From Spartobacteria bacterium (GTDB lineage: Bacteria > Verrucomicrobiota > Verrucomicrobiia > Chthoniobacterales > UBA6821): a DNA stretch of 64,000 nucleotides. The notes below the pieces were generated by a model. It saw only the letters and a list, made by a program, of their open reading frames with translations. It searched no databases and was not told the DNA's origin. Location of the stretch: positions 9,014-73,013 of the forward strand of contig CANIVT010000005.1 of NCBI GenBank assembly GCA_947471565.1, written 5' to 3'. Positions 1 through 64,000 of the stretch are shown here, one piece after another. How positions within the stretch are numbered: position 1 is the stretch's first letter; the number at the start of each line of letters is the position of its first letter. A program made the position numbers and the translations under genes.

Positions 1-1
1 C

Positions 2-1888
2 ATGGCCCCAGAGTACGGCGCAACCCTGGGCATCTTCCCGGTCGATGCCGAGTCGGTCGCCTTCCTACGCGCCACCGGACGCACCGAGGCCGAGTGCACC
101 GCCTTCGAGAACTACTTCAAGGCCCAGGGAATGTTCGGCATGCCCCGCAAGGGTCAGATCGATTACAGCGTCGACCTTGAACTCGACCTTTCAACCGTCG
201 TTCCGAGCGTCGCCGGACCGAAGCGCCCCCAGGACCGGATTGACCTTCCCCAACTCAAGCCTCTCTTCCAGGGCCTCCTCACCAAGCCGGTCGCCGAGGG
301 CGGCTACGGCAAGGAGGGTGCATCCATCTCCACGGAAGCGCTCGTCGCCCGACGCAACCCGACCATTCCCGCCGACGAGCAGGAGATGATCAGCGACCGA
401 CCGACGCCCGACGCCGTCTCCTCGATGCCCGAGTCGCCCTTCCACGGGGGTAAGAGCACGATCCGCAACGGCAGTGTCCTGATCGCCGCCATCACCAGCT
501 GCACCAACACCAGCAACCCGAGTGTCATGCTCGCGGCCGGATTGCTTGCAAAAAAGGCCGTCGAGGCAGGACTCGTCATGGATCCGACCGTGAAGACCTC
601 GCTCGCCCCCGGTTCGCGCGTCGTCACCGCGTACCTTGAGAAGACCAACCTCCAGCCCTACCTCGATAAGCTCGGCTTCCAGACCGTCGGTTACGGCTGC
701 ACCACCTGCATCGGAAACTCCGGTCCGCTCAACCCCGAAGTCGAGAAGGCGATCACCGACAACGACCTTGTCGCTGCGGCAGTCCTCTCCGGCAACCGCA
801 ACTTCGAGGCCCGCATCCACCAGAACATCAAGGCCAACTTCCTGATGTCCCCTCCGCTCGTTGTGGCCTTCGCGCTCGCGGGCCGCGTCGACATTGACTT
901 TGGCACCGAGCCGGTCGGCAACGGTAAGGACGGCAAGCCTGTGTTCCTGAAGGATATCTGGCCCAGCCTCGCCGAGATCCGTGACACGCTTCGCAGCGCC
1001 CTCACCCCCGAGATGTTCGCCACTCTCTACGGCGACTTCGCCGGACAGAATCCCAAGTGGAACGAGATCAAGGCCCCGACCGGATCGATCTACGAATGGG
1101 ACGGCAAGAGCACCTACATTCAGGAGCCTCCGTTCTTCGAGAACTTCGGCATGAAGGCGGGAACCATCGCCCCGATCAGCGGAGCCCGAGCGCTCGGTAT
1201 TTTCGGCGACTCGGTGACCACCGACCACATCTCCCCCGCCGGGGCAATCAAGGAGAAGTCTCCCGCCGGACGCTTCCTGAGCGAACACAACGTCACCAAG
1301 GATGACTTCAACAGCTACGGCAGCCGCCGCGGCAACGACCGCATCATGACACGCGGCACCTTCGCCAACGTCCGCATCAAGAATCTCATGCTTCCCGGCG
1401 TCGAGGGTGGCGAGACGCTCCACCAACCCGACGGCGAGCGGATGAGTATTTTCGATGCGGCGCAGAAGTATGCGACGGAGAAGACCCCGCTCGTCATCCT
1501 CGCCGGACAGGAATACGGAACCGGATCGAGCCGTGACTGGGCTGCCAAGGGAACACGTCTCCTCGGCGTGAAGGCAGTCATCGCCGCCAGCTACGAGCGC
1601 ATCCACCGCTCCAACCTCGTTGGCATGGGCGTGCTTCCACTCCAGTTCCACGAGGGAACGACAGCGCAGACACTCGGACTCGACGGCACCGAGACCTACG
1701 ACATCACCGGTCTCGGCGCCGACCTCAAGCCGCGCCAGGACGTCACCCTGCGGATCACCCGGAAGGACGCCTCCGTTCAGGAAGTCACGGTGAAGGTCCG
1801 CATCGACACCCCGATCGAAGTCGACTACTACCGCCACGGCGGAATCCTCCCCTTCATCCTCCGGCAACTCATTAACGAATCGAAGTAA
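2..1888 (+). CDS. acnA: aconitate hydratase A, C-terminal 628 aa (5' end lies outside the window)
   Basis: ORF is open at the window edge. The translation carries aconitase Fe-S ligand regions ([22 protein letters not shown]) and the swivel-domain motif [16 protein letters not shown]. Confidence 0.93.
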
Positions 1889-1964
1889 AGGACAGCATGG
1901 ATTCACAGGGATAAACGGGATCCGGGGTGTTGGGAGTCGATCTCCCTTCACCTCCAGCTGACCT

Positions 1965-1992
1965 CTTTATCCCTTTCATCCCCTTCATCCCT
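1965..1992 (+). repeat. short-period pyrimidine-rich repeat (ctttatcc ctttcatcc ccttcatcc ct) abutting the nadA start
   Basis: Read directly from the sequence. It translates as FIPFIPFIP if the track start at 1927 is used. Confidence 0.8.
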
Positions 1993-2928
1993 GTGAGTAA
2001 CACCACCGATCTGCTCGCCGAGATCCTGCGCCTGAAGAAGAAACGGAACGCCGTCATTCTAGCGCACAATTACCAGATCAAGGAGATCCAGGATGTCGCC
2101 GACCATGTCGGCGATTCGCTGGGCCTGAGTCAAAGGGCCGCGGAGACGGATGCCGACATCATTGTCTTCTGCGGGGTCCACTTCATGGGGGAGACCGCGA
2201 AAATCCTCAATCCCGGCAAGACAGTGGTCATCCCCGACCTTGACGCCGGATGTTCCCTCTCGGATTCCTGCCCCGCTGACAAACTGGAAGCCTTCCTCGA
2301 GAAGCACGCCGCAAAGAACTACTTTGTTATCGCCTACATCAATTGCAGCGCAGGGGTGAAGGCCTTGGCCGATGTCATCTGCACCAGCGGCAATGCGGTG
2401 AAGATCGTCGAGGCCGCGCCGAAGGAAAGACCGATCCTGTTTGTCCCAGACCAGAACCTCGGGGCCTGGGTCACCGAGCAGACGGGTCGTCCGATGGATC
2501 TCTGGCAGGGCTCCTGCTACGTCCACATGGAGTACACGCGCGACAGCATCGAGAGAGCCAGGGCGGAGCATCCCGACGCCCTAGTTGTTGCACATCCCGA
2601 GTGTCCACAGGCCGTGCGGTTGCTGGCCGACGAGGTCTGCTCGACCGAAAAAATGGTCTCCTACTGCAAAAATTCCACATCCAAGGCCTTTGTGATCGTC
2701 ACCGAGGACGGAATGCTTCACCGCCTCCGCCGCGAATGCCCGGATAAGGTCTTCATTTCAGGCCCTACCGACACTTGCGCATGCGCAGAATGCCGCTACA
2801 TGAAGCGGAATACCCTCGAGAAGCTCTACCTATGCCTCCGCGATCTGAAGCCCGAGATCACGATGGATGAAGATCTCCGAGTTAAGGCAGAGAAGTCCGT
2901 GCGTCGCATGCTGGAACTCAGCCGCTGA
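1993..2928 (+). CDS. nadA: quinolinate synthase NadA
   Basis: The translation ([40 protein letters not shown]) is NadA-like. The track start at 1927 reads through the tandem repeat, so I prefer the in-frame GTG at 1993. The start remains uncertain. Confidence 0.88.
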
Positions 2929-2932
2929 TTCC

Positions 2933-4213
2933 ATGAATCCCTACCAACCCGGACCCATTTCCTCGGAACTCTGGAACCGGGCGCAGAAGCGTCTTGTCGG
3001 CGGAATCAATTCCCCGGTGAGGGCTTTCCGAGGTGTCGGTGGCGACCCTTTCTTCGTTAATCGGGCCAAGGGCTGCAAAATCTGGGATGTCGATGGTCGC
3101 GAGTATATCGATTTTGTCGGCACTTGGGGACCTGCGATCCTCGGCCACGCGCCTCAGGTAGTCCTCGATGCCGTGACTGAAACGGCACAACACGGCACAA
3201 GCTTCGGGATTCCCAATCCCCTTGAAGTAGAGATGGCTGAGACCATATGCCGGATGGTTCCCTCGGTGGAGAAGGTTCGGATGACCAATTCAGGAACGGA
3301 AGCTGTGCTCGGGGCCATCCGACTCGCCCGCGGATTCACTGGCCGCGACCGGATCGTGAAGTTCGAGGGGTGCTACCATGGTCATGTCGACTCGCTACTC
3401 GTCAAAGCAGGTAGCGGCGCCCTGACCTTAGGCCAACCAGACAGCGCCGGAATCCCGTCTGCCCTCGCCTCGCTCACCACCACCCTCCCCTTCAACGACC
3501 TCCCTGCCCTTCAATCGCTCTTTAAGGAAAAGGGAAAAGAGATTGCCTGCGTCATTATCGAACCCGTCCCCGCAAATGCGGGACTCTACCTGCCCGAACC
3601 GGGCTACCTCGAGGGGATCAGACAACTCTGCAACGAGCATGGTGCTCTGATGATCCTTGACGAAGTGATGACCGGCTTCCGACTTGCACCAGGGGGTGCC
3701 CAGGAGGTCTTCGGAATCAACCCCGATCTCACCACCCTCGGCAAGGTCATCGGCGGTGGACTCCCTGTGGGGGCCTTCGGCGGTCGTGCCGACATTATGG
3801 ATTATGTGGCCCCGCTTGGTCCCGTCTATCAGGCCGGCACGCTCTCTGGAAACCCTCTCGCGCTCGCGGCAGGACTCGCCCAACTCAAGGAAATGGAGCG
3901 GATCAACGGGTGGAAGCTCCTTGAAGAACTTGGAAACTCCATGGAGGCCTTAGTAGGCGCAATGATCAAAGGAAAGCCCTACACCTTTCACCGGATCGGC
4001 TCCATGTTCTGCCTCTATTTTACGGAGGGCCCTGTCCGCCATCTTGCAGAGGCCAAGAAGAGCGATACCTCCGCCTTCGCCCGGTTCTTCCATGGTGCCT
4101 TAAGGGAGGGGATCTATCTGGCTCCTTCTCAGTTCGAAGCCGGATTCCTCTGCACGGCCCACACGACCGTGGATCTGGAAGCAGTCGCAGGAAAACTATC
4201 CTGCTTGCTTTGA
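2933..4213 (+). CDS. hemL: glutamate-1-semialdehyde 2,1-aminomutase
   Basis: N-terminus [17 protein letters not shown].. and a class-III aminotransferase body. The ATG at 2933 follows the nadA stop (2926-2928), whereas the track start at 2867 would overlap nadA. Confidence 0.92.
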
Positions 4214-4288
4214 TCTGACGGCCAGGGTGGGCCGGCCCCCGGATCGCGAGCCTTTCCAGCAGAAGGTCTTTCTGGATAGAGTCTGGCC

Positions 4289-5038
4289 ATGTACAAACTC
4301 GTTCTTATCCGCCATGGCGAAAGCACATGGAACCGCGAAAACCGATTCACAGGCTGGACCGACGTTGATCTCAACGAAAAGGGCCTGGGTGAGGCCAAGG
4401 CCGCCGGCGAACTGCTAAAAAAAGAAGGTTACAGCTTCGACCGCGCCTTTGTGTCGGTCCTGAAGCGTGCTCTGCGCACGCTCTCCATCGTCCTCGACGA
4501 ACTCGACGAACTCTGGATCCCAGTCGATAAGTCCTGGAGGCTCAACGAACGGCACTACGGATCGCTTCAGGGACTGAACAAGGCGGAGACAGCCGCCAAG
4601 TTCGGCGAGGAACAGGTTCTCGTCTGGCGCCGCAGCTACGACATCCCTCCCCCGCCGCTTGAAAAGAGCGATAATCGCTTCCCCGGGAACGATCCCCGCT
4701 ACCAAGGGGTTGCGCAGGACCAGCTTCCTCTCACCGAATGCCTGAAGGACACAGTCGACCGCGTCCTCCCTTACTGGCACGAAGAGATTGCTCCGGCGAT
4801 CAGTCGCGGGGAGAAAGTCCTCGTTGCCGCCCACGGCAATACCCTCCGGGCCATGGTCAAATATCTCGATAACCTGAGCAAGGATGAGGTGCTGGCCTTG
4901 AATATCCCTACCGGTGTCCCTCTCGTCTACGAACTCGATGATCAGCTCAAACCAATCCGCCACTACTACCTAGGCGACCAGGAGAAGATCGCCTCCGCGA
5001 TGGCCGCCGTGGCTTCGCAGGGCAAGGCCCAGAAGTAG
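4289..5038 (+). CDS. gpmA: 2,3-bisphosphoglycerate-dependent phosphoglycerate mutase
   Basis: N-terminal [23 protein letters not shown] and the length (249 aa) are typical of GpmA. Confidence 0.95.
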
Positions 5039-5048
5039 TCCCCGGATC

Positions 5049-6899
5049 ATGCCCATCGGATACCAGACCCCCACTGCTTTCATGAATTCCAGCGAGGGTA
5101 CCGGTGCGGCGACGCTGAAGACCCGAGCCGAGGTTTCCTCTGCAGACACCTGGGATCTCACCCCGATTTTTCCGGGAGACGACGCATGGGAAGCGGAGTT
5201 TGAAGGTCTTGGCGGGCGCTATGTCGGGATCACCGCGCTACGCGGAACACTCGGACGCAGCGCCGCGGATCTCGCTGCCGTGATGGCATTCGAGACCTCA
5301 CTCGACCGCTCCACGGAACGACTCGGACAGTATGCATCCCTGCGCGTCTCGGAGGATAGCTCCCATGCCTCGGCACTCGACCGAGAGGGGCGCTTCTCGT
5401 CGCTGTGCGCCAAAATCAGCGAGGCCTGTTCCTGGGTGGCCCCTGAAATTCAGAGGATCCCTGACGAAACATTCACTGATTTCCTCGAAGACCCCGTCCT
5501 GGCCGATTGGAAGATTTCCCTTCTAAGAATTCGCCGCCTCAAGCCCCACATCCTCGGCAACGCTGAGGAGCGCCTTATCTCACTGGCCATGCCGTCGCTT
5601 GGGGGTCACCACGAGACGTTCTCCCAACTAACCAATGTCGACATGACCTTCGGCAAGATCACCGACGACAGGGGCCAGGAGGTGGAACTCACCCAGAGCA
5701 GCTTCTCCTCCCTGCTCCAGCGACCCGACCGGGGCGTTAGGAAGGCAGCTTTTGAAAAGTTCTACGCGGAGTTTGATGATCACAAGTTCACACTCGCAAG
5801 CGCTCTTTCCAGCTCAGTGAAAGCGGATGTGTTCCTATCCCGCGCCCGGAACTATCCCTCGGCCCGCGAGGCCTCCCTCTTCCCCGACAAAGTCCCTGTC
5901 AGCGTCTACGACAACTTGATCTCGGCCGTCCGTTCCCGCCTGCCCGTCCTGCACGGCTACTATGCCCTTCGGCAGCGGATCTTCAACCTTCCCGACCTCC
6001 ATGTCTATGACACCTATGCGCCGATGGTCGCGGCGGTGCAGACTGAGGTCGTTTTCGACGAGGCGACCGAGATGGTCCTTCGATCCCTTGCCCCGCTTGG
6101 TGAGGAATATGTCACGATCCTCGGGCGCGGTCTCCAAGAAGAGCGCTGGTGCGACCGGTACGAGAACAAGGGTAAGCGCAGCGGCGCCTTCTCTTACGGT
6201 ACCTATCAGGCTCCTCCCTACATCCTGATGAATTATAAGAAGGATGTCTTCTCCGACATCTACACGCTGGCGCACGAGGCCGGCCACTCGATGCATACCT
6301 GGTACGCCCGCCGGGCTCAGAGCTTCCAGAACTATCACTATCCGATCTTCCTCGCCGAGGTGGCCTCGACCTTCAACGAGATCCTGCTCACCGAGCACCT
6401 GCTGGCCTCGACTCAGGACCGATCCATGCGCGCCTACCTGATCAACCGTCAGGTCGACGATCTCCGCGGGACGCTCTTCCGTCAGACCATGTTCGCGGAG
6501 TTCGAGAAACTCACGCACGAGGCGGAGGAATCGGGTGCCGCACTCACGTTGGAAAGCTTCCGCACACTGTACCGTGGACTGCTCGATGACTACTTCGGGC
6601 CAGGCGTGACAATCGATCCCGAACTGGAGTTGGAATGCCTGCGCATTCCGCACTTCTACAGTGCCTTCTACGTTTACAAATATGCCACGGGCATCTCCGC
6701 CGCCATCACGCTCGCAGACGGCGTCCTGAAGAGTGGGCAAACCGAACGCTACTTCGGATTTCTCTCAAGCGGCGGTTCGAAGTTTCCGATTGAGACGTTG
6801 GTAGAGGCAGGTGTCGACATGAACTCCCCCGCGCCGGTCAACGCAGCACTGGATCTCTTCGAGCGCAGGGTGGCCGAACTGGAGGAGCTTCTTTCGTAA
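5049..6899 (+). CDS. pepF: oligoendopeptidase F (M3B family metallopeptidase)
   Basis: 616 aa with the zinc motif HEAGHSMH and PepF-like overall architecture. Confidence 0.88.
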   Translation: MPIGYQTPTAFMNSSEGTGAATLKTRAEVSSADTWDLTPIFPGDDAWEAEFEGLGGRYVGITALRGTLGRSAADLAAVMAFETSLDRSTERLGQYASLRVSEDSSHASALDREGRFSSLCAKISEACSWVAPEIQRIPDETFTDFLEDPVLADWKISLLRIRRLKPHILGNAEERLISLAMPSLGGHHETFSQLTNVDMTFGKITDDRGQEVELTQSSFSSLLQRPDRGVRKAAFEKFYAEFDDHKFTLASALSSSVKADVFLSRARNYPSAREASLFPDKVPVSVYDNLISAVRSRLPVLHGYYALRQRIFNLPDLHVYDTYAPMVAAVQTEVVFDEATEMVLRSLAPLGEEYVTILGRGLQEERWCDRYENKGKRSGAFSYGTYQAPPYILMNYKKDVFSDIYTLAHEAGHSMHTWYARRAQSFQNYHYPIFLAEVASTFNEILLTEHLLASTQDRSMRAYLINRQVDDLRGTLFRQTMFAEFEKLTHEAEESGAALTLESFRTLYRGLLDDYFGPGVTIDPELELECLRIPHFYSAFYVYKYATGISAAITLADGVLKSGQTERYFGFLSSGGSKFPIETLVEAGVDMNSPAPVNAALDLFERRVAELEELLS

Positions 6900-6921
6900 G
6901 GAAAACGAAGGGAAAGTCGCC

Positions 6922-8115
6922 ATGAACCGGGGATTCATCGACAAACTCGTCGAGCGGATCCATTTCGTCGAACCGGACGACATCGGCCACTACCTCCAAC
7001 TCCTCTCACGGGAGAAGGGGTTCCTCGAGACGATCTTCAATGCGATCCTCGAAGGGGTCATCGTCACCGATCCGCAGGATCGCATCATCTACATGAACCG
7101 TGCCGCCTGCACCTTCTTCGGCATGACCGGGGCGGAACATATCGGGCGACGACTCGGACAGGCGATCCCGGGACTCGATCTCAGCTCGGTGCGCCATTCC
7201 GGCGAAGTGATGAGCCGTGATCTTGAGATCTTTTACCCGGAACGCCGCTTCCTTAACTTCTATGTCGCCCCGCTACTGAGTGATGACGAGAGCCCCTTGC
7301 GCCGCGAATTGGTCGGACGCGCCATTATCCTGAGGGACACCACGCAGGAGCGCCGCGAGACAGAGGAGACGATCGAGAGCGAACGTTTCTCGGCAGTGAC
7401 ACTCCTTGCGGCAGGGGTAGCACACGAGATTGGCAACCCTCTCAACTCCCTGGACATCCAGCTCCAGCTCCTTGAGCGACGCTTGCACAAACCCATTTCC
7501 AACGAGGACGAAAGAGAGAAACTTGCCGAGTCCGTTGCGGTCGCTCGCGGTGAGGTGCGACGACTCGACCAGATCATCACCCAATTCCTGAAAGCGGTAC
7601 GCCCGGCGCCCCTTGAATGTGTCCCGACGGATTTCAATGCTTTGGTCCTGGAAACCGTGGAGTTCCTGAAAGGTGAACTCGAGAACCGCGGCATCAAGGT
7701 CGATGTCATGACAGCCAAGCAAATCCCGCCCGTCTCACTTGACCGCGATCAGTTCCGCCAGGCGCTTTACAACGTGATCCGCAATAGCTTCCAGGCGATG
7801 GGGAGTGAAGGACACCTGCAGGTCGCCACGGCCAGCGACGACTCCCACGTCTGGGTCAGTATCGGAGATACCGGTGGCGGCATCGATCCCGACACCGTGA
7901 ACAGGATCTTCCAGCCCTACTACACGACCAAGGAAAACGGTTCGGGACTAGGTCTCCATGTCGTGCAGCGCATTGTGAGAGCCCACGGCGGCGAGATCAT
8001 GATCCAGAGCGCACTGGGCAAGGGGATGCTCTTCACAATCCGCTTACCCCGTCAGGACCGCCGCGTCCGCCTCCTCCCCCCCATCACGGAAAATCAATCC
8101 ACTCCCAATTCCTAG
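6922..8115 (+). CDS. PAS-domain sensor histidine kinase (NtrB-like); no response regulator adjacent
   Basis: H-box AHEIGNPLNSL, N-box IRNSFQAM, G1 DTGGGI, G2 GSGLGL. An N-terminal PAS-like segment is present. Confidence 0.85.
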   Translation: MNRGFIDKLVERIHFVEPDDIGHYLQLLSREKGFLETIFNAILEGVIVTDPQDRIIYMNRAACTFFGMTGAEHIGRRLGQAIPGLDLSSVRHSGEVMSRDLEIFYPERRFLNFYVAPLLSDDESPLRRELVGRAIILRDTTQERRETEETIESERFSAVTLLAAGVAHEIGNPLNSLDIQLQLLERRLHKPISNEDEREKLAESVAVARGEVRRLDQIITQFLKAVRPAPLECVPTDFNALVLETVEFLKGELENRGIKVDVMTAKQIPPVSLDRDQFRQALYNVIRNSFQAMGSEGHLQVATASDDSHVWVSIGDTGGGIDPDTVNRIFQPYYTTKENGSGLGLHVVQRIVRAHGGEIMIQSALGKGMLFTIRLPRQDRRVRLLPPITENQSTPNS

Positions 8116-8127
8116 CCTCCAACCACC

Positions 8128-8613
8128 ATGTCCACACCACTCCAAGTCGGCGACAAAGCTCCTTCCTTCACCACCAACGCCGTCGGCACCGAGTACGGTT
8201 CCGGCACTGCACTCAAACTTACGGATCTCAAGGGGGCTCCCGTCGTTCTCTATTTTTATCCGAAGGACGACACACCGGGATGCACCACTCAAGCCTGCGG
8301 CATACGGGATGCCTGGAAAGAGATCAAGGCCTCTGGCGCGCGTCTGTTTGGCGTGAGCATCGATACGGTGAAGTCTCACGAGAAATTTATCGTTAAGTTC
8401 GACCTCCCCTTCCCCCTGCTCACCGACCCCGAAAAGGCGATCGTCGAGGCCTATGGGGTCTGGGTCGAAAAGTCGATGTACGGAAAGAAGTATATGGGAA
8501 CGGAACGAACCACCTTCGTCATCGATTCAAAGGGCAAAATCGCCGCTATCTTCCCAAAAGTAAAACCTGCCGAACATGCGGACCTCGTGCTCAAGGCTCT
8601 GAAGGAACTCTAG
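8128..8613 (+). CDS. bcp: thioredoxin-dependent peroxiredoxin Bcp
   Basis: 161 aa with the motif YFYPKDDTPGCTTQAC, characteristic of Bcp/PrxQ. Confidence 0.9.
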   Translation: MSTPLQVGDKAPSFTTNAVGTEYGSGTALKLTDLKGAPVVLYFYPKDDTPGCTTQACGIRDAWKEIKASGARLFGVSIDTVKSHEKFIVKFDLPFPLLTDPEKAIVEAYGVWVEKSMYGKKYMGTERTTFVIDSKGKIAAIFPKVKPAEHADLVLKALKEL

Positions 8614-8624
8614 AATCCTACCTT

Positions 8625-10103
8625 TTAATACTCGCCGTTCCTTAGGGATTGAAAGGCAGCCCCAAGGTGTTCAATCACCGAGGAAGCAGCAAGGGATTCC
8701 TGAGAATCAGAACCTTTGAAGAGTGCGATCTCGGCAGCGCGCCCGCAGAGCCATGCACCGGTGATCGCCGCATCACGCGGAGTTTTTCCTCCACCCATCA
8801 ATGCTGCGGTCACACCACTCAGGACATCCCCCATGCCACCACTACCCATTCCCGGGTTGCCGGTCGTATTGTAACTCGCCGGAATCTCCCTCTCCGCAAT
8901 AATCGTCCGCGCTCCCTTGAGGAGCAGTGTCACGGGATACCGGGAAGCAAACCCTTCGGCCAAGACACGTCGGGAGCGTCCCGCCTGGGGATCCAGGCGT
9001 TCCATTTCACCGGGATGGGGCGTCAGAAGCCTCGGACCAGCGCACCGATCGAGGAGAGTAATTTCTTGTGAAATAGCGTTCAGGGCATCGGCATCAACGA
9101 TACAGGGAACCGGGGTCTTCTCCACCAAATGGCGGATAACCTGATCATGGTCACGCCCCAATCCGGGACCGATTGCCAGCACATCACAACGCTCATCAAT
9201 CAACTCACTGTAGGATTCGACCCTCTTCACCATGACTTCAGGGATCGTTAGCAGGCAAAGTTTGTCGAAAGTTTCGGGGAGGGCATAGAGGGTGACAAGT
9301 CCACCGCCTGCATGCACTGCGGCAGCAGAGCAGAGTCTGGCGGCTCCAAGATACCCCGGTGATCCGGCAACAATCCCGATTCGTCCGTAGTTCCCCTTGT
9401 GGGTGTCGAAATCTCGGATCGGCAGCAGGTGACGGAGAGAGGGGGAGGTGGCGACCGAGGCATCGTCTCCCTCCATTGCTCGGACTCCGGGCAGGGTCAC
9501 CACAGCAAGGCGACCAACATGACCCGTCGACGCATCGGCCAGAAGACCTGTCTTGGGAAATCCAAGCGTGACGGTCAGATCAGCCTGCACGCAGGGATCG
9601 AAGATCTCCCCAGTCGTGGCCTCCAGACCGCTCGGCAGATCGACGGCAATTGTGAAAGCCCCTGCGGCCCTGAGACCGTTTAATTCCCGGATCAGCTCCG
9701 CAACATTCCCTCGAGGAGGCCCCGTGATACCGATCCCGAGCAATCCGTCGATGAGAAGCAGGGAGTTGCCCTTGACTCCTCCCGCGGAATCCGAAGGGTC
9801 GACACCGAGTAAATGGAGATGATGTCTGGTAAGCGATGCGAGTTCCTCGACCGGGCAGGAGAGACGCACCATGATGCGCCATCCTTCTGTCCGAAGATGC
9901 CGTGCCGCCACCAGTGCATCGCCTCCATTGTGTCCCTTGCCGCAGAAGACGACCGCCGTTCCAGCCTGTGGAAAAAACTGCCGGATACAGCAGGAAATCC
10001 CATCACCCGCAATCTCCATGAGCCCCTCAGTCGTGGATCCGTCCATGAGGGCAGCTTCTTCCGCGGTTTTCATCTGTGAGGCCGTCAGGATCATGGCTCT
10101 CAA
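8625..10103 (-). CDS. nnr: bifunctional NAD(P)H-hydrate epimerase / ADP-dependent dehydratase
   Basis: YjeF-N motif GKGHNGGDALV, followed by a C-terminal carbohydrate-kinase domain with GMGDVLSG. Confidence 0.88.
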   Translation of the reverse strand: MRAMILTASQMKTAEEAALMDGSTTEGLMEIAGDGISCCIRQFFPQAGTAVVFCGKGHNGGDALVAARHLRTEGWRIMVRLSCPVEELASLTRHHLHLLGVDPSDSAGGVKGNSLLLIDGLLGIGITGPPRGNVAELIRELNGLRAAGAFTIAVDLPSGLEATTGEIFDPCVQADLTVTLGFPKTGLLADASTGHVGRLAVVTLPGVRAMEGDDASVATSPSLRHLLPIRDFDTHKGNYGRIGIVAGSPGYLGAARLCSAAAVHAGGGLVTLYALPETFDKLCLLTIPEVMVKRVESYSELIDERCDVLAIGPGLGRDHDQVIRHLVEKTPVPCIVDADALNAISQEITLLDRCAGPRLLTPHPGEMERLDPQAGRSRRVLAEGFASRYPVTLLLKGARTIIAEREIPASYNTTGNPGMGSGGMGDVLSGVTAALMGGGKTPRDAAITGAWLCGRAAEIALFKGSDSQESLAASSVIEHLGAAFQSLRNGEY

Positions 10104-10148
10104 CCTATCCTCCCCCTCTACTCCCCTCCGAGCGAGACTTTCCTGACT

Positions 10149-11360
10149 TCAGGCAAACGGAAGCGGTTCACCGCGAAGTTCCAAAACCCTTAGCAACACC
10201 TGCTCGATGAGATTATTCGGACAGGATGCACCGGCCGTGATGCCGATTCTTGCCTGTTGTCCGGCAGGCGGTAACCAGGCAAGGGATGTAGACACCTCCT
10301 CCTTGCGGTGGAGGTCGAAATGGCGGATCACGCCGCCTGATTCGAGGCATTCCTGATTTCTCACGAACCAGGTGGAAATCCCTTTCTGCTCTCCCATTTC
10401 TGCGAGATGGGTGGTGTTGGAACTGTTATAACCGCCCACGACCAACAGGAGATCAAGAGGCTCGGCAAGCAGTTCCCGAAGAGCATCTTGTCTCTCCTGC
10501 GTGGCACCGCAGATAGTGTCGAAAAGACGAAAATTCGAGTCATTCCCGTCACGGGTGATGATCGCCTCGCGGAGCAAGGCCTGAACGGCCTCGGTCTCCT
10601 CGCGAAGCATGGTGGTCTGGTTGGCGACACCGATACGAAGCAGGTGCTTTGCAGGATCGAATCCCTCCGAGAAGCGACCGGCGAATTCACTCAGGAAGTC
10701 CCCACTCGAAATCCGGCCCGCAATGAATTCCCCCACTCGGGAGGCCTCCCTGAGGTTGAGGACGACGAGGTAATGCCCGTTTCCCTTTCCCAGGGCTCGG
10801 GAAGCAGTGGCCCGGGTCTCCTCGTGAGAGGCCTTGCCGTGGATGATGGAGGTGACTTCCTCGGCGGCATTCTGACGGACGCGTTTCCAGACACTCATCA
10901 CGTCTCCGCAGGTCGTGTCGACGATGCGGCATCCATGACGCTTGATCTCCTCGACCAGCGGCACCGTGGTGCCGAAGGCGGGGACAATCACCACGTCGTC
11001 GGGACCAAGATCCTCAACATGGGGGCGTCCCGAGGGATCAAGCAGGTTGCGGATGCCAAGGGCGGCGATCTGGGCGTTGACCTCCGGGTTGTGAATGATC
11101 TCGCCGATCAGGAAGAGCCGGGCATCGGGGAAAACCTTCCGGGCAGCATAGGCCAGATCGATGGCTCTCTCCACCCCATAGCAAAAGCCGAACTGCTTCG
11201 CGAGTCGGATGGTGGTGTTACCCGACTCCAAAACCGATCCTGCCGCACGGAGACGCTCGACAAGCGAGCTGTGGTAGTGATGCTCCACCTGCTCCTGCAC
11301 CCGCTCCATGACCTCCGGCGTGCGGAGGTTGACCTTGGAGGGATGCGTGGACTGGATCAC
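10149..11360 (-). CDS. ispH: 4-hydroxy-3-methylbut-2-enyl diphosphate reductase (long, roughly 400-aa form)
   Basis: FGFCYGVERAI, DTTCGDV and ICGATQERQ supply the three Cys ligand regions. An N-terminal extension resembles the cyanobacterial/plant-type LytB. Confidence 0.9.
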   Translation of the reverse strand: MIQSTHPSKVNLRTPEVMERVQEQVEHHYHSSLVERLRAAGSVLESGNTTIRLAKQFGFCYGVERAIDLAYAARKVFPDARLFLIGEIIHNPEVNAQIAALGIRNLLDPSGRPHVEDLGPDDVVIVPAFGTTVPLVEEIKRHGCRIVDTTCGDVMSVWKRVRQNAAEEVTSIIHGKASHEETRATASRALGKGNGHYLVVLNLREASRVGEFIAGRISSGDFLSEFAGRFSEGFDPAKHLLRIGVANQTTMLREETEAVQALLREAIITRDGNDSNFRLFDTICGATQERQDALRELLAEPLDLLLVVGGYNSSNTTHLAEMGEQKGISTWFVRNQECLESGGVIRHFDLHRKEEVSTSLAWLPPAGQQARIGITAGASCPNNLIEQVLLRVLELRGEPLPFA

Positions 11361-11367
11361 CGTGGAT

Positions 11368-12003
11368 TTACTGTAGCAAACCAGCCTTCAGCTTCTCGAA
11401 GTAAGAGGGGGATGTCATCACGCTATTCGGGGGATCATCGTCGCGGTAATCCTGGGGACGCGGGGTCTTGGGACCGAGCGTGGCATCCTCGGGCTGGGTC
11501 CTGCAGATCTTCACCGGAGTGCCGACCCGGGTCAGCTCCCAGAAATCGCCGGCATCATTGGCGTGGAGACGGACACATCCGTGGCTCTTGGGAGTTGGCC
11601 AAACCCAGCCCTGATGGAAGCCGTAGCCGGGTGAGAACTCAACCCAGTAAGGCATCGGATACCCGACATAGCGCCCCCTGGCAGATCCCGCCTCGCAGGG
11701 AATGATCGCGTCCCGGAAGACAGCAAATCCGTAAGCACCCGAGCGCTTGTTACGCTCCTTGCGGGTCACGCTGAAATTTCCCTGCGGGGTCGGATGGGAA
11801 GGGATTCCGACACAGCAGGCCGTGACCAGCAGGGGGCGGTTCCCCTCCATGACGTAGATCATCTGCTTATCGAGGGAGACCTTCACCACCACCTTGGAAG
11901 GGTCTTTGGGCTTGTAGGCGGGCTGGTCGTAGGATGGGCGGAATGTGGTTGCACAACCGGCGAGCAGGAGAGAGGAAAGGGCGGCAAGGGCGTACTTCTT
12001 CAT
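11368..12003 (-). CDS. L,D-transpeptidase (YkuD-domain) lipoprotein
   Basis: Lipobox LLLAGC after MKKYALAAL, and the catalytic motif HGCVRL. I prefer the ATG at 12003 over the track start at 12030. The gene lies 7 nt upstream of ispH on the same strand. Confidence 0.85.
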   Translation of the reverse strand: MKKYALAALSSLLLAGCATTFRPSYDQPAYKPKDPSKVVVKVSLDKQMIYVMEGNRPLLVTACCVGIPSHPTPQGNFSVTRKERNKRSGAYGFAVFRDAIIPCEAGSARGRYVGYPMPYWVEFSPGYGFHQGWVWPTPKSHGCVRLHANDAGDFWELTRVGTPVKICRTQPEDATLGPKTPRPQDYRDDDPPNSVMTSPSYFEKLKAGLLQ

Positions 12004-12088
12004 GGCGGAATGGAAACTGGAAACCCGCATGATGTCAAACCGCTCCCCCCATCTTTACCTCTTCGGAATCTTCCAATAGATTAACCCT

Positions 12089-12619
12089 TTGCAAAAAATG
12101 ATCAGGCCTGACGATTTTCACTATGCCTTGGAGAACACGCGCGTGGTGGTACCCCCTACCCGTGTCATCGAGACCTACGGGCAGACCAGTTTCCGCTTTC
12201 GGCTTGTAAGCGAGCCGATGGACCAAATCGGATCGGTCCGTATCAGGAAAGGCATGATCCATGCAGAGCGTCCCCGCATCCTTGCTCCGTCCCATCTGAG
12301 CCAGATGATTTTGGAGGGATTCGGCGAACGAGCAAGGGAGTTCGCCGACTGGATGGAGCATCAGCAGGATTTCCATATCCTCCGTTACGGCTTCTCCCTG
12401 AGAAAGACCGACTTGTCCGAGCAGGTGTTGCAGGAGCCCCTGGAGGAGCTAATTCCCCGTCTTGAAGAGGAGATTCGCAGGGAGGATGACCCGCTCAATA
12501 CACTGATTGAGGGGGTGGACGATGCCTGGGAGGTCTGCCTGATGAAATTCACCTCAGACTTGATCAGACGTTCCTCCGAAGAAAACATGGCCGAGTGGAA
12601 GCGTCGGGGCTTCCTCTGA
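12089..12619 (+). CDS. hypothetical protein (176 aa)
   Basis: Clean ORF with ordinary codon composition. I recognise no motif. Confidence 0.5.
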   Translation: MQKMIRPDDFHYALENTRVVVPPTRVIETYGQTSFRFRLVSEPMDQIGSVRIRKGMIHAERPRILAPSHLSQMILEGFGERAREFADWMEHQQDFHILRYGFSLRKTDLSEQVLQEPLEELIPRLEEEIRREDDPLNTLIEGVDDAWEVCLMKFTSDLIRRSSEENMAEWKRRGFL

Positions 12620-12645
12620 AAACCGCAGCACGCAACACTTTACAC

Positions 12646-13548
12646 ATGAGAACGTTCAAAACCCTCACTCTGCTGGTTCTGGCCCTCCTGGTCTTCGGAT
12701 CGGCCGCCTATTTCGGCTACGAACTCTTCATCAAACCGAACCGAATCGAAAAGATGGAGAAAGCCGCCAAGGCAGCAGCACCCTCTCCTACGGCCACCCC
12801 GGATCCCGGAAAACCGGTTTTTGACAGTCTCAAGTCGAGGCAATCCTCAGGCATCACTCCGGCCCTGCGTGACGAATGGGCATCCTGGACGCAGACCTAC
12901 ACGAACTCCCCTCTCCTCCCCGAAGCGCGTCGGAATCTGGGCTCTGCCAACATGATTCTCCTGTTTCAAGCAGGAGCAGATCCGATGATCCCTACCTACA
13001 CGGTCGTGAAGGGCGACTCCCTCGCCAAAATCGCAGCAAAGCAACACTCCAGCGCGGAGCTGATCCAGCGTGCCAATCAACTTCCAAACATCAACCTCCA
13101 GATCGGCCAGCAGCTCCTGATCCCGAACCTGAAAATCTCCCTGGAAATCAATAGGACGGCCAAGACGCTGCGTCTTCTCAACAACGGCGCCTACCTGAAG
13201 GAATACCTGCTCCTCTCCTGCCCCTCGGCTCCGACCAAAGTTCCAGCCATCACCACCAGAGTACTCGACAAGTCGGCGACTGCTGGGACGAAGCGGATCG
13301 CCTTCGGCGACAAAGCCTATGCCACAGCTGAAAAATCGATCCTGATCGCGCAGGCCCCCGCGATTGTTCCTGCCCCTGTTTCACCTGCCCCCTCACCCGC
13401 GGTGACCTCCACAAACGGAACCAATGCTACGCCTGTCACGCCGTCAATAAAGATGGCCCCCATGCCGGGAGGGTTCGTGCTTGCAGCGGAGGATCTTCAG
13501 GAGATCTTTCCCCTCGTCTCACGCAACGCTTCGGTCATCATTCACTGA
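12646..13548 (+). CDS. membrane-anchored LysM peptidoglycan-binding protein
   Basis: N-terminal TM helix (LTLLVLALLVFGSAAYF) and LysM motif YTVVKGDSLAKIAAK..LIQRANQL..IGQQLLIP. The following segment looks like a YkuD fold without the HGC catalytic motif. The ATG at 12646 is preferred. Confidence 0.75.
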   Translation: MRTFKTLTLLVLALLVFGSAAYFGYELFIKPNRIEKMEKAAKAAAPSPTATPDPGKPVFDSLKSRQSSGITPALRDEWASWTQTYTNSPLLPEARRNLGSANMILLFQAGADPMIPTYTVVKGDSLAKIAAKQHSSAELIQRANQLPNINLQIGQQLLIPNLKISLEINRTAKTLRLLNNGAYLKEYLLLSCPSAPTKVPAITTRVLDKSATAGTKRIAFGDKAYATAEKSILIAQAPAIVPAPVSPAPSPAVTSTNGTNATPVTPSIKMAPMPGGFVLAAEDLQEIFPLVSRNASVIIH

Positions 13549-13599
13549 AACCGAGGGATCACGTTCACCCATCTTCCAAACCCTTTTCCCAAAATCGCC

Positions 13600-14544
13600 A
13601 TGACCGTACAGCCCCTTGATTTCGAACTCCACCTTGCCGAACTCGAAAGCCGCGTTTCCGAACTGGCAGAGAAGCGCCCCTCCGAGGATCCCCTGCTGAA
13701 AGCGGCCCGGGAGGACCTCGATAAGGAACGCAAGGCCCTCTACGGCAACCTGACACCGTGGCAGCGCGTCCAGATCGCCCGCCATCCCGCACGTCCCTAT
13801 TTCCTAGATTACATCTCCTCCTGCGTCACCGACTTCGTGGAACTCCACGGTGACCGCCTCTTTGGCGACGACAAGGCGATGCCTGCAGGCATTGGCCGCA
13901 TTGGCGGGCACCGGTGTGTGATTATCGGCCAACAAAAGGGCCGCGACGTGAAGGAAAACGTCCTTCGAAACTTCGGCAGCCCCCATCCCGAGGGCTACCG
14001 CAAGGCGCTCCGCCTCATGCGCTTGGCCGAGCGTTTCGACCTCCCCGTGGTCTGTATCATCGACACTCCGGGTGCCTATCCGGGAGTCGGTGCCGAGGAA
14101 CGGCACATCGCCGAGGCCATCGCCGTGAATCTTCGCGAAATGATGGCCCTGAAGGCCCGGATCGTAGCCGTGGTCATCGGTGAAGGGGGCAGCGGCGGGG
14201 CACTGGGTATCGGCGTTGCCGACCGCGTTCTCATGATGGAGAACGCCTACTACTCCGTCATCTCGCCGGAGGGATGCGCCGCCATCCTGTGGAAGCACCG
14301 CAAGCATGCCCCCGAGGCCGCCGCCGCGCTGAAACTTACCGCGGACAACCTCCAGGAACTCGGCCTCATCGACGGCGTTGTTCCCGAACCGATGGGAGGT
14401 GCACACCGGGATCCCGTGGCAACTTCCGAAACACTCACCCGCACCATCGCCTCCGCGATCGAGACCCTACAAGGGATACCACTGAAGCAGCTACTGGAGG
14501 AGCGTTACGCCAAGTTCCGCGGAATGGGTGTCTTCTCCGAGTGA
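13600..14544 (+). CDS. accA: acetyl-CoA carboxylase carboxyltransferase subunit alpha
   Basis: 314 aa with ARHPARPY, IDTPGAYPG and GEGGSGGALG motifs. Confidence 0.93.
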   Translation: MTVQPLDFELHLAELESRVSELAEKRPSEDPLLKAAREDLDKERKALYGNLTPWQRVQIARHPARPYFLDYISSCVTDFVELHGDRLFGDDKAMPAGIGRIGGHRCVIIGQQKGRDVKENVLRNFGSPHPEGYRKALRLMRLAERFDLPVVCIIDTPGAYPGVGAEERHIAEAIAVNLREMMALKARIVAVVIGEGGSGGALGIGVADRVLMMENAYYSVISPEGCAAILWKHRKHAPEAAAALKLTADNLQELGLIDGVVPEPMGGAHRDPVATSETLTRTIASAIETLQGIPLKQLLEERYAKFRGMGVFSE

Positions 14545-15284
14545 TCCTTGCCTGAACGCGTCCCGCGTGAACTTCCTCCCGAAGGGTCGATCACGAGCGT
14601 GACCTCTCCCCGGGGAGGATGATCCTGATAATAGGCCGAAAGGAGGCCCGGACTACCCTGCCGGTATTCCTCGTGGATCTTAGTCAACTCGCGGCATACC
14701 GAGAGAAGGGAATCGGGCATGATGACAGCCAGATCGGCAAGACAATCGCAGAGCCGGTGCGGTGACTCAAAGTAGACCGAGGTCATTCCAAGAGCAGCGG
14801 CTTTTTTGAGTTCATTCCGCCTTCCCGATCCGGAGGACGGGAGAAATCCACCGAAGAAAAACGGGACGGGAGGGAGTCCGCTCCCTGCAAGGGCCGTCGT
14901 CACCGCACTAGCACCCGGCAGGACAGTGTAGGCGATCCCCTCGGCGACGCAGGCCCTCACCAGGCGGAACCCGGGGTCGCTGACCGAGGGAGTTCCGGCA
15001 TCGGTGACAAGCACGAGTTTCTCCCCACCTCTCAGACGCGCGATCAGTTCCGGAAGACGCCTTTCCTCGTTGTGCTCGTGGAAGCTGACGAGAGGCTTGC
15101 GGGTTTCCAGATGAGCCAGCAAAAGCCCCGCGCGCCGGGTATCTTCGGCGATCACGCCGTCACAGTTTCTGAGAGCCTCAGCGGCCCGGAAGGTCAGATC
15201 CCCGAGGTTCCCGATCGGAGTGCAGAGAAGCGTTAGCGGCGGAAGCCCTTGCTCACTCTCCGGTTGCAGTCCTTCAGCCTTCAA
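14505..15284 (-). CDS. rsmI: 16S rRNA (cytidine1402-2'-O)-methyltransferase
   Basis: TPIGNLGDLTFRA N-terminal motif and a tetrapyrrole-methylase fold. The start is a TTG inside a heptamer repeat. The 3' end overlaps accA by 40 nt, convergently. Confidence 0.83.
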   Translation of the reverse strand: MKAEGLQPESEQGLPPLTLLCTPIGNLGDLTFRAAEALRNCDGVIAEDTRRAGLLLAHLETRKPLVSFHEHNEERRLPELIARLRGGEKLVLVTDAGTPSVSDPGFRLVRACVAEGIAYTVLPGASAVTTALAGSGLPPVPFFFGGFLPSSGSGRRNELKKAAALGMTSVYFESPHRLCDCLADLAVIMPDSLLSVCRELTKIHEEYRQGSPGLLSAYYQDHPPRGEVTLVIDPSGGSSRGTRSGKDHSEKTPIPRNLA

Positions 15285-15298
15285 CCTTAAGCCCTCAG
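15271..15298 (+). repeat. heptamer repeat cttcagc cttcaac cttaagc cctcagc
   Basis: Read directly. It spans the rsmI start and the rsmI/lptE-like intergenic gap. Confidence 0.8.
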
Positions 15299-15308
15299 CG
15301 TGTTCGGC

Positions 15309-15836
15309 CTACCATCCCTCCGCCACCTTGCTAACCAGGTTTTGAGCCATGCGCTGTGCGGCAATCGGGTAGTTCATGTTCTGATTGGTGACGAGATCCG
15401 AATTCACAAGATCGGACTCGCTGAAGAAAGGCGTCACACCCACTGCCGTGCCCTCCATGAGAACAGATCCGGTCACACGATCAATCACCCGGTATTTGAC
15501 GCGAAGCGTCAGCTCAAACTCCGAGGTCTGGAGCACGTTGTTGGCAAAAATACGCATCGGTTGGCGATCCACCGACACAATCGTTCCCTCCACGATGGCA
15601 TCTGCACGGTCGGAAGATTCGATCCGGTATGTGCCGTCCTGCTGGAACTGCTTGGCGACGGCATCGGCCGTCTGTGCCTCGAGGCGGGGCAAAAGGGTCT
15701 TATTGGTAAAGGCAGGCACGGCGATCGTCGTGACACGGCGCATCGGCGTCGGCTTGATTTCCCCAAGGTGATAACCGCAGCCCGAAAGGGACAAAAGGAG
15801 AGGAAGAAGGAAAACTGTCTTTTTCATCGGGATCAC
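15309..15836 (-). CDS. LptE-like LPS-assembly lipoprotein
   Basis: Signal peptide with lipobox LSLSGCGYHL, a classic LptE N-terminus. 175 aa. Confidence 0.58.
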   Translation of the reverse strand: MIPMKKTVFLLPLLLSLSGCGYHLGEIKPTPMRRVTTIAVPAFTNKTLLPRLEAQTADAVAKQFQQDGTYRIESSDRADAIVEGTIVSVDRQPMRIFANNVLQTSEFELTLRVKYRVIDRVTGSVLMEGTAVGVTPFFSESDLVNSDLVTNQNMNYPIAAQRMAQNLVSKVAEGW

Positions 15837-17068
15837 TGGGCCGGCGGAGTGTTCTTCTGGCCGGGTTGTTGGGCAGGGGGTTCCTGCAAGGGGATCGGCT
15901 TTGCATCCCTCATGTCACCCTTCATCTTCGGCTGGGGAAGAGTCTGCTCCTCGCCTACGATCTCTTTCCTGGAAGGACCAGCATAGTTGGCCAAAGCCGT
16001 TGACTCGACCTGGGCCTCAAGACGCTTCTTCTCGGCAAGACGCTCCCCGTTCTCTGGACGCTCCTGACCAACTCGGAGGGAATCCTCCCCGTAGAGGGCC
16101 TTTAACTCGTCGAGGCGAGTCTTCGCCGCAGAGGAATCTGGCGTCTGGGGGAAACGGCGTATCACATCATTGTAATAGATGGATGCCGCCTTGAAATTCT
16201 TGTTGAAATCATAGAAGCGGGCGATCCGCAGCGTGTCTCCGGCCTCACGCGACGTCATTTTCTTCATGTTGTCGTCGGCCTGCTTGGCTTTTTCGCTGTT
16301 GGGATACTGGAGAAGGAAATCCTGATAATTGTTCTGGGACTCCTTGAGGGCTGAGAGATCCTGGGATTTACCATCCATTCCGAGTCGCTGATAGACATAG
16401 CCGATCTGATATTGGGCATCGTCGCAGACAGGGCTATTCGGATATTTGTCGATGAGTTTCTGATAGGCGGAGATCGCCTCTTGCGCCTTGCCTTGCTTTT
16501 CCATGGCGAGGGCCAGATTGAATTGGGTAATGGGTGCGTGCTTGCTGTAGGGAGCCATCTTCAGGATGGAGATGTACATCTCCTCGGCGCGCTCCATCGA
16601 GGGCACCATGGGGATTCCCAGGAAGTTGACCCTTTTCCCCTTCAGGAATGCGTTGGCAATCTCGATCTGCTCGGAGACAGCAGACTCGAAATCGGGCGTC
16701 TGAGGATAGCGCTGAAGGAGGTTCTGATACTCCTTGAAAGAAGCCTCGAAATCCCCTTTCTGTCGCAGCTGCTTGGCGAGACGAAACTGGGCTTTTGGAG
16801 CTTCACTGCTCTTGGGATACGTGCGGGCAACGTAGCGGTAGACAGTAATCGCCTTTTCCGTGTCTCCGCTATCCGCGAAGGAATCGGCGTTAGCCAGCTG
16901 GTCGGTCGCCGACCCTTCCGGGAAAAACTGATTCTCGATAGGCTTGGACTTCACGAGCCCCTCGGATTGGGCACGGATCATACCCGCTCCAGCCTCCAGC
17001 AGAGCAAGGGAAAGAAGGAAAACGAACAAACCTCCCCCAAAGGCGTTTGTTAACCGGAATGAATTCAT
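15833..17068 (-). CDS. BamD/YfiO-like TPR outer-membrane assembly protein with a Pro/Gln-rich C-terminal extension
   Basis: Signal peptide, then repeated TPR-like units with YP(K/Q/N)S..AP(K/I) signatures as in BamD. The tail is low-complexity (PLQEPPAQQPGQKNTPPAQ). There is a 4-nt overlap with the LptE-like gene. Confidence 0.62.
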   Translation of the reverse strand: MNSFRLTNAFGGGLFVFLLSLALLEAGAGMIRAQSEGLVKSKPIENQFFPEGSATDQLANADSFADSGDTEKAITVYRYVARTYPKSSEAPKAQFRLAKQLRQKGDFEASFKEYQNLLQRYPQTPDFESAVSEQIEIANAFLKGKRVNFLGIPMVPSMERAEEMYISILKMAPYSKHAPITQFNLALAMEKQGKAQEAISAYQKLIDKYPNSPVCDDAQYQIGYVYQRLGMDGKSQDLSALKESQNNYQDFLLQYPNSEKAKQADDNMKKMTSREAGDTLRIARFYDFNKNFKAASIYYNDVIRRFPQTPDSSAAKTRLDELKALYGEDSLRVGQERPENGERLAEKKRLEAQVESTALANYAGPSRKEIVGEEQTLPQPKMKGDMRDAKPIPLQEPPAQQPGQKNTPPAQ

Positions 17069-17162
17069 TGGAAAAACCCTGACGCTAGGGAAGGAGCGGG
17101 GGGAGCGTCAAGAGAACGGGTAGGGCCTTCCGAACAACGGAAAGCCCCCCGTATGGAAATGA

Positions 17163-17717
17163 CTAGGCTTTCTTGGAGGCAAGCCCGAGTCCCAACCAAC
17201 CGACCCCGGCGAAGATCAACTCAATGCCGAGAAAGAGGCCCAGGATATAGAATCCGGTGGCGGGCCACTGGGAAATGATGAGACCACCGAGAAGGATCGA
17301 GATGGCAGCGCTAAAAAGCACCCATCCCGCACCGCGGTGATGGCGCATCCGAAAGGCCAGAAAACAGCGGAAAACTCCTCCGATCAGGATGGCCCAACCG
17401 AGAAAGAGGGTAAAGGCGATGGCAGCCTTGAAAGGATGCGCAATGAAGACGTAACCAGCCACGCCGTATGCAATGGCGACCACGGCGTACCAGAGGTGGC
17501 TCTTCCATCCACCGATCGTGAAGACTTTGATCAACTGGAAGGAGCACCCGAACATCAGGATGCACCCGATGAAGGTGGCAACGGCAGCGGTCGTCACAAT
17601 CTCGTAGGTCAGGGCAAAAAAGCCGAGCAGCATCATGGCGAGGCCTCCGGCGATGGCCCAACCGCGGGCAACGTGAGGAACTGGGATCTGGGGAATGGGA
17701 GATGTTGAGGAATCCAT
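17163..17717 (-). CDS. HdeD-family (DUF308) membrane protein
   Basis: Six predicted TM helices with repeated DUF308-like segments (GxxxxxGGxxxxLG). Confidence 0.68.
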   Translation of the reverse strand: MDSSTSPIPQIPVPHVARGWAIAGGLAMMLLGFFALTYEIVTTAAVATFIGCILMFGCSFQLIKVFTIGGWKSHLWYAVVAIAYGVAGYVFIAHPFKAAIAFTLFLGWAILIGGVFRCFLAFRMRHHRGAGWVLFSAAISILLGGLIISQWPATGFYILGLFLGIELIFAGVGWLGLGLASKKA

Positions 17718-17784
17718 ACGACTCTGTGATGCCTCCGGGAGACCTTAATGACAAGGATCAAAAGCCCGGGAGGTGGTCCCCAGC

Positions 17785-17820
17785 CTTGTCACTTTTTAAC
17801 CTTCCACTTTTTTAACTTCC
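17785..17820 (+). repeat. short-period repeat cttgtcac tttttaac cttccac ttttttaac ttcc
   Basis: Read directly. It overlaps the 3' end of the RND permease gene (tail GEVKKVEG). Confidence 0.7.
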
Positions 17821-20800
17821 CCGGCTCCCTCTTCAGCCTTTCCCTTCTCAAACCACCTGAAGCAGACCGGGACGATGAAGATGGCGAGCAACGTGGAGGC
17901 GAGCATCCCTCCCACGACCGTCGATCCGAGGATACGACGGGACACGGCTCCGGATCCGGTGGCAATGGCCAGCGGGACGCACCCGAGAATGAAGGCAAAG
18001 GCAGTCATCAGGATCGGGCGAAGACGAAGTTTGGCGGCATCGAGGGCCGCATCGATCACAGAGCGGCCCTTCTCCATCTCTTCCTTGGCGAACTCCACGA
18101 TTAGGATCGCGTTCTTGGCCGCCAGACCGATGAGCATGATGAGACCGATCTGGGCGTAAACATCGTTGTCCATCTTCCGGACGAAGAGCATCGTAACAGC
18201 ACCAAAGACAGCTATAGGCGTGCAGAAGAGCACGCTCATCGGGAGCGACCAACTCTCGTACTGGGCCGCAAGAATCAGGAAGACGAAGAGCAACGAGAGA
18301 GCGAAGATCGCCCCCGGGGGAATCCCCTGCGCCGCGAGTTTCTCCTCAAACGACATCCCGAAGTAGTCGAAGCCCATCCCCTCAGGCATCGTCTCCTTGA
18401 AGGTCTCCTCCAACGCCTTCATCACCTGTCCTGTGCTGACCCCCGGAGCGCTGTTGATGTTGATCTGGGCGCAGTCGTACATGTTGAAGCGCATCACGAA
18501 CTCGGGACCGGATATCTGCTTCACCTGCAGGAGGCTCGAGAGCGGCACCGGATCTCCGTTCTTGTTGCGCACATAGAAGAGGGAGGCCCCCTTTGGATCG
18601 GTGCGGGCCGCCCCCTCCGCTTGGATGTAGCAGTAGTACTGGAGGTTGAAGCGGTTGAAATAGTTCACCGGGATGCCTCCCAAGAAAGCCTGAAGCGTGG
18701 AATACGCCTCGTGCAGGTCGACCCCGAGCATCATGCACATGGCCGGATCGATGGTCATCGAGATCTGGGGAACGGAGGGAAGATAGGTCGTCGTGACCGA
18801 GCCGACCTCAGGACGCTTCTTGATCGCCGCCATAAACTTGGCCGTGTTGCTCGGCAGGAAATTCGGGTCCGTGCCAAGACGATCCTCAAGGATGAAGGTA
18901 GTACCGCCCGAGGTTCCGATTCCCGGGATTGCCGGAGGAGGGAAGGCGAAGTTGATCGCTCCGGGGACGGGCGCGATCTTCTGGTTGATGGTCCTCAGGA
19001 GACCGAAGGCATCTTCGCCCGGCTTGGTGCGCTCATCCCACGGCTTGAGCGTGATGAAGTAGAACGCGCTGTAGGTATTCTGAACGCCGGATAGGAGATT
19101 GAAGCCGACGATGGTGGTCACGTGGTCGACGCCGGGGATCTTGCTCACGATCTCGGCAACCTGCTTGGAAACAGCGTCGGTCCTCTGCTGGGAGGAGGCA
19201 TTCGGGAGTTGGGAAAAAGCGTAGAGGTAACCGTTGTCCTCTTCGGGAACGAAGGAGCCAGGGAGCTTTGATCCGAAGAACCCCGAGAGCCCCACCATGC
19301 CAGCGAGCAGGAGACCCGCGACGAAAGTCTTCCGAAGAAGGAAGCGGCAGGTGCCGATGTACTTGTTTCGCCCGGCGTCAAAAACTCGATTGAATGCGCG
19401 GTAAAAGGCACCGAGGGGTCCCCCCACCTCCTTGCGCGGACGCAAGAGCATGGCGCCGAGCGCCGGACTAAGACTCAGTGCGTTGAAGGTCGATATGATG
19501 ACCGAGATCGAGATCGTCAGGGCGAACTGCTGGTAGAGCCCGCCGGTGATGCCGGGGAGGAAAACCGTCGGGATAAAGACGGCGGAGAGGATCAGGGCCG
19601 TGGCCACGAGGGGCCCGGTCACCTGCTCCATTGCCTTGGCTGCGGCCTCCTTCGGCGGGAGCCCCTCCTCGATGTGGTGCTCGATCGCCTCGACTACGAC
19701 GATGGCATCGTCGACGACCAGACCGATCGCCAGCACGAGTCCGAAAAGGGAAAGCGTGTTCAGCGAAAATCCGAAGAGAGGGAAGAGCGCGAACGTGCCC
19801 ACCAGCGAGACCGGCACCGCAAGGGCAGGGATCAGGGTCGCGCGCCAGTTCTGGAGGAAGACGAAGACCACGATCAGCACGAGGATCATCGCCTCCACGA
19901 GCGTCTTCTTGATGTCCTCCATGCTGGCCGTCACGGCCAGGGTGGTGTCGAGCGCGGTCTTCATCTTGAGACCTGCCGGGAAGGTCGGGACGTAGGAATT
20001 CATGAGTTTGCGCGCCATGTCGGCGACCTGGAGCGCGTTACTGCCGGGAAGCTGGTAGACGGCAACGATCGTGGCGGGGTGGCCGTTGAAGCGTCCGGCG
20101 ATGTTGTAGGTCTGGGCGCCGAGTTCGACACGTGCCACGTCCTTCACCTTCACGACCGAACCGTTCTGGTCGGCGCGGATCACGATGTTGGCGAACTGCT
20201 CCTCGGTGATCAGACGGCCAGGGGCACGGACCGTGAAAGTCATTTGCTGGCCGGGCGGCACCGGCTCCGCGCCGGTCTGGCCAGAAGGATTCACCGTGTT
20301 CTGCTGATTGACAGCGTCGTAGACCTCCTGCGTCGTGATGTTGAAGTTGGCGAGCTTGGCCGGATCAAGCCAGAGGCGCATCGCATAGGTACCCGCTCCG
20401 AAGACCGTGACGCTCGCGATACCGGTCAGACGGGTGAGCGGATTGACGATGTTGACGTAGGCGTAGTTGGCGAGGAAGACCGAGTCATACCGGTCATCGT
20501 CGGTGTAGAGGGCAAAGCAGATCAACGGCGAGGGAGACGTCTTGATGACGTTGATGCCCTGCTTGACCACCTGCTGGGGAAGCTGGGACTGGGCCTGCGC
20601 CTGACGGATCTGCGTCAGGATCTGGTCGGTGGTCGGGACCGTGTTGTTAGCGAAGATGACGTTGAGCTGCGACTGCCCCGAACTGGAATTCAGGGAGTAC
20701 ATGTACTGCATGTTGTCAACGCCGTTGACCTGCTGCTCGATCGGCGTCGCCACGGCCTGCTTCACCGTCACCGAGTCGGCACCGGGATAGGTGGCCGCCA

Positions 20801-20933
20801 CCTGGATCTGGGGCGGAACGATGTTCGGGAACTGGGAGACGGGCAGTCCGAGCAGACAGACCACGCCGAGGATCACCGTGATGATCGCGATGACCATGGC
20901 CACGATGGGCCGGTTAATGAAAAACTTTGCCAT
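17796..20933 (-). CDS. RND efflux transporter permease (AcrB/HAE1-like)
   Basis: 1045 aa with an N-terminal [16 protein letters not shown] and 12-TM RND architecture. Confidence 0.93.
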
Positions 20934-20966
20934 GACAGGCTGGTGATGGGGACCGGGATGGTCGGG

Positions 20967-22223
20967 TTACTGCTTCGCCGCAGCTCCGGCAGAGGACTGG
21001 GGATTGGAGGAAGAGGCCGCTGGAATGGTTTTGGAAGTTTTTTGCTCTGGGGCTAGCGGGGCGGCCGGTGCCGTGGTGGTGGTCGGGGGCAATGGCATCA
21101 CCGAGCACCCGTCGGTCACCTTCTGGATGCCTTGGACGACGATCTTTTCACCGGCCGACACCCCGGAGGTGATGACGGCCTGCTGACGCGTCATGAAACT
21201 GACGTTCACATTGCGAATGGCCACCTTATTGTCGGGGCCGACCACGGCAAGTTGATGAAGGTTCTGGATCGTGATGACCGCGTCAAGTGGCACCACCAGG
21301 GCATCGGTGATTACCCCGACGGTCGCCTGGACGCGCGCGAAAAGCCCCGGCTTGAGAAGCATCCCCGGGTTCGGGAAATTCCCCTCCACGGTGATTGATC
21401 CCGTTTGCGTGCTGATCTGGTTATTGACCGCACGGAAGGTCCCCTTCTGGGGATAGACGGTACCATCGGAAAGCACCATCTGCATGCCGGCGGCTCGATC
21501 CTCCTGCTTTTGCTTTTCGGCGAGGGAGGGATCCTTGAGGCTTCCCGCGATCAGGCTGAGATAATCGTCCTGTCCGACCTGGAAGACCACCTTGATCGGA
21601 TCGATCGCCACGATGGTCGTGAGCGGCTGTTGGGAATTGGGACTGACATACGTGCCGACCTCGTAGTTGGCAAGTCCCGCCATACCGTCGATCGGAGCCA
21701 CAATCTTAGTGAAACTAAGGTTCACCTGGGCGGCCTGCACCGCGGCCTGCTTGGCGGCCACCTGGGCGACCATCGCCTGGTAATTCTGCTGCTGGTTCTG
21801 GAACTCCTGAACGCTGATCACCTTGCCGGCGAGCAGGTTCTGGGCGCGGACGAAGTCCTGCTGGACCTTGGTCTCCTGAGCGATAGCCGTGGAGAGGTCT
21901 GCCTTGGCCTTGTCGAGATCAGCCTGGAACGGCGCCGGATCAATCTGGAAGAGCGGTTCCCCCTGCTTCACCACAGTTCCCTCGGTGTAATAGCGCTGGA
22001 TGATATTACCCGAGACGTTCGGCTTTACGAGCGAGGTGACGGTCCCCTGAAGATTTCCGATCCACTCCTTGTGGTTAGGCATATCCTTCTGGATCACCGT
22101 ACCGATGGTCACCGGAACGGGGGGACGTGCAACTGCGGGAGCAGGCGCCTTTTTGCAAGCAGGTAGGGAGAGAAGGATCAGCCCCGCGATCATCGGGACT
22201 AGAATTGGGCAGGAGGGCTTCAT
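20967..22223 (-). CDS. RND efflux periplasmic adaptor (membrane fusion protein) lipoprotein
   Basis: The start at 22223 (MKPSCPIL..LLSLPACKK lipobox) is preferred. The track ORF extends to 22853 only by overlapping the next gene. The body has HlyD-like coiled-coil and beta-barrel regions, and the C-terminal tail is low-complexity. Confidence 0.88.
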   Translation of the reverse strand: MKPSCPILVPMIAGLILLSLPACKKAPAPAVARPPVPVTIGTVIQKDMPNHKEWIGNLQGTVTSLVKPNVSGNIIQRYYTEGTVVKQGEPLFQIDPAPFQADLDKAKADLSTAIAQETKVQQDFVRAQNLLAGKVISVQEFQNQQQNYQAMVAQVAAKQAAVQAAQVNLSFTKIVAPIDGMAGLANYEVGTYVSPNSQQPLTTIVAIDPIKVVFQVGQDDYLSLIAGSLKDPSLAEKQKQEDRAAGMQMVLSDGTVYPQKGTFRAVNNQISTQTGSITVEGNFPNPGMLLKPGLFARVQATVGVITDALVVPLDAVITIQNLHQLAVVGPDNKVAIRNVNVSFMTRQQAVITSGVSAGEKIVVQGIQKVTDGCSVMPLPPTTTTAPAAPLAPEQKTSKTIPAASSSNPQSSAGAAAKQ

Positions 22224-22249
22224 CACAGAAGTCTTGTCTAACAGATCAC

Positions 22250-22284
22250 TCAAACCAAAAGCGAGGGCGATTAGAGAGCCCTCG
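22250..22284 (-). terminator. Rho-independent terminator after the APC permease gene
   Basis: On the minus strand: cgagggc-tctctaatc-gccctcg, followed by cttttggttt. It starts 17 nt after the stop codon. Confidence 0.55.
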
Positions 22285-22300
22285 ACAGGTGTTGCCAGAC

Positions 22301-23914
22301 TTAAAGACAACTCTCTCCGCCTCGAAACTCTAACTGCGCCTCGGGAGATGGCCGTGCCAGTCGGGAGTTCACCGCAAAGGGGAAAATGACCAAAGCGAAA
22401 ACTCCGACCAGAGTGAGCTGAGCTACCATGGGAAGCGGAGTTCCAGTCCGGGGAGTCACCACTTCGGCGAGAATGAGTAATCCGATGACATAAGCCAGCC
22501 ACCAGAGCCCGTTCCGAATCTCCATGACCTGTCCCCTGCCCCATAGAACCGACAGATAGAGAAGAGCCGGGATGATAATCGCGGCCGAGGCACCCTCCAC
22601 CGCTGCTCGGCCACACCAAATAGTCGACCAACTGGCAAAAACGAACGCCACCCGGCACCATACCGGTGCCCCGATTAATCGGAAGGGTCTTTCCACCCCT
22701 GGTAATTGATGACGCAGTGCCATGAGACTCACCGGCCCCATGGCCAGGGCCAGCACGAGAGTTGCGCTCAGAAAACTCACGAGCTTTTGCCAACTTGGGC
22801 CGCCAAAAAGCATCGCGACACCGATCACAAGGCTGCTGCAAAGAGCTACCCATGGGACAGCCTTGCGATTCAGTCGCTCAAACACATTCGGCAACAAGCC
22901 GCAGCGACCCATCATCCAACTCACGCGACCGGAGACGCCCATGTAAGCCATGGCCGTGGCGCTGGGTGAGACCACTGCATCGAGGAGAAGGAGATTCGCC
23001 ACCCAGAGCAATCCTCCCCCCAACGCGATCGCAATCAGGGGACCTCCATGGGCAGTCAGGCTGAGGTGCCCCCATCCCGCCATGATCTGATCCGGAGCGA
23101 CTGCCACGAGGAAAGCCAACTGCAACACCAGATAGATACCAAGGCAGATTCCGAGACCAAGAGCCATCGCCAAGGGTACATCCCTCTGAGGGCGCTTGGT
23201 CTCGCCCGCCAGATCCATGGCCGTTCGAAAACCCATCAGACTGAATAGCACGCCGCCCGTGCTGACAGCGGTTAAAATACCTCCGTCCAAGCCCCCCTCT
23301 CCCGGCAATGAGACTGAAAGATTGCCCCAGTGCGCACCCGTGATCATGAAGGTCAAAGAGACCAGCAGAGGCACGACAAGCTTCCAGAGCGTCAGCCCAT
23401 CGATCCAACGAGCAAGAATGCCGACCCCTGACAGATTGATCCACGCCAAGATCACGAGCAGGAGCACGGCCAACCCCTGCCCACAGGGGCTCAGAATCTG
23501 ACCTTGTCCACCATCCAACGTCAACCAAGGGAAACTGCTGGCCAGATATTGAAAAATCGCGAGCACCTCGATTGTCGGGAGCGAGACATAGGCGATCCAG
23601 ACGCACCATCCCCCGATGAATCCCGAGGTACGGCCGTGAGTGAGCAGTGGGATTTGAGCCAAGGCTCCCGAACTACTTACCAGCGATCCGAGTTCGGCAT
23701 AAACCAAGGCGATGGCAAATGCGATCGCCCCACCAATCAGCCAGGCAATGAGACTCCCGGGACCAGCCAGCTTTGCACAATAGAAGGGGGCAAAGAGCCA
23801 TCCTGAGCCGATCGTTCCTGTGACGACCGCCATCGTGAGGCTACGAAGCCCCAATTGACGACTCAGGCCCGTTTCTTGAAGGACGGGAGCGTACATGCCA
23901 CGGGAACTTCTCAT
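22301..23914 (-). CDS. APC-family amino acid permease
   Basis: About 12 TM helices and an APC-like N-terminal motif (LGLRSLTMAVVTGTIGSGWLFAP). I prefer the start at 23914 so the gene does not overlap the upstream gene. Confidence 0.85.
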   Translation of the reverse strand: MRSSRGMYAPVLQETGLSRQLGLRSLTMAVVTGTIGSGWLFAPFYCAKLAGPGSLIAWLIGGAIAFAIALVYAELGSLVSSSGALAQIPLLTHGRTSGFIGGWCVWIAYVSLPTIEVLAIFQYLASSFPWLTLDGGQGQILSPCGQGLAVLLLVILAWINLSGVGILARWIDGLTLWKLVVPLLVSLTFMITGAHWGNLSVSLPGEGGLDGGILTAVSTGGVLFSLMGFRTAMDLAGETKRPQRDVPLAMALGLGICLGIYLVLQLAFLVAVAPDQIMAGWGHLSLTAHGGPLIAIALGGGLLWVANLLLLDAVVSPSATAMAYMGVSGRVSWMMGRCGLLPNVFERLNRKAVPWVALCSSLVIGVAMLFGGPSWQKLVSFLSATLVLALAMGPVSLMALRHQLPGVERPFRLIGAPVWCRVAFVFASWSTIWCGRAAVEGASAAIIIPALLYLSVLWGRGQVMEIRNGLWWLAYVIGLLILAEVVTPRTGTPLPMVAQLTLVGVFALVIFPFAVNSRLARPSPEAQLEFRGGESCL

Positions 23915-23925
23915 GTCACTTCCCC

Positions 23926-24519
23926 TTACCGGGAAAGAATCACCGATCCAATCGAGCCGTTCTTTTGAAGATTCTGGCCGTAACAAAGATTCACTGTCAC
24001 ACCCCTGCACTTGGCTCCCGGTACCGAAATCAATGGCTTGGAGGAATAACCCGCCCCCCCGTCGGTCACCTCGAACGATGTCACGGCACCATTCCTCACG
24101 AGAGCTGTCATGATGGCCGTCTTTGTCGGCCAGAGATGCCCAACTCCCGGTTGATAACGGTAATAGTTGGAAACAGAGTCGAGTTTCTCGTTAGTGACAC
24201 CATACTTGCCCAGAGCGGACAACAGAACGGACTTGTTCTGCTGAGCTCGTTCTTGATCGGGATAACTTCCAGGGGCTACCGGATGGACGCTGCTGAATGC
24301 ATCTCGGAAAATTTCCGGGGTTACCCCCAATCCTCCCGCAACCAAAACCACCGGCCTGCCGTGATCCCTAGGATCGGTCTCATGCCCACCCGAAATCACG
24401 ACCGGAACACGGATCACATCCCTTGTCTGGGACTGTGCCGAACACAGACTTATGAGAACGGTAACGACGATACCCGAAATAAGGCCGGCCATTCTGTAGA
24501 AAAACGATTGGCGGCGCAT
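23926..24519 (-). CDS. hypothetical secreted protein
   Basis: Signal or anchor segment (GLISGIVVTVLISLCSAQSQ). No motif recognised. The start at 24519 lies 10 nt after the upstream stop. Confidence 0.5.
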   Translation of the reverse strand: MRRQSFFYRMAGLISGIVVTVLISLCSAQSQTRDVIRVPVVISGGHETDPRDHGRPVVLVAGGLGVTPEIFRDAFSSVHPVAPGSYPDQERAQQNKSVLLSALGKYGVTNEKLDSVSNYYRYQPGVGHLWPTKTAIMTALVRNGAVTSFEVTDGGAGYSSKPLISVPGAKCRGVTVNLCYGQNLQKNGSIGSVILSR

Positions 24520-24529
24520 GGCTTCAGGT

Positions 24530-24928
24530 TCATTCGAGAACCGTAGCCTGGGCCGCACGGATTTTCTCCACCACCGGCTTCAGGGAGGGATCCTTTTGCG
24601 CAATCAGATCGAGTTTTACCTTCGCCAGAGCCTTCCTCGCACCAATCTGAGCCTCCGGCGTCGGAGCGTTTTTTACGGCATTATTGGCGGCAACAAACCG
24701 GGGATCGTCTTGAATCGCATCCATGGCCGCCCTCATCTTCATTTTGTCGCCAAAGGAAAGCTGACTGATCACCTGCTCACGGCACTTCTCCATCGCCGCA
24801 AGGACCTGTTGGGGTGACTGAGTCTGGGCAGAGACTGTGTCCCCCAGGGCCATGACAGAAATCACAGCAAGGACCAACGGCGCCAAAAACAAGTGGCCGC
24901 TGAAAAGACTGGTTGCCCGGTTCATCAA
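24530..24928 (-). CDS. hypothetical secreted, helix-rich protein (132 aa)
   Basis: Signal peptide ending VSAQ. No motif recognised. Confidence 0.5.
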   Translation of the reverse strand: MMNRATSLFSGHLFLAPLVLAVISVMALGDTVSAQTQSPQQVLAAMEKCREQVISQLSFGDKMKMRAAMDAIQDDPRFVAANNAVKNAPTPEAQIGARKALAKVKLDLIAQKDPSLKPVVEKIRAAQATVLE

Positions 24929-24946
24929 GCGGAAGAATGTCTCGTT

Positions 24947-25135
24947 TTACCCTTGGGAGGCAGAGACAGGAGTCGGGGCGGGGGTTGGAGAGGCCTTGGG
25001 GTGAGCTGCCTGATACTCCTCGCGTTCCTTCTTCAGAACAGTCCGTCCGAGAATGGAACTGGCGATCCTGACCGGAGGAGGCGCGGCACACCCGGCTAGA
25101 AGGACCAGGGACAGGATCGGTATGAGCTTCTTCAT
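24947..25135 (-). CDS. small putative lipoprotein (62 aa)
   Basis: MKKLIPILSLVLLAGC lipobox and a Pro-rich tail. Confidence 0.45.
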   Translation of the reverse strand: MKKLIPILSLVLLAGCAAPPPVRIASSILGRTVLKKEREEYQAAHPKASPTPAPTPVSASQG

Positions 25136-25185
25136 GACTCGGATCCTAGCTTCGCGCCCTGGAGAGGCAAGGCATTCGGGAATGC

Positions 25186-25965
25186 TTAGAAATAAGTGAT
25201 TTTATATTCATCCTTTATATCGTGATTTATTTTTTTTGCAAAACTCCTAAAACACTCCAGTCCACGCTTCTCTTCCTCCCCGAGATCATAGCGGATGGAG
25301 CCCCCGAGATAGGTACTGGTGAACTCCGGATCAGGCGTCCCGGACGCGATCCGTTCCAGCGAGGCCAAACCACAAGCTTTTGCCTCCCTCAAATGCTGGG
25401 ATATCAATTCTTTTTCAGTAAAATCATTTCTAAGTGACCACAGAGCAAAGACAAAGGGTAGTCCCGTATGGTGCACCCACTCCCCTCCCAGATCTAGGAA
25501 CTTCATCCCTGGATGAGATGGCCGTTTTGAAAGAGACAATGCCGGATCTCCAATAACAATCAATGGCGGATTAATATCTATTCTTTCTGTTAAATGGACA
25601 TATTCGAGATCAAGACCATAAAACTCTCCAAGAGTGATCTGCGCGAGCAAATTCGAGGTATGGGAAGAGGGATCCAGTTGAACCGAACGGAGATCGGAGA
25701 GCTCTCCAGTGTAGGCAAGGAGGACACTCTGGACCGGCCCTCGACAACTGATCGAGATAGCATCCACGACCTCCGGTTTAGGCATTGTTAGCACATCCAC
25801 AGAGGAAAGCAGAGCGACATCTAATTTTCCTTCCAAAAAGAGGTTTTCCAGCTGAGCTGGAACCCTCTCCGTAACAGGATATCCTAGCCCCTCCAGCAGG
25901 GGGCGGGCATTCAGGTAAGGGACACACCCGATCCTCGGAACGGAGTCCAATCCAGAGAGACTCAC
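25186..25965 (-). CDS. mqnA: chorismate dehydratase MqnA (futalosine pathway)
   Basis: IGCVPYLNARPLLEGL, LDVALLSS, GDPAL and GLPFVFALW match the MqnA/MqnD family pattern, MqnA-like. The gene is markedly AT-rich relative to its neighbours. Confidence 0.82.
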   Translation of the reverse strand: MSLSGLDSVPRIGCVPYLNARPLLEGLGYPVTERVPAQLENLFLEGKLDVALLSSVDVLTMPKPEVVDAISISCRGPVQSVLLAYTGELSDLRSVQLDPSSHTSNLLAQITLGEFYGLDLEYVHLTERIDINPPLIVIGDPALSLSKRPSHPGMKFLDLGGEWVHHTGLPFVFALWSLRNDFTEKELISQHLREAKACGLASLERIASGTPDPEFTSTYLGGSIRYDLGEEEKRGLECFRSFAKKINHDIKDEYKITYF

Positions 25966-27095
25966 GCGGAGACGGGTTCCTTCTTGGAAGCCTTAGGAAG
26001 GGTCGACTCGATTCGTCGATAGAAGGTGTCCCTTTGCATCGGTTCCCTCCCCGCCTCACAAATCGCCTTCTCCATGGCGGCGATGGTCTGCTGCTGGGGC
26101 GTCTTGGCCCCGGCCATATGAAAGATCTTCTCCTCTTGGATGGTCCCATGGAGGTCATCCACCCCGTAGTTCAGGGCAATCGAGGCCAGAGGCAGACCCA
26201 GGCTGATCCAGTAGCCCGTGATGTGGTCGAAGTTATCGAGTATCAGGCGCGAGATGGCCAGATTCTTGAGTTCGTCCGTGGAAGCAGCCGGACGGATATG
26301 GGCCAGTTCCGTGGTCTCGGGAACGAAAGCAAAGGGGATAAAGGCGGTGAATCCCCCGGTCTCGTCCTGCAAAGCACGAAGCTTTAGGAGATGATCGATC
26401 CGATGCTCAGCCGTCTCAACATGGCCATAGAGCATGGTGGCCGTGCTGCGCTGGCCCATCCGATGCCAGGTCCGGTGCACCTCGAGCCACTCTTCACCCG
26501 TTTCCTTGCCCCTGCAGATTGTGTCACGCACCTGCTGGTCGAAGATCTCCGCCCCTCCACCGGTCAGGGCGTTCAGTCCAGCATCGCGCAGGGTTTCCAG
26601 CGTCTCCTGAAGAGGCTTCTTGAAAATCCGCTCCGAGAGGTGGCGGATCTCGATGGCCGTGAAGGCCTTCAGATGAATGCCCGGGGCCGCCGCGCGCATT
26701 GCTCCCAGCAGATCGAGATACCACTGGGCCGGCAGGGTCGGATGAAGCCCTCCCACCATATGGATCTCGGTGGCGCCTCCCTCCCAAGCCTCCTTGGTCT
26801 TGGACGCAATCTCGGGAATTGCCATCTCAAAGGCGTGAGGATCTCGCTTCTTGGCGCTGAAGGCACAGAACTGACAGTTCAGGATGCAGAGATTGGAATA
26901 GTTGATGTAGCGGTTGAAAACATAGGTCGCCACATTCCCGTTCTTTCGCTCCCGCACGATGTTGGCCAGGGAACCAATACCGTTCAGATCAAGGGAAGCA
27001 TACAGGGTGAGCCCCTCCTCCCCACTGAGGCGCTCCCCGGCCTCGACCTTGTCGAGGATCGGCAGAAGCGCGGGATCAAGGAGACGCCTGTTCAT
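25962..27095 (-). CDS. radical SAM menaquinone biosynthesis enzyme of the MqnC/MqnE family
   Basis: YINYSNLCILNCQFCAF is a CxxxCxxC radical-SAM cluster motif, and the body is MqnC/MqnE-like. I cannot separate MqnC from MqnE by eye. The ATG at 27095 is preferred. There is a 4-nt overlap with mqnA. Confidence 0.83.
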   Translation of the reverse strand: MNRRLLDPALLPILDKVEAGERLSGEEGLTLYASLDLNGIGSLANIVRERKNGNVATYVFNRYINYSNLCILNCQFCAFSAKKRDPHAFEMAIPEIASKTKEAWEGGATEIHMVGGLHPTLPAQWYLDLLGAMRAAAPGIHLKAFTAIEIRHLSERIFKKPLQETLETLRDAGLNALTGGGAEIFDQQVRDTICRGKETGEEWLEVHRTWHRMGQRSTATMLYGHVETAEHRIDHLLKLRALQDETGGFTAFIPFAFVPETTELAHIRPAASTDELKNLAISRLILDNFDHITGYWISLGLPLASIALNYGVDDLHGTIQEEKIFHMAGAKTPQQQTIAAMEKAICEAGREPMQRDTFYRRIESTLPKASKKEPVSA

Positions 27096-27328
27096 GCCGA
27101 TACCATACCGGACTCTCACGTAGATCTCCAGAAACGAATCTGGGCAGACAAAGAATGGGACCGTGGCCACAAGATGCACAGAAGGCACAGGAAAATGAAT
27201 CGCTCAGAGGCTCTCTTCCCGTCCATGTTTCCCTCTTGTGCTTTCTCGTGCCTTTTGTGGCTTCATCATCGCTCCATCAGTTGCTTCATCCGGACTTTGG
27301 GGAGAGAATGATGGTTTACCTTTCCCCT

Positions 27329-27360
27329 GACTTTTCACCTTTCACTTTTCACCGTTTTCC
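27329..27360 (+). repeat. short-period repeat gacttttcac ctttcac ttttcac cgttttcc just upstream of the uvrB start
   Basis: Read directly. It ends 9 nt before the uvrB ATG. Confidence 0.8.
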
Positions 27361-27369
27361 TCCTCCCTC

Positions 27370-29517
27370 ATGTCCTTCAACCTCAGATCCGACTATACCC
27401 CGCAGGGTGATCAGGGGCAGGCCATTGAGAAGCTGACGCGCTCCATCGAGGCAGGCAACCGTCACCAGACACTCCTTGGAGTCACCGGCTCAGGGAAGAC
27501 CTTCACTGCGGCGAACATCATCCGGAATCTCGACCGGCCGGTGCTGATCATGTCGCACAACAAGACGCTGGCGGCCCAGCTCTACTCGGAATTCCGCCAG
27601 TTTTTCCCCGACAACGCCGTCGAGTACTTCGTCAGCTACTTCGACTACTACCAGCCGGAGGCCTACATCCCCCGCTCGGACACCTACATCGAGAAGGACA
27701 GCTCCATCAACGAGGAGATCGAGCGACTCCGCCTCTCCACCACCAGCTCTCTTCTCACCCGGCGCGATGTGATCGTGGTCTCGAGCGTCTCCTGCATCTA
27801 CGGCCTCGCCTCACCCGAGGACTTCTTGCAGATGGTGCTCAGCGTGAAACGCGGCCAGCGGATTACCCGTGAAGAGGTCCTCCGCACCATCGTCACGATG
27901 CTCTACGAGCGGAACGAGATCGAGTTCGGCCGGGGAAAATTCCGCGTTCGGGGTGATGTCGTGGAAATCTTCCCTGCCCAGAATGACGAGGAGGCCGTGC
28001 GCCTCGAGTTCTTCGGCGATGAGATCGACCGGATCACCCTCTTCGATCCCCTCACCGGCCATACTCGGGGAGAGTTGACGCACCTCACCCTCTTCCCGGC
28101 GAAGCAATTCGTGACACCCAAGGAGAAGATGCAGGTCGCCATGCGGAGCATTCGGGAGGAAATGGTCGAGCGCGTCGCTTGGTTCGAGGCGAACGGCAAA
28201 TACATCGAGGCGCAGCGGATCAAGATGCGCACCGAATATGACCTCGAGATGATGCAGGAGATGGGCTACTGCAACGGGATTGAGAACTACTCCCGCCACC
28301 TCACCGGCCGCGAGTCGGGATCACGGCCCTACACGCTCATGGACTTTCTTCCCGAGGACACCCTCCTGATCGTGGACGAGTCCCATGCGACCCTCCCGCA
28401 GGTGGGAGGGATGTATGCCGGCGACCGCGCGAGGAAGATGACCCTCGTCGAGTATGGATTCCGCCTACCGAGCGCCCTCGACAACCGGCCGCTGAACTTT
28501 TCCGAATTTACCGGAATGACGAAGCAGGGGCTCTATATCAGCGCGACGCCCGCCGATCTCGAGATCCTCAATAGCTACTCCGGAAACACCGGATTTCACC
28601 TTCTCGATGATCGCCTCCCCTCCCCGATCGATCCCAGGAGAGTGAAGCCTAATGCCGCAACCGAGGCGCTCGACATCACCGCACCCGGCACCCCTCTCAT
28701 CGTCGAGCAGATCATCAGGCCGACCGGCCTACTCGACCCCAGGATCGTCATCCGACCACTGAAGGGACAGGTCGACGAGACCATTGAACTCTGCCGACAG
28801 CGCGTCGAGCGGAACGAGCGCGTCCTCATCACGACCCTCACCAAACGGACCGCCGAGGACCTTACCGACTACCTCCGCGAGATCGGCCTAAAGGTCCGGT
28901 ACATCCACAGCGACGTGGACACGATCGAGCGCGTCGAGATCCTACGCTCCCTCCGTGCCGGGGAATGCGACATCCTCGTCGGCATCAACCTCCTCCGCGA
29001 GGGACTCGACCTCCCAGAGGTGAGTCTCGTCTGTGTGCTCGACGCGGATAAGGAAGGCTTCCTCCGCAGCCGCACCTCACTCATCCAGACGGCTGGCCGC
29101 GCCGCCCGCCACCTCCACGGCGAGGTCGTCCTCTTTGCCGACAAAATCACCGGAAGTATCCGTGACCTCCTTAACGTTACCGAGGACCGCCGCAGACGCC
29201 AGATGGAGCACAACCGCGAACACGGCATCACCCCGCGAAGCGTTGTTCGCCCAGTTCAAGAAAGCCTCCGCGTCCTCATCGAAGGGGATCAGGAGGAAAG
29301 TGCCCGCGTTCAGGAAGGCCCCGTCGACGTCGCCGCTCTCCTCAAGGAGCTCGAGGCTGAGATGAAAGACGCCTCCCGGAAGCTGGAGTACGAACGCGCC
29401 GCTCTCCTCCGTGACCAAATCATGGAGTTGAAGGGCGGCGGAGTGGTGACATCAGCCATGAACAACAGGACCAAAGACAAACCCCAAAAGGGCAAAAAAG
29501 GGTGGAAGAAACGCTAA
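27370..29517 (+). CDS. uvrB: excinuclease ABC subunit B
   Basis: GVTGSGKTF Walker A, helicase motifs, and a C-terminal UVR domain (YERAALLRDQIMELK). Confidence 0.96.
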   Translation: MSFNLRSDYTPQGDQGQAIEKLTRSIEAGNRHQTLLGVTGSGKTFTAANIIRNLDRPVLIMSHNKTLAAQLYSEFRQFFPDNAVEYFVSYFDYYQPEAYIPRSDTYIEKDSSINEEIERLRLSTTSSLLTRRDVIVVSSVSCIYGLASPEDFLQMVLSVKRGQRITREEVLRTIVTMLYERNEIEFGRGKFRVRGDVVEIFPAQNDEEAVRLEFFGDEIDRITLFDPLTGHTRGELTHLTLFPAKQFVTPKEKMQVAMRSIREEMVERVAWFEANGKYIEAQRIKMRTEYDLEMMQEMGYCNGIENYSRHLTGRESGSRPYTLMDFLPEDTLLIVDESHATLPQVGGMYAGDRARKMTLVEYGFRLPSALDNRPLNFSEFTGMTKQGLYISATPADLEILNSYSGNTGFHLLDDRLPSPIDPRRVKPNAATEALDITAPGTPLIVEQIIRPTGLLDPRIVIRPLKGQVDETIELCRQRVERNERVLITTLTKRTAEDLTDYLREIGLKVRYIHSDVDTIERVEILRSLRAGECDILVGINLLREGLDLPEVSLVCVLDADKEGFLRSRTSLIQTAGRAARHLHGEVVLFADKITGSIRDLLNVTEDRRRRQMEHNREHGITPRSVVRPVQESLRVLIEGDQEESARVQEGPVDVAALLKELEAEMKDASRKLEYERAALLRDQIMELKGGGVVTSAMNNRTKDKPQKGKKGWKKR

Positions 29518-29523
29518 ATTTCT

Positions 29524-29560
29524 CCCTTCAGCCTTCCTCCTTCAACCTTTAGCCTTTTCC
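29524..29560 (+). repeat. heptamer repeat cccttcagcc ttcctcc ttcaacc tttagcc ttttcc just upstream of the holA start
   Basis: Read directly. It ends 2 nt before the holA ATG. Confidence 0.8.
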
Positions 29561-29562
29561 CG

Positions 29563-30714
29563 ATGGCCACCCGCAAAGCCCCCGCCGCCGAGAAGATCCC
29601 GCGTCTTCATTTCGTGACGGGGAGCGATGAGGCCGAGGTCCGCATGGCGGCCAAGGATCTGGCTGCAAAGCTCGCCCCTCCCGATGCAGGGGAGTTCGGC
29701 ATGGAGACCATCGAGCTCCCGGCCGATACGGTCGACTGCGCGGTTGAGATGATCAATCAGACGATCGGGGCGATCCGTACTCTCCCCTTCTTCGGCGGCA
29801 AGCTTGTCTGGATGAAAGGGGTCACCTTCCTGAAGGACTCGGTGCAAGGCCGTTCCGAAACCGTCCAGGAGGCTCTGGAAAAGTTCCTTGGGGCCCTCCG
29901 CGAGGGTCTGCCCGATGGCATCACCCTCCTCATCAGCGCCCCGGAACCCGATAAACGACGCGGCTTCTATAAATCGCTGTGCGAGGCGGCTGACACCGTG
30001 ATCAAGGACAAGATCGAGATCGGCGGCTTCGGCGGCCACTCCGAGGATGACCTGATTGATTGGGTGGCAGACCGCTGCCGTGAGCGCGGCGTGAAGATCG
30101 ATCGTCGCGCCGCCGAGGTGCTGGCGGGTCGCATCGGAGCCAACAGCGGGCAACTCCAAGGCGAGATTCAGAAGCTCGCCACCGCCGCCGGTGAGGGTGC
30201 CACGGTCACTGAGCAGCTTGTACGTGATCTCGTCCCGGTCACCCGTGCCGGAGGGATCTTTGACCTGAGTGACGCGATCAACCGACGCAACCTCCCCCTC
30301 TGTCTCGACACCCTATCGCAACTCCTCCGCCAGGGAGAGAATGCCGTCGGGATCCTGCTGGCCGCCATCGTGCCGACAGTCAGGAATCTCCTTGTGGCCA
30401 AGGACCTCATGGAGCGTTACAAACTCAAGCCCCCGGCCCAGCCGCAGTTCTTCGCCTCCGAGCTACGCAAGCTCCGCGCCGAGGACACGGCCCACCTCCC
30501 CCGCAAGAAGGACGGTACGATCAACACCTACGGGATCGGACTCGCCGCCTCCAACGCGGCCCGGTTCGGCCTGGAGCATCTCGAAAAAGCCTTTCTGGCG
30601 TGCCGCGATGCCAATCGCAAGCTCTTGAGCGGACATGGCTCCGAGCAGACGATTCTGACGGAACTGATCGTCCGGATCGTGGCCAAACCGGAAGGGGCAA
30701 AACAAGCACTCTGA
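29563..30714 (+). CDS. holA: DNA polymerase III subunit delta
   Basis: The size (383 aa) and layout are HolA-like. There are no sharp motifs, so the call rests on overall resemblance. Confidence 0.75.
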   Translation: MATRKAPAAEKIPRLHFVTGSDEAEVRMAAKDLAAKLAPPDAGEFGMETIELPADTVDCAVEMINQTIGAIRTLPFFGGKLVWMKGVTFLKDSVQGRSETVQEALEKFLGALREGLPDGITLLISAPEPDKRRGFYKSLCEAADTVIKDKIEIGGFGGHSEDDLIDWVADRCRERGVKIDRRAAEVLAGRIGANSGQLQGEIQKLATAAGEGATVTEQLVRDLVPVTRAGGIFDLSDAINRRNLPLCLDTLSQLLRQGENAVGILLAAIVPTVRNLLVAKDLMERYKLKPPAQPQFFASELRKLRAEDTAHLPRKKDGTINTYGIGLAASNAARFGLEHLEKAFLACRDANRKLLSGHGSEQTILTELIVRIVAKPEGAKQAL

Positions 30715-30809
30715 GCGTTCGGATGACTCGCGCAGAGGCTCGGAGATCGCGGATGAAAAAAGACTCAAGAATCCCAAGGAGATAGGTTTTGCTGTTTTTG
30801 GGAATTTTT

Positions 30810-30833
30810 CCTGAATTCCTGAATTCCTGATTC
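30810..30833 (+). repeat. 8-bp tandem repeat cctgaatt x2 plus a degenerate copy cctgattc
   Basis: Read directly. Confidence 0.85.
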
Positions 30834-30841
30834 ATCCCCCC

Positions 30842-30911
30842 CTCTGCGCCTCTGCGCCTCCGCGCGAGAATGCCTCCCTCAGCTCCTCCTCTGCGTCTTG
30901 GCGCGAGAATT
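30842..30911 (+). repeat. cargo-less copies of the GxxExxY-cassette terminal repeat
   Basis: 30842-30872 (ctctgcgcctctgcgcctccgcgcgagaatg) matches the reverse complement of 46488-46518 at 29/31 positions. A degenerate second copy at 30884-30911 ends in the same gcgcgagaat. Confidence 0.75.
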
Positions 30912-30961
30912 CTTCCGGGTTGTTCATGGACAGGCGGGAAAATCGGGAGGAAACTGAATCC

Positions 30962-31171
30962 ATGAGTGCACACACCTACAAACTGATCGAACTCGTCGGA
31001 TCCTCTCCCCTGAGCATTGAGGATGCCGTACAGAATGCGTTGGCCGAGGCGGCCCTTTCCGAAAAGAACCTCCGTTGGCTTGAAATCGTCGAGACGCGCG
31101 CCCATCTTGAGGAGGGCAAGATCGCTCACTGGCAGGTGACCGTGAAGATTGGCGCCACAATCGGAAACTGA
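30962..31171 (+). CDS. dodecin-family flavin-binding protein
   Basis: 69 aa. TYKLIELVGSSPLSIEDAVQNAL...WLEIVETRAHLEEGKIAHWQVTVKIG follows the dodecin pattern. The ATG at 30962 is preferred. Confidence 0.8.
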   Translation: MSAHTYKLIELVGSSPLSIEDAVQNALAEAALSEKNLRWLEIVETRAHLEEGKIAHWQVTVKIGATIGN

Positions 31172-31324
31172 TCTCATCGTCGCCGTGCAAGCCAGACTAT
31201 CCTTGGATCCGGAGGCTCTGGGAACTCTACGACACGGCCCGCTATCTGTATGCAGGCCAGGCAGGATGTCTCCGTTCCGAGAACGCGGAGATGAGGGCCT
31301 CCCGTTGGGCATCTGACCACGCGC

Positions 31325-33001
31325 ATGTCGAAAAATCTCCCTTTTCCGAGAGTGTGCGCCCTGGCGGCGGCTCTCCTGATTATAGGCATCCACGCGGCTC
31401 CCGCCACGGAGACGGCACCCAGCCTGACCACGCTGGACCGGAAGGTTCCCGACTGGCTCACGAAGGCGGTCTTTTACCAGATCTACCCGCAGAGCTTTTA
31501 CGACAGTAACGGTGACGGCATCGGCGACCTCCCCGGCATCACCTCCAAGCTGGATTACATCAAGTCCCTCGGAGTCACCGCCGTCTGGCTCAACCCCATC
31601 TACGACTCCCCCTTCGGCGACGCCGGTTACGATGTGAGAGACTACCTCAAGATCGCGCCGCGCTACGGTACCAACGAGGATGCGAAGAAGCTGTTTCAGG
31701 AGGCGCACCGCCGCGGCATCCGCGTGGTGCTGGACCTCGTCGCGGGGCACACCTCGCGGGAGCATGCTTGGTTCAAGGATTCTAGCGCCTCCGCCTCCGG
31801 AAAACATGCCGACTGGTACATCTGGTCGGACGACCCCAAGTGGGTGAAGAGTCCCGGTGCCAGGGCCGGCTTCTACTACAAAAATTACTTCGATTTCCAA
31901 CCCGCGCTGAACTATGGGTTTGCCCATCCCGATCCCCTCAAGCCTTGGGAGAAACCGTCCGATTCCCGGGAATGCACGGAGGTCCGAGAGGAGATGCGTG
32001 CCATCATGCGCTACTGGCTTGATCTTGGGTGCGACGGCTTCCGGGTGGACATGGCCAGCTCACTTATCAAGGGTGACAACAAAGACGACGAGCTCAGGGC
32101 CCTGTGGCAGAATTACCGTTCCTGGCTCAACGAGCATTACCCTCAGGCCGTCCTGATCTCGGAATGGAGCGAGCCCTCGCAGGCGATCCCGGACGGATTC
32201 GACGTCGATTTTCTGATCCATTTCCACAACCCGGCCTACCGCTACCTCCTGCAACCGATGCTACAGAGCAACGCCCCCAACACCTCTTTCTTCAGCACCA
32301 ACGGTGCGGGCAACATCAAGGCGTTCACCGATCAATTCGTGCCCCAGTACGAACGCACCAAGAACCTCGGCTTCATCTCCCTTCCTACGGGAAATCACGA
32401 CTTCAGCCGCCCCCGCTTCATGGGCCGTGAGATTCCCGACCTGAAAGTGGTCTACTCAATGCTGCTGACCATGCCGGGCGTCCCCTTTATCTACTACGGC
32501 GACGAGATCGGAATGCGAAACCTCAAGGGCTGGCCCGACAAGGAAGGCGCCGTGTGGCGCGGATCCTGCCGCTCGCCGATGCAGTGGTCTCCCGATCCGA
32601 AGGCCGGCTTCTCCACAGCCGATACCAACAGCTTCTACCTGCCGCTGGACCCCGATCCCCGGCGACCGAACGTCGCGACCGAGGAGACCGACCCCGACTC
32701 GCTGCTCAATTTCGTGCGCACCCTGATCAACCTGCGCTCCAAGGAACTTTCGCTCGGGAATCTCGGCGGCTTCTCCGTGCTCTACGCGGAGGCCAACAAA
32801 TACCCGTTCGTCTATCTCCGCTCCGGGGGCCCCGATGACTTCGTGGTCGCCCTGAATCCGGGCAATCAGGCGGTGTCATGGAGCGACCCGAGGATGGTCG
32901 ATGCCCGCACAGAAATATCCCGCAACGCCACGCTCAAGGGGCAGAAGATCAGCCTCGGGCCGGCCTCCTTCGGGATCTACCGCCTCCTCAAGACGCCATG
33001 A
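31325..33001 (+). CDS. secreted GH13 alpha-amylase-family glycoside hydrolase (alpha-glucosidase / oligo-1,6-glucosidase-like)
   Basis: Signal peptide, then AVFYQIYPQSFYDSNGDGIGDLPGI..LDYIKSLGVTAVWLNPIY, followed by GFRVDMA. Confidence 0.9.
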   Translation: MSKNLPFPRVCALAAALLIIGIHAAPATETAPSLTTLDRKVPDWLTKAVFYQIYPQSFYDSNGDGIGDLPGITSKLDYIKSLGVTAVWLNPIYDSPFGDAGYDVRDYLKIAPRYGTNEDAKKLFQEAHRRGIRVVLDLVAGHTSREHAWFKDSSASASGKHADWYIWSDDPKWVKSPGARAGFYYKNYFDFQPALNYGFAHPDPLKPWEKPSDSRECTEVREEMRAIMRYWLDLGCDGFRVDMASSLIKGDNKDDELRALWQNYRSWLNEHYPQAVLISEWSEPSQAIPDGFDVDFLIHFHNPAYRYLLQPMLQSNAPNTSFFSTNGAGNIKAFTDQFVPQYERTKNLGFISLPTGNHDFSRPRFMGREIPDLKVVYSMLLTMPGVPFIYYGDEIGMRNLKGWPDKEGAVWRGSCRSPMQWSPDPKAGFSTADTNSFYLPLDPDPRRPNVATEETDPDSLLNFVRTLINLRSKELSLGNLGGFSVLYAEANKYPFVYLRSGGPDDFVVALNPGNQAVSWSDPRMVDARTEISRNATLKGQKISLGPASFGIYRLLKTP

Positions 33002-33528
33002 AATCCTATCTCTGGACCCGAACCCTTCGGGAGATCTACGACAAGGCCGTGGCCCTCTATCAGCAGGGCAACCGGGATCTCGAAAGCTATTTCACCCCGG
33101 AGGAAACCGCCTTCCTCTCCTCAATCGGCCTCCGACCGATCAATCTCTTCGACTGGGCGGAGGACATGAATGCCTCCGGAGAGCCCGACTGGAACACGGT
33201 CCTTCTCATTGCTGCCGCACGCAGGGACTATTTCCTCGTCCATCAGAAAGGAGTCACTGCAACCAGCGTGACCGAGGCAACAGAGTTGCCTCCCAAGACC
33301 GAGGCACTCGACGGTATCCCGTGGCTTCCACGCATCATCAAGAAGGCCCGTTGCTTCCTCGAGGGGGGCCTCTGCCACGAAATCATGTACGGGTGTGCCG
33401 GCGACCGACGCTTTCTGAAGGAGCATGACATCCATCCGGCTGATTTCCTCAGGGCGATCTGGGCCTCCGGAGGGGACAATGCCAAGGTACTGGCTTACGT
33501 GCGTCGAAGGACGGGGGATTCGTTATAA
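32998..33528 (+). CDS. DUF5069-like protein (paralog A, with an N-terminal extension)
   Basis: The core GIPWLPRIIKKARCFLEGGL..YGCAGDRRFL..ADFLRAI parallels the ORF at 33688-34113. Its ATG overlaps the GH13 stop as ATGA. Confidence 0.6.
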   Translation: MKSYLWTRTLREIYDKAVALYQQGNRDLESYFTPEETAFLSSIGLRPINLFDWAEDMNASGEPDWNTVLLIAAARRDYFLVHQKGVTATSVTEATELPPKTEALDGIPWLPRIIKKARCFLEGGLCHEIMYGCAGDRRFLKEHDIHPADFLRAIWASGGDNAKVLAYVRRRTGDSL

Positions 33529-33647
33529 AAGTGAAAGGGTTAGAAGGGTTACAACGGAACTGAAGGATAGCATCCACAGGTCCTCATATCGGAGAGGAGG
33601 AATTCCCCATCCCGTTTCACCTTGTAACGATTCTAACCTTTTTAACC
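33527..33647. repeat. imperfect inverted repeat built from 9-bp units (gttagaagg / ccttttaac type) between convergent genes
   Basis: Left arm gggttagaagggttacaacgg versus the reverse complement of the right arm aggttagaatcgttacaaggtg (17/21 match). The spacer is about 55 nt. Confidence 0.7.
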
Positions 33648-33687
33648 TGCGGGTCAGATCGCTTGGGTCCTTTTCCCCGCCTACATC

Positions 33688-34113
33688 CTACCTGATAGCT
33701 CTCCCTTCATCGGCGTCGATGTAGTCGAACATCGTCTGGATCTCCGGACGATTCGCGAAGCCACTCTCCTTCTTGCGGCGCTCCAGGATCTCAACAAGGT
33801 CATCCTTCCAACCTCGACGGGTCATGAAGCCGTTCCAGACCTCGGTCTGCTCCTCGGTCGGGGCCTGACCGTGCTTTGCCACCCAACCCCAGGCCTCCTC
33901 ATCTGAGAGATTCGCGCCGACGGCGGTCGCAAGGGCGGCATAGTCCACTCCAAGCAGGGAGCAGCATCGGAGATCAAATCCTTTGCCAAGATTCGGGACG
34001 TAATCGGCCCCGAGCTTACCAGCGACATGCAGGCGGATCTTGTCGATCATCCGGGGAAAATAAACAAGCCCATGGCATGTTTCGTAAGGGCTGACAGGAA
34101 GATTTGTGCTCAT
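33688..34113 (-). CDS. DUF5069-family protein (paralog B)
   Basis: 141 aa. The core is GLVYFPRMIDKIRLHVAGKLG..LGKGFDLRCCSLLGVDYAALATAV. Its ATG overlaps the lspA stop as ATGA. Confidence 0.65.
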   Translation of the reverse strand: MSTNLPVSPYETCHGLVYFPRMIDKIRLHVAGKLGADYVPNLGKGFDLRCCSLLGVDYAALATAVGANLSDEEAWGWVAKHGQAPTEEQTEVWNGFMTRRGWKDDLVEILERRKKESGFANRPEIQTMFDYIDADEGRAIR

Positions 34114-34592
34114 GATTTTGCAGGCTTATCAGGAGTCATGAATCCGCTCAAGAGGAAGAGTCCGGCGGCGACGCAGATGCAGGAATCTGCCACATTAAAG
34201 GCGGGCCAGTGGTAGGAACCGAACTGGAAATCGAGAAAATCGACCACATGCCCCCGGATCAGCCGGTCTGTCACATTCCCGAGGATGCCCGAGAGGATCA
34301 AGACCCATCCCCACTGCATCAGGAGTCCGGCGAAATGCTTTCTTAGAAACACCAAGGCAACAAACACAACGAGAGAGAGGGTCGTAAAGAAGCGGTTGCT
34401 GTCATGCATCATGCTGAAGGCCGCCCCGGTATTATAAACATGGGTCAGGCCAAAGAAGCCGGGGATCACCGGAACCCCCTCCTGAAAGCCAATACGATGG
34501 ACAACAACCCACTTACTGGCCTGATCAGCAACGAAGAGTAGGGCGATCACACCCCACGCCAAAGGCGCGGGAAGCATCCGTGCAGTGCTCAT
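34110..34592 (-). CDS. lspA: lipoprotein signal peptidase II
   Basis: DQASKW, NTGAAFS and FNVADS motifs. The ATG at 34592 overlaps the ileS stop as ATGA. Confidence 0.88.
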   Translation of the reverse strand: MSTARMLPAPLAWGVIALLFVADQASKWVVVHRIGFQEGVPVIPGFFGLTHVYNTGAAFSMMHDSNRFFTTLSLVVFVALVFLRKHFAGLLMQWGWVLILSGILGNVTDRLIRGHVVDFLDFQFGSYHWPAFNVADSCICVAAGLFLLSGFMTPDKPAKS

Positions 34593-37315
34593 GCGGCGGA
34601 AACTGCTTCCGTACAGCGACCGCAAAGGGTTGGGTGCTCCGCATGGGAGCCCACCTCGTCACGGTGACGCCAGCAGCGCTCGCATTTACCCGACTCCGTC
34701 TTGCCGATGACGATGCTCTTGGCACCTTTGCTGATCGAAAGATTGCTCAGGATCAGGAATTCCTCGATCTCTGCAATGCCACCGCCTGCGGCGAGTTCAA
34801 GAACCAAGGGATCCTCGGTCGTGACATTTACGGAGGCCTCGAGGGGCTTCCCGATCACGCCGTCGCGCTGGGCCTTCTCGAGTGCCTGGGAAACCTCGGC
34901 ACGAAGCGAGAGCAGGGCCTCGAAACGGGCCAAGATCGCCTGATCGGGCTCCGCTGCCTCCGGGAACAACTCAAGATGCACGGAGGTGCTGGGACGGTAA
35001 TGTCCCCAAGCCTCCTCGGCAGTGAAGGCAAGGATCGGGGCCAACAACCGGACAAGATCCGCGAAAACACGGGCCATTACGGACTGCGTGGCTCGACGGC
35101 GGGGCGAATCCGAGCGATCGCAGTAAAGTCGGTCCTTGGTCACGTCGACGTAAATGCTGCTGAGTTCCACGGCACAGAACTGGGTGACCGACTGGTAGAC
35201 CTTCTGGAAGGCGAGCTCGGCGTAGGCCGAGCGGCACTCGTTCACCGTCTCCTGCAGGCGCGCGAGAATCCAGCGGTCGACGGCGGTTGGTGCGGCCACA
35301 GCAGCCGAGGCGTTATAATCGGCCAGATTGGCCAAGAGGATGCGCAGGGTGTTGCGGATCCTGCGGTAGGAGTCGGTAAGCCGCGCAAAGATTTCCTCGG
35401 AGAAAGGAACGTCGTCGGTGAACTGCACGCTGGAGGCCCAGAGGCGGACGATATCGGCCCCGTAGGTCTTCACGAAGTGATCGGCCTCGGTTGGCTTCTG
35501 ATAGCCTCCCTGCCCTTGGTTTGACTTGGAGATTTTCTGACGGGTGTCGACATCGACCACAAAGCCGTGGGTGAGGACCGTCCGGTAGGGGGCCTTACCA
35601 TTAAGGGCCACCGAGGTCATGAGGGAAGACTGGAACCAACCGCGATGCTGGTCGGTCGCCTCGAGATAGAGATCAGCGGGAAACTGAAGTTCGGGACGAC
35701 CGCGCAACACGGCCTCGTGGCTCACGCCGCTGTCGATCCAGACGTCGAGCGTGTCGTTCCTGCGGGTCGAACCGGCAGGAGCCCCGGTCAGGCGACACCA
35801 CTCGGTGTCGTCGAGGGCAAACCAGGCATTGCTCCCCTGGGCGGCGACCACCTCGGCCACCTTCGCGATGACGGCAGGATCAAGGATCGGCTGGCCCTGC
35901 GGGTCGTAGAAAACAGGAAGCGGCACCCCCCAGGTGCGCTGACGGGAGATACACCAGTCGGGACGCGACTCGACCGTTCCACGGATACGGTTGCGGCCCC
36001 AGTGCGGGATCCAGTTCGTGGCATCGATCTCCGAGAGGGCGGTCTCGCGCAGGGCGTCGATGCGGATGAAAAACTGCTCGACGGCACGGAAGAGAATCGG
36101 CGTCTTGGAGCGCCAACAGTGGGGATAGCTGTGCTGGTAATCCTGCCGGCCCAGCAGGGCACCCTTCCCTGCAAGGATTGCAATGACATCCTCGTTGCCC
36201 TCGAAGACATTCTTCCCGACCAGAGCGGGAACGCCACACTCATCGTTAAACTTCCCGTAATCATCCACGGGCGAAAGGAGTTCGAGCCCGACCTTGCGAC
36301 CGAGTTGATAGTCGTCGTCACCATGCCCTGGGGCGATGTGGACGCAACCGCTGCCGGTCTCAAGCGTCACGAACTCGGCTGTATGAACGGTCGCCGTCCG
36401 GTCGAGGAATGGATGGCGGGCCTTCAGGCCCTCCAGCGTGACACCCTTGCGGGGCTCGCCGTGCTGGGAAAGTTCCAGTCCGGTCTCCTGACGGAAAGCC
36501 TCGGCACGACCGGCTGCGACTATCAGGCGCTCGCTGGAATTCTCCAGGAGGACGTAGTCGAGATCGGCATGAACGGCGATCGCGAGGTTAGCCGGGAGGG
36601 TCCACGGAGTCGTCGTCCAGATGACGATCGAGAGAGGCTTGTCATCGGGAAGCCCAACGGAGGCGGCCTCGTGATGATCGACGGCGAACTTCACGAAGAT
36701 CGCCGGGGAGGTCTTCTCCTGATACTCGACCTCGGCCTCGGCCAGTGCGGTCTGCGCTCCGGTGCTCCAGAGGACCGGCTTCTTGCTGCGGTAGACGAGT
36801 CCCTTCTCCGCCATCCTTCCAAAGGAGCGGATGATCGCCGCCTCGTAGCCGGGATCGAGGGTCAGGTAGGGATGCTCCCAGTCACCGAAGACGCCGAGCC
36901 GGCGGAACTGAGTGCGCTGGATATCGATGAACTTGCGGGCGTATTCCTCCGACTTCTGGCGCACCTGCAGGGGGGTGAGTCCCGCGGAGGACTTCACCAC
37001 ACGAAACTCGATCGGCAGACCGTGGCAGTCCCACCCCGGAATGAACGGGGACTGGAATCCGGCCATCGTCTTCGATTTGACGACGAGGTCCTTGAGCACC
37101 TTATTGAGGGCGGTCCCCATATGGACATCGCCGTTGGCAAAGGGAGGTCCGTCATGCAGGACGAACTTCGGCGCACCCTCACGGGCCTTCTGGATCGCCT
37201 CATAAAGCCCCTCCTTCTCCCACTTGGCCAGCAGTTCAGGCTCACGCTGGGCCAGACCGGCCTTCATCGGAAAGTCGGTCTTGGGAAGCAGGACGGTATC
37301 CTTGTAGCGGGACAT
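34589..37315 (-). CDS. ileS: isoleucine--tRNA ligase
   Basis: 908 aa with the HIGH-type motif (PFANGDVHMGT), a KMSKS-type motif (KISKS), and a C-terminal zinc-finger (CERCW...CGRC). Confidence 0.96.
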   Translation of the reverse strand: MSRYKDTVLLPKTDFPMKAGLAQREPELLAKWEKEGLYEAIQKAREGAPKFVLHDGPPFANGDVHMGTALNKVLKDLVVKSKTMAGFQSPFIPGWDCHGLPIEFRVVKSSAGLTPLQVRQKSEEYARKFIDIQRTQFRRLGVFGDWEHPYLTLDPGYEAAIIRSFGRMAEKGLVYRSKKPVLWSTGAQTALAEAEVEYQEKTSPAIFVKFAVDHHEAASVGLPDDKPLSIVIWTTTPWTLPANLAIAVHADLDYVLLENSSERLIVAAGRAEAFRQETGLELSQHGEPRKGVTLEGLKARHPFLDRTATVHTAEFVTLETGSGCVHIAPGHGDDDYQLGRKVGLELLSPVDDYGKFNDECGVPALVGKNVFEGNEDVIAILAGKGALLGRQDYQHSYPHCWRSKTPILFRAVEQFFIRIDALRETALSEIDATNWIPHWGRNRIRGTVESRPDWCISRQRTWGVPLPVFYDPQGQPILDPAVIAKVAEVVAAQGSNAWFALDDTEWCRLTGAPAGSTRRNDTLDVWIDSGVSHEAVLRGRPELQFPADLYLEATDQHRGWFQSSLMTSVALNGKAPYRTVLTHGFVVDVDTRQKISKSNQGQGGYQKPTEADHFVKTYGADIVRLWASSVQFTDDVPFSEEIFARLTDSYRRIRNTLRILLANLADYNASAAVAAPTAVDRWILARLQETVNECRSAYAELAFQKVYQSVTQFCAVELSSIYVDVTKDRLYCDRSDSPRRRATQSVMARVFADLVRLLAPILAFTAEEAWGHYRPSTSVHLELFPEAAEPDQAILARFEALLSLRAEVSQALEKAQRDGVIGKPLEASVNVTTEDPLVLELAAGGGIAEIEEFLILSNLSISKGAKSIVIGKTESGKCERCWRHRDEVGSHAEHPTLCGRCTEAVSAA

Positions 37316-37331
37316 AGGGGAAAGGTGGATA

Positions 37332-37409
37332 GACTGAAGGCTGTTAGGCTATTGGGAGCTGAAGGACTGAAGCCGGACGGGGATTTCCCCGGCCTAACAG
37401 TCTTCAGCC
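37332..37409. repeat. inverted repeat containing cttcag heptamers between the aminotransferase gene and ileS
   Basis: gactgaaggctgttaggc (37332-37349) matches the reverse complement of gcctaacagtcttcagcc (37392-37409) at 16/18 positions. Confidence 0.7.
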
Positions 37410-37424
37410 TTCAGCCTAAAAACC

Positions 37425-38498
37425 TTATTCAGCGGTGTCGTCGAGCCAGGTGAGCAACTGCGAGATCGTCTCAACGGTCTCGTCGCCCATGTTCGAGATA
37501 CGGAAGGTCTGACCTTTGATCTTACCGTAGCCGCCGTCGATGATGCAGGAGTACTTCGCCTTGAGGCGCCCAATCCAAGCGGCGACGTCAACGTCCTTGT
37601 TGTTCTTCACGCAGGTGAGTCCGACGGAGCGGTAGCCCTCGGGCGCGAAGAACTCCCAACCGCGGGCGTTGACCCAATCGGCGACGAGCTTGTTGGAGGC
37701 CGCATGGCGTGCGTAGCGGTTCTCGAGCCCCTCGGCGGCGATGTCCTCGAGCTTCGACTGGAGGGCGTAGATGTGCGAAATGACCGGGGTGCTGGGGGTC
37801 ATGTCCCCCTCGTGGTTCTTCTGGAACTCGAGGAAATCGAAATAGTAGCCGCGGCCGGTTACCTGCTCGGCGCGCTTCATCGCCTTCTCGGAGACGGAGA
37901 AGAGTGCCATTCCGGGAGGCAGGGCGAGCGCCTTCTGGCTACCGGTGAGCATGACGTCGATACCTAGCTCGTCCATGGGGACGGGCAGGACCGAGAACGA
38001 GGAGACTGTGTCGACGATCAGGAGCACCTCAGGAAACTCTTTCAGGACGTCGGTGAGCTCCTTGATTGGGTTCATGCACCCGGTCGAGGTCTCGTTGTGG
38101 ATGAGGGTGACGACGTCGATATCTCCCTTGGAGAGGCGCTCGCGGAGGAGCTCCGGGGTGATCGGCTTGCCCCACTCGACCTGAAGCTTGTCAGCCTCGT
38201 AGCCGCAGCGCTTGGCCACATCGTTCCACTTGTCGGAGAAGGCGCCGGTCATGCAGTTGAGGACCTTCCCCTTCACGAGGTTGCGGAGCGATCCCTCCAT
38301 GATGCCCCAGGCAGAGCTGGTGGAGATATAGACAGGGCGGGTCGTCTTGAAGAGTTGCTGTAGGCCGGGTTGGACAGCAGCGTAAAGCTTTTTGAAGTCG
38401 TTGCCGCGATGGCCGATCATTGGCTTGCGGAAGGCCTGGAAGGTTTTCTCCGAGACCTCAACGGGTCCGGGGCTGAAGAGTTTGACGTGTTGGCTCAT
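37425..38498 (-). CDS. class V pyridoxal-phosphate aminotransferase (serine-pyruvate / alanine-glyoxylate or SerC-like)
   Basis: 357 aa with N-terminal LFSPGPVEVS and TGSQKAL (a PLP-lysine motif), consistent with a class V fold. Confidence 0.83.
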   Translation of the reverse strand: MSQHVKLFSPGPVEVSEKTFQAFRKPMIGHRGNDFKKLYAAVQPGLQQLFKTTRPVYISTSSAWGIMEGSLRNLVKGKVLNCMTGAFSDKWNDVAKRCGYEADKLQVEWGKPITPELLRERLSKGDIDVVTLIHNETSTGCMNPIKELTDVLKEFPEVLLIVDTVSSFSVLPVPMDELGIDVMLTGSQKALALPPGMALFSVSEKAMKRAEQVTGRGYYFDFLEFQKNHEGDMTPSTPVISHIYALQSKLEDIAAEGLENRYARHAASNKLVADWVNARGWEFFAPEGYRSVGLTCVKNNKDVDVAAWIGRLKAKYSCIIDGGYGKIKGQTFRISNMGDETVETISQLLTWLDDTAE

Positions 38499-38585
38499 AA
38501 AAAAGTGGATTTTGGCAGAGCGACCGCAGGAATCACGCCCTAAATCATGAACTCCCCATCAGAATCGACGGGGCCCGTTAAAAAA

Positions 38586-38702
38586 GTTAGAAAGGTTGAA
38601 GAGTTAAAAAGTGGCCATCCACCCTTTTAACCCTTTTAACCCTTTTAACCCTTTTAACCCTTTTAACCCTTTTAACCCTTTTAACCCTTTTAACCCTTCA
38701 AC
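38586..38702. repeat. 9-bp tandem array (cccttttaa x8 perfect plus 1 degenerate) preceded by three inverted degenerate units
   Basis: Perfect copies at 38622-38693 and a degenerate copy at 38694-38702. Inverted units gttagaaag gttgaagag ttaaaaagt lie at 38586-38612. The centre is ccat at 38615-38618. Confidence 0.9.
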
Positions 38703-38710
38703 TCTGAAGA

Positions 38711-41287
38711 TCAGTTTTCCCAGAGAAAATTCTCGAGCTTCAGCTTCGAAAGGCGAGCTTTGGACTCCACGGCCCTTGGGCCGTTTTCGTTCGCCAACTG
38801 GGAATAGAGAGCGGCGGCATCGTTCCATTGTTTTCTTCCCTCGAGAAGTCGCGCCGCTTCGAAGGCTGCCCTATCGTGCCAGATCTGCTCGGATTCTTTG
38901 TCTCGAGGGTTCTTGAAGGCCTCGTAATAGGCGGCCAGTGCTGCATCGCCGTCGCCTATTTTTTCCAGAACCAAGCCCCGTTTGCAAAGTGCCTCATTAC
39001 GCCAGTGAAGCGGAATCGTAGGATCCGAAGAAAGCCCTCTCCAGGCATCGGCCGCTTCGCGGTCACGGGACGGCTCCTCGGAGGCAAGACGGTGCAAGGT
39101 GTCACCCTTAGCCATCAGGGCTGCGGCACGGATCTCGGAGTCCGGTCCCGGGGTGGTGAGAATCTTATCATAGATCGCAAGGGCATCCTTCGGCAGATTC
39201 TGTGCGTTTTTGATGGCTCCTTCCTGAAGGCGTGCCTGCCAAGTCAGGGAATCCTGGGGGCCGCTTCCCGCAACACGCTCCAGGAGGACCAACGAATCAT
39301 CGATCGATGCGGGATCCATCGAGCGCGCAGCAGACTGCGCCGCAAGGAAAAGAGCGCGGCGTCCGAACTCCGATCCGGCCTGACTCGAGGCAAGGCGCTC
39401 AAATTGGACACGGGCTCCCTGGATGTCGCCTGAGGCTAAAAGCGACTCGGCGAGCTTCAGTCGAACCTCCGGTGCAAACCGTGAGTCGGGATGAGCTTCA
39501 AGGAACTTACGTGCGGCCTCCGTCACGGGGGCAGAGTCCCCTTTCCTGCCGCTATCCTTAAGGAAGACGGAGAGATACTCCTCGCGCTCCGGTTCCCCGG
39601 AATTTTCATGGAGGGACTTGGCAAAATCCTTGATTGCTGCATCCCCCTTGCCCGATTTCATGGCGAGTTCCGCCGACGCTAGGCGGGCTCGGGATTTCAC
39701 TCCGGAATCAGACACCGAATCAGCCACATCGCCGAGCATCTTCTCCCCGGCAGGATCACCACGACGGGCGAGATCAAGGGCGATCTGGAAGCGCATCTCC
39801 TCGGAGGGAAGACCCGATCCTAGTCCGGCGATTTCGCGGGCCTCCCGTGAGACATCCAAGCTTCCGCTACCGGAAGAGGCCGCCAGCAGGGCACGGTTGT
39901 AGAGAGCCTCCTTGGCTAACCGTGCGTCGAGTTCTCCAGCAGCACGGAACTCCGTGGCCGCCTGATCACGATTGCCGGAGGCAGCGGCGGCAAGTCCCCG
40001 TACGAAAGCAGTCTTCGCTCGGAGCACCGGCGCCGCCGTGGGGTGGTCCTCGGCGAGCTTGACCGCATCCCCGGGGTTCCCCTGACGAAGCGCCGAGAGG
40101 GCCAGAAGCAAGCGACCCTCGTCGCTGAGAGGATCATCGGGCCATGCGGCGACGAAAGCCTTCAGTTGGGAAGCGCTCCCGCGTGAATCGTCGAGATGGC
40201 GGCGGCGGGCGTCGAAGAACGCGGCGTACTTGGCCCGTACGGGGCGCTTTTTGTCCTGCGACCACTTGGCATAGGGCAGGACACGGGATCCCGGTTTGGC
40301 GGCATCGACAAGCTGGTCATAGAGGCGGAACTCCTCGGCCATCAAGGGCGCGTCGTCGATCGCTTCCAGATGCTTCTCGAGCAGCGCAGTAGCCTTCGCG
40401 TTGCGATCGGAAGCGGAAAAGCATTCGGCAGCCCCTATCGCAGAGGCCGAGGCGATCCATGGAGTGACCGGGGGGATGTTGGCGAAAAGTCGGGCCGCCT
40501 CAGAGGGATTCCCGGCACGCCAGGTCGCCAGTGCCTCGAGGTAGGCAGCCGCCACCTTGGACTCCTTTCCGGCCAGCGAAGCCGAGTGCATCAGAGCGAT
40601 GCAGTCCTCTGTTTTGCCTTCAGCCAGAAGGTCGGCTCCCTTTTCGAGGATGGCATCTTCTGCCAACGGGGAATCGGGGGGTATACCCTGCAGCAGCGAG
40701 GCGGCGGTGGCGGGATCACCTGAGCCCCTCAACGATCGGGCCGTGGAGAGCAGGATCATCTCCCGGGGCACGCTCGGAACCGAGGTCCCCGTATCCAGCA
40801 ATCCCCGAAGGATGGGACATGCGGCGGCGTGGTCTCCGGTTCCGGCAAGGGCCCGCGCCTTCCAATAGGCCATCACCGGATCATCGGAAGCGCCGGACGA
40901 GGCGCAAACGGCCAAGGCTTCCTCGTTCCTTCCACCCTGAACCAGCAGCGCAACCAGTCGACGTGAAAGGAGCTCACTCTTGGCCGGATCCTGTTCCTGC
41001 TGGATCTGGGTGCGGAGAAGGGCGGCTGAAACCTGTGGGAGGTGCTCGGAGGAAGCCTGACGAGCAAGGTCGACCGGTTGAGAGGAATTCGTTGCGGCAG
41101 GACTCTCTTCCTGTGCACGGAGTGCCAGGGGAACCGTGAACGGAATCAGCGTCGCAAGACACGCCGCAGCCAGGAGCCCGTATGGCTTGAGACATGCTCC
41201 GCCACCTCGTCGGGCGTTCCGCAGACGACGAGCGATCCCCCCGCGTCTCCCCCTTCCGGTCCCATATCGATGATCCAGTCCGCGCAT
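38711..41287 (-). CDS. large secreted TPR-repeat protein
   Basis: Ala/Leu-rich repeated helical-hairpin units run throughout, with a signal-like segment (LLAAACLATLIPFTVPLALRAQ). The only in-frame ATG (41287) overlaps uvrA by 142 nt, so the true start is uncertain. Confidence 0.68.
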   Translation of the reverse strand: MRGLDHRYGTGRGRRGGIARRLRNARRGGGACLKPYGLLAAACLATLIPFTVPLALRAQEESPAATNSSQPVDLARQASSEHLPQVSAALLRTQIQQEQDPAKSELLSRRLVALLVQGGRNEEALAVCASSGASDDPVMAYWKARALAGTGDHAAACPILRGLLDTGTSVPSVPREMILLSTARSLRGSGDPATAASLLQGIPPDSPLAEDAILEKGADLLAEGKTEDCIALMHSASLAGKESKVAAAYLEALATWRAGNPSEAARLFANIPPVTPWIASASAIGAAECFSASDRNAKATALLEKHLEAIDDAPLMAEEFRLYDQLVDAAKPGSRVLPYAKWSQDKKRPVRAKYAAFFDARRRHLDDSRGSASQLKAFVAAWPDDPLSDEGRLLLALSALRQGNPGDAVKLAEDHPTAAPVLRAKTAFVRGLAAAASGNRDQAATEFRAAGELDARLAKEALYNRALLAASSGSGSLDVSREAREIAGLGSGLPSEEMRFQIALDLARRGDPAGEKMLGDVADSVSDSGVKSRARLASAELAMKSGKGDAAIKDFAKSLHENSGEPEREEYLSVFLKDSGRKGDSAPVTEAARKFLEAHPDSRFAPEVRLKLAESLLASGDIQGARVQFERLASSQAGSEFGRRALFLAAQSAARSMDPASIDDSLVLLERVAGSGPQDSLTWQARLQEGAIKNAQNLPKDALAIYDKILTTPGPDSEIRAAALMAKGDTLHRLASEEPSRDREAADAWRGLSSDPTIPLHWRNEALCKRGLVLEKIGDGDAALAAYYEAFKNPRDKESEQIWHDRAAFEAARLLEGRKQWNDAAALYSQLANENGPRAVESKARLSKLKLENFLWEN

Positions 41288-44022
41288 TTGATGACTTCGA
41301 GATTGTGTTCGATCACGATGAGGGTATTTCCGCCATCGCGCAATCTCAGGAGCACTTCGAGCAATTTCTGGATGTCGGCGAAGTGGAGTCCCGTCGTGGG
41401 CTCATCGAGCAGATAAAGGGTGCGTCCCGTGGCCTTTCGGGAGAGTTCCGATGCCAGCTTCAGCCGCTGGGCCTCACCCCCGGAGAGGGTGGTGGCCGAT
41501 TGACCGAGCTTCAGGTAGCCCAGACCCACCTCCTGAAGAACCTCCAGCTTGCCATGAATCTGGGGCACCGCCCGGAAAAACCCCGATGCCTCGTCAATCG
41601 TGAGTTCGAGCACGTCGGCGATGTTTTTTCCCTTGTAGGAGATCTCAAGCGTCTCCCGGTTGAAGCGCCTCCCGCGGCAGAGTTCGCACTCCACGAAGAC
41701 GTCGGCCAGGAAGTGCATCTCGATCCGGATCATCCCGTCACCCTCGCACTGCTCGCAGCGCCCCCCCTTCACGTTGCAGGAAAAACGCGCCGGCCCGTAG
41801 CCACGGACCTTTGCCGCCGGCAGTCCGCTGAAGAGATCGCGGATGGGGCCGAATACCCCGGAATAGGTCGCGGGATTGGAGCGCGGCGTGCGGCCGATCG
41901 GGCTCTGGTCGATCACCACCACCTTGTCAAAGGCCTCCGCCCCGTGGATCCGTCCATGGGCTCCGGGCACCTCGCGGGCTCCGTGGAACTGGCGGGCGAG
42001 CGCGCGGTGGAGGATATCGTTGACGAGAGTCGACTTGCCGCTTCCGGAGACACCGGTCACCACGGTGAAAAGACCCACGGGGAATCCCACAGTCAGATTC
42101 TTCAGATTGTTTTCGCTGGCACCGGTCACGGTGAGCCAGCCCGGTCCGGAAGCCGACTTCACCGGGGGACGCTGGCGGACTCGCGGCACCGAAATGCGTT
42201 CACGACCGGAAAGGAACTGGCCGGTCAGCGAGTTCGGATGGGCTAGGATTTCCCCGGGGCTTCCCTCGGCCACGATCTCCCCTCCCCTAGGCCCTGCACC
42301 GGGGCCCATGTCGAGGATGTGATCGGCGGCCAGGATTGTCTCCTCGTCATGCTCCACAACGACGACGGAGTTTCCCAGATCACGCAGCCCCCGGAGCGTC
42401 GCCAGCAGACGATCGTTATCGCGCTGATGAAGACCGATACTCGGCTCATCAAGCACATAAAGCACCCCGGCCAACCCTGAGCCGATCTGCGTGGCGAGGC
42501 GGATCCTTTGGGCCTCCCCACCCGAGAGAGTCCCGCTTTCCCGGTTGAGAGTCAGATAACCGAGCCCCACCTCGACGAGAAAGCCAAGCCTCGCGGTAAT
42601 CTCGCGCAGGAGATCGGCGGTGATCTTGCGATCCGTGGGCGACAGTTGCAGTCCCGACATGACATTCAATGCCTCCGAAGCAGGCAGGGCACAGAATGAG
42701 TCGATATTCCACTCATGGGCATCCGGGCCCGTGATCGTGACGCCCAGGATCTCTGGTCGGAGACGGGTTCCTCCGCAGAGACTGCAGGGTTTGCGGGCAA
42801 AGAAGGCCTTGAGCCTGTTCTTCTTCAGCTCGCTTTCCGAGGTCTTCATCTGGCGCTCCACCATGGGAACTAGCCCCTCGAATTCCTTTCCCAACTTGGC
42901 GATTTCCTCGCCGCCCGTGCCGTAGAAGAGTTTCTCCTTGAAGACCTGCGGGAGATCCCGAAACGGCAACTCGAGAGAGGCCCCTGTCATTTCGCAGAGA
43001 GCTTCAAGCACCTGGCGGTAATAGCTCCCCATCCGCTTGTCGGGAGTTCTCCAAGGACGGATCGCACCCTTCTCCATCGGTAGAAGCGGCAAATCCTCAT
43101 CGACGATGAGCGAGGAATCACAGAACGGCTCCGTGCCGAGTCCCTGACATGCAGGACATGCCCCGAGATGGCTGTTGAAAGAGAAATGACGGGGCGTGAG
43201 TCGCGGCATCGTGAAGCCAGTCTCCGGATTACGGAAATCGGTCGAAAAGGCCTTCTCCTCCCAAAGCTCACTGCCAGGTCCCTGCCTCAGAACAATGACC
43301 GTATTTCCTCCGTGACGCAGCGAAGTCTCCAGCGAGTCGAGCAACCGTTCACGGAGTCCCTCACCCTCGCCTTCCGATCTGAGGGCAACACGGTCAACCA
43401 CTGCCTCGATGGTGTGCTTCTTTGTTTTGAGCAGTTTCACCGGCTCGGGGCGACCCAGATCGATGATCTCCCCGTCGATCCGCAGGCGGACAAATCCTTC
43501 CCGTCGCGCCCGCTCGATCACATCACGGAACTCCCCTGCTTCATTGGTGATCAATGGGGCCAGCAGCATCAGACGGGTGCCCTCGGCCCAGGAAAGGATC
43601 TCGGCACCGATCTGCTGCGGCGACTGACGGCGCACGGGTGCTCCCGTTGACGGATCATGGGGAACACCAACCGAGGCGTAGAGGACGCGTAGGTAGTCGT
43701 AGATCTCCGTCGTGGTCGCGATCGTCGAGCGGGGATTCGGCGGTGCGATCCGTTGCTCGATTGCGATGGCGGGAGACAGTCCCTCAATGTGGTCGACCTC
43801 CGGCTTCTGCATTCTGTCGAGGAACTGACGTGCATAGGCCGAGAGGCTCTCGACATAGCGCCTTTGCCCCTCGGCAAAGAGCGTGTCGAAAGCCAGCGAG
43901 GACTTACCCGAGCCGCTCGGCCCTGTGATGACGACAAGTTTGTTCCGGGGAATCGAGACGTCGAGGTTACGCAGGTTATGCTGCCTCGCCCCTTTGATCC
44001 GGATGAACTGCTGGTCGCTCAT
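41146..44022 (-). CDS. uvrA: excinuclease ABC subunit A
   Basis: 958 aa with two ABC ATPase modules (GPSGSGKSS, GVSGSGKST) and zinc-finger Cys clusters. Confidence 0.96.
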   Translation of the reverse strand: MSDQQFIRIKGARQHNLRNLDVSIPRNKLVVITGPSGSGKSSLAFDTLFAEGQRRYVESLSAYARQFLDRMQKPEVDHIEGLSPAIAIEQRIAPPNPRSTIATTTEIYDYLRVLYASVGVPHDPSTGAPVRRQSPQQIGAEILSWAEGTRLMLLAPLITNEAGEFRDVIERARREGFVRLRIDGEIIDLGRPEPVKLLKTKKHTIEAVVDRVALRSEGEGEGLRERLLDSLETSLRHGGNTVIVLRQGPGSELWEEKAFSTDFRNPETGFTMPRLTPRHFSFNSHLGACPACQGLGTEPFCDSSLIVDEDLPLLPMEKGAIRPWRTPDKRMGSYYRQVLEALCEMTGASLELPFRDLPQVFKEKLFYGTGGEEIAKLGKEFEGLVPMVERQMKTSESELKKNRLKAFFARKPCSLCGGTRLRPEILGVTITGPDAHEWNIDSFCALPASEALNVMSGLQLSPTDRKITADLLREITARLGFLVEVGLGYLTLNRESGTLSGGEAQRIRLATQIGSGLAGVLYVLDEPSIGLHQRDNDRLLATLRGLRDLGNSVVVVEHDEETILAADHILDMGPGAGPRGGEIVAEGSPGEILAHPNSLTGQFLSGRERISVPRVRQRPPVKSASGPGWLTVTGASENNLKNLTVGFPVGLFTVVTGVSGSGKSTLVNDILHRALARQFHGAREVPGAHGRIHGAEAFDKVVVIDQSPIGRTPRSNPATYSGVFGPIRDLFSGLPAAKVRGYGPARFSCNVKGGRCEQCEGDGMIRIEMHFLADVFVECELCRGRRFNRETLEISYKGKNIADVLELTIDEASGFFRAVPQIHGKLEVLQEVGLGYLKLGQSATTLSGGEAQRLKLASELSRKATGRTLYLLDEPTTGLHFADIQKLLEVLLRLRDGGNTLIVIEHNLEVIKCADWIIDMGPEGGDAGGSLVVCGTPDEVAEHVSSHTGSWLRRVLRR

Positions 44023-44038
44023 CGGCGGAAAAATGCAG

Positions 44039-44120
44039 AATGAAAAATGAAAAATGAAAAAACAGAATCTCCAAGGAACACTTCTCCTTCATTTCCTGTT
44101 TTCCTGATTTTTTGATTCAT
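44039..44120. repeat. heptamer arrays in inverted arrangement (aatgaaa x3 ... tttcctg ttttcctg attttttg attcat)
   Basis: Read directly. It fills the gap between the aldo/keto reductase stop and the uvrA start. Confidence 0.75.
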
Positions 44121-44132
44121 TACGTTGGGAAC

Positions 44133-45314
44133 TTAATCCTTTTGCAATCGTTTCCGAGGAACATCCCCGAAGCGGTCATGGGCTTCGCGCAAGATCGTTG
44201 CCAAATCGGGGATTCCGAACCTCACACCGAATTCACGGATCGCAGCCTCGTCGAACTCCGTGGCATTGATACCAGGGAACCAGTGCCCTCCGTTGCCGAG
44301 CAGATTGTAGCGCAGTTTCCCGTAAGCCTGCATGTCGAAGGCCTTGTCCAAGGCCCACAGCCGGCGGATCTCCTGAAGATTGATCCCGCCCGGCACCTCG
44401 CCGAAAGACGGCAGGATATCATCCCATCGCTCAGGCATCGGGAAACCGTTTACTTTCAGAAACTCGGCCTCCAGCCGCTTCGCGACGTGATGAACCCGAT
44501 CGCCGATCCCTTCCTGCGCCAGCAGCGGGGTGATCTTGAGATGCTCCTCAAAATCCGAGGGTTTCGCGGCCCCGATGCTGATCGTGTGGATCTCCTGATC
44601 GGTCAGGCAGTAAAGGTCGTTGAATCCGATCGGGGAGAACGGCGCACAGAGTTCGGTGAGTTTCTCCGAGGGTTGGTGCATGCAGCCACCCTTCTCCGTC
44701 GGGCTGATGATGAAGACCCCCATGTCATGACGTGTCGCGGCCTTCACGGCGCTGCGATTGGTCCGGTTCATGAAATAGCAGTGGAGATTCACGTAATCAA
44801 AAGCGTCCGAAGCGATGATCTCCTCGATCAGGTCGCACGGCGCATGGGTGGAGAAACCAAGGAAGGTGGCCCTCCCCTCACGGATGATTTCCCGTGCAGC
44901 ATCGAGGGCTCCTCCGGGTCGGATCGCCTCTTCCCACAGATAACGATTATTGATCCCGTGGATGGCCAGCAGATCCACATGCGCAAGCTGTAGGTTGGCC
45001 ATGGATCGATCGAAGGTTTCGCGAAAGCCCGCTGCGGAATCGGGAGCCACCTTCGTCTGGACGATCATCCCGTCACGGGGAAGCGTCGGCAGAATCCGTC
45101 CCAACTGCAGTTCGGAAGTCCCGTAGCCCCGCGCTGTCTCGATATGGTTAATGCGCGAGTCGAGAGCCTTGCGGATGCAGGCTTCGAGATTGGCCTGCCC
45201 CTCCTGGGTGATTCCCCCCTCCTCCTTGTCATCCCAGCTGTGCTGGTAGCGCATCCCTCCGCAAGAGAGGACGGGCATATCGAGACCGGTTCGGCCGAAG
45301 CGGCGCGTGATCAT
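44133..45314 (-). CDS. aldo/keto reductase family oxidoreductase
   Basis: N-terminal RRFGRTGLDMPVLSCGGMR and an AKR-like body. 393 aa. Confidence 0.82.
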   Translation of the reverse strand: MITRRFGRTGLDMPVLSCGGMRYQHSWDDKEEGGITQEGQANLEACIRKALDSRINHIETARGYGTSELQLGRILPTLPRDGMIVQTKVAPDSAAGFRETFDRSMANLQLAHVDLLAIHGINNRYLWEEAIRPGGALDAAREIIREGRATFLGFSTHAPCDLIEEIIASDAFDYVNLHCYFMNRTNRSAVKAATRHDMGVFIISPTEKGGCMHQPSEKLTELCAPFSPIGFNDLYCLTDQEIHTISIGAAKPSDFEEHLKITPLLAQEGIGDRVHHVAKRLEAEFLKVNGFPMPERWDDILPSFGEVPGGINLQEIRRLWALDKAFDMQAYGKLRYNLLGNGGHWFPGINATEFDEAAIREFGVRFGIPDLATILREAHDRFGDVPRKRLQKD

Positions 45315-46414
45315 GGAAGTCGTCGGAGAAGGGTGACCGATTCTATTTCCGCCGTCTGGGGAAACATGTCGAGGGGAGTCACTTTTTCGGCACGATACGT
45401 TTCGGAAAGCCGCTTCAGATCGCGTGCCAGCGTTGCCGGATTACACGAAACATAAACGATACGCGAAGGAGGATTGCCGAGAATCGCATGGGTGGCCGCC
45501 TCTTCTAGCCCCTCGGAGGGAGGGTCCAGCAGGAGGACTGTCCCGTCAGATTCGCCCGCTTCGAGCGCCTCGGAGAGGCGGTCCTCGACATTCCCGGCGA
45601 GATACTCCTCGTTCTCCGCGGCCTGGCGCGCGGCCATGGCCACCGAGGCGATCGAACGCTCGATGCCGATCACCTTGGTGAACGATCCCTGCAGTTCATG
45701 GGCAAAGAAACCCGCACCGCAGTAGGCATCCACAAGGAGTGCACGGATCGCATCGCCGGAAAGGACCGCGTGGGAGACCGTTTTCTTGAGGATCTCCGCC
45801 ACGGCGTTGTTCACCTGCCGAAAACCGCCGAAGCGTTTTTTCTCACCGATCAGGTAATCCCCATCGCGGGGACGGGACTTGAGCAGATCCTTGAACCCGA
45901 GATCCACCTCGGACGAGGCGATCAGACACTTCTCCACGGGAACCACCCTGTTCGAGCCGGCCGCATAGAAGCCGGCCCTTCCTTCCCGGACATGAACCGT
46001 AATTCGGTTGCGGTACCCGTAGGGCTCCGGGGAAGGAATCATCTCCTCCACGGGAGGCTCGGCCATTCCTCCAAGACGGCGCTGGGCCTCGCGGAGCTGG
46101 GTCCGCTTGATCCGGAGTTGATGATCGTAGGCAATGTGTTGGTAGGCGCAGCCGCCGCAACTCAGAAAGACAGGACAGGGGGAGGCAATCCGATGAGGGG
46201 AAGGCACGATGACTTCCAGTAGATCGGCCTCCAGAAGACGAGACTTCACCTTGCGGACCCGGACGCGAACCTTCTCCCCGTCGATCACCCCCGCCACAAA
46301 ACAAGCCATTCCGTCGACACGACCGACCCCCTTCCCGCCGAAGGCGATGTCATGGATATCAAGCTCCAGTTCCTGACCTGGACGGATGGTGACTGAGGAA
46401 TCGGACTTGGACAT
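45311..46414 (-). CDS. RlmD/RumA-family 23S rRNA (uracil-C5)-methyltransferase
   Basis: TRAM-like N-terminus (FGGKGVGRVDG), Fe-S Cys cluster (CPVFLSCGGCAYQH), and a SAM-MTase C-terminal region (DPPSEGL, YVSCNPATLARD). The ATG at 46414 is preferred. Confidence 0.85.
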   Translation of the reverse strand: MSKSDSSVTIRPGQELELDIHDIAFGGKGVGRVDGMACFVAGVIDGEKVRVRVRKVKSRLLEADLLEVIVPSPHRIASPCPVFLSCGGCAYQHIAYDHQLRIKRTQLREAQRRLGGMAEPPVEEMIPSPEPYGYRNRITVHVREGRAGFYAAGSNRVVPVEKCLIASSEVDLGFKDLLKSRPRDGDYLIGEKKRFGGFRQVNNAVAEILKKTVSHAVLSGDAIRALLVDAYCGAGFFAHELQGSFTKVIGIERSIASVAMAARQAAENEEYLAGNVEDRLSEALEAGESDGTVLLLDPPSEGLEEAATHAILGNPPSRIVYVSCNPATLARDLKRLSETYRAEKVTPLDMFPQTAEIESVTLLRRLP

Positions 46415-46487
46415 TCCGTAAGCCTCGACGGACGGGGCGGAGCCGCGCAAAACAAAAACGCCATCACGGTCAATTCCTGCATAAAAT

Positions 46488-46947
46488 GATTCTCGCGCGG
46501 AGGCGCGGAGGCGCAGAGATTAGAGATGGAATGAAGGAAAACGACATCGGAACAAAGATTCTGAGTGCTGCTATTGCTGTTCATCGGGAACTGGGCCCCG
46601 GTCTCCTTGAAAGCGTTTACGAGGTGGTTTTGGCCCGTGAATTGTCGGATGCAGGATTACGGGTGGAACGTCAGGTCCCCATATCGATCTCCTACAAAGG
46701 TCTTCAATTTGAAGAGGGATTCCGTGCTGACCTAATCGTCGAGCAGAAAGTTTTGCTCGAACTCAAATCCGTGGAGCAAATCGCAGCATCTCACAAGAAG
46801 CAGATACAGACCTATTTGAGTTTGAGCGGCCTCAAGCTTGGTTGCCTCCTGAATTTCGGAGATGCCGTTCTGAAAAACGGAATTACTCGTTGCGTGAACG
46901 GACTTCAGGAAAATTTCTCCGCGCCTCCGCGTCTCCGCGCGAAAATC
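46488..46947. mobile_element. candidate TIR-bounded cassette carrying a GxxExxY gene
   Basis: 31-bp arms at 46488-46518 and 46917-46947 are inverted and match at 28/31 positions. A single small ORF lies between them. A cargo-less near-identical arm sits at 30842-30872. No transposase or target-site duplication was seen. Confidence 0.5.
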
Positions 46948-46968
46948 TCTCGGAGTAACTTTACCTGA
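46531..46968 (+). CDS. GxxExxY protein (PD-(D/E)XK nuclease-like superfamily)
   Basis: GPGLLESVY contains the G-x-x-E-x-x-Y signature, followed by FRADLIVEQKVLLELKSVEQ (a D..E-x-K-like core). The ATG at 46531 is preferred over the track start, which reads through the left repeat. The C-terminal tail reads through the right repeat. Confidence 0.85.
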   Translation: MKENDIGTKILSAAIAVHRELGPGLLESVYEVVLARELSDAGLRVERQVPISISYKGLQFEEGFRADLIVEQKVLLELKSVEQIAASHKKQIQTYLSLSGLKLGCLLNFGDAVLKNGITRCVNGLQENFSAPPRLRAKISRSNFT

Positions 46969-46969
46969 C

Positions 46970-48025
46970 ATGGCTTCCCGCAAAAGCTACGACGAGCGCT
47001 TCATGAGGATCGCCCTTACCGAGGCGGCAAAGGGTCTCGATCGCACCACCCCGAACCCCGCTGTAGGTGCGGTTTTGGTTAAGGAGGGCCGTGTTCTCTC
47101 AAAAGGTTATCACCATGCCGCCGGCCTCCCCCATGCCGAGATCGAGGCCATCAGAAAATTGCTCCCTGAGTTTCGCCTTCAGTCTTCAGCCTTCAGTCTT
47201 CAGCCTCACCCGCTTGAGGGCTACACCCTCTACGTGACGCTGGAACCTTGCTCCTCACACGGCAGGACCCCTCCCTGCACGGAAGCGATCATCGCCGCGG
47301 GAATCACACGAGTGGTCTACGGGGCCACCGATCCCGACGAGCGTCACCTGGGGAAAGGAGCCAGAATCCTCCGCAAGGCCGGAATCGAGGTCGTCGACGG
47401 GGTGCTTGCCGACCAATGCAAGGCCTTGAACACGCATTGGAATCACCGCACCGCCTCGGGTATGCCATGGGTGATCGCCAAAGCGGGTCTGTCGCTTGAT
47501 GGCCGAATCGACTCCCCTCCTCACAGGCGCTGGATTACCTCGGTGGCGAGCCGTCGGGAGGCCATGAAACTGCGGGCCTCGGTGGAGGCCATTCTTGTCG
47601 GTGGCGGCACCGTCTGCACCGACGATCCCTCACTCACTGTGAGGGGCATTAAGCTTCCAAAGGGACACTCCCAGCCATGGCGGGTCGTCTGGTCCAAGAG
47701 CGGCAAAGTCCCAAAAAACTGCAAGCTGCTCACCGATGCTCACCGTGACCGCACGATCATCCTGAAAGGAATGTCTCTTCGCGCCGCGCTCAAGGAACTG
47801 GCACACCGGGGCATCTCCAGCGTTCTCATCGAGGGTGGCGGCCAGACTCACGCAGAAGCCTTCAAAGGGAAACTTGTCGACGAGGTCCGCTTCTTCATCG
47901 CACCCGTCATCCAGGGCGGGAAAGTTCCGGTCGTCAGCGGCCAGATCCCCCCGTCCCGACTCAATGACGTGACCTGCAAAAAAATCGGCTCTGACCTGAT
48001 GATCTCGGGACTGGTCAGGAAGTGA
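46970..48025 (+). CDS. ribD: bifunctional riboflavin biosynthesis deaminase/reductase
   Basis: PHAEIEAI and TLEPCSSHGRTPPC deaminase motifs plus a C-terminal reductase domain. Contains an in-frame repeat-derived insert; see the findings. Confidence 0.92.
   Translation: MASRKSYDERFMRIALTEAAKGLDRTTPNPAVGAVLVKEGRVLSKGYHHAAGLPHAEIEAIRKLLPEFRLQSSAFSLQPHPLEGYTLYVTLEPCSSHGRTPPCTEAIIAAGITRVVYGATDPDERHLGKGARILRKAGIEVVDGVLADQCKALNTHWNHRTASGMPWVIAKAGLSLDGRIDSPPHRRWITSVASRREAMKLRASVEAILVGGGTVCTDDPSLTVRGIKLPKGHSQPWRVVWSKSGKVPKNCKLLTDAHRDRTIILKGMSLRAALKELAHRGISSVLIEGGGQTHAEAFKGKLVDEVRFFIAPVIQGGKVPVVSGQIPPSRLNDVTCKKIGSDLMISGLVRK
47176..47205 (+). repeat. heptamer repeat (cttcagt cttcagc) x2 inside the ribD coding sequence
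   Basis: Read directly. It translates in frame as RLQSSAFSLQP. Confidence 0.9.
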
Positions 48026-48758
48026 GCCTGCGTTTGAAGAGTTCCAGCGTTAACTCCCATCCCAGACGGGTCGCCGCCTCGTCATAGCGCAATCCCTCGT
48101 CTCGGGCGAAGGCGTGGGCGGCGTTGAACTCATGCCATTGGAAAGTGCGCTCCGCAGCCGTGAGTGTGTCATAAATCTTCCGGCGTCCCTCCGCGGGAAC
48201 ATGGGGATCCTGCCTTCCCCAGATGAGCAGCAACTCAGCGGTGATTTCGCTGCTGCGGGAGAGCGTGTCATCGCATTGGCCCTTTCCGAGCGTGGCGGTA
48301 TGGATGTCGGTCGGGTACCAGCACGAGGAGACCTGCACCCGGGAATCAAGGGCGGCACGGAAAGCAAGGTGACCGCCGAGGCAGAAGCCGATCGTGCCCA
48401 CACCCTTCCATCGGTAGTCTGGGCGAGACATGACGGAATCGATCAGCGCCATGGCATCGGAGTCGAAAGCAGCAACCGGCTTCTCGAACTTCAAGAAGTT
48501 GCCCCGATCCGTGCCCTTCTTGTCATAGGCCAACACCGTTCCGGGAGCCTCGTATTCGTGGTAGACCTCGGGCACCAGCACCTCGTATCCCTCGCAGGCG
48601 AGGCGTGCCGCAAGGCGGGCGATCGGCCCGGTCATCTGGTAAATCTCGGAGTAGAGAATGACGGAAGGCCACGTGCCTTCCTTGGGCAGGAATCGGTGGA
48701 CGCGCATCGCACCGGTCGGAGTCGGCAGATCGAAGAAAGAAAGTTCCTGAAGGGTCAT
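48015..48758 (-). CDS. dienelactone hydrolase family protein
   Basis: Alpha/beta-hydrolase with a GFCLGGHLA nucleophile-elbow (Cys type). 247 aa. Overlaps ribD by 11 nt, convergently. Confidence 0.83.
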   Translation of the reverse strand: MTLQELSFFDLPTPTGAMRVHRFLPKEGTWPSVILYSEIYQMTGPIARLAARLACEGYEVLVPEVYHEYEAPGTVLAYDKKGTDRGNFLKFEKPVAAFDSDAMALIDSVMSRPDYRWKGVGTIGFCLGGHLAFRAALDSRVQVSSCWYPTDIHTATLGKGQCDDTLSRSSEITAELLLIWGRQDPHVPAEGRRKIYDTLTAAERTFQWHEFNAAHAFARDEGLRYDEAATRLGWELTLELFKRRLTS

Positions 48759-48914
48759 GGCTGGTGAATCGAGGAATTAATATGAAACGAGCCCTGGGGA
48801 TGGGCGAGTTGAAATGCCGAAGGCAGCCACGCAGTGGCGAGCCTCGCGGGAGCGAGCGAGTTCAAAATCAGGAGTATTGACTCTTTCCTACGACCGAGTA
48901 GCACAACCTTCACC

Positions 48915-49454
48915 ATGAGTAATCCGATCATCAAAGCCGTCATCAGATCCAGATTTCTGCTCACTTCGAGAGATTCGGCTTCCGGGAACATCCGCAAAAA
49001 TTCCGATGCCTATCTCCTTCTGGCGCAGCACTTCGGTGAAAGTCCGGGAGCCAAACCGGTCACCGTACCCCCGATGATCGGCGTCGATCCAGAGATGCGG
49101 GAATGGTCTTTTTTCCAGATCCTGGAGCACAACGTGATCGTCAACCTCAGCATCTCCGCGATGGTGGAGGCCCTTGCGCTGGGGAGGGAGCCGACAGGGG
49201 CAGCCCTCATGAATCCCAAAACCGATGTGCTGCCCAAGGGATTGTCCGGACCGGAGCATGTGGAGGCATTCCGAAGATCCGTTGACGATCACCTTGCGAT
49301 AATTGAAACGTTTCCCTCTTTGAGGGGAACCGCCGAAACACCCCACCCCGTCTTTGGATCTTTTGACGCCCATAAGTGGCACTGCATGTTCGGCCTCCAC
49401 CTCGGACTGCATCTTCAACAGGCGCGAAAGATCCTCTCGTTGCTAGGCAGGTAA
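48915..49454 (+). CDS. DinB-superfamily / DUF1569-like protein
   Basis: The C-terminal HPVFGSFDAHKWHCMFGLHLGLHLQQ resembles the DUF1569/DinB His-rich helix pattern. The ATG at 48915 is preferred. Confidence 0.58.
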   Translation: MSNPIIKAVIRSRFLLTSRDSASGNIRKNSDAYLLLAQHFGESPGAKPVTVPPMIGVDPEMREWSFFQILEHNVIVNLSISAMVEALALGREPTGAALMNPKTDVLPKGLSGPEHVEAFRRSVDDHLAIIETFPSLRGTAETPHPVFGSFDAHKWHCMFGLHLGLHLQQARKILSLLGR

Positions 49455-49458
49455 TCCC

Positions 49459-50016
49459 ATGGACCTCCCCCTGCTCCAATCGTGGCTACCCACACCGGAA
49501 CCCGGTTTTCTTCCCGGGATGGCCCGCTTCTCCTGGGCTGACGGACTCCTCCGAATGGAGGCCCGGTTCCTGGGTCCTGCGCCTAAATCGGGGGCAACGG
49601 GGCACGGCCAGCGCCTCTGGGAACTCGGTGATGTGGCGGAACTCTTCGTCCAGAAGCTCGGGGAAGAATCGTACCGCGAATATCAGCTATCCCCAAACGG
49701 CTTCACGCTAGCCCTTCACTACCCGGACCTCAGCGGGGTTGCGGCGGTCCGCTCCGGCTCAAGAAAAATGGAGGACTTTCTCACCGGGGAAATCCCCTCC
49801 ATCGAAAGCTCCACAACTCCGGAGGGATGGAATGCATCGCTAAAGATTACCCTCCCTGCATCCCCCGGGGAGCGCATCCGCGTGAGTTGCTGTCGCTATC
49901 ACTATGCCGATCGAGAATGCGGCGGAGCACCCGTGATCTCGAGCACTTCCCCTCACCCCGTGCGTGATTTTCACAGACCGGGGGATTGGCGGGAATTCGT
50001 TCCCGTGGCAGGGTGA
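49459..50016 (+). CDS. hypothetical protein, possibly CBM9/DOMON-like beta-sandwich
   Basis: The W..GDVAELFV...YREYQLSPNG ... DFHRPGDWREF pattern is reminiscent of carbohydrate-binding family 9-like domains. This is a weak call. Confidence 0.42.
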   Translation: MDLPLLQSWLPTPEPGFLPGMARFSWADGLLRMEARFLGPAPKSGATGHGQRLWELGDVAELFVQKLGEESYREYQLSPNGFTLALHYPDLSGVAAVRSGSRKMEDFLTGEIPSIESSTTPEGWNASLKITLPASPGERIRVSCCRYHYADRECGGAPVISSTSPHPVRDFHRPGDWREFVPVAG

Positions 50017-50019
50017 TTC

Positions 50020-52236
50020 ATGCCTCCGCGCCGCCCCTTCCGTAAAAAGCCGGACAATGAGCCGGTGCCTGGAGGCCCGGACGACGCCCTGAGCGGTCAG
50101 GTGGAACGGGTGACCTTTCACAACGAGGAGTCCGGATTCTGCGTCCTGAAGGTCAAGGTTCAGGGACGGAAGGAACCCGTTTCCGTGCTCGGATCCCTCC
50201 CCTCGGTGGTCGCAGGAGAGTGGATCACCGCCCAAGGAACCTGGGAACGCGACAAGGAGCACGGCATCCAACTCCGCGCCGAGCGGCTGAAGACCCAGCC
50301 TCCGACTTCACTCGAGGGGATCGAGAAATACCTCGGCAGCGGCATGATCAAGGGAATCGGCCCCGTCTACGCGACCAAGCTCGTGAAAAAATTCGGCGAG
50401 AAGGTCTTCGACATCATCGAGAACCAGTCACGTCGTCTCGAGGAGGTCGATGGGATCGGGCGCGAGCGTCGTCAGAGGATCAAGGAGGCGTGGGCCGAGC
50501 AGAAAGTCGTGCGGGACATCATGCTCTTCCTTCACTCGCACGGACTCGGCACCAACCGCGCCGTGAGGATCTACAAAACCTACGGGGAGGAAGCCGTGGA
50601 ATTGATCAGGGCCGACCCCTACCGCCTCGCTCGAGACATCCACGGCATCGGCTTTCACTCCGCTGACGCCGTTGCCGAGAAACTTGGTCTTGAGGCCGAC
50701 TCCCTGCTCCGTGCGCGTGCCGCCCTTGAGCATCTGCTCGACCAGGCTACCGGCGAGGGACACTGCGCCCTACCGAGGCGCGACCTATTGGAAGGGGCAG
50801 CCCGCCTCTTGGAAATAGACGAATCGGTGATCGCCGAGGCCTTTGATCGACACTTGAAGGACGGGAAAATCCTCTCGGAGAACATCGCCGGGGAAGATCT
50901 CATCTTCCTCCCTCTCCTACAGGATGCTGAGGAGCGTATCGCCCGCCAACTACGACGATTGGCGGCCGCCGGAACTCCAGAGCCGCCAATCGATGTCGGA
51001 AAGGCAATCCCATGGGTCGAAGAGAAGACCGGCCGCAAACTCTCCCCCAGTCAGCATGAAGCGCTCCGCATAGCCCTCGGTGCCCGTGCCGTGGTGATCA
51101 CCGGAGGCCCCGGCGTCGGCAAGACCACTCTCGTCCAGTCCCTACTCAGGATCCTTACTGCCAAGAAACTGAAATGCCTCTTAGCCGCCCCCACGGGACG
51201 AGCTGCCCAACGACTCGCCGAGGCAACGGGACTCGAGGCCTTCACGCTGCACCGCTTGCTTGAGTTCCAACCCGGAAAGGGTGGATTCCAGCGTAATGCC
51301 TCCAATCCCCTTGAGGGGGATGTCGTCGTGGTGGACGAGGTCTCGATGGTCGATGTGCCGCTCATGAGTCGGCTGCTCGATGCCCTTCCCCGAAAAGCAC
51401 GCCTGATCCTTGTCGGCGATGCGGATCAACTCCCAAGCGTCGGGCCCGGCCTCGTGCTCGGGGACATCATCCGCAGCGGAATGATCCCGGTCGTCCATCT
51501 CCGAGAGATCTTCCGTCAGGCTGGGAACAGCCGGATTATCAGCGGGGCCCACTCGATCAACCACGGGGAAATCCCCGACATCATGGAATCCCCGAAGGAT
51601 TCCGACTTCGTCTTCGTTGATCGTGAAGATCCCGAGGAGTGCGCGACGACTCTGATCTCACTCGTACGAGACCGACTTCCGAAGCACCTTGGGATCGACC
51701 CCGTCGAGGGGATCCAGATCCTGAGCCCCATGCACCGCGGCAGCCTCGGCATCCGGGAACTTAATACCCGCCTGCAGTCCTCACTCAATCCAAAGAACCC
51801 TCATCGTGAGGAGCACCAGGCCTACGGGAATCTCTTCCGCACTGGTGACAAGGTGATCCAGACCTCCAACAACTACGACAAGGAGGTCTTCAACGGGGAC
51901 ATCGGCAGGATCAGGTCGATCGACCGGGAGGAGAAGCAGGCCGTTGTCCGCTTCGGCAAACGCGACGTCATCTATGAATTCGGCGAGATGGACGAACTGG
52001 AACTTGCCTACGCGATCACCATCCACAAAAGCCAAGGATCGGAGTTTCCGGTCGTGGTCATCCCGCTGGCGATGCAGCAGTATCTCCTGCTTCAGCGGAA
52101 CCTCCTCTACACCGGCGTCACACGGGGCAAGCGCATGGTCGTGCTTGTCGGCCAGAAGAAAGCGCTCGGCATGGCGGTGAGGAACGAATCAACCCGCCAC
52201 CGCCACGGAGGCCTTCTCCAGAGGCTGAAAGTGTAA
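50020..52236 (+). CDS. recD2: RecD2-type SF1B ATP-dependent DNA helicase
   Basis: 738 aa with Walker A GGPGVGKTT, VVVDEVSMVD, and a C-terminal ITIHKSQGSEF...YTGVTRGK. Confidence 0.9.
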   Translation: MPPRRPFRKKPDNEPVPGGPDDALSGQVERVTFHNEESGFCVLKVKVQGRKEPVSVLGSLPSVVAGEWITAQGTWERDKEHGIQLRAERLKTQPPTSLEGIEKYLGSGMIKGIGPVYATKLVKKFGEKVFDIIENQSRRLEEVDGIGRERRQRIKEAWAEQKVVRDIMLFLHSHGLGTNRAVRIYKTYGEEAVELIRADPYRLARDIHGIGFHSADAVAEKLGLEADSLLRARAALEHLLDQATGEGHCALPRRDLLEGAARLLEIDESVIAEAFDRHLKDGKILSENIAGEDLIFLPLLQDAEERIARQLRRLAAAGTPEPPIDVGKAIPWVEEKTGRKLSPSQHEALRIALGARAVVITGGPGVGKTTLVQSLLRILTAKKLKCLLAAPTGRAAQRLAEATGLEAFTLHRLLEFQPGKGGFQRNASNPLEGDVVVVDEVSMVDVPLMSRLLDALPRKARLILVGDADQLPSVGPGLVLGDIIRSGMIPVVHLREIFRQAGNSRIISGAHSINHGEIPDIMESPKDSDFVFVDREDPEECATTLISLVRDRLPKHLGIDPVEGIQILSPMHRGSLGIRELNTRLQSSLNPKNPHREEHQAYGNLFRTGDKVIQTSNNYDKEVFNGDIGRIRSIDREEKQAVVRFGKRDVIYEFGEMDELELAYAITIHKSQGSEFPVVVIPLAMQQYLLLQRNLLYTGVTRGKRMVVLVGQKKALGMAVRNESTRHRHGGLLQRLKV

Positions 52237-52304
52237 GGTTACGGGAGGCGGCGCATTTTCCCCGCCCCCATGACCTATTCCCGATTACCCACTCCCCAAA
52301 TCGG

Positions 52305-53168
52305 CTACGCCGCCTGAGGCATCATTCCATGATCGGAAAGACTCATCTTTTCCCTCTTGGCAAGGGCGCGGCGCATCTTGGCGAGGGCGATGTTCTGGAG
52401 TTGCCGGATCCTCTCCCGGGTCACTCCGAACTTCTCCCCGACCTCCTCCAGCGTGATGGGATCCGATCCCTCCAGGCCGAAACGAGCGCTGATAATTCTC
52501 TTTTCCCGCTCATCAAGCTGTCCGAGCAGGTCGCCGAGTTCCACCTGCAGGTTCTTCTCGCTCAGATTCTCAAAGGGATCGACGGCGGCCTCATCGCCGA
52601 CCAACTCGCCAAACTCGGTGGAATCCTCGTCGCCTACTGGAGCATCGAGGGACGTCGGGCGGATCGCGGCCTGCTTGAGACGGCTTACTTTGCCCGCGTT
52701 CATCCCGATCTCCTCGGCAATTTCCTCGTCGCTAGCCTCGCGACCAAGTTCGTCGCTCAGGGAAGCGCCGACCCTTCGGATCTTGGCGATCTTGTCGACC
52801 AGATGAACGGGGAGTCGGATCGTCTTACCCTGGTTGGCCAGTGCCCTCTTGATCGACTGCTTGATCCACCAGGCCCCGTAGGTGGAGAGCTTCCCTCCCT
52901 TGGCGGGATCGAAGCGCTCGACAGCCTTGACCAGTCCGATGTTCCCCTCCGAGATCAGATCCATCAGAGGGAGGCCGAGATTGGCATAGTCGCGGGCGAT
53001 CTTGACCACCAGGCGGAGGTTGGCGCGAATCATCTCCTCCTTGGCCTTCATGTCACCCTTGCGGATCTTGGCCGCGAGGGTGATTTCCTGCGCCGGGGTC
53101 AGCAGGGGATATTGGGCGATCTGGCGGAGGTAGTGTTGGAATCCGGCGTCTGAATCTTCGTAGCTCAT
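52305..53168 (-). CDS. sigma-70 family RNA polymerase sigma factor (RpoD/RpoS-like, lacks region 1.1)
   Basis: Regions 2-4 are recognisable: DLISEGNIGLVKAVERFD, YGAWWIKQSI, and an HTH (TLEEVGEKFGVTRERIRQLQ). Confidence 0.9.
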   Translation of the reverse strand: MSYEDSDAGFQHYLRQIAQYPLLTPAQEITLAAKIRKGDMKAKEEMIRANLRLVVKIARDYANLGLPLMDLISEGNIGLVKAVERFDPAKGGKLSTYGAWWIKQSIKRALANQGKTIRLPVHLVDKIAKIRRVGASLSDELGREASDEEIAEEIGMNAGKVSRLKQAAIRPTSLDAPVGDEDSTEFGELVGDEAAVDPFENLSEKNLQVELGDLLGQLDEREKRIISARFGLEGSDPITLEEVGEKFGVTRERIRQLQNIALAKMRRALAKREKMSLSDHGMMPQAA

Positions 53169-53290
53169 GGTGTGCGGGGGTGACGGTTGTGTCGTTGGTG
53201 ATTTGACAAGGCTGTCAACCCATGCGTTCGAAATCTTTTTTCACCCGTTTACAAACCGACCGTCCCGTGTGATGAGTTCGCGATAGATAA

Positions 53291-54826
53291 ATGATCACGC
53301 GCGTCTTTTCCGCAGCAGTCGTCGGCGTCGATGCCACCGAGGTGGAGATCGAGGTCAATACTGGACCGGGGGAACCCTCCATCATCGTCGTCGGCCTGCC
53401 GGATGCAGCCGTCAAGGAAAGCAAGGACCGGGTCATTGCAGCGCTTTCCAACAGCGGTTACCGCTGGCCCCGCAAACGTACCACCGTGAACTTGGCCCCC
53501 GCGGACATCCGCAAACAGGGGCCGAGTTTCGACCTTCCGATTGCCCTCGGGATGATCGCAGCAGACCGTGAAGAGGAGTTGTCACGTCTCTCCCGGTGTG
53601 CGGTCGCCGGGGAACTAGCGCTCACCGGGGAGGTTCGTCCCGTGAAGGGAGCACTTCCCCTCACCCTGGAGGCGAGGAAGCGGGGAAAGAAGGCCGTTAT
53701 CCTGCCGATCGCAAATGCTCGTGAGGCATCGGTCGTCGAGGGGATCGATGTCTATGGCGTCAGGAATCTGCGGGAAGCCCATGAGTTCCTTTCGCGGAAT
53801 CTCGAACTTGAAGCAGCGGCCCGGGAGGATTTCTCGGAGGAAGGGGATATCGTGCCGGGCGACGTGGATTTCTCCGAGGTGAAGGGACAGCATCGGGTGA
53901 AGCGCGCCGTCGAAGTGGCCGTGGCCGGCGGACATAACCTCCTGTTGATCGGCCCTCCCGGTTCCGGCAAGTCGATGCTTGCGCGTCGCATCCCGACCAT
54001 CATGCCCCCGATGTCGCTCGAGGAGGCGATCGAGACCACAAAAATCCATTCCGTCTGCGGGCTTCTTCCCGCCGGGGAGCCCGTTCTCCGGCACCGTCCT
54101 TTCCGCGATCCCCATCACACGATTTCCGACATCGGACTACTCGGCGGCACAGCCAATATCACCCCCGGCGAGGTCAGTCTTGCCCACAACGGAGTCCTCT
54201 TCCTGGACGAACTTCCCGAGTTTCACCGCTCCACACTGGAAGTCCTGCGCCAACCCCTTGAAGACGGAAAAGTGACGGTATCCCGCGCATCGGGCACGAT
54301 GACTTTTCCCTCGGCTTTTATGCTGGTTGCCGCGATGAATCCCTGCCCGTGCGGCCATTACGGTGACCCGAAGCGCCAATGCCGCTGCTCACCCGGACAG
54401 GTCGAGCGTTACCGCAGGAAAATCTCAGGACCGCTGCTTGACCGGATCGACCTCCATGTCGAGGCACCGGCCGTCGAGTACGCCGAGTTGACCGGCATGG
54501 CTCCGGCGGAATCCTCGGCAATCATCCGATCACGCGTCCTTCAGGCCAGGGAAATCCAGAGGAAACGACTCGCCCGTTCACGGAAAGCCACATGCAACGC
54601 CAGGATGGGCCATGCCCAACTGCGGGAACATTGCCGACTCGATGAGCGGGGAAATGAACTCCTGAAAAATGCGATGGAGGATCTCAACTTCAGCGCACGG
54701 GGATACGACCGGATTTTGAAGGTTGCGCGGACTATCGCCGATCTGTCGGCCAGCCCCAGCATTCTTCCCGATCACCTGCTCGAGGCACTGGGCTACCGGA
54801 GCCTTGACCGTAACCTCTGGGGTTGA
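53291..54826 (+). CDS. comM: YifB/ComM-family Mg-chelatase-like AAA+ ATPase
   Basis: Lon-protease-like N-terminal domain, Walker [21 protein letters not shown], and a C-terminal ChlI-like region. Confidence 0.92.
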
Positions 54827-54830
54827 ACCT

Positions 54831-55676
54831 TCACCCCCCGGCAAACTGGGGATGCGCGGCCAACAGGGCGTAATCCTCCGGGGAGATGGGATCCCTACCA
54901 TAAAGCCGTCCCCGAAGAGGTGCGGAATTGGTCGAGGAACGGACTCGGGAAAGCCAGGCCCTATCGAGCGGAGCCCTCAGAAGATCCGGGCGGTTTGCCG
55001 CGACCGTGGTTTCCTCCTTCTCCCCGGTGGGCACTCCCCTGCCCACAAACCAACCGGCCATCAACATGGTCACCCTTGCCGAGGTTGAGCGGGTGTAGTT
55101 GGTGAGCAGGCAGGGTATCTCATCCCTCGCACTGGCCCGTAGTCTTTGAAAAGTCTCCAGATTCCACATCTCGGGATTACGGGCCGGCGAATAGGGATCA
55201 AACAGAATGGCCGACGGAGGCGTGACCGCCGGTGCCATCAGCGAGAAATCACCTCGGTGCAGGATCCAGCGCACTCCGGGGGCTGGTTCCGAGAACCCCT
55301 CCGCAAGCAGGCGCTTCACATCCGACTCCCATCCGGCCAAATAACCGAGTTCCCGGGAATGCCCTAGGGCAAACTCCAGAACCGCGGTATCGATTTCAAA
55401 GCTGTGAATCTCAGCCTCAACACCAGCTCCTTGTAGAGCCGTGATACAGGCGACTGCATTGGCCGCCGGGCCGAGACCGACGTCCCAGATGGCAAAGGGA
55501 CCGGGTCCATTCCATGTGGCACCACGCTCAGCGATCTTTTGCTGCCTAATGTGCAGTTGTGAAGCTTCCGTAACTGGATCGGTGCCAATATGCATCGTCT
55601 CCCCGTGGGCGACCGAGCGAATGCTCTTCCCTCCCCCTCGCAGGGTTACCAGTTCGAAATTCGGGCCACTCATCAC
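54831..55676 (-). CDS. MnmC-like (DUF752) SAM-dependent methyltransferase
   Basis: IWDVGLGPAANAV (SAM-binding loop) and ILFDPYSPARNPEMWNLETF resemble the MnmC methyltransferase domain. Confidence 0.6.
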   Translation of the reverse strand: MMSGPNFELVTLRGGGKSIRSVAHGETMHIGTDPVTEASQLHIRQQKIAERGATWNGPGPFAIWDVGLGPAANAVACITALQGAGVEAEIHSFEIDTAVLEFALGHSRELGYLAGWESDVKRLLAEGFSEPAPGVRWILHRGDFSLMAPAVTPPSAILFDPYSPARNPEMWNLETFQRLRASARDEIPCLLTNYTRSTSARVTMLMAGWFVGRGVPTGEKEETTVAANRPDLLRAPLDRAWLSRVRSSTNSAPLRGRLYGRDPISPEDYALLAAHPQFAGG

Positions 55677-55728
55677 CGGGAGAATGACTCCCTCCCGTCA
55701 TTTCGTCAAAATCGTCACAAAGATTCCG

Positions 55729-55757
55729 TTGCGTTAACATCCAGACTCCCTTAAATA
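55729..55757 (+). promoter_or_regulatory. candidate sigma-70-type promoter (ttgcgt - 17 nt - taaata)
   Basis: The -35-like hexamer is at 55729-55734 and the -10-like hexamer at 55752-55757, with an exact 17-nt spacer. No + strand gene lies downstream, only a terminator. Confidence 0.25.
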
Positions 55758-55777
55758 CAAACAATCTCTTCGGAGAC

Positions 55778-55834
55778 ATAACGCAGGAATCAGACATCGG
55801 GGGGTGTTCTGGATCCTGCGTTATTTTTTGTTTT
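55778..55834 (+). terminator. strong intrinsic terminator hairpin with a T-tract on the + strand
   Basis: A perfect 11-bp stem, ataacgcagga (55778-55788) with tcctgcgttat (55814-55824), extends inward with bulges. It is followed by ttttttgtttt. The stem contains the stop codon of the minus-strand esterase gene. Confidence 0.5.
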
Positions 55835-56720
55835 GATGGTCCCGATTGAGTCCATCTGATGATTGCTTTTGGCGAAACAGCGAGGCAACCGCCATCGGCA
55901 ACCATCCGCTTTTCCAGCTATGATCCATAGAACGGTCCCAGATCTCTACATGAGGGATTCCCTTCTGTGTCAGCAGGCTCATGAGTTGATCAACTCCGAC
56001 TCGCGGTCCGGGACCCCCGCCCAAAACAGTGATTCGGGCCGGAGCATTAGTCCATTTGTTTGCATGCCGGGCTATCAGATGAGCTGGATCATAATGATCG
56101 TAGTTTTCACGGGTACCGTAGCATTGTTTAAAACCCCATTGCTCCCACTGGATTGCATCTGGTTCTCCATACCAGTTTTCAAAGACAGCAACCCCGGCAA
56201 AATCATCCGGATGATTTATTGCAAGCGATAGCGCACCCAGGGCTGATTTACTGAATCCGATCAGATAGTTGGTGCCGTTTACGGGATAATGGCTCCCTAT
56301 GAACGGAAGGACGGCCTTAAGCAGATGATCGTTTTCCCTACAGAGCGGATTTGAAGGATTGTTCCCGTACCACGGCAGGATGGGAAAGGAGGGTGTGACA
56401 AAGATCGCCTGGTATCGCTCGGCCAGTCCCGCCTTGGCTATCTCGGTAAGGGGGTGACCCCACTCCCCCTTCGTGCCGGCATTCACAGGCAGGCAATAGA
56501 CCACGGGATAACTGCAACCAGGATCCATCCTTTTGGGAAGCAGCACCTCAACCGTATTTGTGCCTTCCTGATAGGGAGAAACTATCGACCAGCTTTCGGT
56601 TCCCGGAGTCGATGGGGAAGGATCCCTGATCACACTTATCCCGTTACCCTCATCGCCGGTCACCGACATGGTGAGTCCTAGCAAAAGAATGCAGAGACTC
56701 GGGGTAAGGATCTTTTGCAT
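55821..56720 (-). CDS. secreted esterase (putative esterase / alpha-beta hydrolase family)
   Basis: Signal peptide and a GFSKSALGA nucleophile-elbow-like motif. The layout is esterase-D-like. Confidence 0.68.
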   Translation of the reverse strand: MQKILTPSLCILLLGLTMSVTGDEGNGISVIRDPSPSTPGTESWSIVSPYQEGTNTVEVLLPKRMDPGCSYPVVYCLPVNAGTKGEWGHPLTEIAKAGLAERYQAIFVTPSFPILPWYGNNPSNPLCRENDHLLKAVLPFIGSHYPVNGTNYLIGFSKSALGALSLAINHPDDFAGVAVFENWYGEPDAIQWEQWGFKQCYGTRENYDHYDPAHLIARHANKWTNAPARITVLGGGPGPRVGVDQLMSLLTQKGIPHVEIWDRSMDHSWKSGWLPMAVASLFRQKQSSDGLNRDHQNKK

Positions 56721-56832
56721 GGACGGAATTTGATCATCCCTGATGAATCTGTGGGAGTTTTTAAAGTTGCCCGAAGAAACTGGTCATCAACACGTGTTCC
56801 CTACATCGTGATCGTTCCTAACGGCGCATTGC

Positions 56833-57582
56833 ATGACCACCCCAAGCATCTTTCCCCATGGCAGAAGGATTCTATTCATCGGTGATTCCATTACCGACGG
56901 TGATCGGAGCAGAACCGGTGATGTCAATCATGACTTGGGAGACACCTTCGTCCGGTTAATTGCAGCGCGCTACGGGGCTGATCATCCGGCAGACGGGATC
57001 GAGTTCATTAACCGAGGGATCAACGGACACCGGATCACCGATCTAGAGGAACGCTGGGAAAGTGATTGCCTCGCTCTCAAGCCCGATCTCCTGAGTATTC
57101 TGGTTGGAGTGAATGATGCCGCCAGTATTGTGGAATTGTCGGTGCCCGCTCCTCCGCGAACCGACGGACGCCCCCCGAAGAGCCTCGTGACCCGTGAAAT
57201 GTTCCGGGTCACATACGACAGATTGCTCACTCTGACGCGTAGAACACTACCGGCACTCAGGATCATCCTCTGTACACCTTTCATTCTTCCTGTGGACAAG
57301 ATCGGCAGGGACTGGGATCTCTGGAGGTGCGAGGTCTTCCTGAGAGCCACCATGATCCGTGAACTGGCCGAGAAACACGGAGCCGAATTGATCGAATTCC
57401 AGCCCCTCTTTGACCGGGCATCACTGCTCGCCACTCCATCCTTCTGGATACCCGACGGGGTACACCCCTCCGCAGCAGGTCACCAAATCATGGCGGACGA
57501 GTGGCTGCGGAAAGTGGTGTCAAAAGTCTCGGAAAATTGCTCCTCGGATCCGATCAGTCTAAACAACCTTCACCACGCTTAA
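56833..57582 (+). CDS. SGNH/GDSL hydrolase family protein
   Basis: Block I ILFIGDSITDG, block III GVND, and block V DGVHPS. Confidence 0.82.
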   Translation: MTTPSIFPHGRRILFIGDSITDGDRSRTGDVNHDLGDTFVRLIAARYGADHPADGIEFINRGINGHRITDLEERWESDCLALKPDLLSILVGVNDAASIVELSVPAPPRTDGRPPKSLVTREMFRVTYDRLLTLTRRTLPALRIILCTPFILPVDKIGRDWDLWRCEVFLRATMIRELAEKHGAELIEFQPLFDRASLLATPSFWIPDGVHPSAAGHQIMADEWLRKVVSKVSENCSSDPISLNNLHHA

Positions 57583-57584
57583 GA

Positions 57585-60125
57585 ATGAATCGGTTCTTAC
57601 TCTTCCTACTATTTCCGGCCCTTCCAGTACTGAAGGCTACAACTACCAATGTACCCCAGGTTGTCATTTCGGAGACTTCCATATCTGCAGTTCCGGAAGA
57701 GGCCTCGACAAGAACCGGCTCCGCAGGCGGACTCTCCGGGGGAGCACTTCTGGAAATAGGCGGGCTGAAGCCGGATGGCAAACCGGTTGCCGAGGCTCTG
57801 GTCCTCCCTCTCTTCGATGCTACTGGAATAAATGCAACATGGAAAAAAACCTCCCTGACTGAAGCTTGTGCTTGGTCCGCAACTGCACAGAACGGTGACG
57901 AGATCATTCTGGCCGGAGGATTGGTTGGTGATACACCCTCGGCCAGAGTGATCGCCTACCGGTGGCACGGGACAAACGTTGTCAACCGTGATCTGCCCAA
58001 TCTTCCATCTCCGCTGGCTGGTGCCGGAGCGGCGGTGTTGGGCGGCAGTCTTTACGTTGTCGGCGGCATTCATTCCATCGGTTCGGGAGAAGCCAGCAAG
58101 GATGTCCTGAAACTGGATCTCCTCTCCTCGAATCCGAAATGGGAGTCACTCCCCCCGATGCCCGGAAGCGGCAAGGTCCTTCCGATGGTAGTAGCCCAGT
58201 ACGACATCCTGGAGGTCATCGGAGGCAGATCTCCAGATGGGCAAGGCCGATTCGTTGCCAGCAAGGATGTTCTCATTTACAGACCCAAGCCTGCTGAGGG
58301 CACGACTTTCGTGGGGTGGAGCAGGGTAGCGGATTCTCCCGTTGCCATGGCCGCCGGAAAGGCCGCCCCCTCCGGACAGGCCCACACGATCATCTTCGGG
58401 GCCGATACCACGCCCGTGACGGAGAACCCCTTCTCTCTCAACGCAGCGAACGTCTCCCCGACCCTGCTGTTCCATGCCGTGACCGATGCCTGGGTGGAGG
58501 CGGGAGCCGCTCTCAGTTTTCCCAATCCATTGATGGCGAAAAACCCCTTGGCTAAAAATCCTGAAGGATCCCTTCTCCTCTTTGGTGCCAAGGGGATGAC
58601 TCACCCCCTGCAGGCTAGCACCCCGCGCACTACTCGGAATCTTAACTGGGCGGACTACTTGATGATCCTCTTCTACTTCTTCTTTATCGGGTACATCGGC
58701 TACCACTTCCGCCACCAGAAGTCAGCGGCTGAATACTCACTCGGCAACCGACAGACCCCGTGGTGGGCGGCCGGTATCAGCATGTTCGCGACGGCAGCCA
58801 GCGCGATCAGCTTCATGGCTGTTCCTGCTCTCGCCTTCGCTTCGAATCTCGTCTGGCTCTTTCCCCTGATCGTCTTCATCCCAGTCTATTTCTTCCAGTC
58901 GCGGATTACCTATCCAATCCTGCGCCGCCTTGAGATCACCTCGACCTTTGAGTATCTGGAGAGGCGTTTTGACACGTCGCTCCGGCTGATTGCAAGCTTC
59001 CTCCAGATCGTCTTCCAGACCTTCGGACGTTCGAGCATTGTCCTGGTACTCCCTTCCATCGCAATCTCCGCGACAACCGGTCTTGATGTCCGGTGGAGCG
59101 TCATCATCATGGGTGTCCTGACGACCATCTACACCGCGGCGGGCGGATTCGAAGCGGTCACGTGGACTTTGGTCTTCCAAGGCGTGCTCAAGGCTCTGGC
59201 ACCGATCGCCGTGATCTGGATCTGCATTGCGGGTTTACCCGGAGGATTGCGTGAGTTCTTCGCGACGAATGCCTCGCACCACAAATTCGATTTTGCGATC
59301 CTCGGCTGGGACGTCGCCTTCCCCCTTGTGTGGGTGATGCTGCTGAGGGTTTTCCTCGAGCAGACCATCTGGCAGGCTGGCGATCAGGCTGTGATCCAGC
59401 GTGTTTTCGCCTCCAAGGACGATGAGATCCGTAAGGTGACGGCGATGAACTTCTCCTGCGGCGCCTTCATCGGAATCCTCGTAACGGCAATGGGCTTGGC
59501 GATCTTCGCCTACTTTCACGCCCATCCTGAGAAGTTCGACGCAGCCTCCACAATCGACCAGATCGTCCCGCTTTTTGTGATACAGGGTATGCCCCACGGA
59601 GCCGTGGGCGTAGTGATCGCTGCGATCTTTGCCAGTGCCATGGCCACCGTAGCCGGCGCAATGAACAGTGTCGCCACCATCTTTACCGTAGACTTCTACG
59701 AACGCTGGTTCCCCAATGCTGAGGACAAGGCTAACCTCCGCATGATGCGTCTCAGCACGATTGGGACTGGAGTAGCCGCCACGGTGATCGCCCTCTGGCT
59801 CACCACGCTGAACCTAAAATCCATTATGGTTACCTGGAACATTGTTTCCTCGCTGCTGGGCGGAGGGATTGTCGGCATCTTTGCACTGGGAATGTTTAGT
59901 ACCAGGGCCAATGCGGGCGGTGCGGTCTGTGGGGCAATCCTGAGCATTGTACTTGGCCTCTATGTGAAGTTTTTCACGTCCATCCATTGGGCTTTCCTTC
60001 TCCCGATCCTGATCTTCTCCGCAATGATCATCGGATATATCTGCAGCTTCTTCTTCCGCTCAGCACCCAAGAACCTGACCGGTCTGACGATCTTCCATCA
60101 GGTCCGCAAAAGCCAAACTCTTTAA
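57585..60125 (+). CDS. fusion protein: N-terminal secreted Kelch/beta-propeller (NanM/YjhT-mutarotase-like) domain plus C-terminal sodium:solute symporter (SSS/SLC5)
   Basis: Signal peptide MNRFLLFLLFPALPVLKA, then Kelch-like repeats (GGSLYVVGG, ILEVIGG). From about aa 370 there is a 13-14-TM SSS body (WWAAGISMFATAASAISFMAVPALAF). The ATG at 57585 follows the SGNH stop. Confidence 0.8.
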   Translation: MNRFLLFLLFPALPVLKATTTNVPQVVISETSISAVPEEASTRTGSAGGLSGGALLEIGGLKPDGKPVAEALVLPLFDATGINATWKKTSLTEACAWSATAQNGDEIILAGGLVGDTPSARVIAYRWHGTNVVNRDLPNLPSPLAGAGAAVLGGSLYVVGGIHSIGSGEASKDVLKLDLLSSNPKWESLPPMPGSGKVLPMVVAQYDILEVIGGRSPDGQGRFVASKDVLIYRPKPAEGTTFVGWSRVADSPVAMAAGKAAPSGQAHTIIFGADTTPVTENPFSLNAANVSPTLLFHAVTDAWVEAGAALSFPNPLMAKNPLAKNPEGSLLLFGAKGMTHPLQASTPRTTRNLNWADYLMILFYFFFIGYIGYHFRHQKSAAEYSLGNRQTPWWAAGISMFATAASAISFMAVPALAFASNLVWLFPLIVFIPVYFFQSRITYPILRRLEITSTFEYLERRFDTSLRLIASFLQIVFQTFGRSSIVLVLPSIAISATTGLDVRWSVIIMGVLTTIYTAAGGFEAVTWTLVFQGVLKALAPIAVIWICIAGLPGGLREFFATNASHHKFDFAILGWDVAFPLVWVMLLRVFLEQTIWQAGDQAVIQRVFASKDDEIRKVTAMNFSCGAFIGILVTAMGLAIFAYFHAHPEKFDAASTIDQIVPLFVIQGMPHGAVGVVIAAIFASAMATVAGAMNSVATIFTVDFYERWFPNAEDKANLRMMRLSTIGTGVAATVIALWLTTLNLKSIMVTWNIVSSLLGGGIVGIFALGMFSTRANAGGAVCGAILSIVLGLYVKFFTSIHWAFLLPILIFSAMIIGYICSFFFRSAPKNLTGLTIFHQVRKSQTL

Positions 60126-60136
60126 TCAGCACATTG

Positions 60137-61951
60137 TTATTTGGGAAAAATGACTAGTAGTTCCCTCTCCTCGGGACGCAACTGGGTGGGGTCGATCCCG
60201 ATTTCCAGATTTTTGGCTTCTGCTTGCTGGCGATTGGCCTTCAGGACGGCGCAACGGATTGCCCGCCACGGCGCCGCAGCTCCGGTCCAGTCGATCTCCT
60301 TGTCCCGATAAATCTCCAGGGCACCGGCTGCATCTCCGGTCCTGAGACGTCCGAGTGCGGCCGTGCTCAGGCGGGTCAGGGCGTTAGGCTGAGCTAGGAA
60401 CAACTTCTCCGCCTTGTCTGCCGCCGATGCCACATCATCCTTTGCAAGGAGGCGGAGATAAGTCAGATCACAGGCGACATCCTGATTCTCAGGCAGGGCG
60501 ACCTCGAGTTCCTCATAGAAAGGAATCAGTTTTTTGGCCGAGGCGTCGCGGGGTTGGCAGCGGATCAGCCCCACCAACCCGTTCACCTTGGTCTCCTCCC
60601 TATCAGCCATTTCACGGTAGGTCCGGGCGGCACGTTCGTAGGCGCCGATCTGCTCCTCGTATCCCGCGATATAGGCCAGCGTCCCTGGTTTCTCGAGATG
60701 CAGCGAGGCCCCGACATTCCTCCACTCCTCCTCGGCCAAGGAGACCTCGCCGTTCATCATGGCAATCCTGGCGAGATAGAGATGCCTCACCGCATCCTGA
60801 ATGCCAGACCCTGCGGGGGTTGCGAGCATACGTGGGATGTCCTTCAAATCGCCCAGGGTGCTCTTGGCATCCAAAACAACAAGCAACCAGTCAGTGTCGT
60901 TGGCCGGCCGGTCGGTTCCCGCCATCGCGATCACTTCCTTCTGGCATCCCCTGCCGTTCAGCCAGCGGGCCAGATCGAGTTGAGCATCCCTGGGTGCCAA
61001 CCGACGTGCCTTGACCAGTCTGGCCACGACCGCTTCCTTCGTGGAGGGATCTGCCTTGATCGCAAGATCGGCGGCCATCAGCTCATCCGACGGTTTTCCT
61101 CCGGGCAACGATTTGAAGACCCCGGACAAGCTCATGGCCTCGGCGCCGGCATTCGGAATGGAGATCCCCTGCGGAGGGGCTAGCAGGAGCTGGGCCATGA
61201 TCCTCCAGGCAGCGATCGAAGCCGCATTCTTTTCAGAAATCACGCCGTGCAGCAGATCCAGGATGCGCGCGGTATCCGGAGCATCCCTCAACGAGAGAAG
61301 ATCAAGCGCAGCCTGGATCCGGAGATAACCGGCATCATCCCGTGAGGGGGCCTCGCCCGCACGGCGGATGCAAAAATCGGCCGCCTCCAGAAAACTGTGA
61401 TCCTTCGCTGTCAGGGAAGCCTCGAGCAACGAGCGTCTCAGAAATCCCTTCTTACCCGACTTAAGGGAAAGCAATCCCAGAGCCTCTCGCGCAGCATCTC
61501 GTTGGTCCTTCATCGCCGAGATCTCGGCGATCCCCAGCAACTCCTGATCATCGGACCCTCCCACCTTCATTCTGGCGATGAGCTTCTCAAGATAAGTTTC
61601 ATCACCGGCACGGGCATTGTAGAGCTCCACGGCATGTTGGATGTGCAGACTACCGGGTGCCAAGGCCAGTGCCTGCTTGAGGAGAGAGACACCCCTCTCG
61701 GAATCCCCGATTGCGAAGGCCTCGCCAGACTTCCCCATGAGAGAGGAGGCCCTCCACTCCTTGAGGCCACGATACAAGGGTACGAGACACAGGAGGACGA
61801 TCAGCGCCAGAGCCAGACGCAGCATTCTCTTTCTCTTGCGCGGATCCTTGAACCACGAATCCTGAACAGGCGGCCGCAGTGACTCCTCCGAATAATCGGG
61901 AAGCTCCTCGCCATTCTGATGGAACGGACTTTCCGGATTCCTTTGGGTCAT
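60137..61951 (-). CDS. single-pass membrane protein with a large TPR-like helical-repeat domain
   Basis: One TM helix (LALALIVLLCLVPLY), then an Ala/Leu-rich helical-repeat region. It lies immediately downstream of the exosortase gene on the same strand. Confidence 0.5.
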   Translation of the reverse strand: MTQRNPESPFHQNGEELPDYSEESLRPPVQDSWFKDPRKRKRMLRLALALIVLLCLVPLYRGLKEWRASSLMGKSGEAFAIGDSERGVSLLKQALALAPGSLHIQHAVELYNARAGDETYLEKLIARMKVGGSDDQELLGIAEISAMKDQRDAAREALGLLSLKSGKKGFLRRSLLEASLTAKDHSFLEAADFCIRRAGEAPSRDDAGYLRIQAALDLLSLRDAPDTARILDLLHGVISEKNAASIAAWRIMAQLLLAPPQGISIPNAGAEAMSLSGVFKSLPGGKPSDELMAADLAIKADPSTKEAVVARLVKARRLAPRDAQLDLARWLNGRGCQKEVIAMAGTDRPANDTDWLLVVLDAKSTLGDLKDIPRMLATPAGSGIQDAVRHLYLARIAMMNGEVSLAEEEWRNVGASLHLEKPGTLAYIAGYEEQIGAYERAARTYREMADREETKVNGLVGLIRCQPRDASAKKLIPFYEELEVALPENQDVACDLTYLRLLAKDDVASAADKAEKLFLAQPNALTRLSTAALGRLRTGDAAGALEIYRDKEIDWTGAAAPWRAIRCAVLKANRQQAEAKNLEIGIDPTQLRPEERELLVIFPK

Positions 61952-61973
61952 GAAATTGGGGATGAGTGATTGA

Positions 61974-63560
61974 TCAACGCTTCATCGGAGCCGCGATCAT
62001 CTCCACCGTCAATGCTCCTTGCAGGTAGCGATCGAGGGCTTCACCTGCGGATTGGGCATCGGGAAGATTCCAGAAGGCCACCTCAATCATCCTTTGGCCC
62101 CTGTTTCTTCTGCCCTCCAGAACGGAGCGCAGGCGCCCTCGCAGAGAATCGTTAAGCTGGCTTGTCATCCCGCTCCCAGTCCTACCCTCCTCGATCAGGG
62201 CCTGAAAAACATAAACGGGGACTCCCCTCTGCTCAAAAAACCAAGATCGGAACGGAATCGTGATTCCCTCCGAGGAATAATCACGGGATGGGAGGGGCCT
62301 GATCAGCTTCATCCCAAAATTTGAGAGACAGACTTCGGGACGGTGCATCGTGACGGCCTGCTGCGATGTCCTTCCCGCCGGCCAGCGAAAGTAGAACGCC
62401 TGGCCGCCCGCATTGTCGCCGATGAGCCATCTCTCGGAAAACCCCTCGGGATAAAAAAGCATCTTCAGTGTCTGCGGGGGGATCACCACACGGGATGCTC
62501 CCCGTTCTGTGCCGATAGGGTGCAGGAACCATTGACGCAGGCCGGATGTGGCCGATTCGTGCAGGCGATACCAGAGTTCCGAACCGAGCGAGGCCGTGAT
62601 CAGGAGAGAGAAAGCGACGAGGAAAATGGCTAAACATCCCCTCCCTGATTGAGCATCGGCAGCCATTCCGGCACGGGAGGCAGATGGAACGACCACACCC
62701 TTCCACCGATAGGCGAAGACCACCACAGTCCCAAAGGTCACCAGAAGGACTAGGATCCCGGCCGGATCATGCCAGGATGAAACGGCCGCGATTCCCTGAC
62801 GCGAGGCCACCACGGCAAGGAGTGAACTGCGGATGATATTTCCCACTAGCGCGGCCCCGATCGCGACCCCGATCAGCAGCACTCTCCTCCAGGCCGCAAG
62901 ACGCAGGATTTCCCCGAAAAAGAGCGAGACCATGATCCCGCTCTGGAGCGAACGAACACCGCTACATGCCTCCTCCACGCCCAGTACGCCCGAAGGGATC
63001 ACGATCAGGTTTCCCTGCCGCAGAGCCTCGTAGCCCAACCAATGAAGGATCTCCAAGGTGGCGGCGGCATTCCACGACATCAACCCGCCCATGACCGACT
63101 GCTCGAAATTCCTCGGCCAAGGGACCGCGATCAGGAAGAAGCATAAGGGAAAGCCAAAGTGTCGCAGCCAGGACCAGCCACCCACCAGATAGAGCGTGGT
63201 CAGACTGATTGTCACAGCCATCAGGCATGCGAGAAGCCCTATGGGGCGCCAATCGGGATTGGCTTCGGCCAGCGGGATCGTGAGCGCAAGGATCAGACTC
63301 GCCGCGATCAGCACAGCACCCCCCGCTCCCAAGGAAAACCCAAGGCAAGAATTCCGGGAAGGGCTGTCCGGCATCCGCTTGAAGAACAGCCCTATCATCA
63401 GCAGGGGAACCACCATGCCGTAGCCGTATTGGGGATCGATCCTCCAGTCCCCCCAGAGCATCCGAATCACGACAAACCAGCCCAGCCCGACCAAAGCTGC
63501 TGGCGCGCCCCAATCACGGATATTCCTGCCGACTACGGACATACCCCATTCTCGGGTCAA
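61974..63560 (-). CDS. exosortase fused to a C-terminal EpsI-family domain
   Basis: Polytopic N-terminal half with exosortase catalytic signatures (EEACSGVRSLQ, NIIRSSLL, SWHDPAG). The C-terminal domain carries the EpsI-like motif MHRPEVCLSNFGMKL. Confidence 0.85.
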   Translation of the reverse strand: MTREWGMSVVGRNIRDWGAPAALVGLGWFVVIRMLWGDWRIDPQYGYGMVVPLLMIGLFFKRMPDSPSRNSCLGFSLGAGGAVLIAASLILALTIPLAEANPDWRPIGLLACLMAVTISLTTLYLVGGWSWLRHFGFPLCFFLIAVPWPRNFEQSVMGGLMSWNAAATLEILHWLGYEALRQGNLIVIPSGVLGVEEACSGVRSLQSGIMVSLFFGEILRLAAWRRVLLIGVAIGAALVGNIIRSSLLAVVASRQGIAAVSSWHDPAGILVLLVTFGTVVVFAYRWKGVVVPSASRAGMAADAQSGRGCLAIFLVAFSLLITASLGSELWYRLHESATSGLRQWFLHPIGTERGASRVVIPPQTLKMLFYPEGFSERWLIGDNAGGQAFYFRWPAGRTSQQAVTMHRPEVCLSNFGMKLIRPLPSRDYSSEGITIPFRSWFFEQRGVPVYVFQALIEEGRTGSGMTSQLNDSLRGRLRSVLEGRRNRGQRMIEVAFWNLPDAQSAGEALDRYLQGALTVEMIAAPMKR

Positions 63561-63669
63561 TGGTGCGGGGAATCAAGGACTCCCCTACCCATGGGACAAG
63601 CCCATGGGGGCTTGTGAAGTATCAACTTCTCCACGCGTTCTTTCTCTCGTTCACGCCTCCCAGCTCCAC

Positions 63670-63695
63670 GTTGTAACCTTGTAACAGTTGCAACC
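63670..63695 (+). repeat. short-period repeat gttgtaac cttgtaac agttgcaac c
   Basis: Read directly. It is the same unit type as at 33620-33647. Confidence 0.7.
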
Positions 63696-63713
63696 ATTTG
63701 AACGCTCTACACT

Positions 63714-64000
63714 CTACCTTCCCTTCCCGAACGACATCACATGGAGAGTCTTTAGCAGCACCTCGGCATCCAGACGAAGGGAGAAATTCCGGATATAGAA
63801 GAGATCATAGGAAAGCTTCTGCATGGTGTCCTCCAGATTGGCACCGTAGGGGTAGTTCACCTGGGCCCATCCCGTGATTCCGGGACGAACGAGATGACGG
63901 AACTGATAATGGGCGATTTTTTGATCATATTCCTTCACGAGCTTGATCCACTCAGCCCTGGGGCCGATCATACTCATGTCTCCCCTCAGCACATTCCATA
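63714..64000 (-). CDS. polyprenyl glycosylphosphotransferase (bacterial sugar transferase), C-terminal part; 5' end lies outside the window
   Basis: LRGDMSMIGPRAE...RPGITGWAQVNY...KLSYDLFYIRNFSLRLD is the conserved WbaP/EpsB-type C-terminal domain. The ORF is open to the window edge. Confidence 0.88.
   Translation of the reverse strand, partial: WNVLRGDMSMIGPRAEWIKLVKEYDQKIAHYQFRHLVRPGITGWAQVNYPYGANLEDTMQKLSYDLFYIRNFSLRLDAEVLLKTLHVMSFGKGR

Follow-up and report, generated by a model that had tools for sequence, protein, structure and literature searches.

The short-period repeats that occupy gene boundaries in the 64,000-nt stretch of DNA analysed here (the window) belong with the heptanucleotide simple-sequence repeats known from other bacteria, of which they are a Verrucomicrobial form. 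They occur in two settings, either as C/T-rich unstructured 5′ leaders at starts without a Shine-Dalgarno (SD) sequence (uvrB, holA), or as inverted pairs in stop-to-next-start spacers (nadA, ileS, aminotransferase) or between convergent genes. Our best explanation, to which we give about an even chance, is that they are heptanucleotide-class long simple sequence repeats (LSSRs), made by slippage and presumably kept as SD-independent leaders and intercistronic hairpins.

All 11 arrays described in an earlier note on this DNA were found at their coordinates, most of them also by TRF (Table 1). The window is from a freshwater Chthoniobacterales/"Spartobacteria" genome (Verrucomicrobiota), and intergenic DNA makes up 3,667 bases (5.7%) of it. 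These regions hold eight arrays with a period of 7–9 and at least 2.8 copies, against 0.04 expected (maximum 1) from 200 dinucleotide-preserving shuffles of the same regions, far more than chance would give. In coding DNA (~60 kb) four arrays were detected against 0.37 expected, two of which really flank a small ORF, and the two-unit motif YTTYANY x2 gave ten matches at six loci (0.20 expected). The description of the arrays as intergenic, related at the level of units and tied to gene boundaries is supported. As an independent test, 8 kb of the same scaffold outside the window were examined, and one of the five spacers there is again a quasi-periodic tract, C/T-rich in sense, that takes up the 50 nt before the ATG. 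The arrays at 29.5, 30.8, 33.5 and 37.3 kb are 100% identical across nine independent assemblies, which rules out an assembly artefact. Related arrays that had been overlooked lie at 30808–30869, 46488–46521 and 46912–46947, together with the purine partner of the nadA array at 1899–1923.

Table 1 Short-period arrays and associated features in the window
Feature	Position	Strand	Support
acnA–nadA spacer: purine arm GGATTCACAGGGATAAACGGGATCC (1899–1923) pairs with pyrimidine array CTTTATCCC x3 (1965–1992)	1889–1992	+	TRF, fold
CCTTCAG x4.1 (+ strand; GCTGAAG in gene sense)	15271–15299	-	TRF; fold z = 0.3, not significant
Period-15 array of two ~7–8-nt units, CTTTTTAAC/CTTCCAC	17785–17820	-	TRF; fold z = 0.6, not significant
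Promoter-like block 5′ of uvrB: TTGCTT-N17-GAGAAT, then GGTTTACC	27281–27320	+	Conservation
uvrB 5′ leader: TTTCACY x3, then C/T tract up to ATG 27370	27329–27369	+	TRF
holA leader: entire uvrB–holA spacer is a heptad array, CTTCAGC/CTTCCTC/CTTCAAC/CTTTAGC	29518–29562	+	Ends 2 nt 5′ of ATG 29563
ORF-less hairpin, class III arms: GCGCAGAG-type (30727–30753) and CCTCTGCG x3 (30841–30869)	30727–30869	+	TRF
Hairpin between convergent DUF5069 genes	33529–33647		z = -3.4 (+), -2.9 (-)
Aminotransferase–ileS spacer: purine arm GGCTGAAGGCTGAAGACTG (sense) 7 nt after stop	37316–37424	-	Fold
TPR gene–aminotransferase spacer: TTAAAAGGG x8.7 (sense) 8 nt after stop	38586–38702	-	TRF score 156
Aldo-keto reductase gene–uvrA spacer: weak purine arm (44090–44120) and TTTTTCA x4.9 (44028–44069, sense)	44023–44132	-	TRF
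GxxExxY / PD-(D/E)XK_3 gene cassette within 34–36-bp inverted repeats	46488–46947	+	Pfam PF13366 4.6e-40; TIGR04256 2.2e-40; TRF
CTTCAGY x4.3 in frame inside ribD	47176–47205	+	TRF
GTTGTAAC/CTTGTAAC/AGTTGCAAC array, purine-rich in sense	63670–63695	-	Not picked up by TRF at score 30

The units fall into at least three classes, TTCA-core heptamers, TAAC-core 8–9-mers and CTCCGCGC 8-mers. The 8-mers make up the inverted repeats at either end of a cassette that carries a GxxExxY nuclease gene. The common CTT..A(A/G)C core proposed earlier merges at least the TTCA and TAAC classes, and the idea of a single genome-specific REP/BIME-like family did not hold, as each locus has its own unit and the commonest, (CTTCAGC)n, is present on at least 120 metagenome contigs of 34–69% GC. 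Each cassette repeat consists of three 8-bp units, of GCGCGGAG type at 46488–46521 and CTCCGCGC type at 46912–46947. The same cassette is present in the relatives L024 and L036 and absent at this site in L035 and L037. The right arm of the ORF-less hairpin at 30.8 kb is 96% identical to cassette repeat 46491–46518, and L024 carries an intact GxxExxY cassette at that position. Such presence or absence at the same sites, with an ORF-less copy, is what a REP/BIME- or MITE-like family spreading by transposition, the earlier proposal, would leave behind, and the discrete insertion of ~170 nt right after a stop codon at 38.6 kb (a lineage-specific element, in a spacer of ~30 nt in relatives) and the whole hairpin modules in frame in ribD also fit it. 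For the arrays as a whole this origin is nevertheless improbable: TTCA and TAAC copies at non-orthologous loci are alike in their units only, up to the array edge, with no common loop, flank, ends or target duplication, unit and length differ at every locus, and neither a RAYT (REP-associated transposase) nor any other transposase was found among the Pfam-annotated genes of the window.

The earlier observation that the C/T-rich strand is the sense strand near the starts of nadA, uvrB, holA, uvrA, ileS and the aminotransferase gene was correct. Arrays end 2 nt from the start at holA, 5 nt at uvrA (TTTTTCA, ATG 44022), 16 nt at ileS (ATG 37315) and 87 nt at the aminotransferase gene, whilst the distance is 0 nt at nadA if the start is GTG 1993 and the uvrB pyrimidine tract reaches −1. 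Exceptions to this rule are the arrays at 15271, 17785 and 63670, which are purine-rich in sense and follow stop codons. The first takes up the whole gap from lptE to a methyltransferase gene of the TP_methylase family and holds the sole in-frame start (TTG 15284), the second overlaps the last codons and stop of acrB, and the third begins ~18 nt past the end of a Bac_transf gene, ~110–130 nt upstream of an exosortase start, depending on the start call. Every one of the six unpaired arrays has its C/T-rich side on the + strand, the strand that GC skew also marks as C-rich, hence there may be a replication-strand bias within the window. Metagenome contigs show only a modest bias in how arrays are oriented towards start codons (7 vs 2 within 15 nt, 9 vs 4 within 30 nt).

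At holA, array position is conserved through turnover of the units, with local purifying selection on the leader. A period-7 C/T array stands directly 5′ of the ATG in each of the 20 relatives whose holA is 71% or more identical, is kept in six relatives whose upstream gene is not uvrB, and is absent in all five more distant relatives (46–52% identity). The heptads follow the consensus YTTCAKC, with TTYA anchors 7 nt apart in 40 of 56 cases and 5.9% G. Between the window and L010, 3 of 42 leader positions differ (93% identical; binomial 6e-8), while 4-fold divergence is 0.455 for the opening 900 nt of holA and 0.34–0.43 for uvrB and holA at full length; between L015/L016/L018 and L028, 5 of 42 differ at d4 0.5 (~1e-7). 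In three locus pairs, which amount to two independent comparisons, the leader has thus changed far less than synonymous sites, in contrast to the neighbouring non-array spacer 5′ of acrB, which is only ~55–60% identical. Counting against function, some close pairs carry entirely different units at holA (L020/L021 at d4 0.31).

Both the holA and uvrB leaders have a predicted MFE of 0 kcal/mol. A promoter-like block (TTGCnn-N17-GAtAaT), conserved in ~12 of 16 aligned orthologous upstream regions, lies 5′ of the uvrB array, which would place the array within the transcribed leader; a strict sigma-70 scan returned no match. Most relatives have a uvrB array, and the closest, L010, has none. SD-like 4-mers at −18 to −4 were detected in 10 of 47 genes, vs 18% of random windows, and a global lack of SD sequences has been reported for Verrucomicrobiales (PMC10798248). 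Under our preferred explanation, replication slippage would create and continually homogenise the arrays, which would not be copies of one mobile element and would populate the short spacers of a Chthoniobacterales lineage whose genes mostly lack an SD, selection then retaining them as leaders or hairpins. The sense C/T version just 5′ of a start (YTTCAKC heptads, ~6% G and almost no ATG/GTG/TTG) would be an unfoldable leader, an open stretch on which the 30S subunit could land without an SD, probably via ribosomal protein S1 or another single-strand RNA binder.

The conservation of leader nucleotides exceeds what being G-poor and unstructured would need, and this, with the defined consensus, the strict 7-nt spacing and a small unit vocabulary recurring at non-orthologous loci (CTTCAGC, CTTCATC, CTTTATCCC), suggests a different reading in which the heptads are multivalent sites of one trans-acting factor. 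A cold-shock-domain, S1-domain or KH protein, or Rho loading on C-rich, G-poor RNA, would then govern a post-transcriptional regulon including uvrA, uvrB, holA, ileS and nadA, and the same idea has been put forward for TAACTGA repeats (PMC4679880). We consider such a platform unlikely, given that units vary within one genome (TTTCACY, CTTCAGC, TTTTTCA, CTTTATCCC), that wholesale unit replacement between lineages at the same gene is hard to fit to a single specific binder, and that no candidate factor can be named.

Paired arrays fold into hairpins with z = −2.6 to −5.0 at 1.9, 30.8, 33.5, 37.3 and 38.6 kb. Of the four loci at which the earlier note paired an array with inverted copies, those at 33.5, 37.3 and 38.6 kb hold (z = −2.9 to −5.0), whereas the uvrA spacer at 44.0 kb has no fold beyond that of shuffled sequence (z = 0.2); the array upstream of uvrA is absent in L035 and L037. 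The acnA–nadA spacer reaches −40 kcal/mol (z = −2.6), with its pyrimidine array adjoining GTG 1993. The gene caller placed the nadA start at GTG 1927, in which case the array would be translated as FIPFIPFIP, and the NadA Pfam match starts at residue 32 of this longer ORF; the 9-nt array is either a leader or an N-terminal extension. The ORF-less hairpin at 30.8 kb (−57.3 kcal/mol, z = −3.4) encloses TTCCTGAA x3 (30808–30830). At 33.5 kb the purine arm (33531–33557, GGGTTAGAA/GGGTTACAA) faces a pyrimidine arm of CCTTGTAAC/TTCTAAC/CTTTTTAAC (33612–33647), and this DUF5069–DUF5069 spacer differs in every relative. The ileS spacer, whose pyrimidine arm is CAGCCTTCAGTC, folds at −46.3 kcal/mol (z = −5.0), and a long hairpin is found there in most of 11 relatives (z ≤ −2 in nine), with the outer stem made from lineage-specific complementary array units in seven. 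At 38.6 kb the 9-mer array pairs with CACTTTTTAACTCTTCAACCTTTCTAAC (38586–38614; z = −2.9), its copy number of 8.7 being uncertain owing to a 100-N gap inside one assembly and another contig that ends in the array.

That long 9-mer array breaks assemblies, and phase variation, in which copy-number change would make contingency loci or promoter-spacing switches, classically acts on short tandem units close to gene starts. We give this hardly any credence: the genes are housekeeping ones (uvrA, uvrB, holA, ileS, nadA), short arrays are identical in the nine assemblies, and arrays lie downstream of the promoter-like block, not between its hexamers.

The arm order is purine then pyrimidine, 5′ to 3′, in all six paired loci of the window and in ~10 of 12 pairs on unrelated metagenome contigs. 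Across 25–45 kb, none of the gene ends has a canonical terminator. According to our preferred explanation, an upstream purine-rich inverted copy and the pyrimidine arm would form a long hairpin from a few nt after the stop to a few nt before the next start, or between convergent genes, possibly acting as a 3′-end, stability or termination structure; in operons, initiation at the next gene could require that the ribosome finishing upstream open the stem at its base. The leader and hairpin roles partly conflict, since a pyrimidine arm that is paired up in a hairpin cannot serve as an open landing site, and the absence of any sense/antisense asymmetry in hairpin energies also counts against this explanation. 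Template-switch ("quasipalindrome") mutation, rather than selection, could keep complementary arms alike.

The ribD array is translated as LQSSAFSLQP, in a loop between the HAE and PCxxC motifs, and 120 aligned RibD homologues have at this site no insert, ~13 aa or ~30 aa; even a complete purine–pyrimidine hairpin persists in frame within ribD. As neither a leader nor a terminator role is possible there, positional persistence with unit turnover alone does not prove function. Slippage-generated, microsatellite-like DNA might then be merely tolerated in spacers, its patterns arising from the purging of upstream starts, SD-like runs and frame breaks and its arms homogenised by template switching. 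This neutral origin is possible, if on the doubtful side. It would agree with the ribD arrays, with the rapid gain, loss and unit replacement between close relatives, with short arrays lacking copy-number variation among the nine assemblies and with the dominance of period 7 on many unrelated metagenome contigs (183 of ~270 arrays), which fits the polymerase-slippage preference of Mrazek et al. 2007 (via PMC4679880). Gain and loss likewise count against our preferred explanation, the uvrB array being missing in L010 and the uvrA array and 38.6-kb element being lineage-specific. Tolerance alone does not readily account for a holA leader 93% identical against a 4-fold difference of 34–46%, with the second independent comparison alike, for a holA array that persists in 20 lineages and stays with its gene when the neighbour changes, or for the recurrence of arrays at holA, uvrB and ileS, and not at acrB, the sigma factor or recD2.

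Enterobacterial REP/BIME elements are extragenic imperfect palindromes found inside operons or where these end; they are credited with stabilising upstream mRNA and can affect neighbouring translation. The hairpin class here probably works in a similar way, but REPs share one ~35-nt consensus over hundreds of copies mobilised by RAYT transposases, whereas our arms are locus-specific tandem units. Rickettsia palindromic elements (RPE) are tolerated in frame within protein-coding genes, which the ribD inserts resemble, and mycobacterial MIRUs lie between cistrons as tandem repeats in contact with the stop and start on either side, with translation coupling proposed; both have much longer units of conserved sequence (40–150 bp), and neither is built of 7–9-nt units. 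Cyanobacterial short tandemly repeated repetitive (STRR) heptamers (units CCCCAGT, TTGGTCA and CAACAGT), reportedly described by Mazel and colleagues in 1990, are said to be tandem and intergenic with several unit families per genome, as here, in a different phylum and with different units; we know of no reported relation to start codons.

The earlier note did not recognise a described element, yet heptanucleotide LSSRs, STRRs and the TAACTGA repeats of Beggiatoaceae are of the same kind (PMC4679880). LSSRs with 5–11-nt units (Mrazek, Guo and Shah 2007, summarised in PMC4679880; see also PMC4692102) are longer than chance, most commonly heptanucleotide and of sporadic phylogeny, with a proposed slippage origin (PMC4679880), and our arrays share their length, commonest unit size and sporadic distribution. 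LSSRs favour multiple-of-3 units in coding DNA (PMC4679880); the 7-nt ribD array is kept in frame by its total length. LSSRs are a descriptive class without positional rules, unlike the clear stop/start relation and fixed purine-then-pyrimidine polarity seen here. TAACTGA direct repeats of marine Beggiatoaceae, some Cyanobacteria and Bacteroidetes (MacGregor 2015, PMC4679880) occur in 2–6 or more tandem copies, mostly intergenic and occasionally within ORFs, their "forward" copies end a few nt 5′ of SD-less starts before essential genes, and S1, Csp or CsrA binding has been proposed (PMC4679880). The arrays here are likewise tandem, mostly intergenic heptamers near SD-less starts in front of essential genes, with an occasional copy inside an ORF. 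The TAACTGA system, however, has one unit genome-wide with stops in all frames and a single reported inverted case, whereas here there are many C/T-rich units open in all frames, inverted purine–pyrimidine hairpin pairs and a conservation at orthologous sites that extends over a family-level clade, a point not covered for TAACTGA repeats. For the present arrays, 5′-UTR elements and REP-like or terminator-like hairpins, roles that the earlier note had suggested, are the most plausible ones, in which the arrays would be transcribed as leader RNA and would act in initiation or at transcript ends.

All 11 tandem arrays of 7-9-bp units listed in an earlier note on this DNA were present in the sequence, most of them also reported by TRF. 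On a gene map combining long ORFs, Pfam matches and the gene calls of matching public contigs, 3,667 bases (5.7%) of the window were intergenic, and eight of the 12 merged TRF arrays (period 7-9, ≥2.8 copies) fell within this fraction. Dinucleotide-preserving shuffles of the same spacers (n = 200) gave a mean of 0.04 arrays and a maximum of 1, hence the enrichment over composition for which the earlier note had proposed a check is borne out. Coding DNA of the window held four arrays where 0.37 were expected, and a two-heptad motif (YTTYANY x2) matched 10 times at six loci against an expectation of 0.20. The feature is real and strongly non-random. Assembly artefact was ruled out, as nine independently sequenced contigs matched the window at 100% identity over the arrays at 29.5, 30.8, 33.5 and 37.3 kb; the window is also identical to an ENA lake-metagenome scaffold. 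The perfect 9-mer array (38621-38698) was the only one unstable in assembly, with a 100-N gap inside it in one scaffold (L001, 19064-19163) and a contig end in another (L002), hence its 8.7 copies are a lower-confidence number. CRISPR was ruled out as the units are contiguous without spacers, and a phase-variable contingency locus was rejected because the nine assemblies were identical over the short arrays, the 9-mer array being the only one without a settled copy number, and the genes are housekeeping genes.

Arrays from the window and from 29 related loci, oriented to the C/T-rich strand, were sorted by repeat unit. TTCA-core heptamers (CTTCAGC, CTTCATC, TTTCACY, TTTTTCA) formed class I, with 24 of 51 arrays, and TTCA was 5.8-fold over composition in the arrays of this set. 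Class II comprised 8-9-mers with a TAAC core (CCTTTTAAC, CCTTGTAAC, TTCTAAC) and class III 8-mers of the CTCCGCGC type, with smaller groups built from CTTTATCCC and CCCAACT. The CTT..A(A/G)C core previously thought common to the arrays is therefore a label that merges class I (TTCA) with class II (TAAC). The 9-mer CTTTATCCC/GGGATAAAG occurred at three non-orthologous loci, in the window (1965-1992), in its closest relative (L010, 11178-11204) and in the convergent DUF5069 spacer of another relative (L020), and its presence in three related genomes suggests that the repeat-unit vocabulary of the clade is limited.

Two layouts were observed, unpaired arrays and inverted pairs, as listed in the table.

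Positions of arrays, hairpins and array-associated elements (window coordinates unless a related locus is named; z, spacer folding energy relative to shuffles)
Feature	Locus	Position	Units, orientation or fold
Unpaired C/T array	uvrB	27329-27369	sense strand, runs to start codon
Unpaired C/T array	holA	29518-29562	sense strand, to start; whole uvrB-holA spacer
Hairpin	acnA to nadA	1889-1992	z = -2.6
Hairpin, class III	holA to dodecin gene	30727-30869	z = -3.4
Hairpin	convergent DUF5069 genes	33529-33647	z = -3.4 / -2.9
Hairpin	aminotransferase to ileS	37316-37424	z = -5.0
Hairpin	TPR gene to aminotransferase	38586-38702	z = -2.9
Adjacent inverted pair, 7-8-nt arrays	relative L031	5433-5506	CGCAAAGC/TTTGCGAC
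Adjacent inverted pair, 7-8-nt arrays	relative L034	16977-17083	ATTGCGG/AATCCGC
Translated heptamer array	ribD	47176-47205	
Translated heptamer array	ribD, relative L035	10251-10282	
Translated heptamer array	ribD, relative L036	10203-10303	
Translated heptamer array	ribD, relative L037	10226-10256	
Translated heptamer array	ribD, relative L160	about 6200-6300	
GxxExxY cassette	ORF 46486-46968	46488-46947	each end repeat of three 8-bp tandem units, GCGCGGAG ... CTCCGCGC
GxxExxY cassette	relative L024, after holA	8714-9166	
GxxExxY cassette	relative L036, before ribD	9538-9983	
Class II arrays flanking G+C-rich ~190 nt	relative L011	3505-3762	GGTTAAAA-type, then TAACTTTT-type

The unpaired arrays at uvrB and holA had a predicted folding energy of 0 kcal/mol. 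Paired arrays have a purine-rich inverted copy on the 5' side of the pyrimidine array and so form long hairpins; all six pairs in the window share this purine-then-pyrimidine polarity, on either strand. Of the long palindromes suggested earlier, those at 33.5, 37.3 and 38.6 kb folded (z -2.9 to -5.0), whereas the uvrA spacer at 44.0 kb showed the purine-then-pyrimidine layout, yet its fold was no stronger than in shuffles (z = 0.2). Between genes in the same direction, the stem begins 2-8 nt past the upstream stop codon and leaves 0-16 nt to the next start, except at the aminotransferase, where this gap is 87 nt. The proximity of sense-strand C/T arrays to starts held up, with distances of 2 nt at holA, 5 nt at uvrA and 0 nt at nadA (if it starts at GTG 1993) and a tract reaching -1 at uvrB; no Shine-Dalgarno (SD) sequence was found in these four leaders. 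The public gene call for nadA starts at GTG 1927, in which case the 9-nt array would be read as FIPFIPFIP; in that product the Pfam NadA match starts no earlier than residue 32, and a possible start at GTG 1993 adjoins the array. After stop codons, at 15271, 17785 and 63670, lie arrays whose sense strand is purine-rich; the one at 15271 also holds the sole candidate start codon for the methyltransferase gene that follows. Empirically, therefore, the purine-rich version comes after stops and the pyrimidine-rich version before starts.

Start codons in this genome (G+C ~59%) have little SD character, as SD-like 4-mers at -18..-4 were present in 10 of 47 genes, not above random windows (18%). SD sequences are reported absent globally in the related order Verrucomicrobiales (PMC10798248). 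Positions -1 to -3 of the 47 start codons were 45-49% C against a background of 30%; for Bacteroidia, by contrast, the reported context is A-rich. The + strand is the C-rich one, and each of the window's six unpaired arrays has its C/T-rich version there; an explanation by replication strand was set aside given counter-examples in relatives (L014 1347, L017 6399, L023 1164), and is retained as a caveat. Pairing of the arrays with the 16S rRNA 3' region, to which CUUCACC/CCUUGUAAC has a presumed resemblance, was also set aside; that rRNA segment is base-paired. A 'CTTTYCC' box is not specific as a conserved pre-start element, its 41 matches being mostly in coding DNA.

Across relatives, arrays recurred at holA, uvrB and ileS, with none at acrB, the sigma factor, recD2 or the Mg-chelatase-like gene, and period 7 was dominant. 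The holA relatives were all MAGs labelled Spartobacteria, Chthoniobacterales or Verrucomicrobiota. In 20 of 20 relatives at 71-97% holA identity, the 40-50 nt before the ATG formed a period-7 C/T array, including six in which the upstream gene was other than uvrB; the array was absent in five relatives at 46-52% identity. Position and strand are conserved while the unit turns over by lineage (CTTCAGC, CTTCATC, TTTCACY or CTTTCAG), with a heptad consensus of Y-T-T-C-A-K-C (G 5.9%; 74 heptads) and TTYA anchors spaced 7 nt in 40 of 56 cases. The leader is also under local purifying selection. Between the window and L010, 3 of 42 leader positions differed against 34-46% of 4-fold sites (binomial 6e-8), and between L015/L016/L018 and L028, all relatives, 5 of 42 differed at a 4-fold divergence (d4) of 0.5 (about 1e-7); in the non-array spacer upstream of acrB, window and L010 shared no more than about 55-60% identity. 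In two further relatives (L020/L021) the holA unit was replaced entirely at lower divergence (d4 = 0.31). Long stasis combined with wholesale turnover marks a constrained element that undergoes concerted evolution by slippage. Leader conservation at the nucleotide level hints at a sequence-specific binder; the variety of units in a single genome speaks against there being just one.

Upstream of uvrB, the alignment contained a conserved TTGCnn-N17-GAtAaT block, then GGTTTAC, then the variable array, which we read as a putative promoter, transcription start and 5' leader, respectively; a strict consensus sigma-70 scan called no promoter in the uvrB spacer. While uvrA and uvrB are typical SOS genes, a LexA/SOS operator at uvrB was rejected, the conserved block being without a visible palindromic box. 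The uvrB array was missing in L010, and the uvrA array and the ~170-nt element at 38.6 kb were confined to the lineage of the window. Most of 11 relatives had a long hairpin in the spacer upstream of ileS (z -1.4 to -7.2, with nine at z <= -2), and in seven of the 11 complementary array units particular to the lineage made up its outer stem (for example GGCUGAAGGCU/AGUCUUCAGCC, GGGAUGAAGAA/UUCUUCAUCCC and GGACUAUUGGG/CCCAAUAGUCC). For the 11 ileS hairpins, neither folding energies nor G-U counts differed consistently between sense and antisense strands, hence RNA hairpins and DNA-level palindromes are not told apart by this comparison. A consensus scan of 25-45 kb for intrinsic terminators, with a G+C-rich stem and a U tract, found none at array hairpins or any gene end, and a non-canonical terminator role is possible given the U-rich 3' arms at 38.6 and 33.6 kb. 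Two more distant Chthoniobacterales (L031 and L034, 46-52% holA identity) had adjacent inverted pairs with quite different units, hence hairpins with tandem-repeat arms seem general to the order. In 8 kb of the same scaffold beyond the window, one of five spacers was again a sense C/T quasi-periodic tract, occupying the 50 nt before an ATG.

The main rival explanation, that these are neutral, self-perpetuating repeats, is favoured by the arrays within ribD. The array of the window is in frame (LQSSAFSLQP), in a loop between the HAE and PCxxC motifs, and among 120 homologues this loop had no insert, ~13 aa (a translated CTTCAGY array) or ~30 aa. In L160 the 30-aa insert makes up, in frame, an entire hairpin with a purine and a pyrimidine arm (GAGTTGGAAG...CTTCCAACTC, z = -3.3). 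As arrays and paired modules are kept in ribD, where a leader or terminator role is impossible, any argument from persistence only is tempered. A single RibD protein used as a metagenome query gave no matches. Rapid array gains and losses also agree with neutral repeats, and through template switching the arms could stay complementary even if unselected.

A GxxExxY / PD-(D/E)XK_3 gene (PF13366, TIGR04256) is bounded by class III arrays, which are its terminal inverted repeats of 34-36 bp. Lineages differ in whether they have this cassette at two shared sites, one after holA and one before ribD; it was missing before ribD in L035 and L037, and an ORF-less hairpin derivative follows holA in the window. 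The element resembles a small gene cassette that is mobile or RNA-processed. The ~190-nt segment flanked by class II arrays in L011 lies just upstream of the uvrB promoter-like block, has no convincing ORF and no Rfam match, and is perhaps a cassette in decay or a structured RNA that lacks annotation. Rfam 15 gave no matches in the window at the gathering threshold, nor, at E <= 1, on one related array-flanked segment.

When each module was compared by blastn-short with ~1 Mb of related and metagenome loci, similarity was confined to the tandem units, with only the class III cassette repeats matching beyond them, and no RAYT or other transposase was among the Pfam-annotated genes of the window; a REP or MITE reading is thus rejected for classes I and II. 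There were no loop or flank matches between modules that would indicate the ~35-40-nt shared palindrome of REP/BIME elements. By the same searches the TTCA and TAAC classes are not MITEs; the CTCCGCGC class has 34-bp terminal inverted repeats around the GxxExxY gene and an ORF-less copy. What survives of the REP-like label is that stable hairpins are extragenic at five loci (z -2.6 to -5.0), the ribD copy excepted, while classes I and II share units only; REP/BIME elements are a functional analogy for the array hairpins rather than the family to which they belong.

The earlier note did not recognise the arrays as an element already described. The nearest description is that of the TAACTGA heptamers of Beggiatoaceae, some Cyanobacteria and Bacteroidetes, which have no known function, lie in forward orientation, stop most often 1 nt short of an SD-less start and occasionally occur in ORFs (PMC4679880). 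The architecture is common to both, with forward tandem heptamers ending a few nt before an SD-less start at holA, uvrA, nadA and uvrB, but the units here differ (CTTCAGC, CTTCATC, TTTCACY, TTTTTCA, CTTTATCCC, CCCTTTTAA), so these are not the TAACTGA family itself. Purine-then-pyrimidine hairpin pairing, orthologue conservation and in-frame copies go beyond what TAACTGA repeats offer. The intergenic arrays also qualify as long simple sequence repeats (LSSRs; 1-11-nt units, head-to-tail, beyond composition expectation) of the 5-11-nt unit class; heptanucleotides are the commonest LSSR class, possibly from polymerase slippage, in Mrazek et al. 2007 as summarised in PMC4679880. The arrays are therefore a known but unexplained kind of element, here with new units and hairpin pairing. 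Cyanobacterial STRRs, of heterocystous species, are classical heptamer arrays; the host here belongs to Chthoniobacterales/Spartobacteria and the units differ.

An exact search for (CTTCAGC)3 matched at least 120 metagenome contigs, of which the 80 analysed ranged over 34-69% G+C, hence the phenomenon is not specific to one genome as had been supposed. Among the matches listed, other arrays on the 80 contigs occurred at 0.33 per kb and were again dominated by period 7 (183 of ~270), and adjacent inverted pairs were frequent, about 10 of 12 being purine-then-pyrimidine. A long-ORF start lay <=15 nt downstream in seven cases on the C/T strand and two on the purine strand, and <=30 nt downstream in nine and four, respectively, among the matches listed. 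Based on crude ORF heuristics and many short contigs, this start-side bias has the same direction as in the window, is weak and is only suggestive.

Mechanistically, replication slippage would create and homogenise the arrays. Unpaired arrays would provide unfoldable leaders with almost no NTG codons, an open site for SD-independent 30S binding, and inverted pairs could serve as 3'-end or stability hairpins; in operons, a ribosome terminating at the upstream stop would melt the hairpin base and free the downstream start. A bolder reading of the sequence patterns, which we regard as unlikely, is that Y-T-T-C-A-K-C arrays are a selected, register-free ribosome-recruitment or regulatory platform and the purine-to-pyrimidine pairs are stop-to-start coupling hairpins, together one evolvable system of start-site selection. 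Such a platform would be multivalent, binding S1, Rho, or a protein with a cold-shock or KH domain, and would be kept at the housekeeping genes holA, uvrB and ileS across a family-level clade as its unit drifts by concerted evolution, with inverted arrays coupling translation of neighbouring cistrons.

The arrays bear on how bacteria that ignore SD sequences, such as Bacteroidia and, by the account in PMC10798248, Verrucomicrobiales, choose start codons. Heptamers adjoining starts have been seen in Beggiatoa and cyanobacteria and never explained; this clade has the advantage of dozens of related genomes in which an array is kept at the same genes while its unit turns over, and as parts of the array are under measurable purifying selection the question can be tested by comparative genomics. 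If neutral, the arrays would be a clean example of micro-repeat concerted evolution, including repeats translated inside an enzyme, and their importance would rise should they prove to be part of start-codon selection in SD-less Verrucomicrobia.

Follow-up and report, generated by a model that had tools for sequence, protein, structure and literature searches.

How does the terminal repeat of a gene-carrying cassette come to stand, without the gene, between two ordinary genes? This question is raised by the spacer between holA and the dodecin gene of a Spartobacteria bacterium. At this locus the window, by which we mean the whole 64,000-nt stretch of DNA that was analysed, has the gene order uvrB (27370–29517), holA (29563–30714), a 247-nt spacer, dodecin (30962–31171) and an alpha-amylase gene. 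An initial annotation had seen in the spacer a near-copy of the arm of a GxxExxY cassette 15.6 kb away, and had offered three origins for it: a footprint or solo terminal inverted repeat, a MITE-like derivative, or a recombination target. The MITE-like origin fits best, and the picture of solo direct repeats gives way to a complete hairpin with an extra arm. We conclude that positions 30727–30911 are probably a gene-less, non-autonomous REPIN/MITE-like derivative of the GxxExxY-cassette family. The spacer and its borders are made up of the following parts:

30712–30714: holA stop codon; the degenerate left arm starts 12 nt downstream
30727–30753, no strand assigned: degenerate left (inverted) arm, CTCGCGCAGAGGCTCGGAGATCGCGGA, pairing with 30843–30868 in the minimum-free-energy and centroid folds
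30754–30841, no strand assigned: A+T-rich hairpin loop of 88 nt, about 60% identical to the loop of locus L136
30808–30833, plus strand: 8-bp microsatellite (TTCCTGAA/CCTGAATT, about 3 units), inside the loop
30842–30872, plus strand: right arm copy 1, octamers CTCTGCGC CTCTGCGC CTCCGCGC followed by GAGAAT, with 2 of 31 mismatches against the cassette left arm
30873–30911, plus strand: decayed extra right arm copy 2, CCTCCCTC AGCTCCTC CTCTGCGT CTTGGCGC GAGAAT, abutting copy 1 and having no partner
30925–30961, plus strand: conserved dodecin leader (CATGGACAGRCG...), outside the element and also found ahead of dodecin in relatives L155, L157 and L159

Read from holA onwards, the left arm of the spacer is followed by the 88-nt loop with its microsatellite, then by the right arm and its extra copy, and last by about 40 nt of dodecin leader. 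The arms of the window consist of three tandem octamers (CTCYGCGC) with GAGAAT or GAAAAT at the end. By the general form of the family, two to four CTYYGCGY octamers plus GARAAT in inverted orientation, the spacer element is a member, and a regular expression for the octamer array matches only GxxExxY-type elements within the 64-kb window. As had been noticed, copy 1 matches the reverse complement of 46488–46518 with 2 mismatches in 31 positions over a distance of 15,617 nt, a match that none of 100 shuffles produced. It is also 100% identical over 30 nt to the arms of a Verrucomicrobiae MAG (L082) and a Desulfatiglandales MAG (L086). The degenerate second copy in the same orientation was borne out as well: positions 30881–30915 are 74% identical to copy 1 in register, the octamer reading starts directly after copy 1, and the regular expression picks up 30889–30904 within it. 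Its end, GCGCGAGAAT at 30901–30910, is not significant as a 10-mer alone (9 hits at up to 1 mismatch, 7.5 expected). Tandem direct arms were seen again at other loci. Tandem Repeats Finder recovered the microsatellite upstream of copy 1 at 30808–30830, with period 8, 2.9 copies and 100% matches, and L010, L019 and L136 have a (TTTCCTGA)n run in the equivalent place, 10–25 nt inside a right arm.

The initial annotation had argued from two direct copies instead of an inverted pair, having overlooked the left arm at 30727–30753. This arm can be aligned with the other four arms and pairs with copy 1 over a stem of about 23 bp, so the argument from direct copies fails. Folded as RNA, the 153 nt at 30722–30874 reach -57.3 kcal/mol (z = -3.7), and none of 200 shuffles was as stable; the DNA fold of the spacer hairpin gave z = -2.3. 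The copy is cargo-less, as first described, and its arms belong to the element found around the GxxExxY gene: the 88-nt loop holds no ORF and has no similarity to the GxxExxY gene, and the element is not gene-carrying. Nor did the loop significantly resemble the interior of the cassette, and an origin of the spacer copy by internal deletion is therefore unsupported. In a blastn-short search of the loop against all fetched loci, the microsatellite was the sole match; against the loop of L136, a Spartobacteria element, the roughly 60% identity corresponds to z = 4.4. Finally, the spacer is only partly repeat-derived, where the whole of it had been thought so, since its last ~40 nt are the ordinary dodecin leader (30925–30961), conserved in relatives that do not have the element.

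The gene-carrying counterpart lies further downstream in the window, between rlmD (minus strand, to 46450) and ribD (from 46970):

46463–46969, plus strand: gene-carrying cassette, an insert of 507 nt between rlmD and ribD, where relatives L244 and L245 have only GG
46488–46519, minus strand: cassette left arm, subterminal, 25 nt inside the left end of the insert
46528–46968, plus strand: GxxExxY (PD-(D/E)XK) gene (TIGR04256, E = 1.6e-40; PF13366, E = 3.4e-40), its domain ending near 46893
46916–46951, plus strand: cassette right arm, 91% complementary to the left arm, its GAAAAT tail 23 nt from the right end of the insert

Relatives L242 and L243 (RibD identity 98% and 89%) carry the cassette, and it is absent from L244 and L245 (80% and 79%), where the empty site reads ...GCAAAACAAAAAGG directly before the ribD ATG. 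The 507 nt of the window replace GG there with clean edges, and no target-site duplication was found in this one filled-versus-empty comparison. Inverted repeats, as in a MITE, are present, in a gene-carrying cassette that has no duplication and whose arms lie 23–25 nt inside its ends. The cassette ORF runs through the right arm, and its TGA stands 1 nt before the ribD ATG (TGAcATG; window 46940–46972). Sphingomonas parapaucimobilis has the same read-through arrangement between fabD and fabG; in L246 (1560–1616) the GxxExxY ORF stops as TAAgcATG before fabG, with GGAGG preceding. A read-through stop 1–2 nt before the next ATG suggests translational coupling that keeps an essential downstream gene expressed. 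Between the window and L243, identity is 98.6% in the cassette, 90.3% in ribD and 94.1% in rlmD. Along the alignment it goes from 98–100% across the cassette to 68% in ribD nt 31–130 (window 47000–47099) and then to 92–98%; this drop marks an abrupt recombination boundary right behind the cassette. The ribD coding sequence also contains a heptamer tandem repeat (CTTCAGY, about 4 units; window 47175–47206), whose translation, ...EFRLQSSAFSLQPHPLEG..., adds 13 residues to the deaminase domain; L243 and L244 have this insertion and L245 does not.

The spacer element itself is an insertion specific to this lineage, lying after the holA stop codon and ahead of the conserved dodecin leader. Contigs with identical holA had an identical spacer in all 9 examined, and the element is missing in all relatives examined with holA at 85–98% identity. 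At 85% holA identity, a relative has holA, 7 nt and then dodecin; at 92–97%, relatives have other genes at the site; at 98%, L159 has a different hairpin in the same place, with homology to the window resuming at the GAAT tail. No clean empty site for the spacer copy occurred among the relatives examined, and none of them had a GxxExxY gene at the holA–dodecin locus. The expectation that related strains might hold a small ORF between the two copies was accordingly not borne out, the relatives having no element, other genes or the different hairpin.

The L159 hairpin (2532–2660) has arms of CTTTATCCC-type units ending in TGTGAAT. It belongs to a second hairpin family with the same architecture and other units (left arm ATTCACAGGGATAAA; right arm (CTTYATCCC)n plus TGTGAGT or TGTGAAT), copies of which lie at 1899–1998 of the window and in the L159 holA–dodecin spacer, where the window has its GAGAAT-type element. 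The region after holA (window 30715–33001 compared with L155–L159) is a rearrangement hot spot in this lineage: after holA, these relatives have inserted ATE_C, HEAT-repeat or unknown genes, or dodecin is missing. The alpha-amylase gene between dodecin and DUF5069 was found only in the window's lineage among the relatives compared.

Arms of this type are widespread. A 22-nt search pattern with four degenerate positions, CTCYGCGYCTCYGCGCGARAAT, matched 24 stretches in a viral collection and at least 120 in species-representative contigs (one genome per species), where by our own arithmetic about 1 would be expected by chance. Hosts among the matches listed include Verrucomicrobia, Planctomycetes, Kiritimatiellae, Lentisphaerae, Acidobacteria, alpha-, gamma- and delta-proteobacteria, Nitrospirota, Bacteroidota, Caldithrix, Chloroflexi and others. 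Among the listed matches with enough flank, an inverted partner was present on the inner side of 60 of 107 arms (56%), compared with 5 of 105 for the outer-side control. Loops among the matches listed are mostly 6–200 nt long and cluster at 70–110 nt, with a small group of 384–406 nt that carries GxxExxY genes. From this pairing and these loop lengths, the gene-less hairpin is the common, majority form among the matches listed. The hairpins sit between ordinary genes, such as lexA, DUF72 and a Y-family polymerase gene (dinB) in L120. Crude greedy ORF calls gave 26 gene ends and 25 gene starts as outer neighbours among the matches listed, without orientation bias; where a gene end adjoins, the element begins 0–35 nt past its stop codon.

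Hairpin loops within a genome are homologous (83%, z = 16.5, in L120; 76% in L035; 93%, in inverted orientation, between L052 and L134; 67% in Sphingomonas silueang). On these sequence comparisons, whole hairpins, arms and loop together, appear to multiply as units. Larger loops with unrelated ORFs occur in L146 and L097. No recurrent second cargo was found in the arm-selected loci, and nothing consistent stood beside solo arms. Several viral, phage-like contigs (L011, L014, L016, L023, L024, L027, L029 and L030) have a solo arm adjoining four GTCGAGR heptamers. On one side of it is a small gene ending in ...REYRENWDxIF, on the other a terminase-like gene, and the arm, read on its reverse strand, supplies the tail of the protein.

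The arms are closely tied to GxxExxY genes. A jackhmmer search over all ORFs of the arm-selected loci listed found 5 full-length GxxExxY genes, all at arms and 4 of them between inverted arms; the gene in L123 lies between two whole hairpins, and decayed GxxExxY remnants lie within the loops of L049 and L153. For the reverse test, we took 80 metagenome loci selected by nothing but the presence of a GxxExxY relative (51–72% identity) and counted as evaluable those with at least 200 nt on each side. An octamer array was adjacent at 52 of the 61 evaluable genes, 21 of the 61 having the plain order of left arm, gene and right arm (L-G-R). Most of these loci have inverted octamer arrays on both sides of the gene. 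Their units vary (GCGCAGAG, GCGCAAAG, GCGCCAAG, ACACAAAG) and keep a CNNAGNCR pattern, with ends such as TCTCGCG or TCTCACG. Some genes stand between two whole hairpins that point the same way (LR-G-LR), as in L123, and 3 of 61 have the order LR-G-R, which is the L-R-R order of the spacer plus a gene. Arm type co-varies with similarity of the GxxExxY protein (64.4% within an arm class versus 61.0% between classes; 0 of 2000 permutations). The outcome that the initial annotation had named as fatal to its reading, a REP-like motif with no preference for GxxExxY genes, is not what these counts describe: the motif is widespread and mostly gene-less, yet strongly associated with this one family, both in the arm-selected loci listed (5 of 5) and around independently sampled genes.

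Individual cassettes have histories of their own. In L123 (6300–7200), an Acidobacteria MAG, the direct hairpins come with a ~60-nt duplication of the 3′ end of the upstream gene, whose second copy is a 23-codon mini-ORF overlapping the start of the next gene; possible explanations are a long target duplication, recombination or an artefact of assembly. Four Sphingomonadales genomes (L073, L093, L099 and L246) have a GxxExxY cassette directly upstream of fabG in the fabD-fabG-acpP region. Divergence there is somewhat greater in the cassette (50–68%) than in FabD/FabG (70–81%), and the case looks like long vertical retention in an essential operon, not frequent movement. Since the cassette upstream of fabG is common to all four genomes, some cassette copies are old and stable. 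GxxExxY genes were found in 7 of 72,556 plasmid records and in none of 50,697 phage genomes.

The closest named relatives of the GxxExxY protein are from Verrucomicrobia (Chthoniobacterales and Verrucomicrobiales), and the family (PF13366) is very large, with 7,965 of 8,000 candidates scoring at E <= 1e-10. Across 32 relatives, the catalytic D and the E-x-K of the PD-(D/E)XK motif are conserved, as is the E of GxxExxY. The AlphaFold model is confident (pLDDT 87.7). Compared with solved structures it comes closest, each time by a weak match, to Cas4 SSO0001, lambda exonuclease and the AdnAB nuclease domain; PADLOC and PHROGs returned only weak Cas4-like matches. Judged by the conserved residues and the predicted model, the nuclease looks active. 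The family has been listed as of unknown function, with 'multiple transfers' (PMC3424549). We found no report of nuclease activity or transposition for any GxxExxY protein in the searchable literature, and searches there for GxxExxY, PDDEXK_3, intervening-sequence proteins and PDDEXK with hairpin or mobile elements returned no description of these repeats.

Several standard identities were tried for the element. No Rfam family matched the window at gathering scores, and matches in 30600–31000 at E up to 10 were at chance level. No terminator-like sites occurred in 30600–31050 or 46350–47050, the stem being followed by GAGAAUGCC with no U-tract. Read as a -10 box, the GAGAAT of the arm was no better placed: a sigma-70-only scan for -35 and -10 hexamers 16–18 nt apart gave 0 promoter-like sites in the same two regions, and the arms show no bias towards gene starts. 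As for integron attC sites, the outer ends have the consensus GARAAW and a pyrimidine-rich flank, with no GTTRRRY, and the hairpin arrays separate ordinary genes, not cassettes.

Could the hairpins serve the host instead of themselves? They might be intercistronic RNA stem-loops, or DNA structures bound by host proteins, at which GxxExxY genes settle as safe landing sites; on this view the spacer would contain a functional hairpin between holA and dodecin and not a decayed or non-autonomous mobile element. We regard this as unlikely, though it has an appeal in where the elements lie: at gene boundaries within operons (lexA/DUF72/dinB in L120, fabD-fabG in Sphingomonas, holA-dodecin here) and close behind stop codons where a gene end adjoins. 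Gene-less hairpins far outnumber occupied ones among the matches listed, the type-B loci, in which the gene has a complete hairpin on either side, have the look of insertions at a hairpin that was already there, and one relative has a different hairpin at the identical site. Yet neighbours show no preferred orientation, neither a U-tract terminator nor a sigma-70 promoter was found in the scans, and close relatives manage without the element. Mismatches between paired arms fall into G-U and A-C classes at 23 versus 17 (p = 0.43), with many transversions, so that pairing in the sense RNA is not visibly selected. Near-identical 30-nt arms across phyla are also hard to square with convergent host function, and arm type tracks the GxxExxY protein. 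An operator or leader shared by flavin-related genes is a highly improbable explanation, suggested by GARAAT-ended arms ahead of the start codons of dodecin (at 51 nt) and ribD (at 23 nt): the dodecin and ribD genes of relatives have no arm upstream, the same arms stand beside unrelated genes in many phyla, and neither an FMN riboswitch nor any other Rfam match was found.

Another account keeps the cassette and drops the movement of gene-less copies. An LR-G-R cassette would have stood in the spacer and lost its GxxExxY gene from between copies 1 and 2, leaving L-loop-R-R′, a unit that never moved without its gene. LR-G-R does occur in nature (the 3 of 61 cassettes above), GxxExxY genes are decaying inside arms in L049 and L153, and the reverse strand of the loop (GGAATTCAGGAAAAATT) has a marginal match to the 3′ coding end of the cassette (GGACTTCAGGAAAATTT), with a score equal to the best of 300 shuffles. 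We nevertheless consider this history quite improbable: there is no GxxExxY remnant between or near the copies, copy 2 starting 1 nt after copy 1, and no relative examined has a GxxExxY gene at the locus. The resemblance of the loop to the gene-less L136 loop is better accommodated by spread as a gene-less unit.

Under the reading that we prefer, a gene-less derivative of the cassette family, whole hairpins would be copied, arms and loop together, into further intergenic positions at gene boundaries; the agent would probably be the GxxExxY nuclease, acting in trans on a hairpin or cruciform formed by the arms. The extra right arm may have arisen by local duplication of an arm, or may be the remnant of a neighbouring or nested copy. 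The spacer element is most likely transcribed within the holA-dodecin message, where its G+C-rich stem of ~23 bp could act as a 3′ stabiliser or processing site, like E. coli REP.

More tentatively, GxxExxY genes and octamer-array arms may together form undescribed, cross-phylum mobile cassettes of ~0.5 kb. In these, a PD-(D/E)XK nuclease of ~125 aa would fill the role of a RAYT, with the gene-less hairpins as non-autonomous progeny. Insertion would take place without target duplication at gene boundaries inside operons, and the ORF stop 1–2 nt before the next start would preserve downstream expression. Against mobility stand the lack of a target duplication and the subterminal arms, both unlike classical MITEs (in one filled/empty pair), as well as the rarity of GxxExxY genes on plasmids, their absence from phages and the vertical pattern in Sphingomonadales.

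The GxxExxY family gains a concrete, testable hypothesis, that of a structure-specific nuclease tied to a hairpin element. Its basis is that GxxExxY genes almost always lie between octamer-array inverted repeats, that gene-less hairpins are abundant in many phyla, and that both forms vary between close relatives. The arm family also accounts for a class of intergenic repeats that annotation pipelines at present pass over or render as unusual protein tails.

Several known systems resemble parts of this picture. Intervening sequences of 23S rRNA may carry a small ORF, such as S23p in Coxiella (PMC4990558). They share with our elements a long stem around nothing (about 100 nt) or around a small ORF (about 400 nt) within a host transcript, but their ORF family is different, and we rejected this identity because no rRNA similarity was present in the window or in the 144 arm-selected loci listed. 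The REP/BIME elements of E. coli are G+C-rich intercistronic stem-loops of operons with a role as 3′ stabilisers of mRNA. A G+C-rich hairpin between operon cistrons is common to both, and by this analogy a stabilising role is plausible here; sequence, arm architecture and associated gene all differ.

Cyanobacterial STRR heptamer repeats are short (7–9 nt), tandem and intergenic. In this they are like the spacer microsatellite and many other intergenic short tandem repeats of the window, which belong to another organism, have other units and in some cases are built into hairpin arms. Many intergenic regions of the window have pyrimidine-rich tandem repeats of 7–9 nt on the coding strand just upstream of start codons:

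27333–27353, 29525–29559, 37398–37417, 38621–38698, 44028–44061, 44091–44110 and 15271–15299, coding strand: pyrimidine-rich repeats

Their units include TTTCACC before uvrB, CCTTCAG before holA and ileS, ACCCTTTTA in 8.7 copies, and TTTTTCA; the position of the repeat upstream of holA is kept in relatives, as CCTTCAT units.

MITEs such as the Correia elements of Neisseria are 100–200 bp long, have inverted-repeat ends, lie in intergenic regions, often inside transcription units, and differ in presence and absence between strains. Size, inverted-repeat ends, intergenic position and presence or absence between strains are all shared with our element. Unlike Correia elements and MITEs, the present family has no target-site duplication (in one clean filled/empty pair) and subterminal arms, its loops are wholly different between lineages, and it has no recognised transposase.

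The closest known analogue is the system of REPINs and RAYT transposases (Bertels & Rainey 2011, PMC3116915). As in REPINs, two inverted units separated by a short spacer form a hairpin (z = -3.7 at holA–dodecin; 60 of 107 arms paired among the matches listed), the copies are extragenic, dispersed and multi-copy, and the doublet behaves as the replicating unit, whole hairpins with homologous loops recurring within a genome. As with REPINs and RAYTs, the enzyme that may do the mobilising is encoded by a small gene with inverted copies of the repeat on either side. The arms, on the other hand, are tandem octamer arrays without internal dyad symmetry, not the small palindromes of REP and REPIN units, and are nearly identical across phyla where REPINs are species-specific. 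The flanked gene encodes a PD-(D/E)XK (GxxExxY) protein of ~125 aa and not an HUH/Y1 RAYT, and GxxExxY genes are multi-copy and widely scattered, unlike RAYT genes, which are typically single-copy. If the GxxExxY nuclease does mobilise the hairpins, the two together would constitute another REPIN-like system besides the known one, with an unrelated enzyme, and would be among the smallest autonomous mobile units known.

Follow-up and report, generated by a model that had tools for sequence, protein, structure and literature searches.

A four-unit heptamer array in ribD as one allele of a hypervariable loop cassette in freshwater Chthoniobacterales

The ribD gene and its heptamer array

The window (the whole 64,000-nucleotide stretch of DNA analysed here) contains an intact ribD gene whose features, together with those of three intergenic repeat regions, are collected in Table 1. 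The encoded protein gives a full-length match to its family model (286.3 bits, cutoff 156.35; residues 12–342 covered), its orthologues carry the Pfam domains PF00383 and PF01872, and its nearest solved structures are 2b3z, 2g6v, and 3zpc. The reading frame is unbroken and every catalytic motif is present, the zinc-binding motifs H-A-E and P-C-x(8)-C both being intact. Positions 47176–47205 consist of the four heptamer units followed by cc, confirming from the sequence and from TRF the original prediction of a four-unit array lying in frame inside ribD. TRF describes the array with a period of 7 (3.9 copies) and also with a period of 14 (2.3 copies, 100% match); the tract is short and interrupted by C/T alternation, so that it is effectively 2 × 14 bp. 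The pattern CTTCAGYCTTCAGY has four matches in the window, as against 0.00 expected from 100 dinucleotide-preserving shuffles, and in the ribD frame the array is translated as ...EFRLQSSAFSLQPHPLEG.... It begins 208 bp past the GxxExxY open reading frame and not about 230 bp from that cassette as had been stated.

Table 1. Positions of the ribD features and of the intergenic heptamer arrays in the window.
Feature	Positions	Strand	Basis or remark
ribD, bifunctional deaminase/reductase, intact, 351 aa	46970..48025	+	TIGR00326
H55-A56-E57 codons, zinc ligand and catalytic Glu, left cassette anchor	47132..47140	+	Invariant in alignment A1
HAE..TLEPC interval, residues 58–89, 32 aa, from the end of helix 2 across the expanded loop to the start of strand 3	47141..47236	+	
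Insert of ~39 nt (13 aa, RLQSSAFSLQPHP) by comparison with close relatives bearing the 19-residue allele	47174..47212	+	Exact boundaries inferred
Four heptamer units CCTTCAG TCTTCAG CCTTCAG TCTTCAG	47176..47203	+	Sequence read, TRF, unit search
ACCCG-CTTG-AGGGC, weakened mini-hairpin copy	47208..47221	+	Counterpart after the array in other 32-type alleles: GCCCG-CTTG-CGGGC
TLEPCSSHGRTPPC codons with the zinc-ligand cysteines, conserved right-hand anchor	47237..47278	+	Invariant in alignment A1
Array ccttcag ccttcaa ccttaag ccctcag, intergenic between lptE and TP_methylase gene	15271..15298	+	
Array ccttcag ccttcct ccttcaa cctttag ccttttc, intergenic between uvrB and holA-like gene	29525..29559	+	
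Intergenic hairpin element between aminotransferase stop and ileS start	37332..37417	.	RNA fold z = -4.6

The insert lies in a loop of the deaminase domain that runs from helix 2 to strand 3 between the zinc-ligand motifs. The predicted count of 32 residues between HAE and TLEPC is correct, as is the figure of about 18 given for E. coli RibD: the interval is 18 residues in the solved RibD of B. subtilis (2b3z) and likewise in 8dq9, a chain with an E. coli-type sequence. The 96 other PVC orthologues (outgroup loci) have just 16–23 residues here, and 51 in-clade orthologues have 19, so that the insert is lineage-specific, as had been proposed. Its extent was taken from alignment with loops of the 19-residue type, such as ILPEKALGAT in locus L087. 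The proposal that the insert sits in a tolerated loop also agrees with the structural comparison. The AF2 model (mean pLDDT 76, moderate confidence; pLDDT 57 for residues 71–80) places helix at residues 56–64, coil at 65–85, and strand at 86–91, and the solved RibDs have a gap opposite the insert when aligned with the window protein. The loop may be surface-exposed, a suggestion drawn from this moderate-confidence model and the geometry of the fold.

Loop alleles and their exchange between backbones

The clade set comprises 197 ribD orthologues from freshwater Chthoniobacterales, in which the loop has 19, 28–29, 30/32, or 36–50 residues. A metagenome profile scan with the single protein as query gave no match, and the same scan with alignment A1 as query gave 80 loci. 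Expanded loops are confined to in-clade loci, and 27 of 38 are clearly 7-bp periodic (at least 17 of 21 lag-7 matches), with three kinds of unit: CCTTCAG, GGAAGCT...AACTCCC, and CATTCCC. At least four allele classes occur at one site, namely no insert, CATTCCC/CATCACC, CCTTCAG in four copies, and the two-arm GGAAGCT...AACTCCC form. The window array is a single allele (+13 aa) of a loop cassette that is hypervariable and specific to the clade. Of the 49 period-7 arrays that TRF reports in 782 kb around ribD in the clade, approximately 40 fall in the ribD loop, which is practically the sole strong array in the 10–20 kb flanks of about 20 genomes. Clusters at 90% identity are polymorphic for allele type on many independent contigs; the 32-type protein P0138 is found on 46 contigs and the 19-type P0135 on contigs of up to 629 kb.

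Allele type and gene backbone are uncoupled in both directions. Loops that are 92–95% identical are found in ribD backbones that are only ∼70–74% identical, and backbones that are 93–99% identical carry differing alleles or none. Between the window and L162, the loop core is 92% identical in nucleotides and 82% at third positions, as against 67–74% and 43–49% elsewhere in the gene; flanking DNA upstream of the cassette is 97–100% identical. Between the window and L164 the corresponding values are 98% and 100% in the loop core and 63–81% and 37–62% elsewhere. Eight pairs of the same type combine a backbone identity below 78% with a loop identity of at least 85%, although L007/L101, one of the eight, is an artefact of alignment. 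Different alleles on backbones at least 90% identical are seen in nine pairs (for example L093/L109, 97%; L101/L110, 99%; L102/L165, 96%). In such close pairs the entire loop has been exchanged, and both flanks of the swapped cassettes are 96–100% identical. A three-way comparison delimits a conversion tract of ∼115 nt in L165, which equals its near relative L102 at every informative site except from about -26 to +87, where it equals the window and L164. By these sequence comparisons, alleles pass between lineages as short tracts of ∼100–150 nt independently of the remaining gene, presumably by short-tract homologous recombination.

In a neighbor-joining tree of 181 loop-masked sequences the allele types are intermingled; its topology was not trusted, and uncoupling was judged on pairwise backbone and loop identities. 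Some mosaics (L086, L127) may be assembly chimeras, since the source consists of metagenome assemblies. The pair L081/L086, 99% identical with a different allele, was set aside as primary evidence because L086, in which two lineages are joined at the loop, may be such a chimera. The multi-allelic cassette exchanged by recombination had been overlooked in the original prediction.

Heptamer arrays outside ribD

Intergenic arrays were accepted with at least three units and at most two mismatches per unit, with Markov resamples as the null. Two of the three intergenic arrays previously described for the same heptamer were recovered on the plus strand, at 15271–15298 and 29525–29552, with 0 expected in the resamples, whereas the third, reported at 37332–37409, is a pair of short inverted arrays forming a hairpin. 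The first lies antisense to transcription because lptE and the TP_methylase gene are both on the minus strand. The second fills a spacer of 45 nt that runs from the uvrB stop at 29517 to the ATG of the holA-like gene at 29563. The hairpin element has inverted CTGAAGG copies on its left (37334–37374) and TCTTCAG CCTTCAG on its right (37401–37417), and it has the 17-mer CAGTCTTCAGCCTTCAG in common with the ribD array. The spacer upstream of ileS in L162 contains CTGAAGR units, whereas L167, a 97%-identical relative of the 19-residue type, has other units there.

In viral contigs, 47 stretches carry CCTTCAG-type units, mostly in about four copies, and the control heptamers TTCCAGY, CTCTGAY, and AACTCCY give 4, 28, and 14 stretches, respectively. 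Four-copy heptamer arrays are thus general in viral contigs, CCTTCAG being the commonest of those tested and not unique. In individual examples the viral arrays abut start codons, and any statement on their orientation is limited to such examples because the crude ORF test, which counted 21 sense and 24 antisense arrays within 40 nt of an ORF start, is uninformative in high-GC DNA. As judged from sequence, the CCTTCAG array of ribD matches the intergenic arrays and many viral arrays in its unit and in the typical number of four copies. Nevertheless, the 48 kb of flanks of the 32-type carriers L002, L085, and L093 contain no further CCTTCAG arrays, a comparison of low power given that only ∼2.3 are expected at the density of the window. 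In Verrucomicrobia and viral contigs these comparisons point to an uncharacterised heptamer-array family built of four units, candidate roles for which are a leader, a terminator, or a protein-binding array.

Origin and fate of the insert

The 28-bp array is the core of a 13-codon in-frame loop insert, which probably represents a recombination-exchanged allele and not a phase switch. The array would first have been captured from a genome-wide repertoire of heptamer arrays, and only the sense orientation would be tolerated, because the reverse complement CTGAAGG brings TGA in frame. The translated peptide might then persist as a neutral or nearly neutral flexible loop, decaying by point mutation until replaced. 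Recombination may be anchored in the nearly invariant PHAE and TLEPCSSHGRTPPC codons flanking the loop, and a heterologous insert would halt heteroduplex extension, so that breakpoints would pile up at the loop. Neither a convincing target-site duplication nor a clean insertion junction was found at the insert boundaries, and capture is accordingly not proven. On this reading genome-wide repeat DNA can lodge, in translated form, in an enzyme that is essential and highly conserved, and an insert in RibD can act as a multi-allelic cassette that very short recombination tracts shuffle among species.

The array may alternatively be a microsatellite generated in situ: native loop codons would have been duplicated in tandem and the arrays would have diversified on site, unrelated to the intergenic and phage arrays. 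Every allele class lies at one single site, and native DNA of the 19-residue type contains unit-like strings (GGAAGCTGACTCC, CAGCCCTTCA, GCCCTCGG in L087, and aGGAAGCTgACTCCt, which encodes RKLTP). The units of the three classes differ from one another mostly by transitions, length steps of three units in another allele class indicate that slippage does operate, and a Kiritimatiellales orthologue independently carries (CCTAAAG)x4-5 in the same RibD loop. However, the same unit, its T/C variant, the shared 17-mer, and the four-copy length recur at the three intergenic sites of the window, and CCTTCAG-type units recur in the viral contigs. An AGTTGGG/AGCTGGA array also stands at a second ribD site, the N-terminal tail in L121, and L162 and L167 differ in ribD allele and intergenic unit family alike. 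Origin in situ is on balance rather unlikely. The mini-hairpin that follows the array is partly native ribD sequence, because the composite of array and CGCCCGCTTGCGGGC is absent outside ribD from all loci and viral contigs.

Selection for a function, in which the array or its peptide is kept as an mRNA or DNA structure, as a binding site for a heptad-binding protein, or as a new protein surface, is considered improbable. Third positions of the 32-type allele are conserved across backbones that are ∼70% identical, which could partly reflect selection at the nucleotide level, as is hinted by the one compensatory pair in the CTTG mini-hairpin (GTCCG-CTTG-CGGAC in L093). The start codons abutted by viral arrays are likewise compatible with a function, as are the omega/ParB iterons of pSM19035, where contiguous 7-bp units in direct or inverted order are bound with a functional minimum of four heptads (PMC9499535). 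Its agreement with the typical four-unit length here is an analogy only: the iterons bear no sequence relation to the present units, and the present arrays comprise many different units side by side. Against selection, insert-free alleles occur in the same 90%-identity clusters, units are entirely different from class to class, and degenerate arrays persist (L090, L103). Moreover, the loop concentrates substitutions between the 98%-identical genes of the window and L161, with 6 of 15 in the 96-nt loop and 4 of 15 at 47206–47223, and those adjoining the array alter the amino acid (R/H, A/E, C/Y). The substitutions and degenerate arrays are suggestive of decay under relaxed constraint. Folding is also unremarkable: the ribD loop gives z = -0.9 and the two-arm alleles z = -0.6 to -1.2, neither significant, and Rfam at the gathering threshold gives 0 matches in the whole window. 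A reading of the ribD copy as a hairpin element was rejected, the insert folding no better than shuffles as RNA or ssDNA (z = -0.04 to -1.5, not significant).

The original prediction also raised a potential contingency or phase-variation site. On such a reading slipped-strand mispairing would change the number of 7-bp units and toggle ribD, as in neuO of E. coli K1. The unit length is indeed not divisible by 3 and the array lies within an ORF, so that gain or loss of a single unit would shift the frame. The AAGACTC tract in the 5' coding region of neuO yields full-length protein only if its copies are divisible by 3 (PMC13001214), and a sister allele class of ribD has frame-preserving variants differing by exactly 3 units (21 nt, 7 aa). 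Nevertheless, variation in the number of CCTTCAG units was not observed. CCTTCAG-type alleles always have four units in the distinct intact DNAs (9 of 9), the length of all 71 CCTTCAG-type proteins (37 distinct loop peptides) implies the same number, the exact window protein is unchanged on 7 independent contigs, and no frameshifted allele occurs among ∼100 loci or cluster members. The neuO VNTR (E. coli K1, phage CUS-3) is similar in having a 7-bp unit in an ORF, where only multiples of three units keep the frame and each three add 7 residues, but it occupies the 5' end of a gene that is accessory, varies from 3 to 53 copies, and is mostly OFF (66% of genomes; PMC13001214). In ribD a short, interrupted tract of four fixed copies occupies an internal loop of a housekeeping biosynthetic enzyme, with no OFF alleles seen. 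The array thus reads as a fixed-length insert, phase variation is not supported, a contingency locus being very unlikely, and a repeat unit not divisible by 3 within an ORF is insufficient evidence for such a locus.

An assembly or sequencing artefact can be practically dismissed, since an identical 96-nt loop is present in the window, in L161 and L261, and in the 7 contigs carrying the exact protein, near-identical arrays occur in L162–L166 from other studies, and the ORF is unbroken and retains every catalytic motif. The related suggestion of an assembly-error hotspot does receive some support, in that contig L015 ends in the array, L127 has a chimeric junction, and L086 is a mosaic. In annotation and metagenomics, contig breaks, chimeric joins, and misleading 'species' clustering are to be anticipated at the ribD loop.

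The reading of the insert as a recombination-exchanged allele could be extended, tentatively and with considerable doubt, to the proposal that freshwater Chthoniobacterales and their phages carry undescribed short elements of about four tandem 7-bp units that are copied into new sites, the RibD loop being a standing landing and exchange site. Such elements would comprise several unit families, direct or inverted, would build intergenic spacers and 5' leaders, and would enter reading frames when free of stop codons. Competing alleles might spread across species there through recombination with the zinc-motif codons as anchors, and drive might contribute. If true, this would constitute a bacterial analogue of the Rickettsia palindromic elements (RPEs) in which the architecture is that of a minisatellite and the allele pool is trans-specific. 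RPEs likewise form a family of short repeats that also has copies outside genes and is inserted in frame in conserved enzymes and translated, at fold-compatible positions and with presence or absence varying between relatives (PMC10969869), and the ribD insert is similarly in frame at a permissive site with copies elsewhere (three intergenic sites in 64 kb, with 0 expected, and 47 viral stretches). However, RPEs are palindromes of ∼100–150 bp encoding a conserved peptide, whereas the ribD insert totals 39 nt around a 28-bp array of 7-bp units, with no stable hairpin of that size and no significant hairpin in the 32-type allele. At ribD, a single site is contested by several unrelated allele classes, which recombination exchanges.

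Two further repeat families are comparable in part. Cyanobacterial STRRs (short tandemly repeated repetitive sequences) are genome-wide intergenic 7-bp tandem arrays, some of them hairpin-forming, but they belong to another phylum, have other units, and are described in promoter and intergenic regions and not as translated enzyme cassettes (PMC2670836). The element at 37332–37417 resembles REP/BIME/REPIN sequences in having inverted short repeats and a strong hairpin in a spacer between co-directional genes; unlike these, its arms are built of heptamer arrays, and the ribD copy is not palindromic.

Structure and clade-wide variation of the RibD loop

The repeat in ribD consists of ccttcag and tcttcag units alternating twice, in that order, followed by cc, and TRF detects it as an array of period 7 with 3.9 copies and also as a perfect array of period 14 with 2.3 copies. 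The two-unit pattern CTTCAGYCTTCAGY has four matches in the window versus 0.00 in 100 shuffles. The open reading frame bearing the array encodes a full-length RibD (TIGR00326, 286 bits versus a cutoff of 156), in which the array is translated as EFRLQSSAFSLQPHPLEG. The sequence, TRF and TIGR00326 thus confirm, with minor corrections, the original observation of a heptamer repeat in frame within the ribD deaminase domain. Also as observed there, 32 residues separate the HAE and TLEPC zinc motifs, compared with 18 in solved RibDs, which have a gap opposite the insert in the alignment.

The AF2 model of the window RibD (mean pLDDT 76) has a helix at residues 56-64 (HAEIEAIRK), a coil at 65-85, with a pLDDT of 57 at residues 71-80, and a strand at 86-91. 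Helix 2 of the cytidine-deaminase fold bears zinc ligands at its N-terminus and helix 3 bears them at its start; judging from this known fold, the helix 2-strand 3 loop should therefore sit at the end of helix 2 far from the metal. The earlier reading that the repeat invaded a surface loop is judged to be right.

The closest genome records are freshwater 'Spartobacteria'/Chthoniobacterales MAGs (Verrucomicrobiota). The proteins compared were 120 close homologues (67-98% identity) and 95 further cluster members, and the DNA set comprised 160 ribD loci with flanks drawn from genome and metagenome collections and 9 more loci retrieved by exact protein. The outgroup, 96 loci whose orthologues are 36-59% identical, spans the PVC group plus a few other phyla, and its interval is 16-23 residues. 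Among 197 in-clade proteins tallied, the loop has 19 residues in 51, 28-29 in 9, 30 or 32 in 71, and 36-50 in 66. At the DNA level the expanded classes are heptamer arrays: (CCTTCAG)x4 in the 30/32 class, CATTCCC/CATCACC units in the 28 class, and in the 36-50 class GGAAGCT/GGAAGAT units on the left and AACTCCC/AACTCCT units on the right, forming two arms with a spacer between them, the right arm approximating the reverse complement of the left. At least 17 of 21 lag-7 matches occur in 27 of the 38 expanded loops with DNA and in none of the 30 in-clade 19-type loops. The ribD loop accounts for about 40 of the 49 period-7 TRF arrays in 782 kb of clade DNA, and in the surrounding 10-20 kb, scanned stringently in about 20 genomes, strong period-7 arrays are practically confined to it. 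The RibD loop is a clade-specific hypervariable cassette built of 7-bp arrays. One outgroup locus (1/96), L062 from a Kiritimatiellales MAG, has a period-7 array in the equivalent loop, which is 21 residues long in a ribD 40% identical; this may be a chance or convergent event.

Exchange of loop alleles between ribD backbones

The loop alleles, named here by loop length, are uncoupled from the ribD backbone. The collected loci L101 and L110 carry 28- and 43-type loops despite 99% backbone identity, L102 and L165 carry 19- and 32-type loops despite 96%, and L162 and L167 carry 32- and 19-type loops and are syntenic and 97% identical along 7.9 kb upstream. Between L093 (CCTTCAG type) and L109 (two-arm type, with 36-50-residue loops) identity is 96-100% on both sides of a cleanly swapped segment bordered by atcagg and gcggacgcg. 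The loop core of the window is 92% identical to that of L162 (82% at third positions) and 98% to that of L164 (100%), versus 67-74% (43-49%) and 63-81% (37-62%), respectively, elsewhere. An all-pairs count gives 9 pairs with different alleles at a backbone identity of at least 90%, and 8 pairs, one of them an alignment artefact, with a loop identity of at least 85% and a backbone identity below 78%. Both states are also found within single 90%-identity protein clusters, on numerous long and independent contigs, and in a three-way informative-site analysis L165 matches the window and L164 at about -26..+87 around the loop and its relative L102 everywhere else. We conclude that loop alleles are exchanged via short-tract homologous recombination; the exchange itself is observed, and the nearly invariant PHAE and TLEPCSSHGRTPPC codons would serve as its anchors.

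The identity level shifts at the loop in three pairs, consistent with heterology that blocks extension of the heteroduplex. In L086 the shift could instead reflect an assembly chimera: this locus is 100% L087-like on the 5' side of the loop and 100% L081-like on the 3' side. An unrelated ORF is joined to ribD exactly between HAE and IEAL in L127, and the contig of L015 ends within the array. All three loci are cases of problematic assembly or of rearrangement at this site.

Copy number and function of the insert

The proposal that the array forms a contingency or phase-variation locus is not supported. Every intact CCTTCAG-type allele (9 distinct DNAs) has exactly four units, +/-7-aa variants are absent from the 71 proteins of this class, and the exact window RibD protein is found on 7 independent contigs; the array of the window itself gives no indication of being a switch. 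The insert resembles the coding VNTR of neuO, which has 3 to 53 units and is OFF in two-thirds of genomes (PMC13001214), but is without its variability. Loop-length variants of the two-arm class differ by exactly 7 aa (44/37 and 43/36, and 43- and 50-aa loops within one 90% cluster), and the difference between L003 and L099 is a clean gap of 21 nt, or three units. Slippage therefore does occur, with only frame-preserving steps getting past selection. Between the window and the 98%-identical L161, 6 of 15 substitutions fall within the 96-nt loop, those beside the array being the amino-acid changes R/H, A/E, and C/Y, and degenerate arrays are still present in L090 and L103; together these indicate relaxed constraint and decay of the insert after acquisition.

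The RNA folds of the inserts are no better than those of shuffles, an Rfam search of the window gave no family match, and insert-free and insert-bearing ribD alleles coexist, so on this comparative basis the translated insert is treated as neutral or close to neutral. There are two weak hints that the array is constrained at the nucleotide level: a CTTG mini-hairpin 3' of it, with one compensatory pair, and, by analogy, the recurrent four-unit length, which equals the minimum of four heptads in the binding arrays of omega/ParB (PMC9499535). In its workings the insert is most like the Rickettsia palindromic element, which is likewise a repeat translated within a housekeeping enzyme, at a loop that tolerates it (PMC10969869); the ribD insert is much shorter, non-palindromic, heptad-built, and multi-allelic. 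Of greater interest is that the RibD loop is a site where recombination shuffles cassettes, probably drawn from a heptamer-array family as yet uncharacterised.

Heptamer arrays outside ribD and the origin of the insert

The ribD array and the intergenic arrays of the window have in common the unit, its T/C variant, a 17-mer, and the four-unit length. The intergenic arrays stand in either orientation, each in a short spacer whose two flanking genes run in the same direction, and resemble REP/REPIN elements and cyanobacterial STRRs (PMC2670836). The reverse complement of CCTTCAG places TGA in frame, which explains why ribD has the sense arm only and an intergenic copy has both.

Coordinates of ribD, tandem arrays, and associated features (window positions unless a collected locus or viral contig, L, is named)
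Feature	Position	Context	Remark
ribD ORF	46970..48025 (+)
ribD array	47176-47205	ribD loop
CCTTCAG-like array, at least 4 units	15271-15298	lptE-methylase spacer	0 expected in Markov resamples
CCTTCAG-like array, at least 4 units	29525-29552	uvrB-holA spacer	0 expected in Markov resamples
Unit pair opposite inverted CTGAAGG copies	37401-17; 37334-37374	aminotransferase-ileS spacer	strong hairpin, z = -4.6
ileS-upstream spacer	37316-37424; L162 2184-2373; L167 2217-2373
Further short tandem arrays	38621-38698; 44028-44061; 30808-30865	intergenic
GxxExxY/PDDEXK_3 gene	46486-46968	directly 5' of ribD
Inverted 8-mer arrays, (GCGCGGAG)x3 and (CTCCGCGC)x3	46495-46518; 46917-46940	flanking GxxExxY gene
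Region with the unrelated ORF	L127 1-450	joined to ribD
Contig end	L015 1-80	array
(CCTAAAG)x4-5	L062 4177-4211	ribD loop
AGTTGGG (twice), AGTTGGA, AGCTGGA, AGCTGGG	L121 5144-5178	ribD N-terminal tail	in frame
(CTAGCTC)x11.4	L085 14565-14644	near ribD	perfect, non-coding
(GTTTCAG)x4	L162 12629-12658; L163 3008-3037; L094 11899-11928	intergenic, ~1.6 kb downstream of ribD	unit related to CCTTCAG
AACTCCC and CCTTCAG arrays	L200 3300-3450, minus strand	5-kb IMG/VR viral contig
CCTTCAG and CTCCYAK arrays	L176 90-160, minus strand	IMG/VR

Viral contigs contain 47 (CTTCAGY)x4 stretches, mostly of about four units, and control heptamers give 4, 28, and 14 stretches, which makes heptamer arrays in four copies a general property of some phage and host genomes, CCTTCAG being a common one. 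Sequence comparison with the intergenic, viral-contig, and L121 arrays favours capture of the ribD array from a genome-wide heptamer repertoire. Alternatively, the array may have originated in situ, because its units resemble native loop DNA and neither an insertion junction nor a target duplication was found at the ribD insert.

In L200 an (AACTCCC)x6 array abuts an ATG and is followed, within the ORF, by (CCTTCAG)x4 read as SPSAFSLQPSAS, and in L176 (CCTTCAG)4 and then (CTCCYAK)4 lie between a stop codon and the ATG after it, so both ribD allele unit types co-occur in phage-like DNA. The peptide motif of the L121 N-terminal array (MKSHGIYKLGVGSWKLEAGETKEADEAYMRLA) is the same as that of the left arm of 43-type loop alleles, and the loop of this ribD has 19 residues. 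The ileS-upstream spacer contains CTGAAGR units in L162 (32-type ribD) and other units in the 97%-identical L167 (19-type); in the comparison of these loci and the window, its sequence and heptamer content are wholly different in genomes that are 97% identical in the flanking genes. The turnover of intergenic array cassettes thus seems to match that of the ribD loop in speed.

In the window genome, arrays of 7-9-nt units often make up the intergenic spacers; the further arrays tabulated are, in the order given, a perfect (ACCCTTTTA)x8.7, (GAAAAAT)x4.9, and (TTCCTGAA)x2.9 adjoining (CCTCTGCG)x3.1. In the window, L161, L261, and L005 the GxxExxY gene separates ribD from an rlmD-like gene; it is absent in L162, L164, L165, and L167, and thus looks like a variable cassette.
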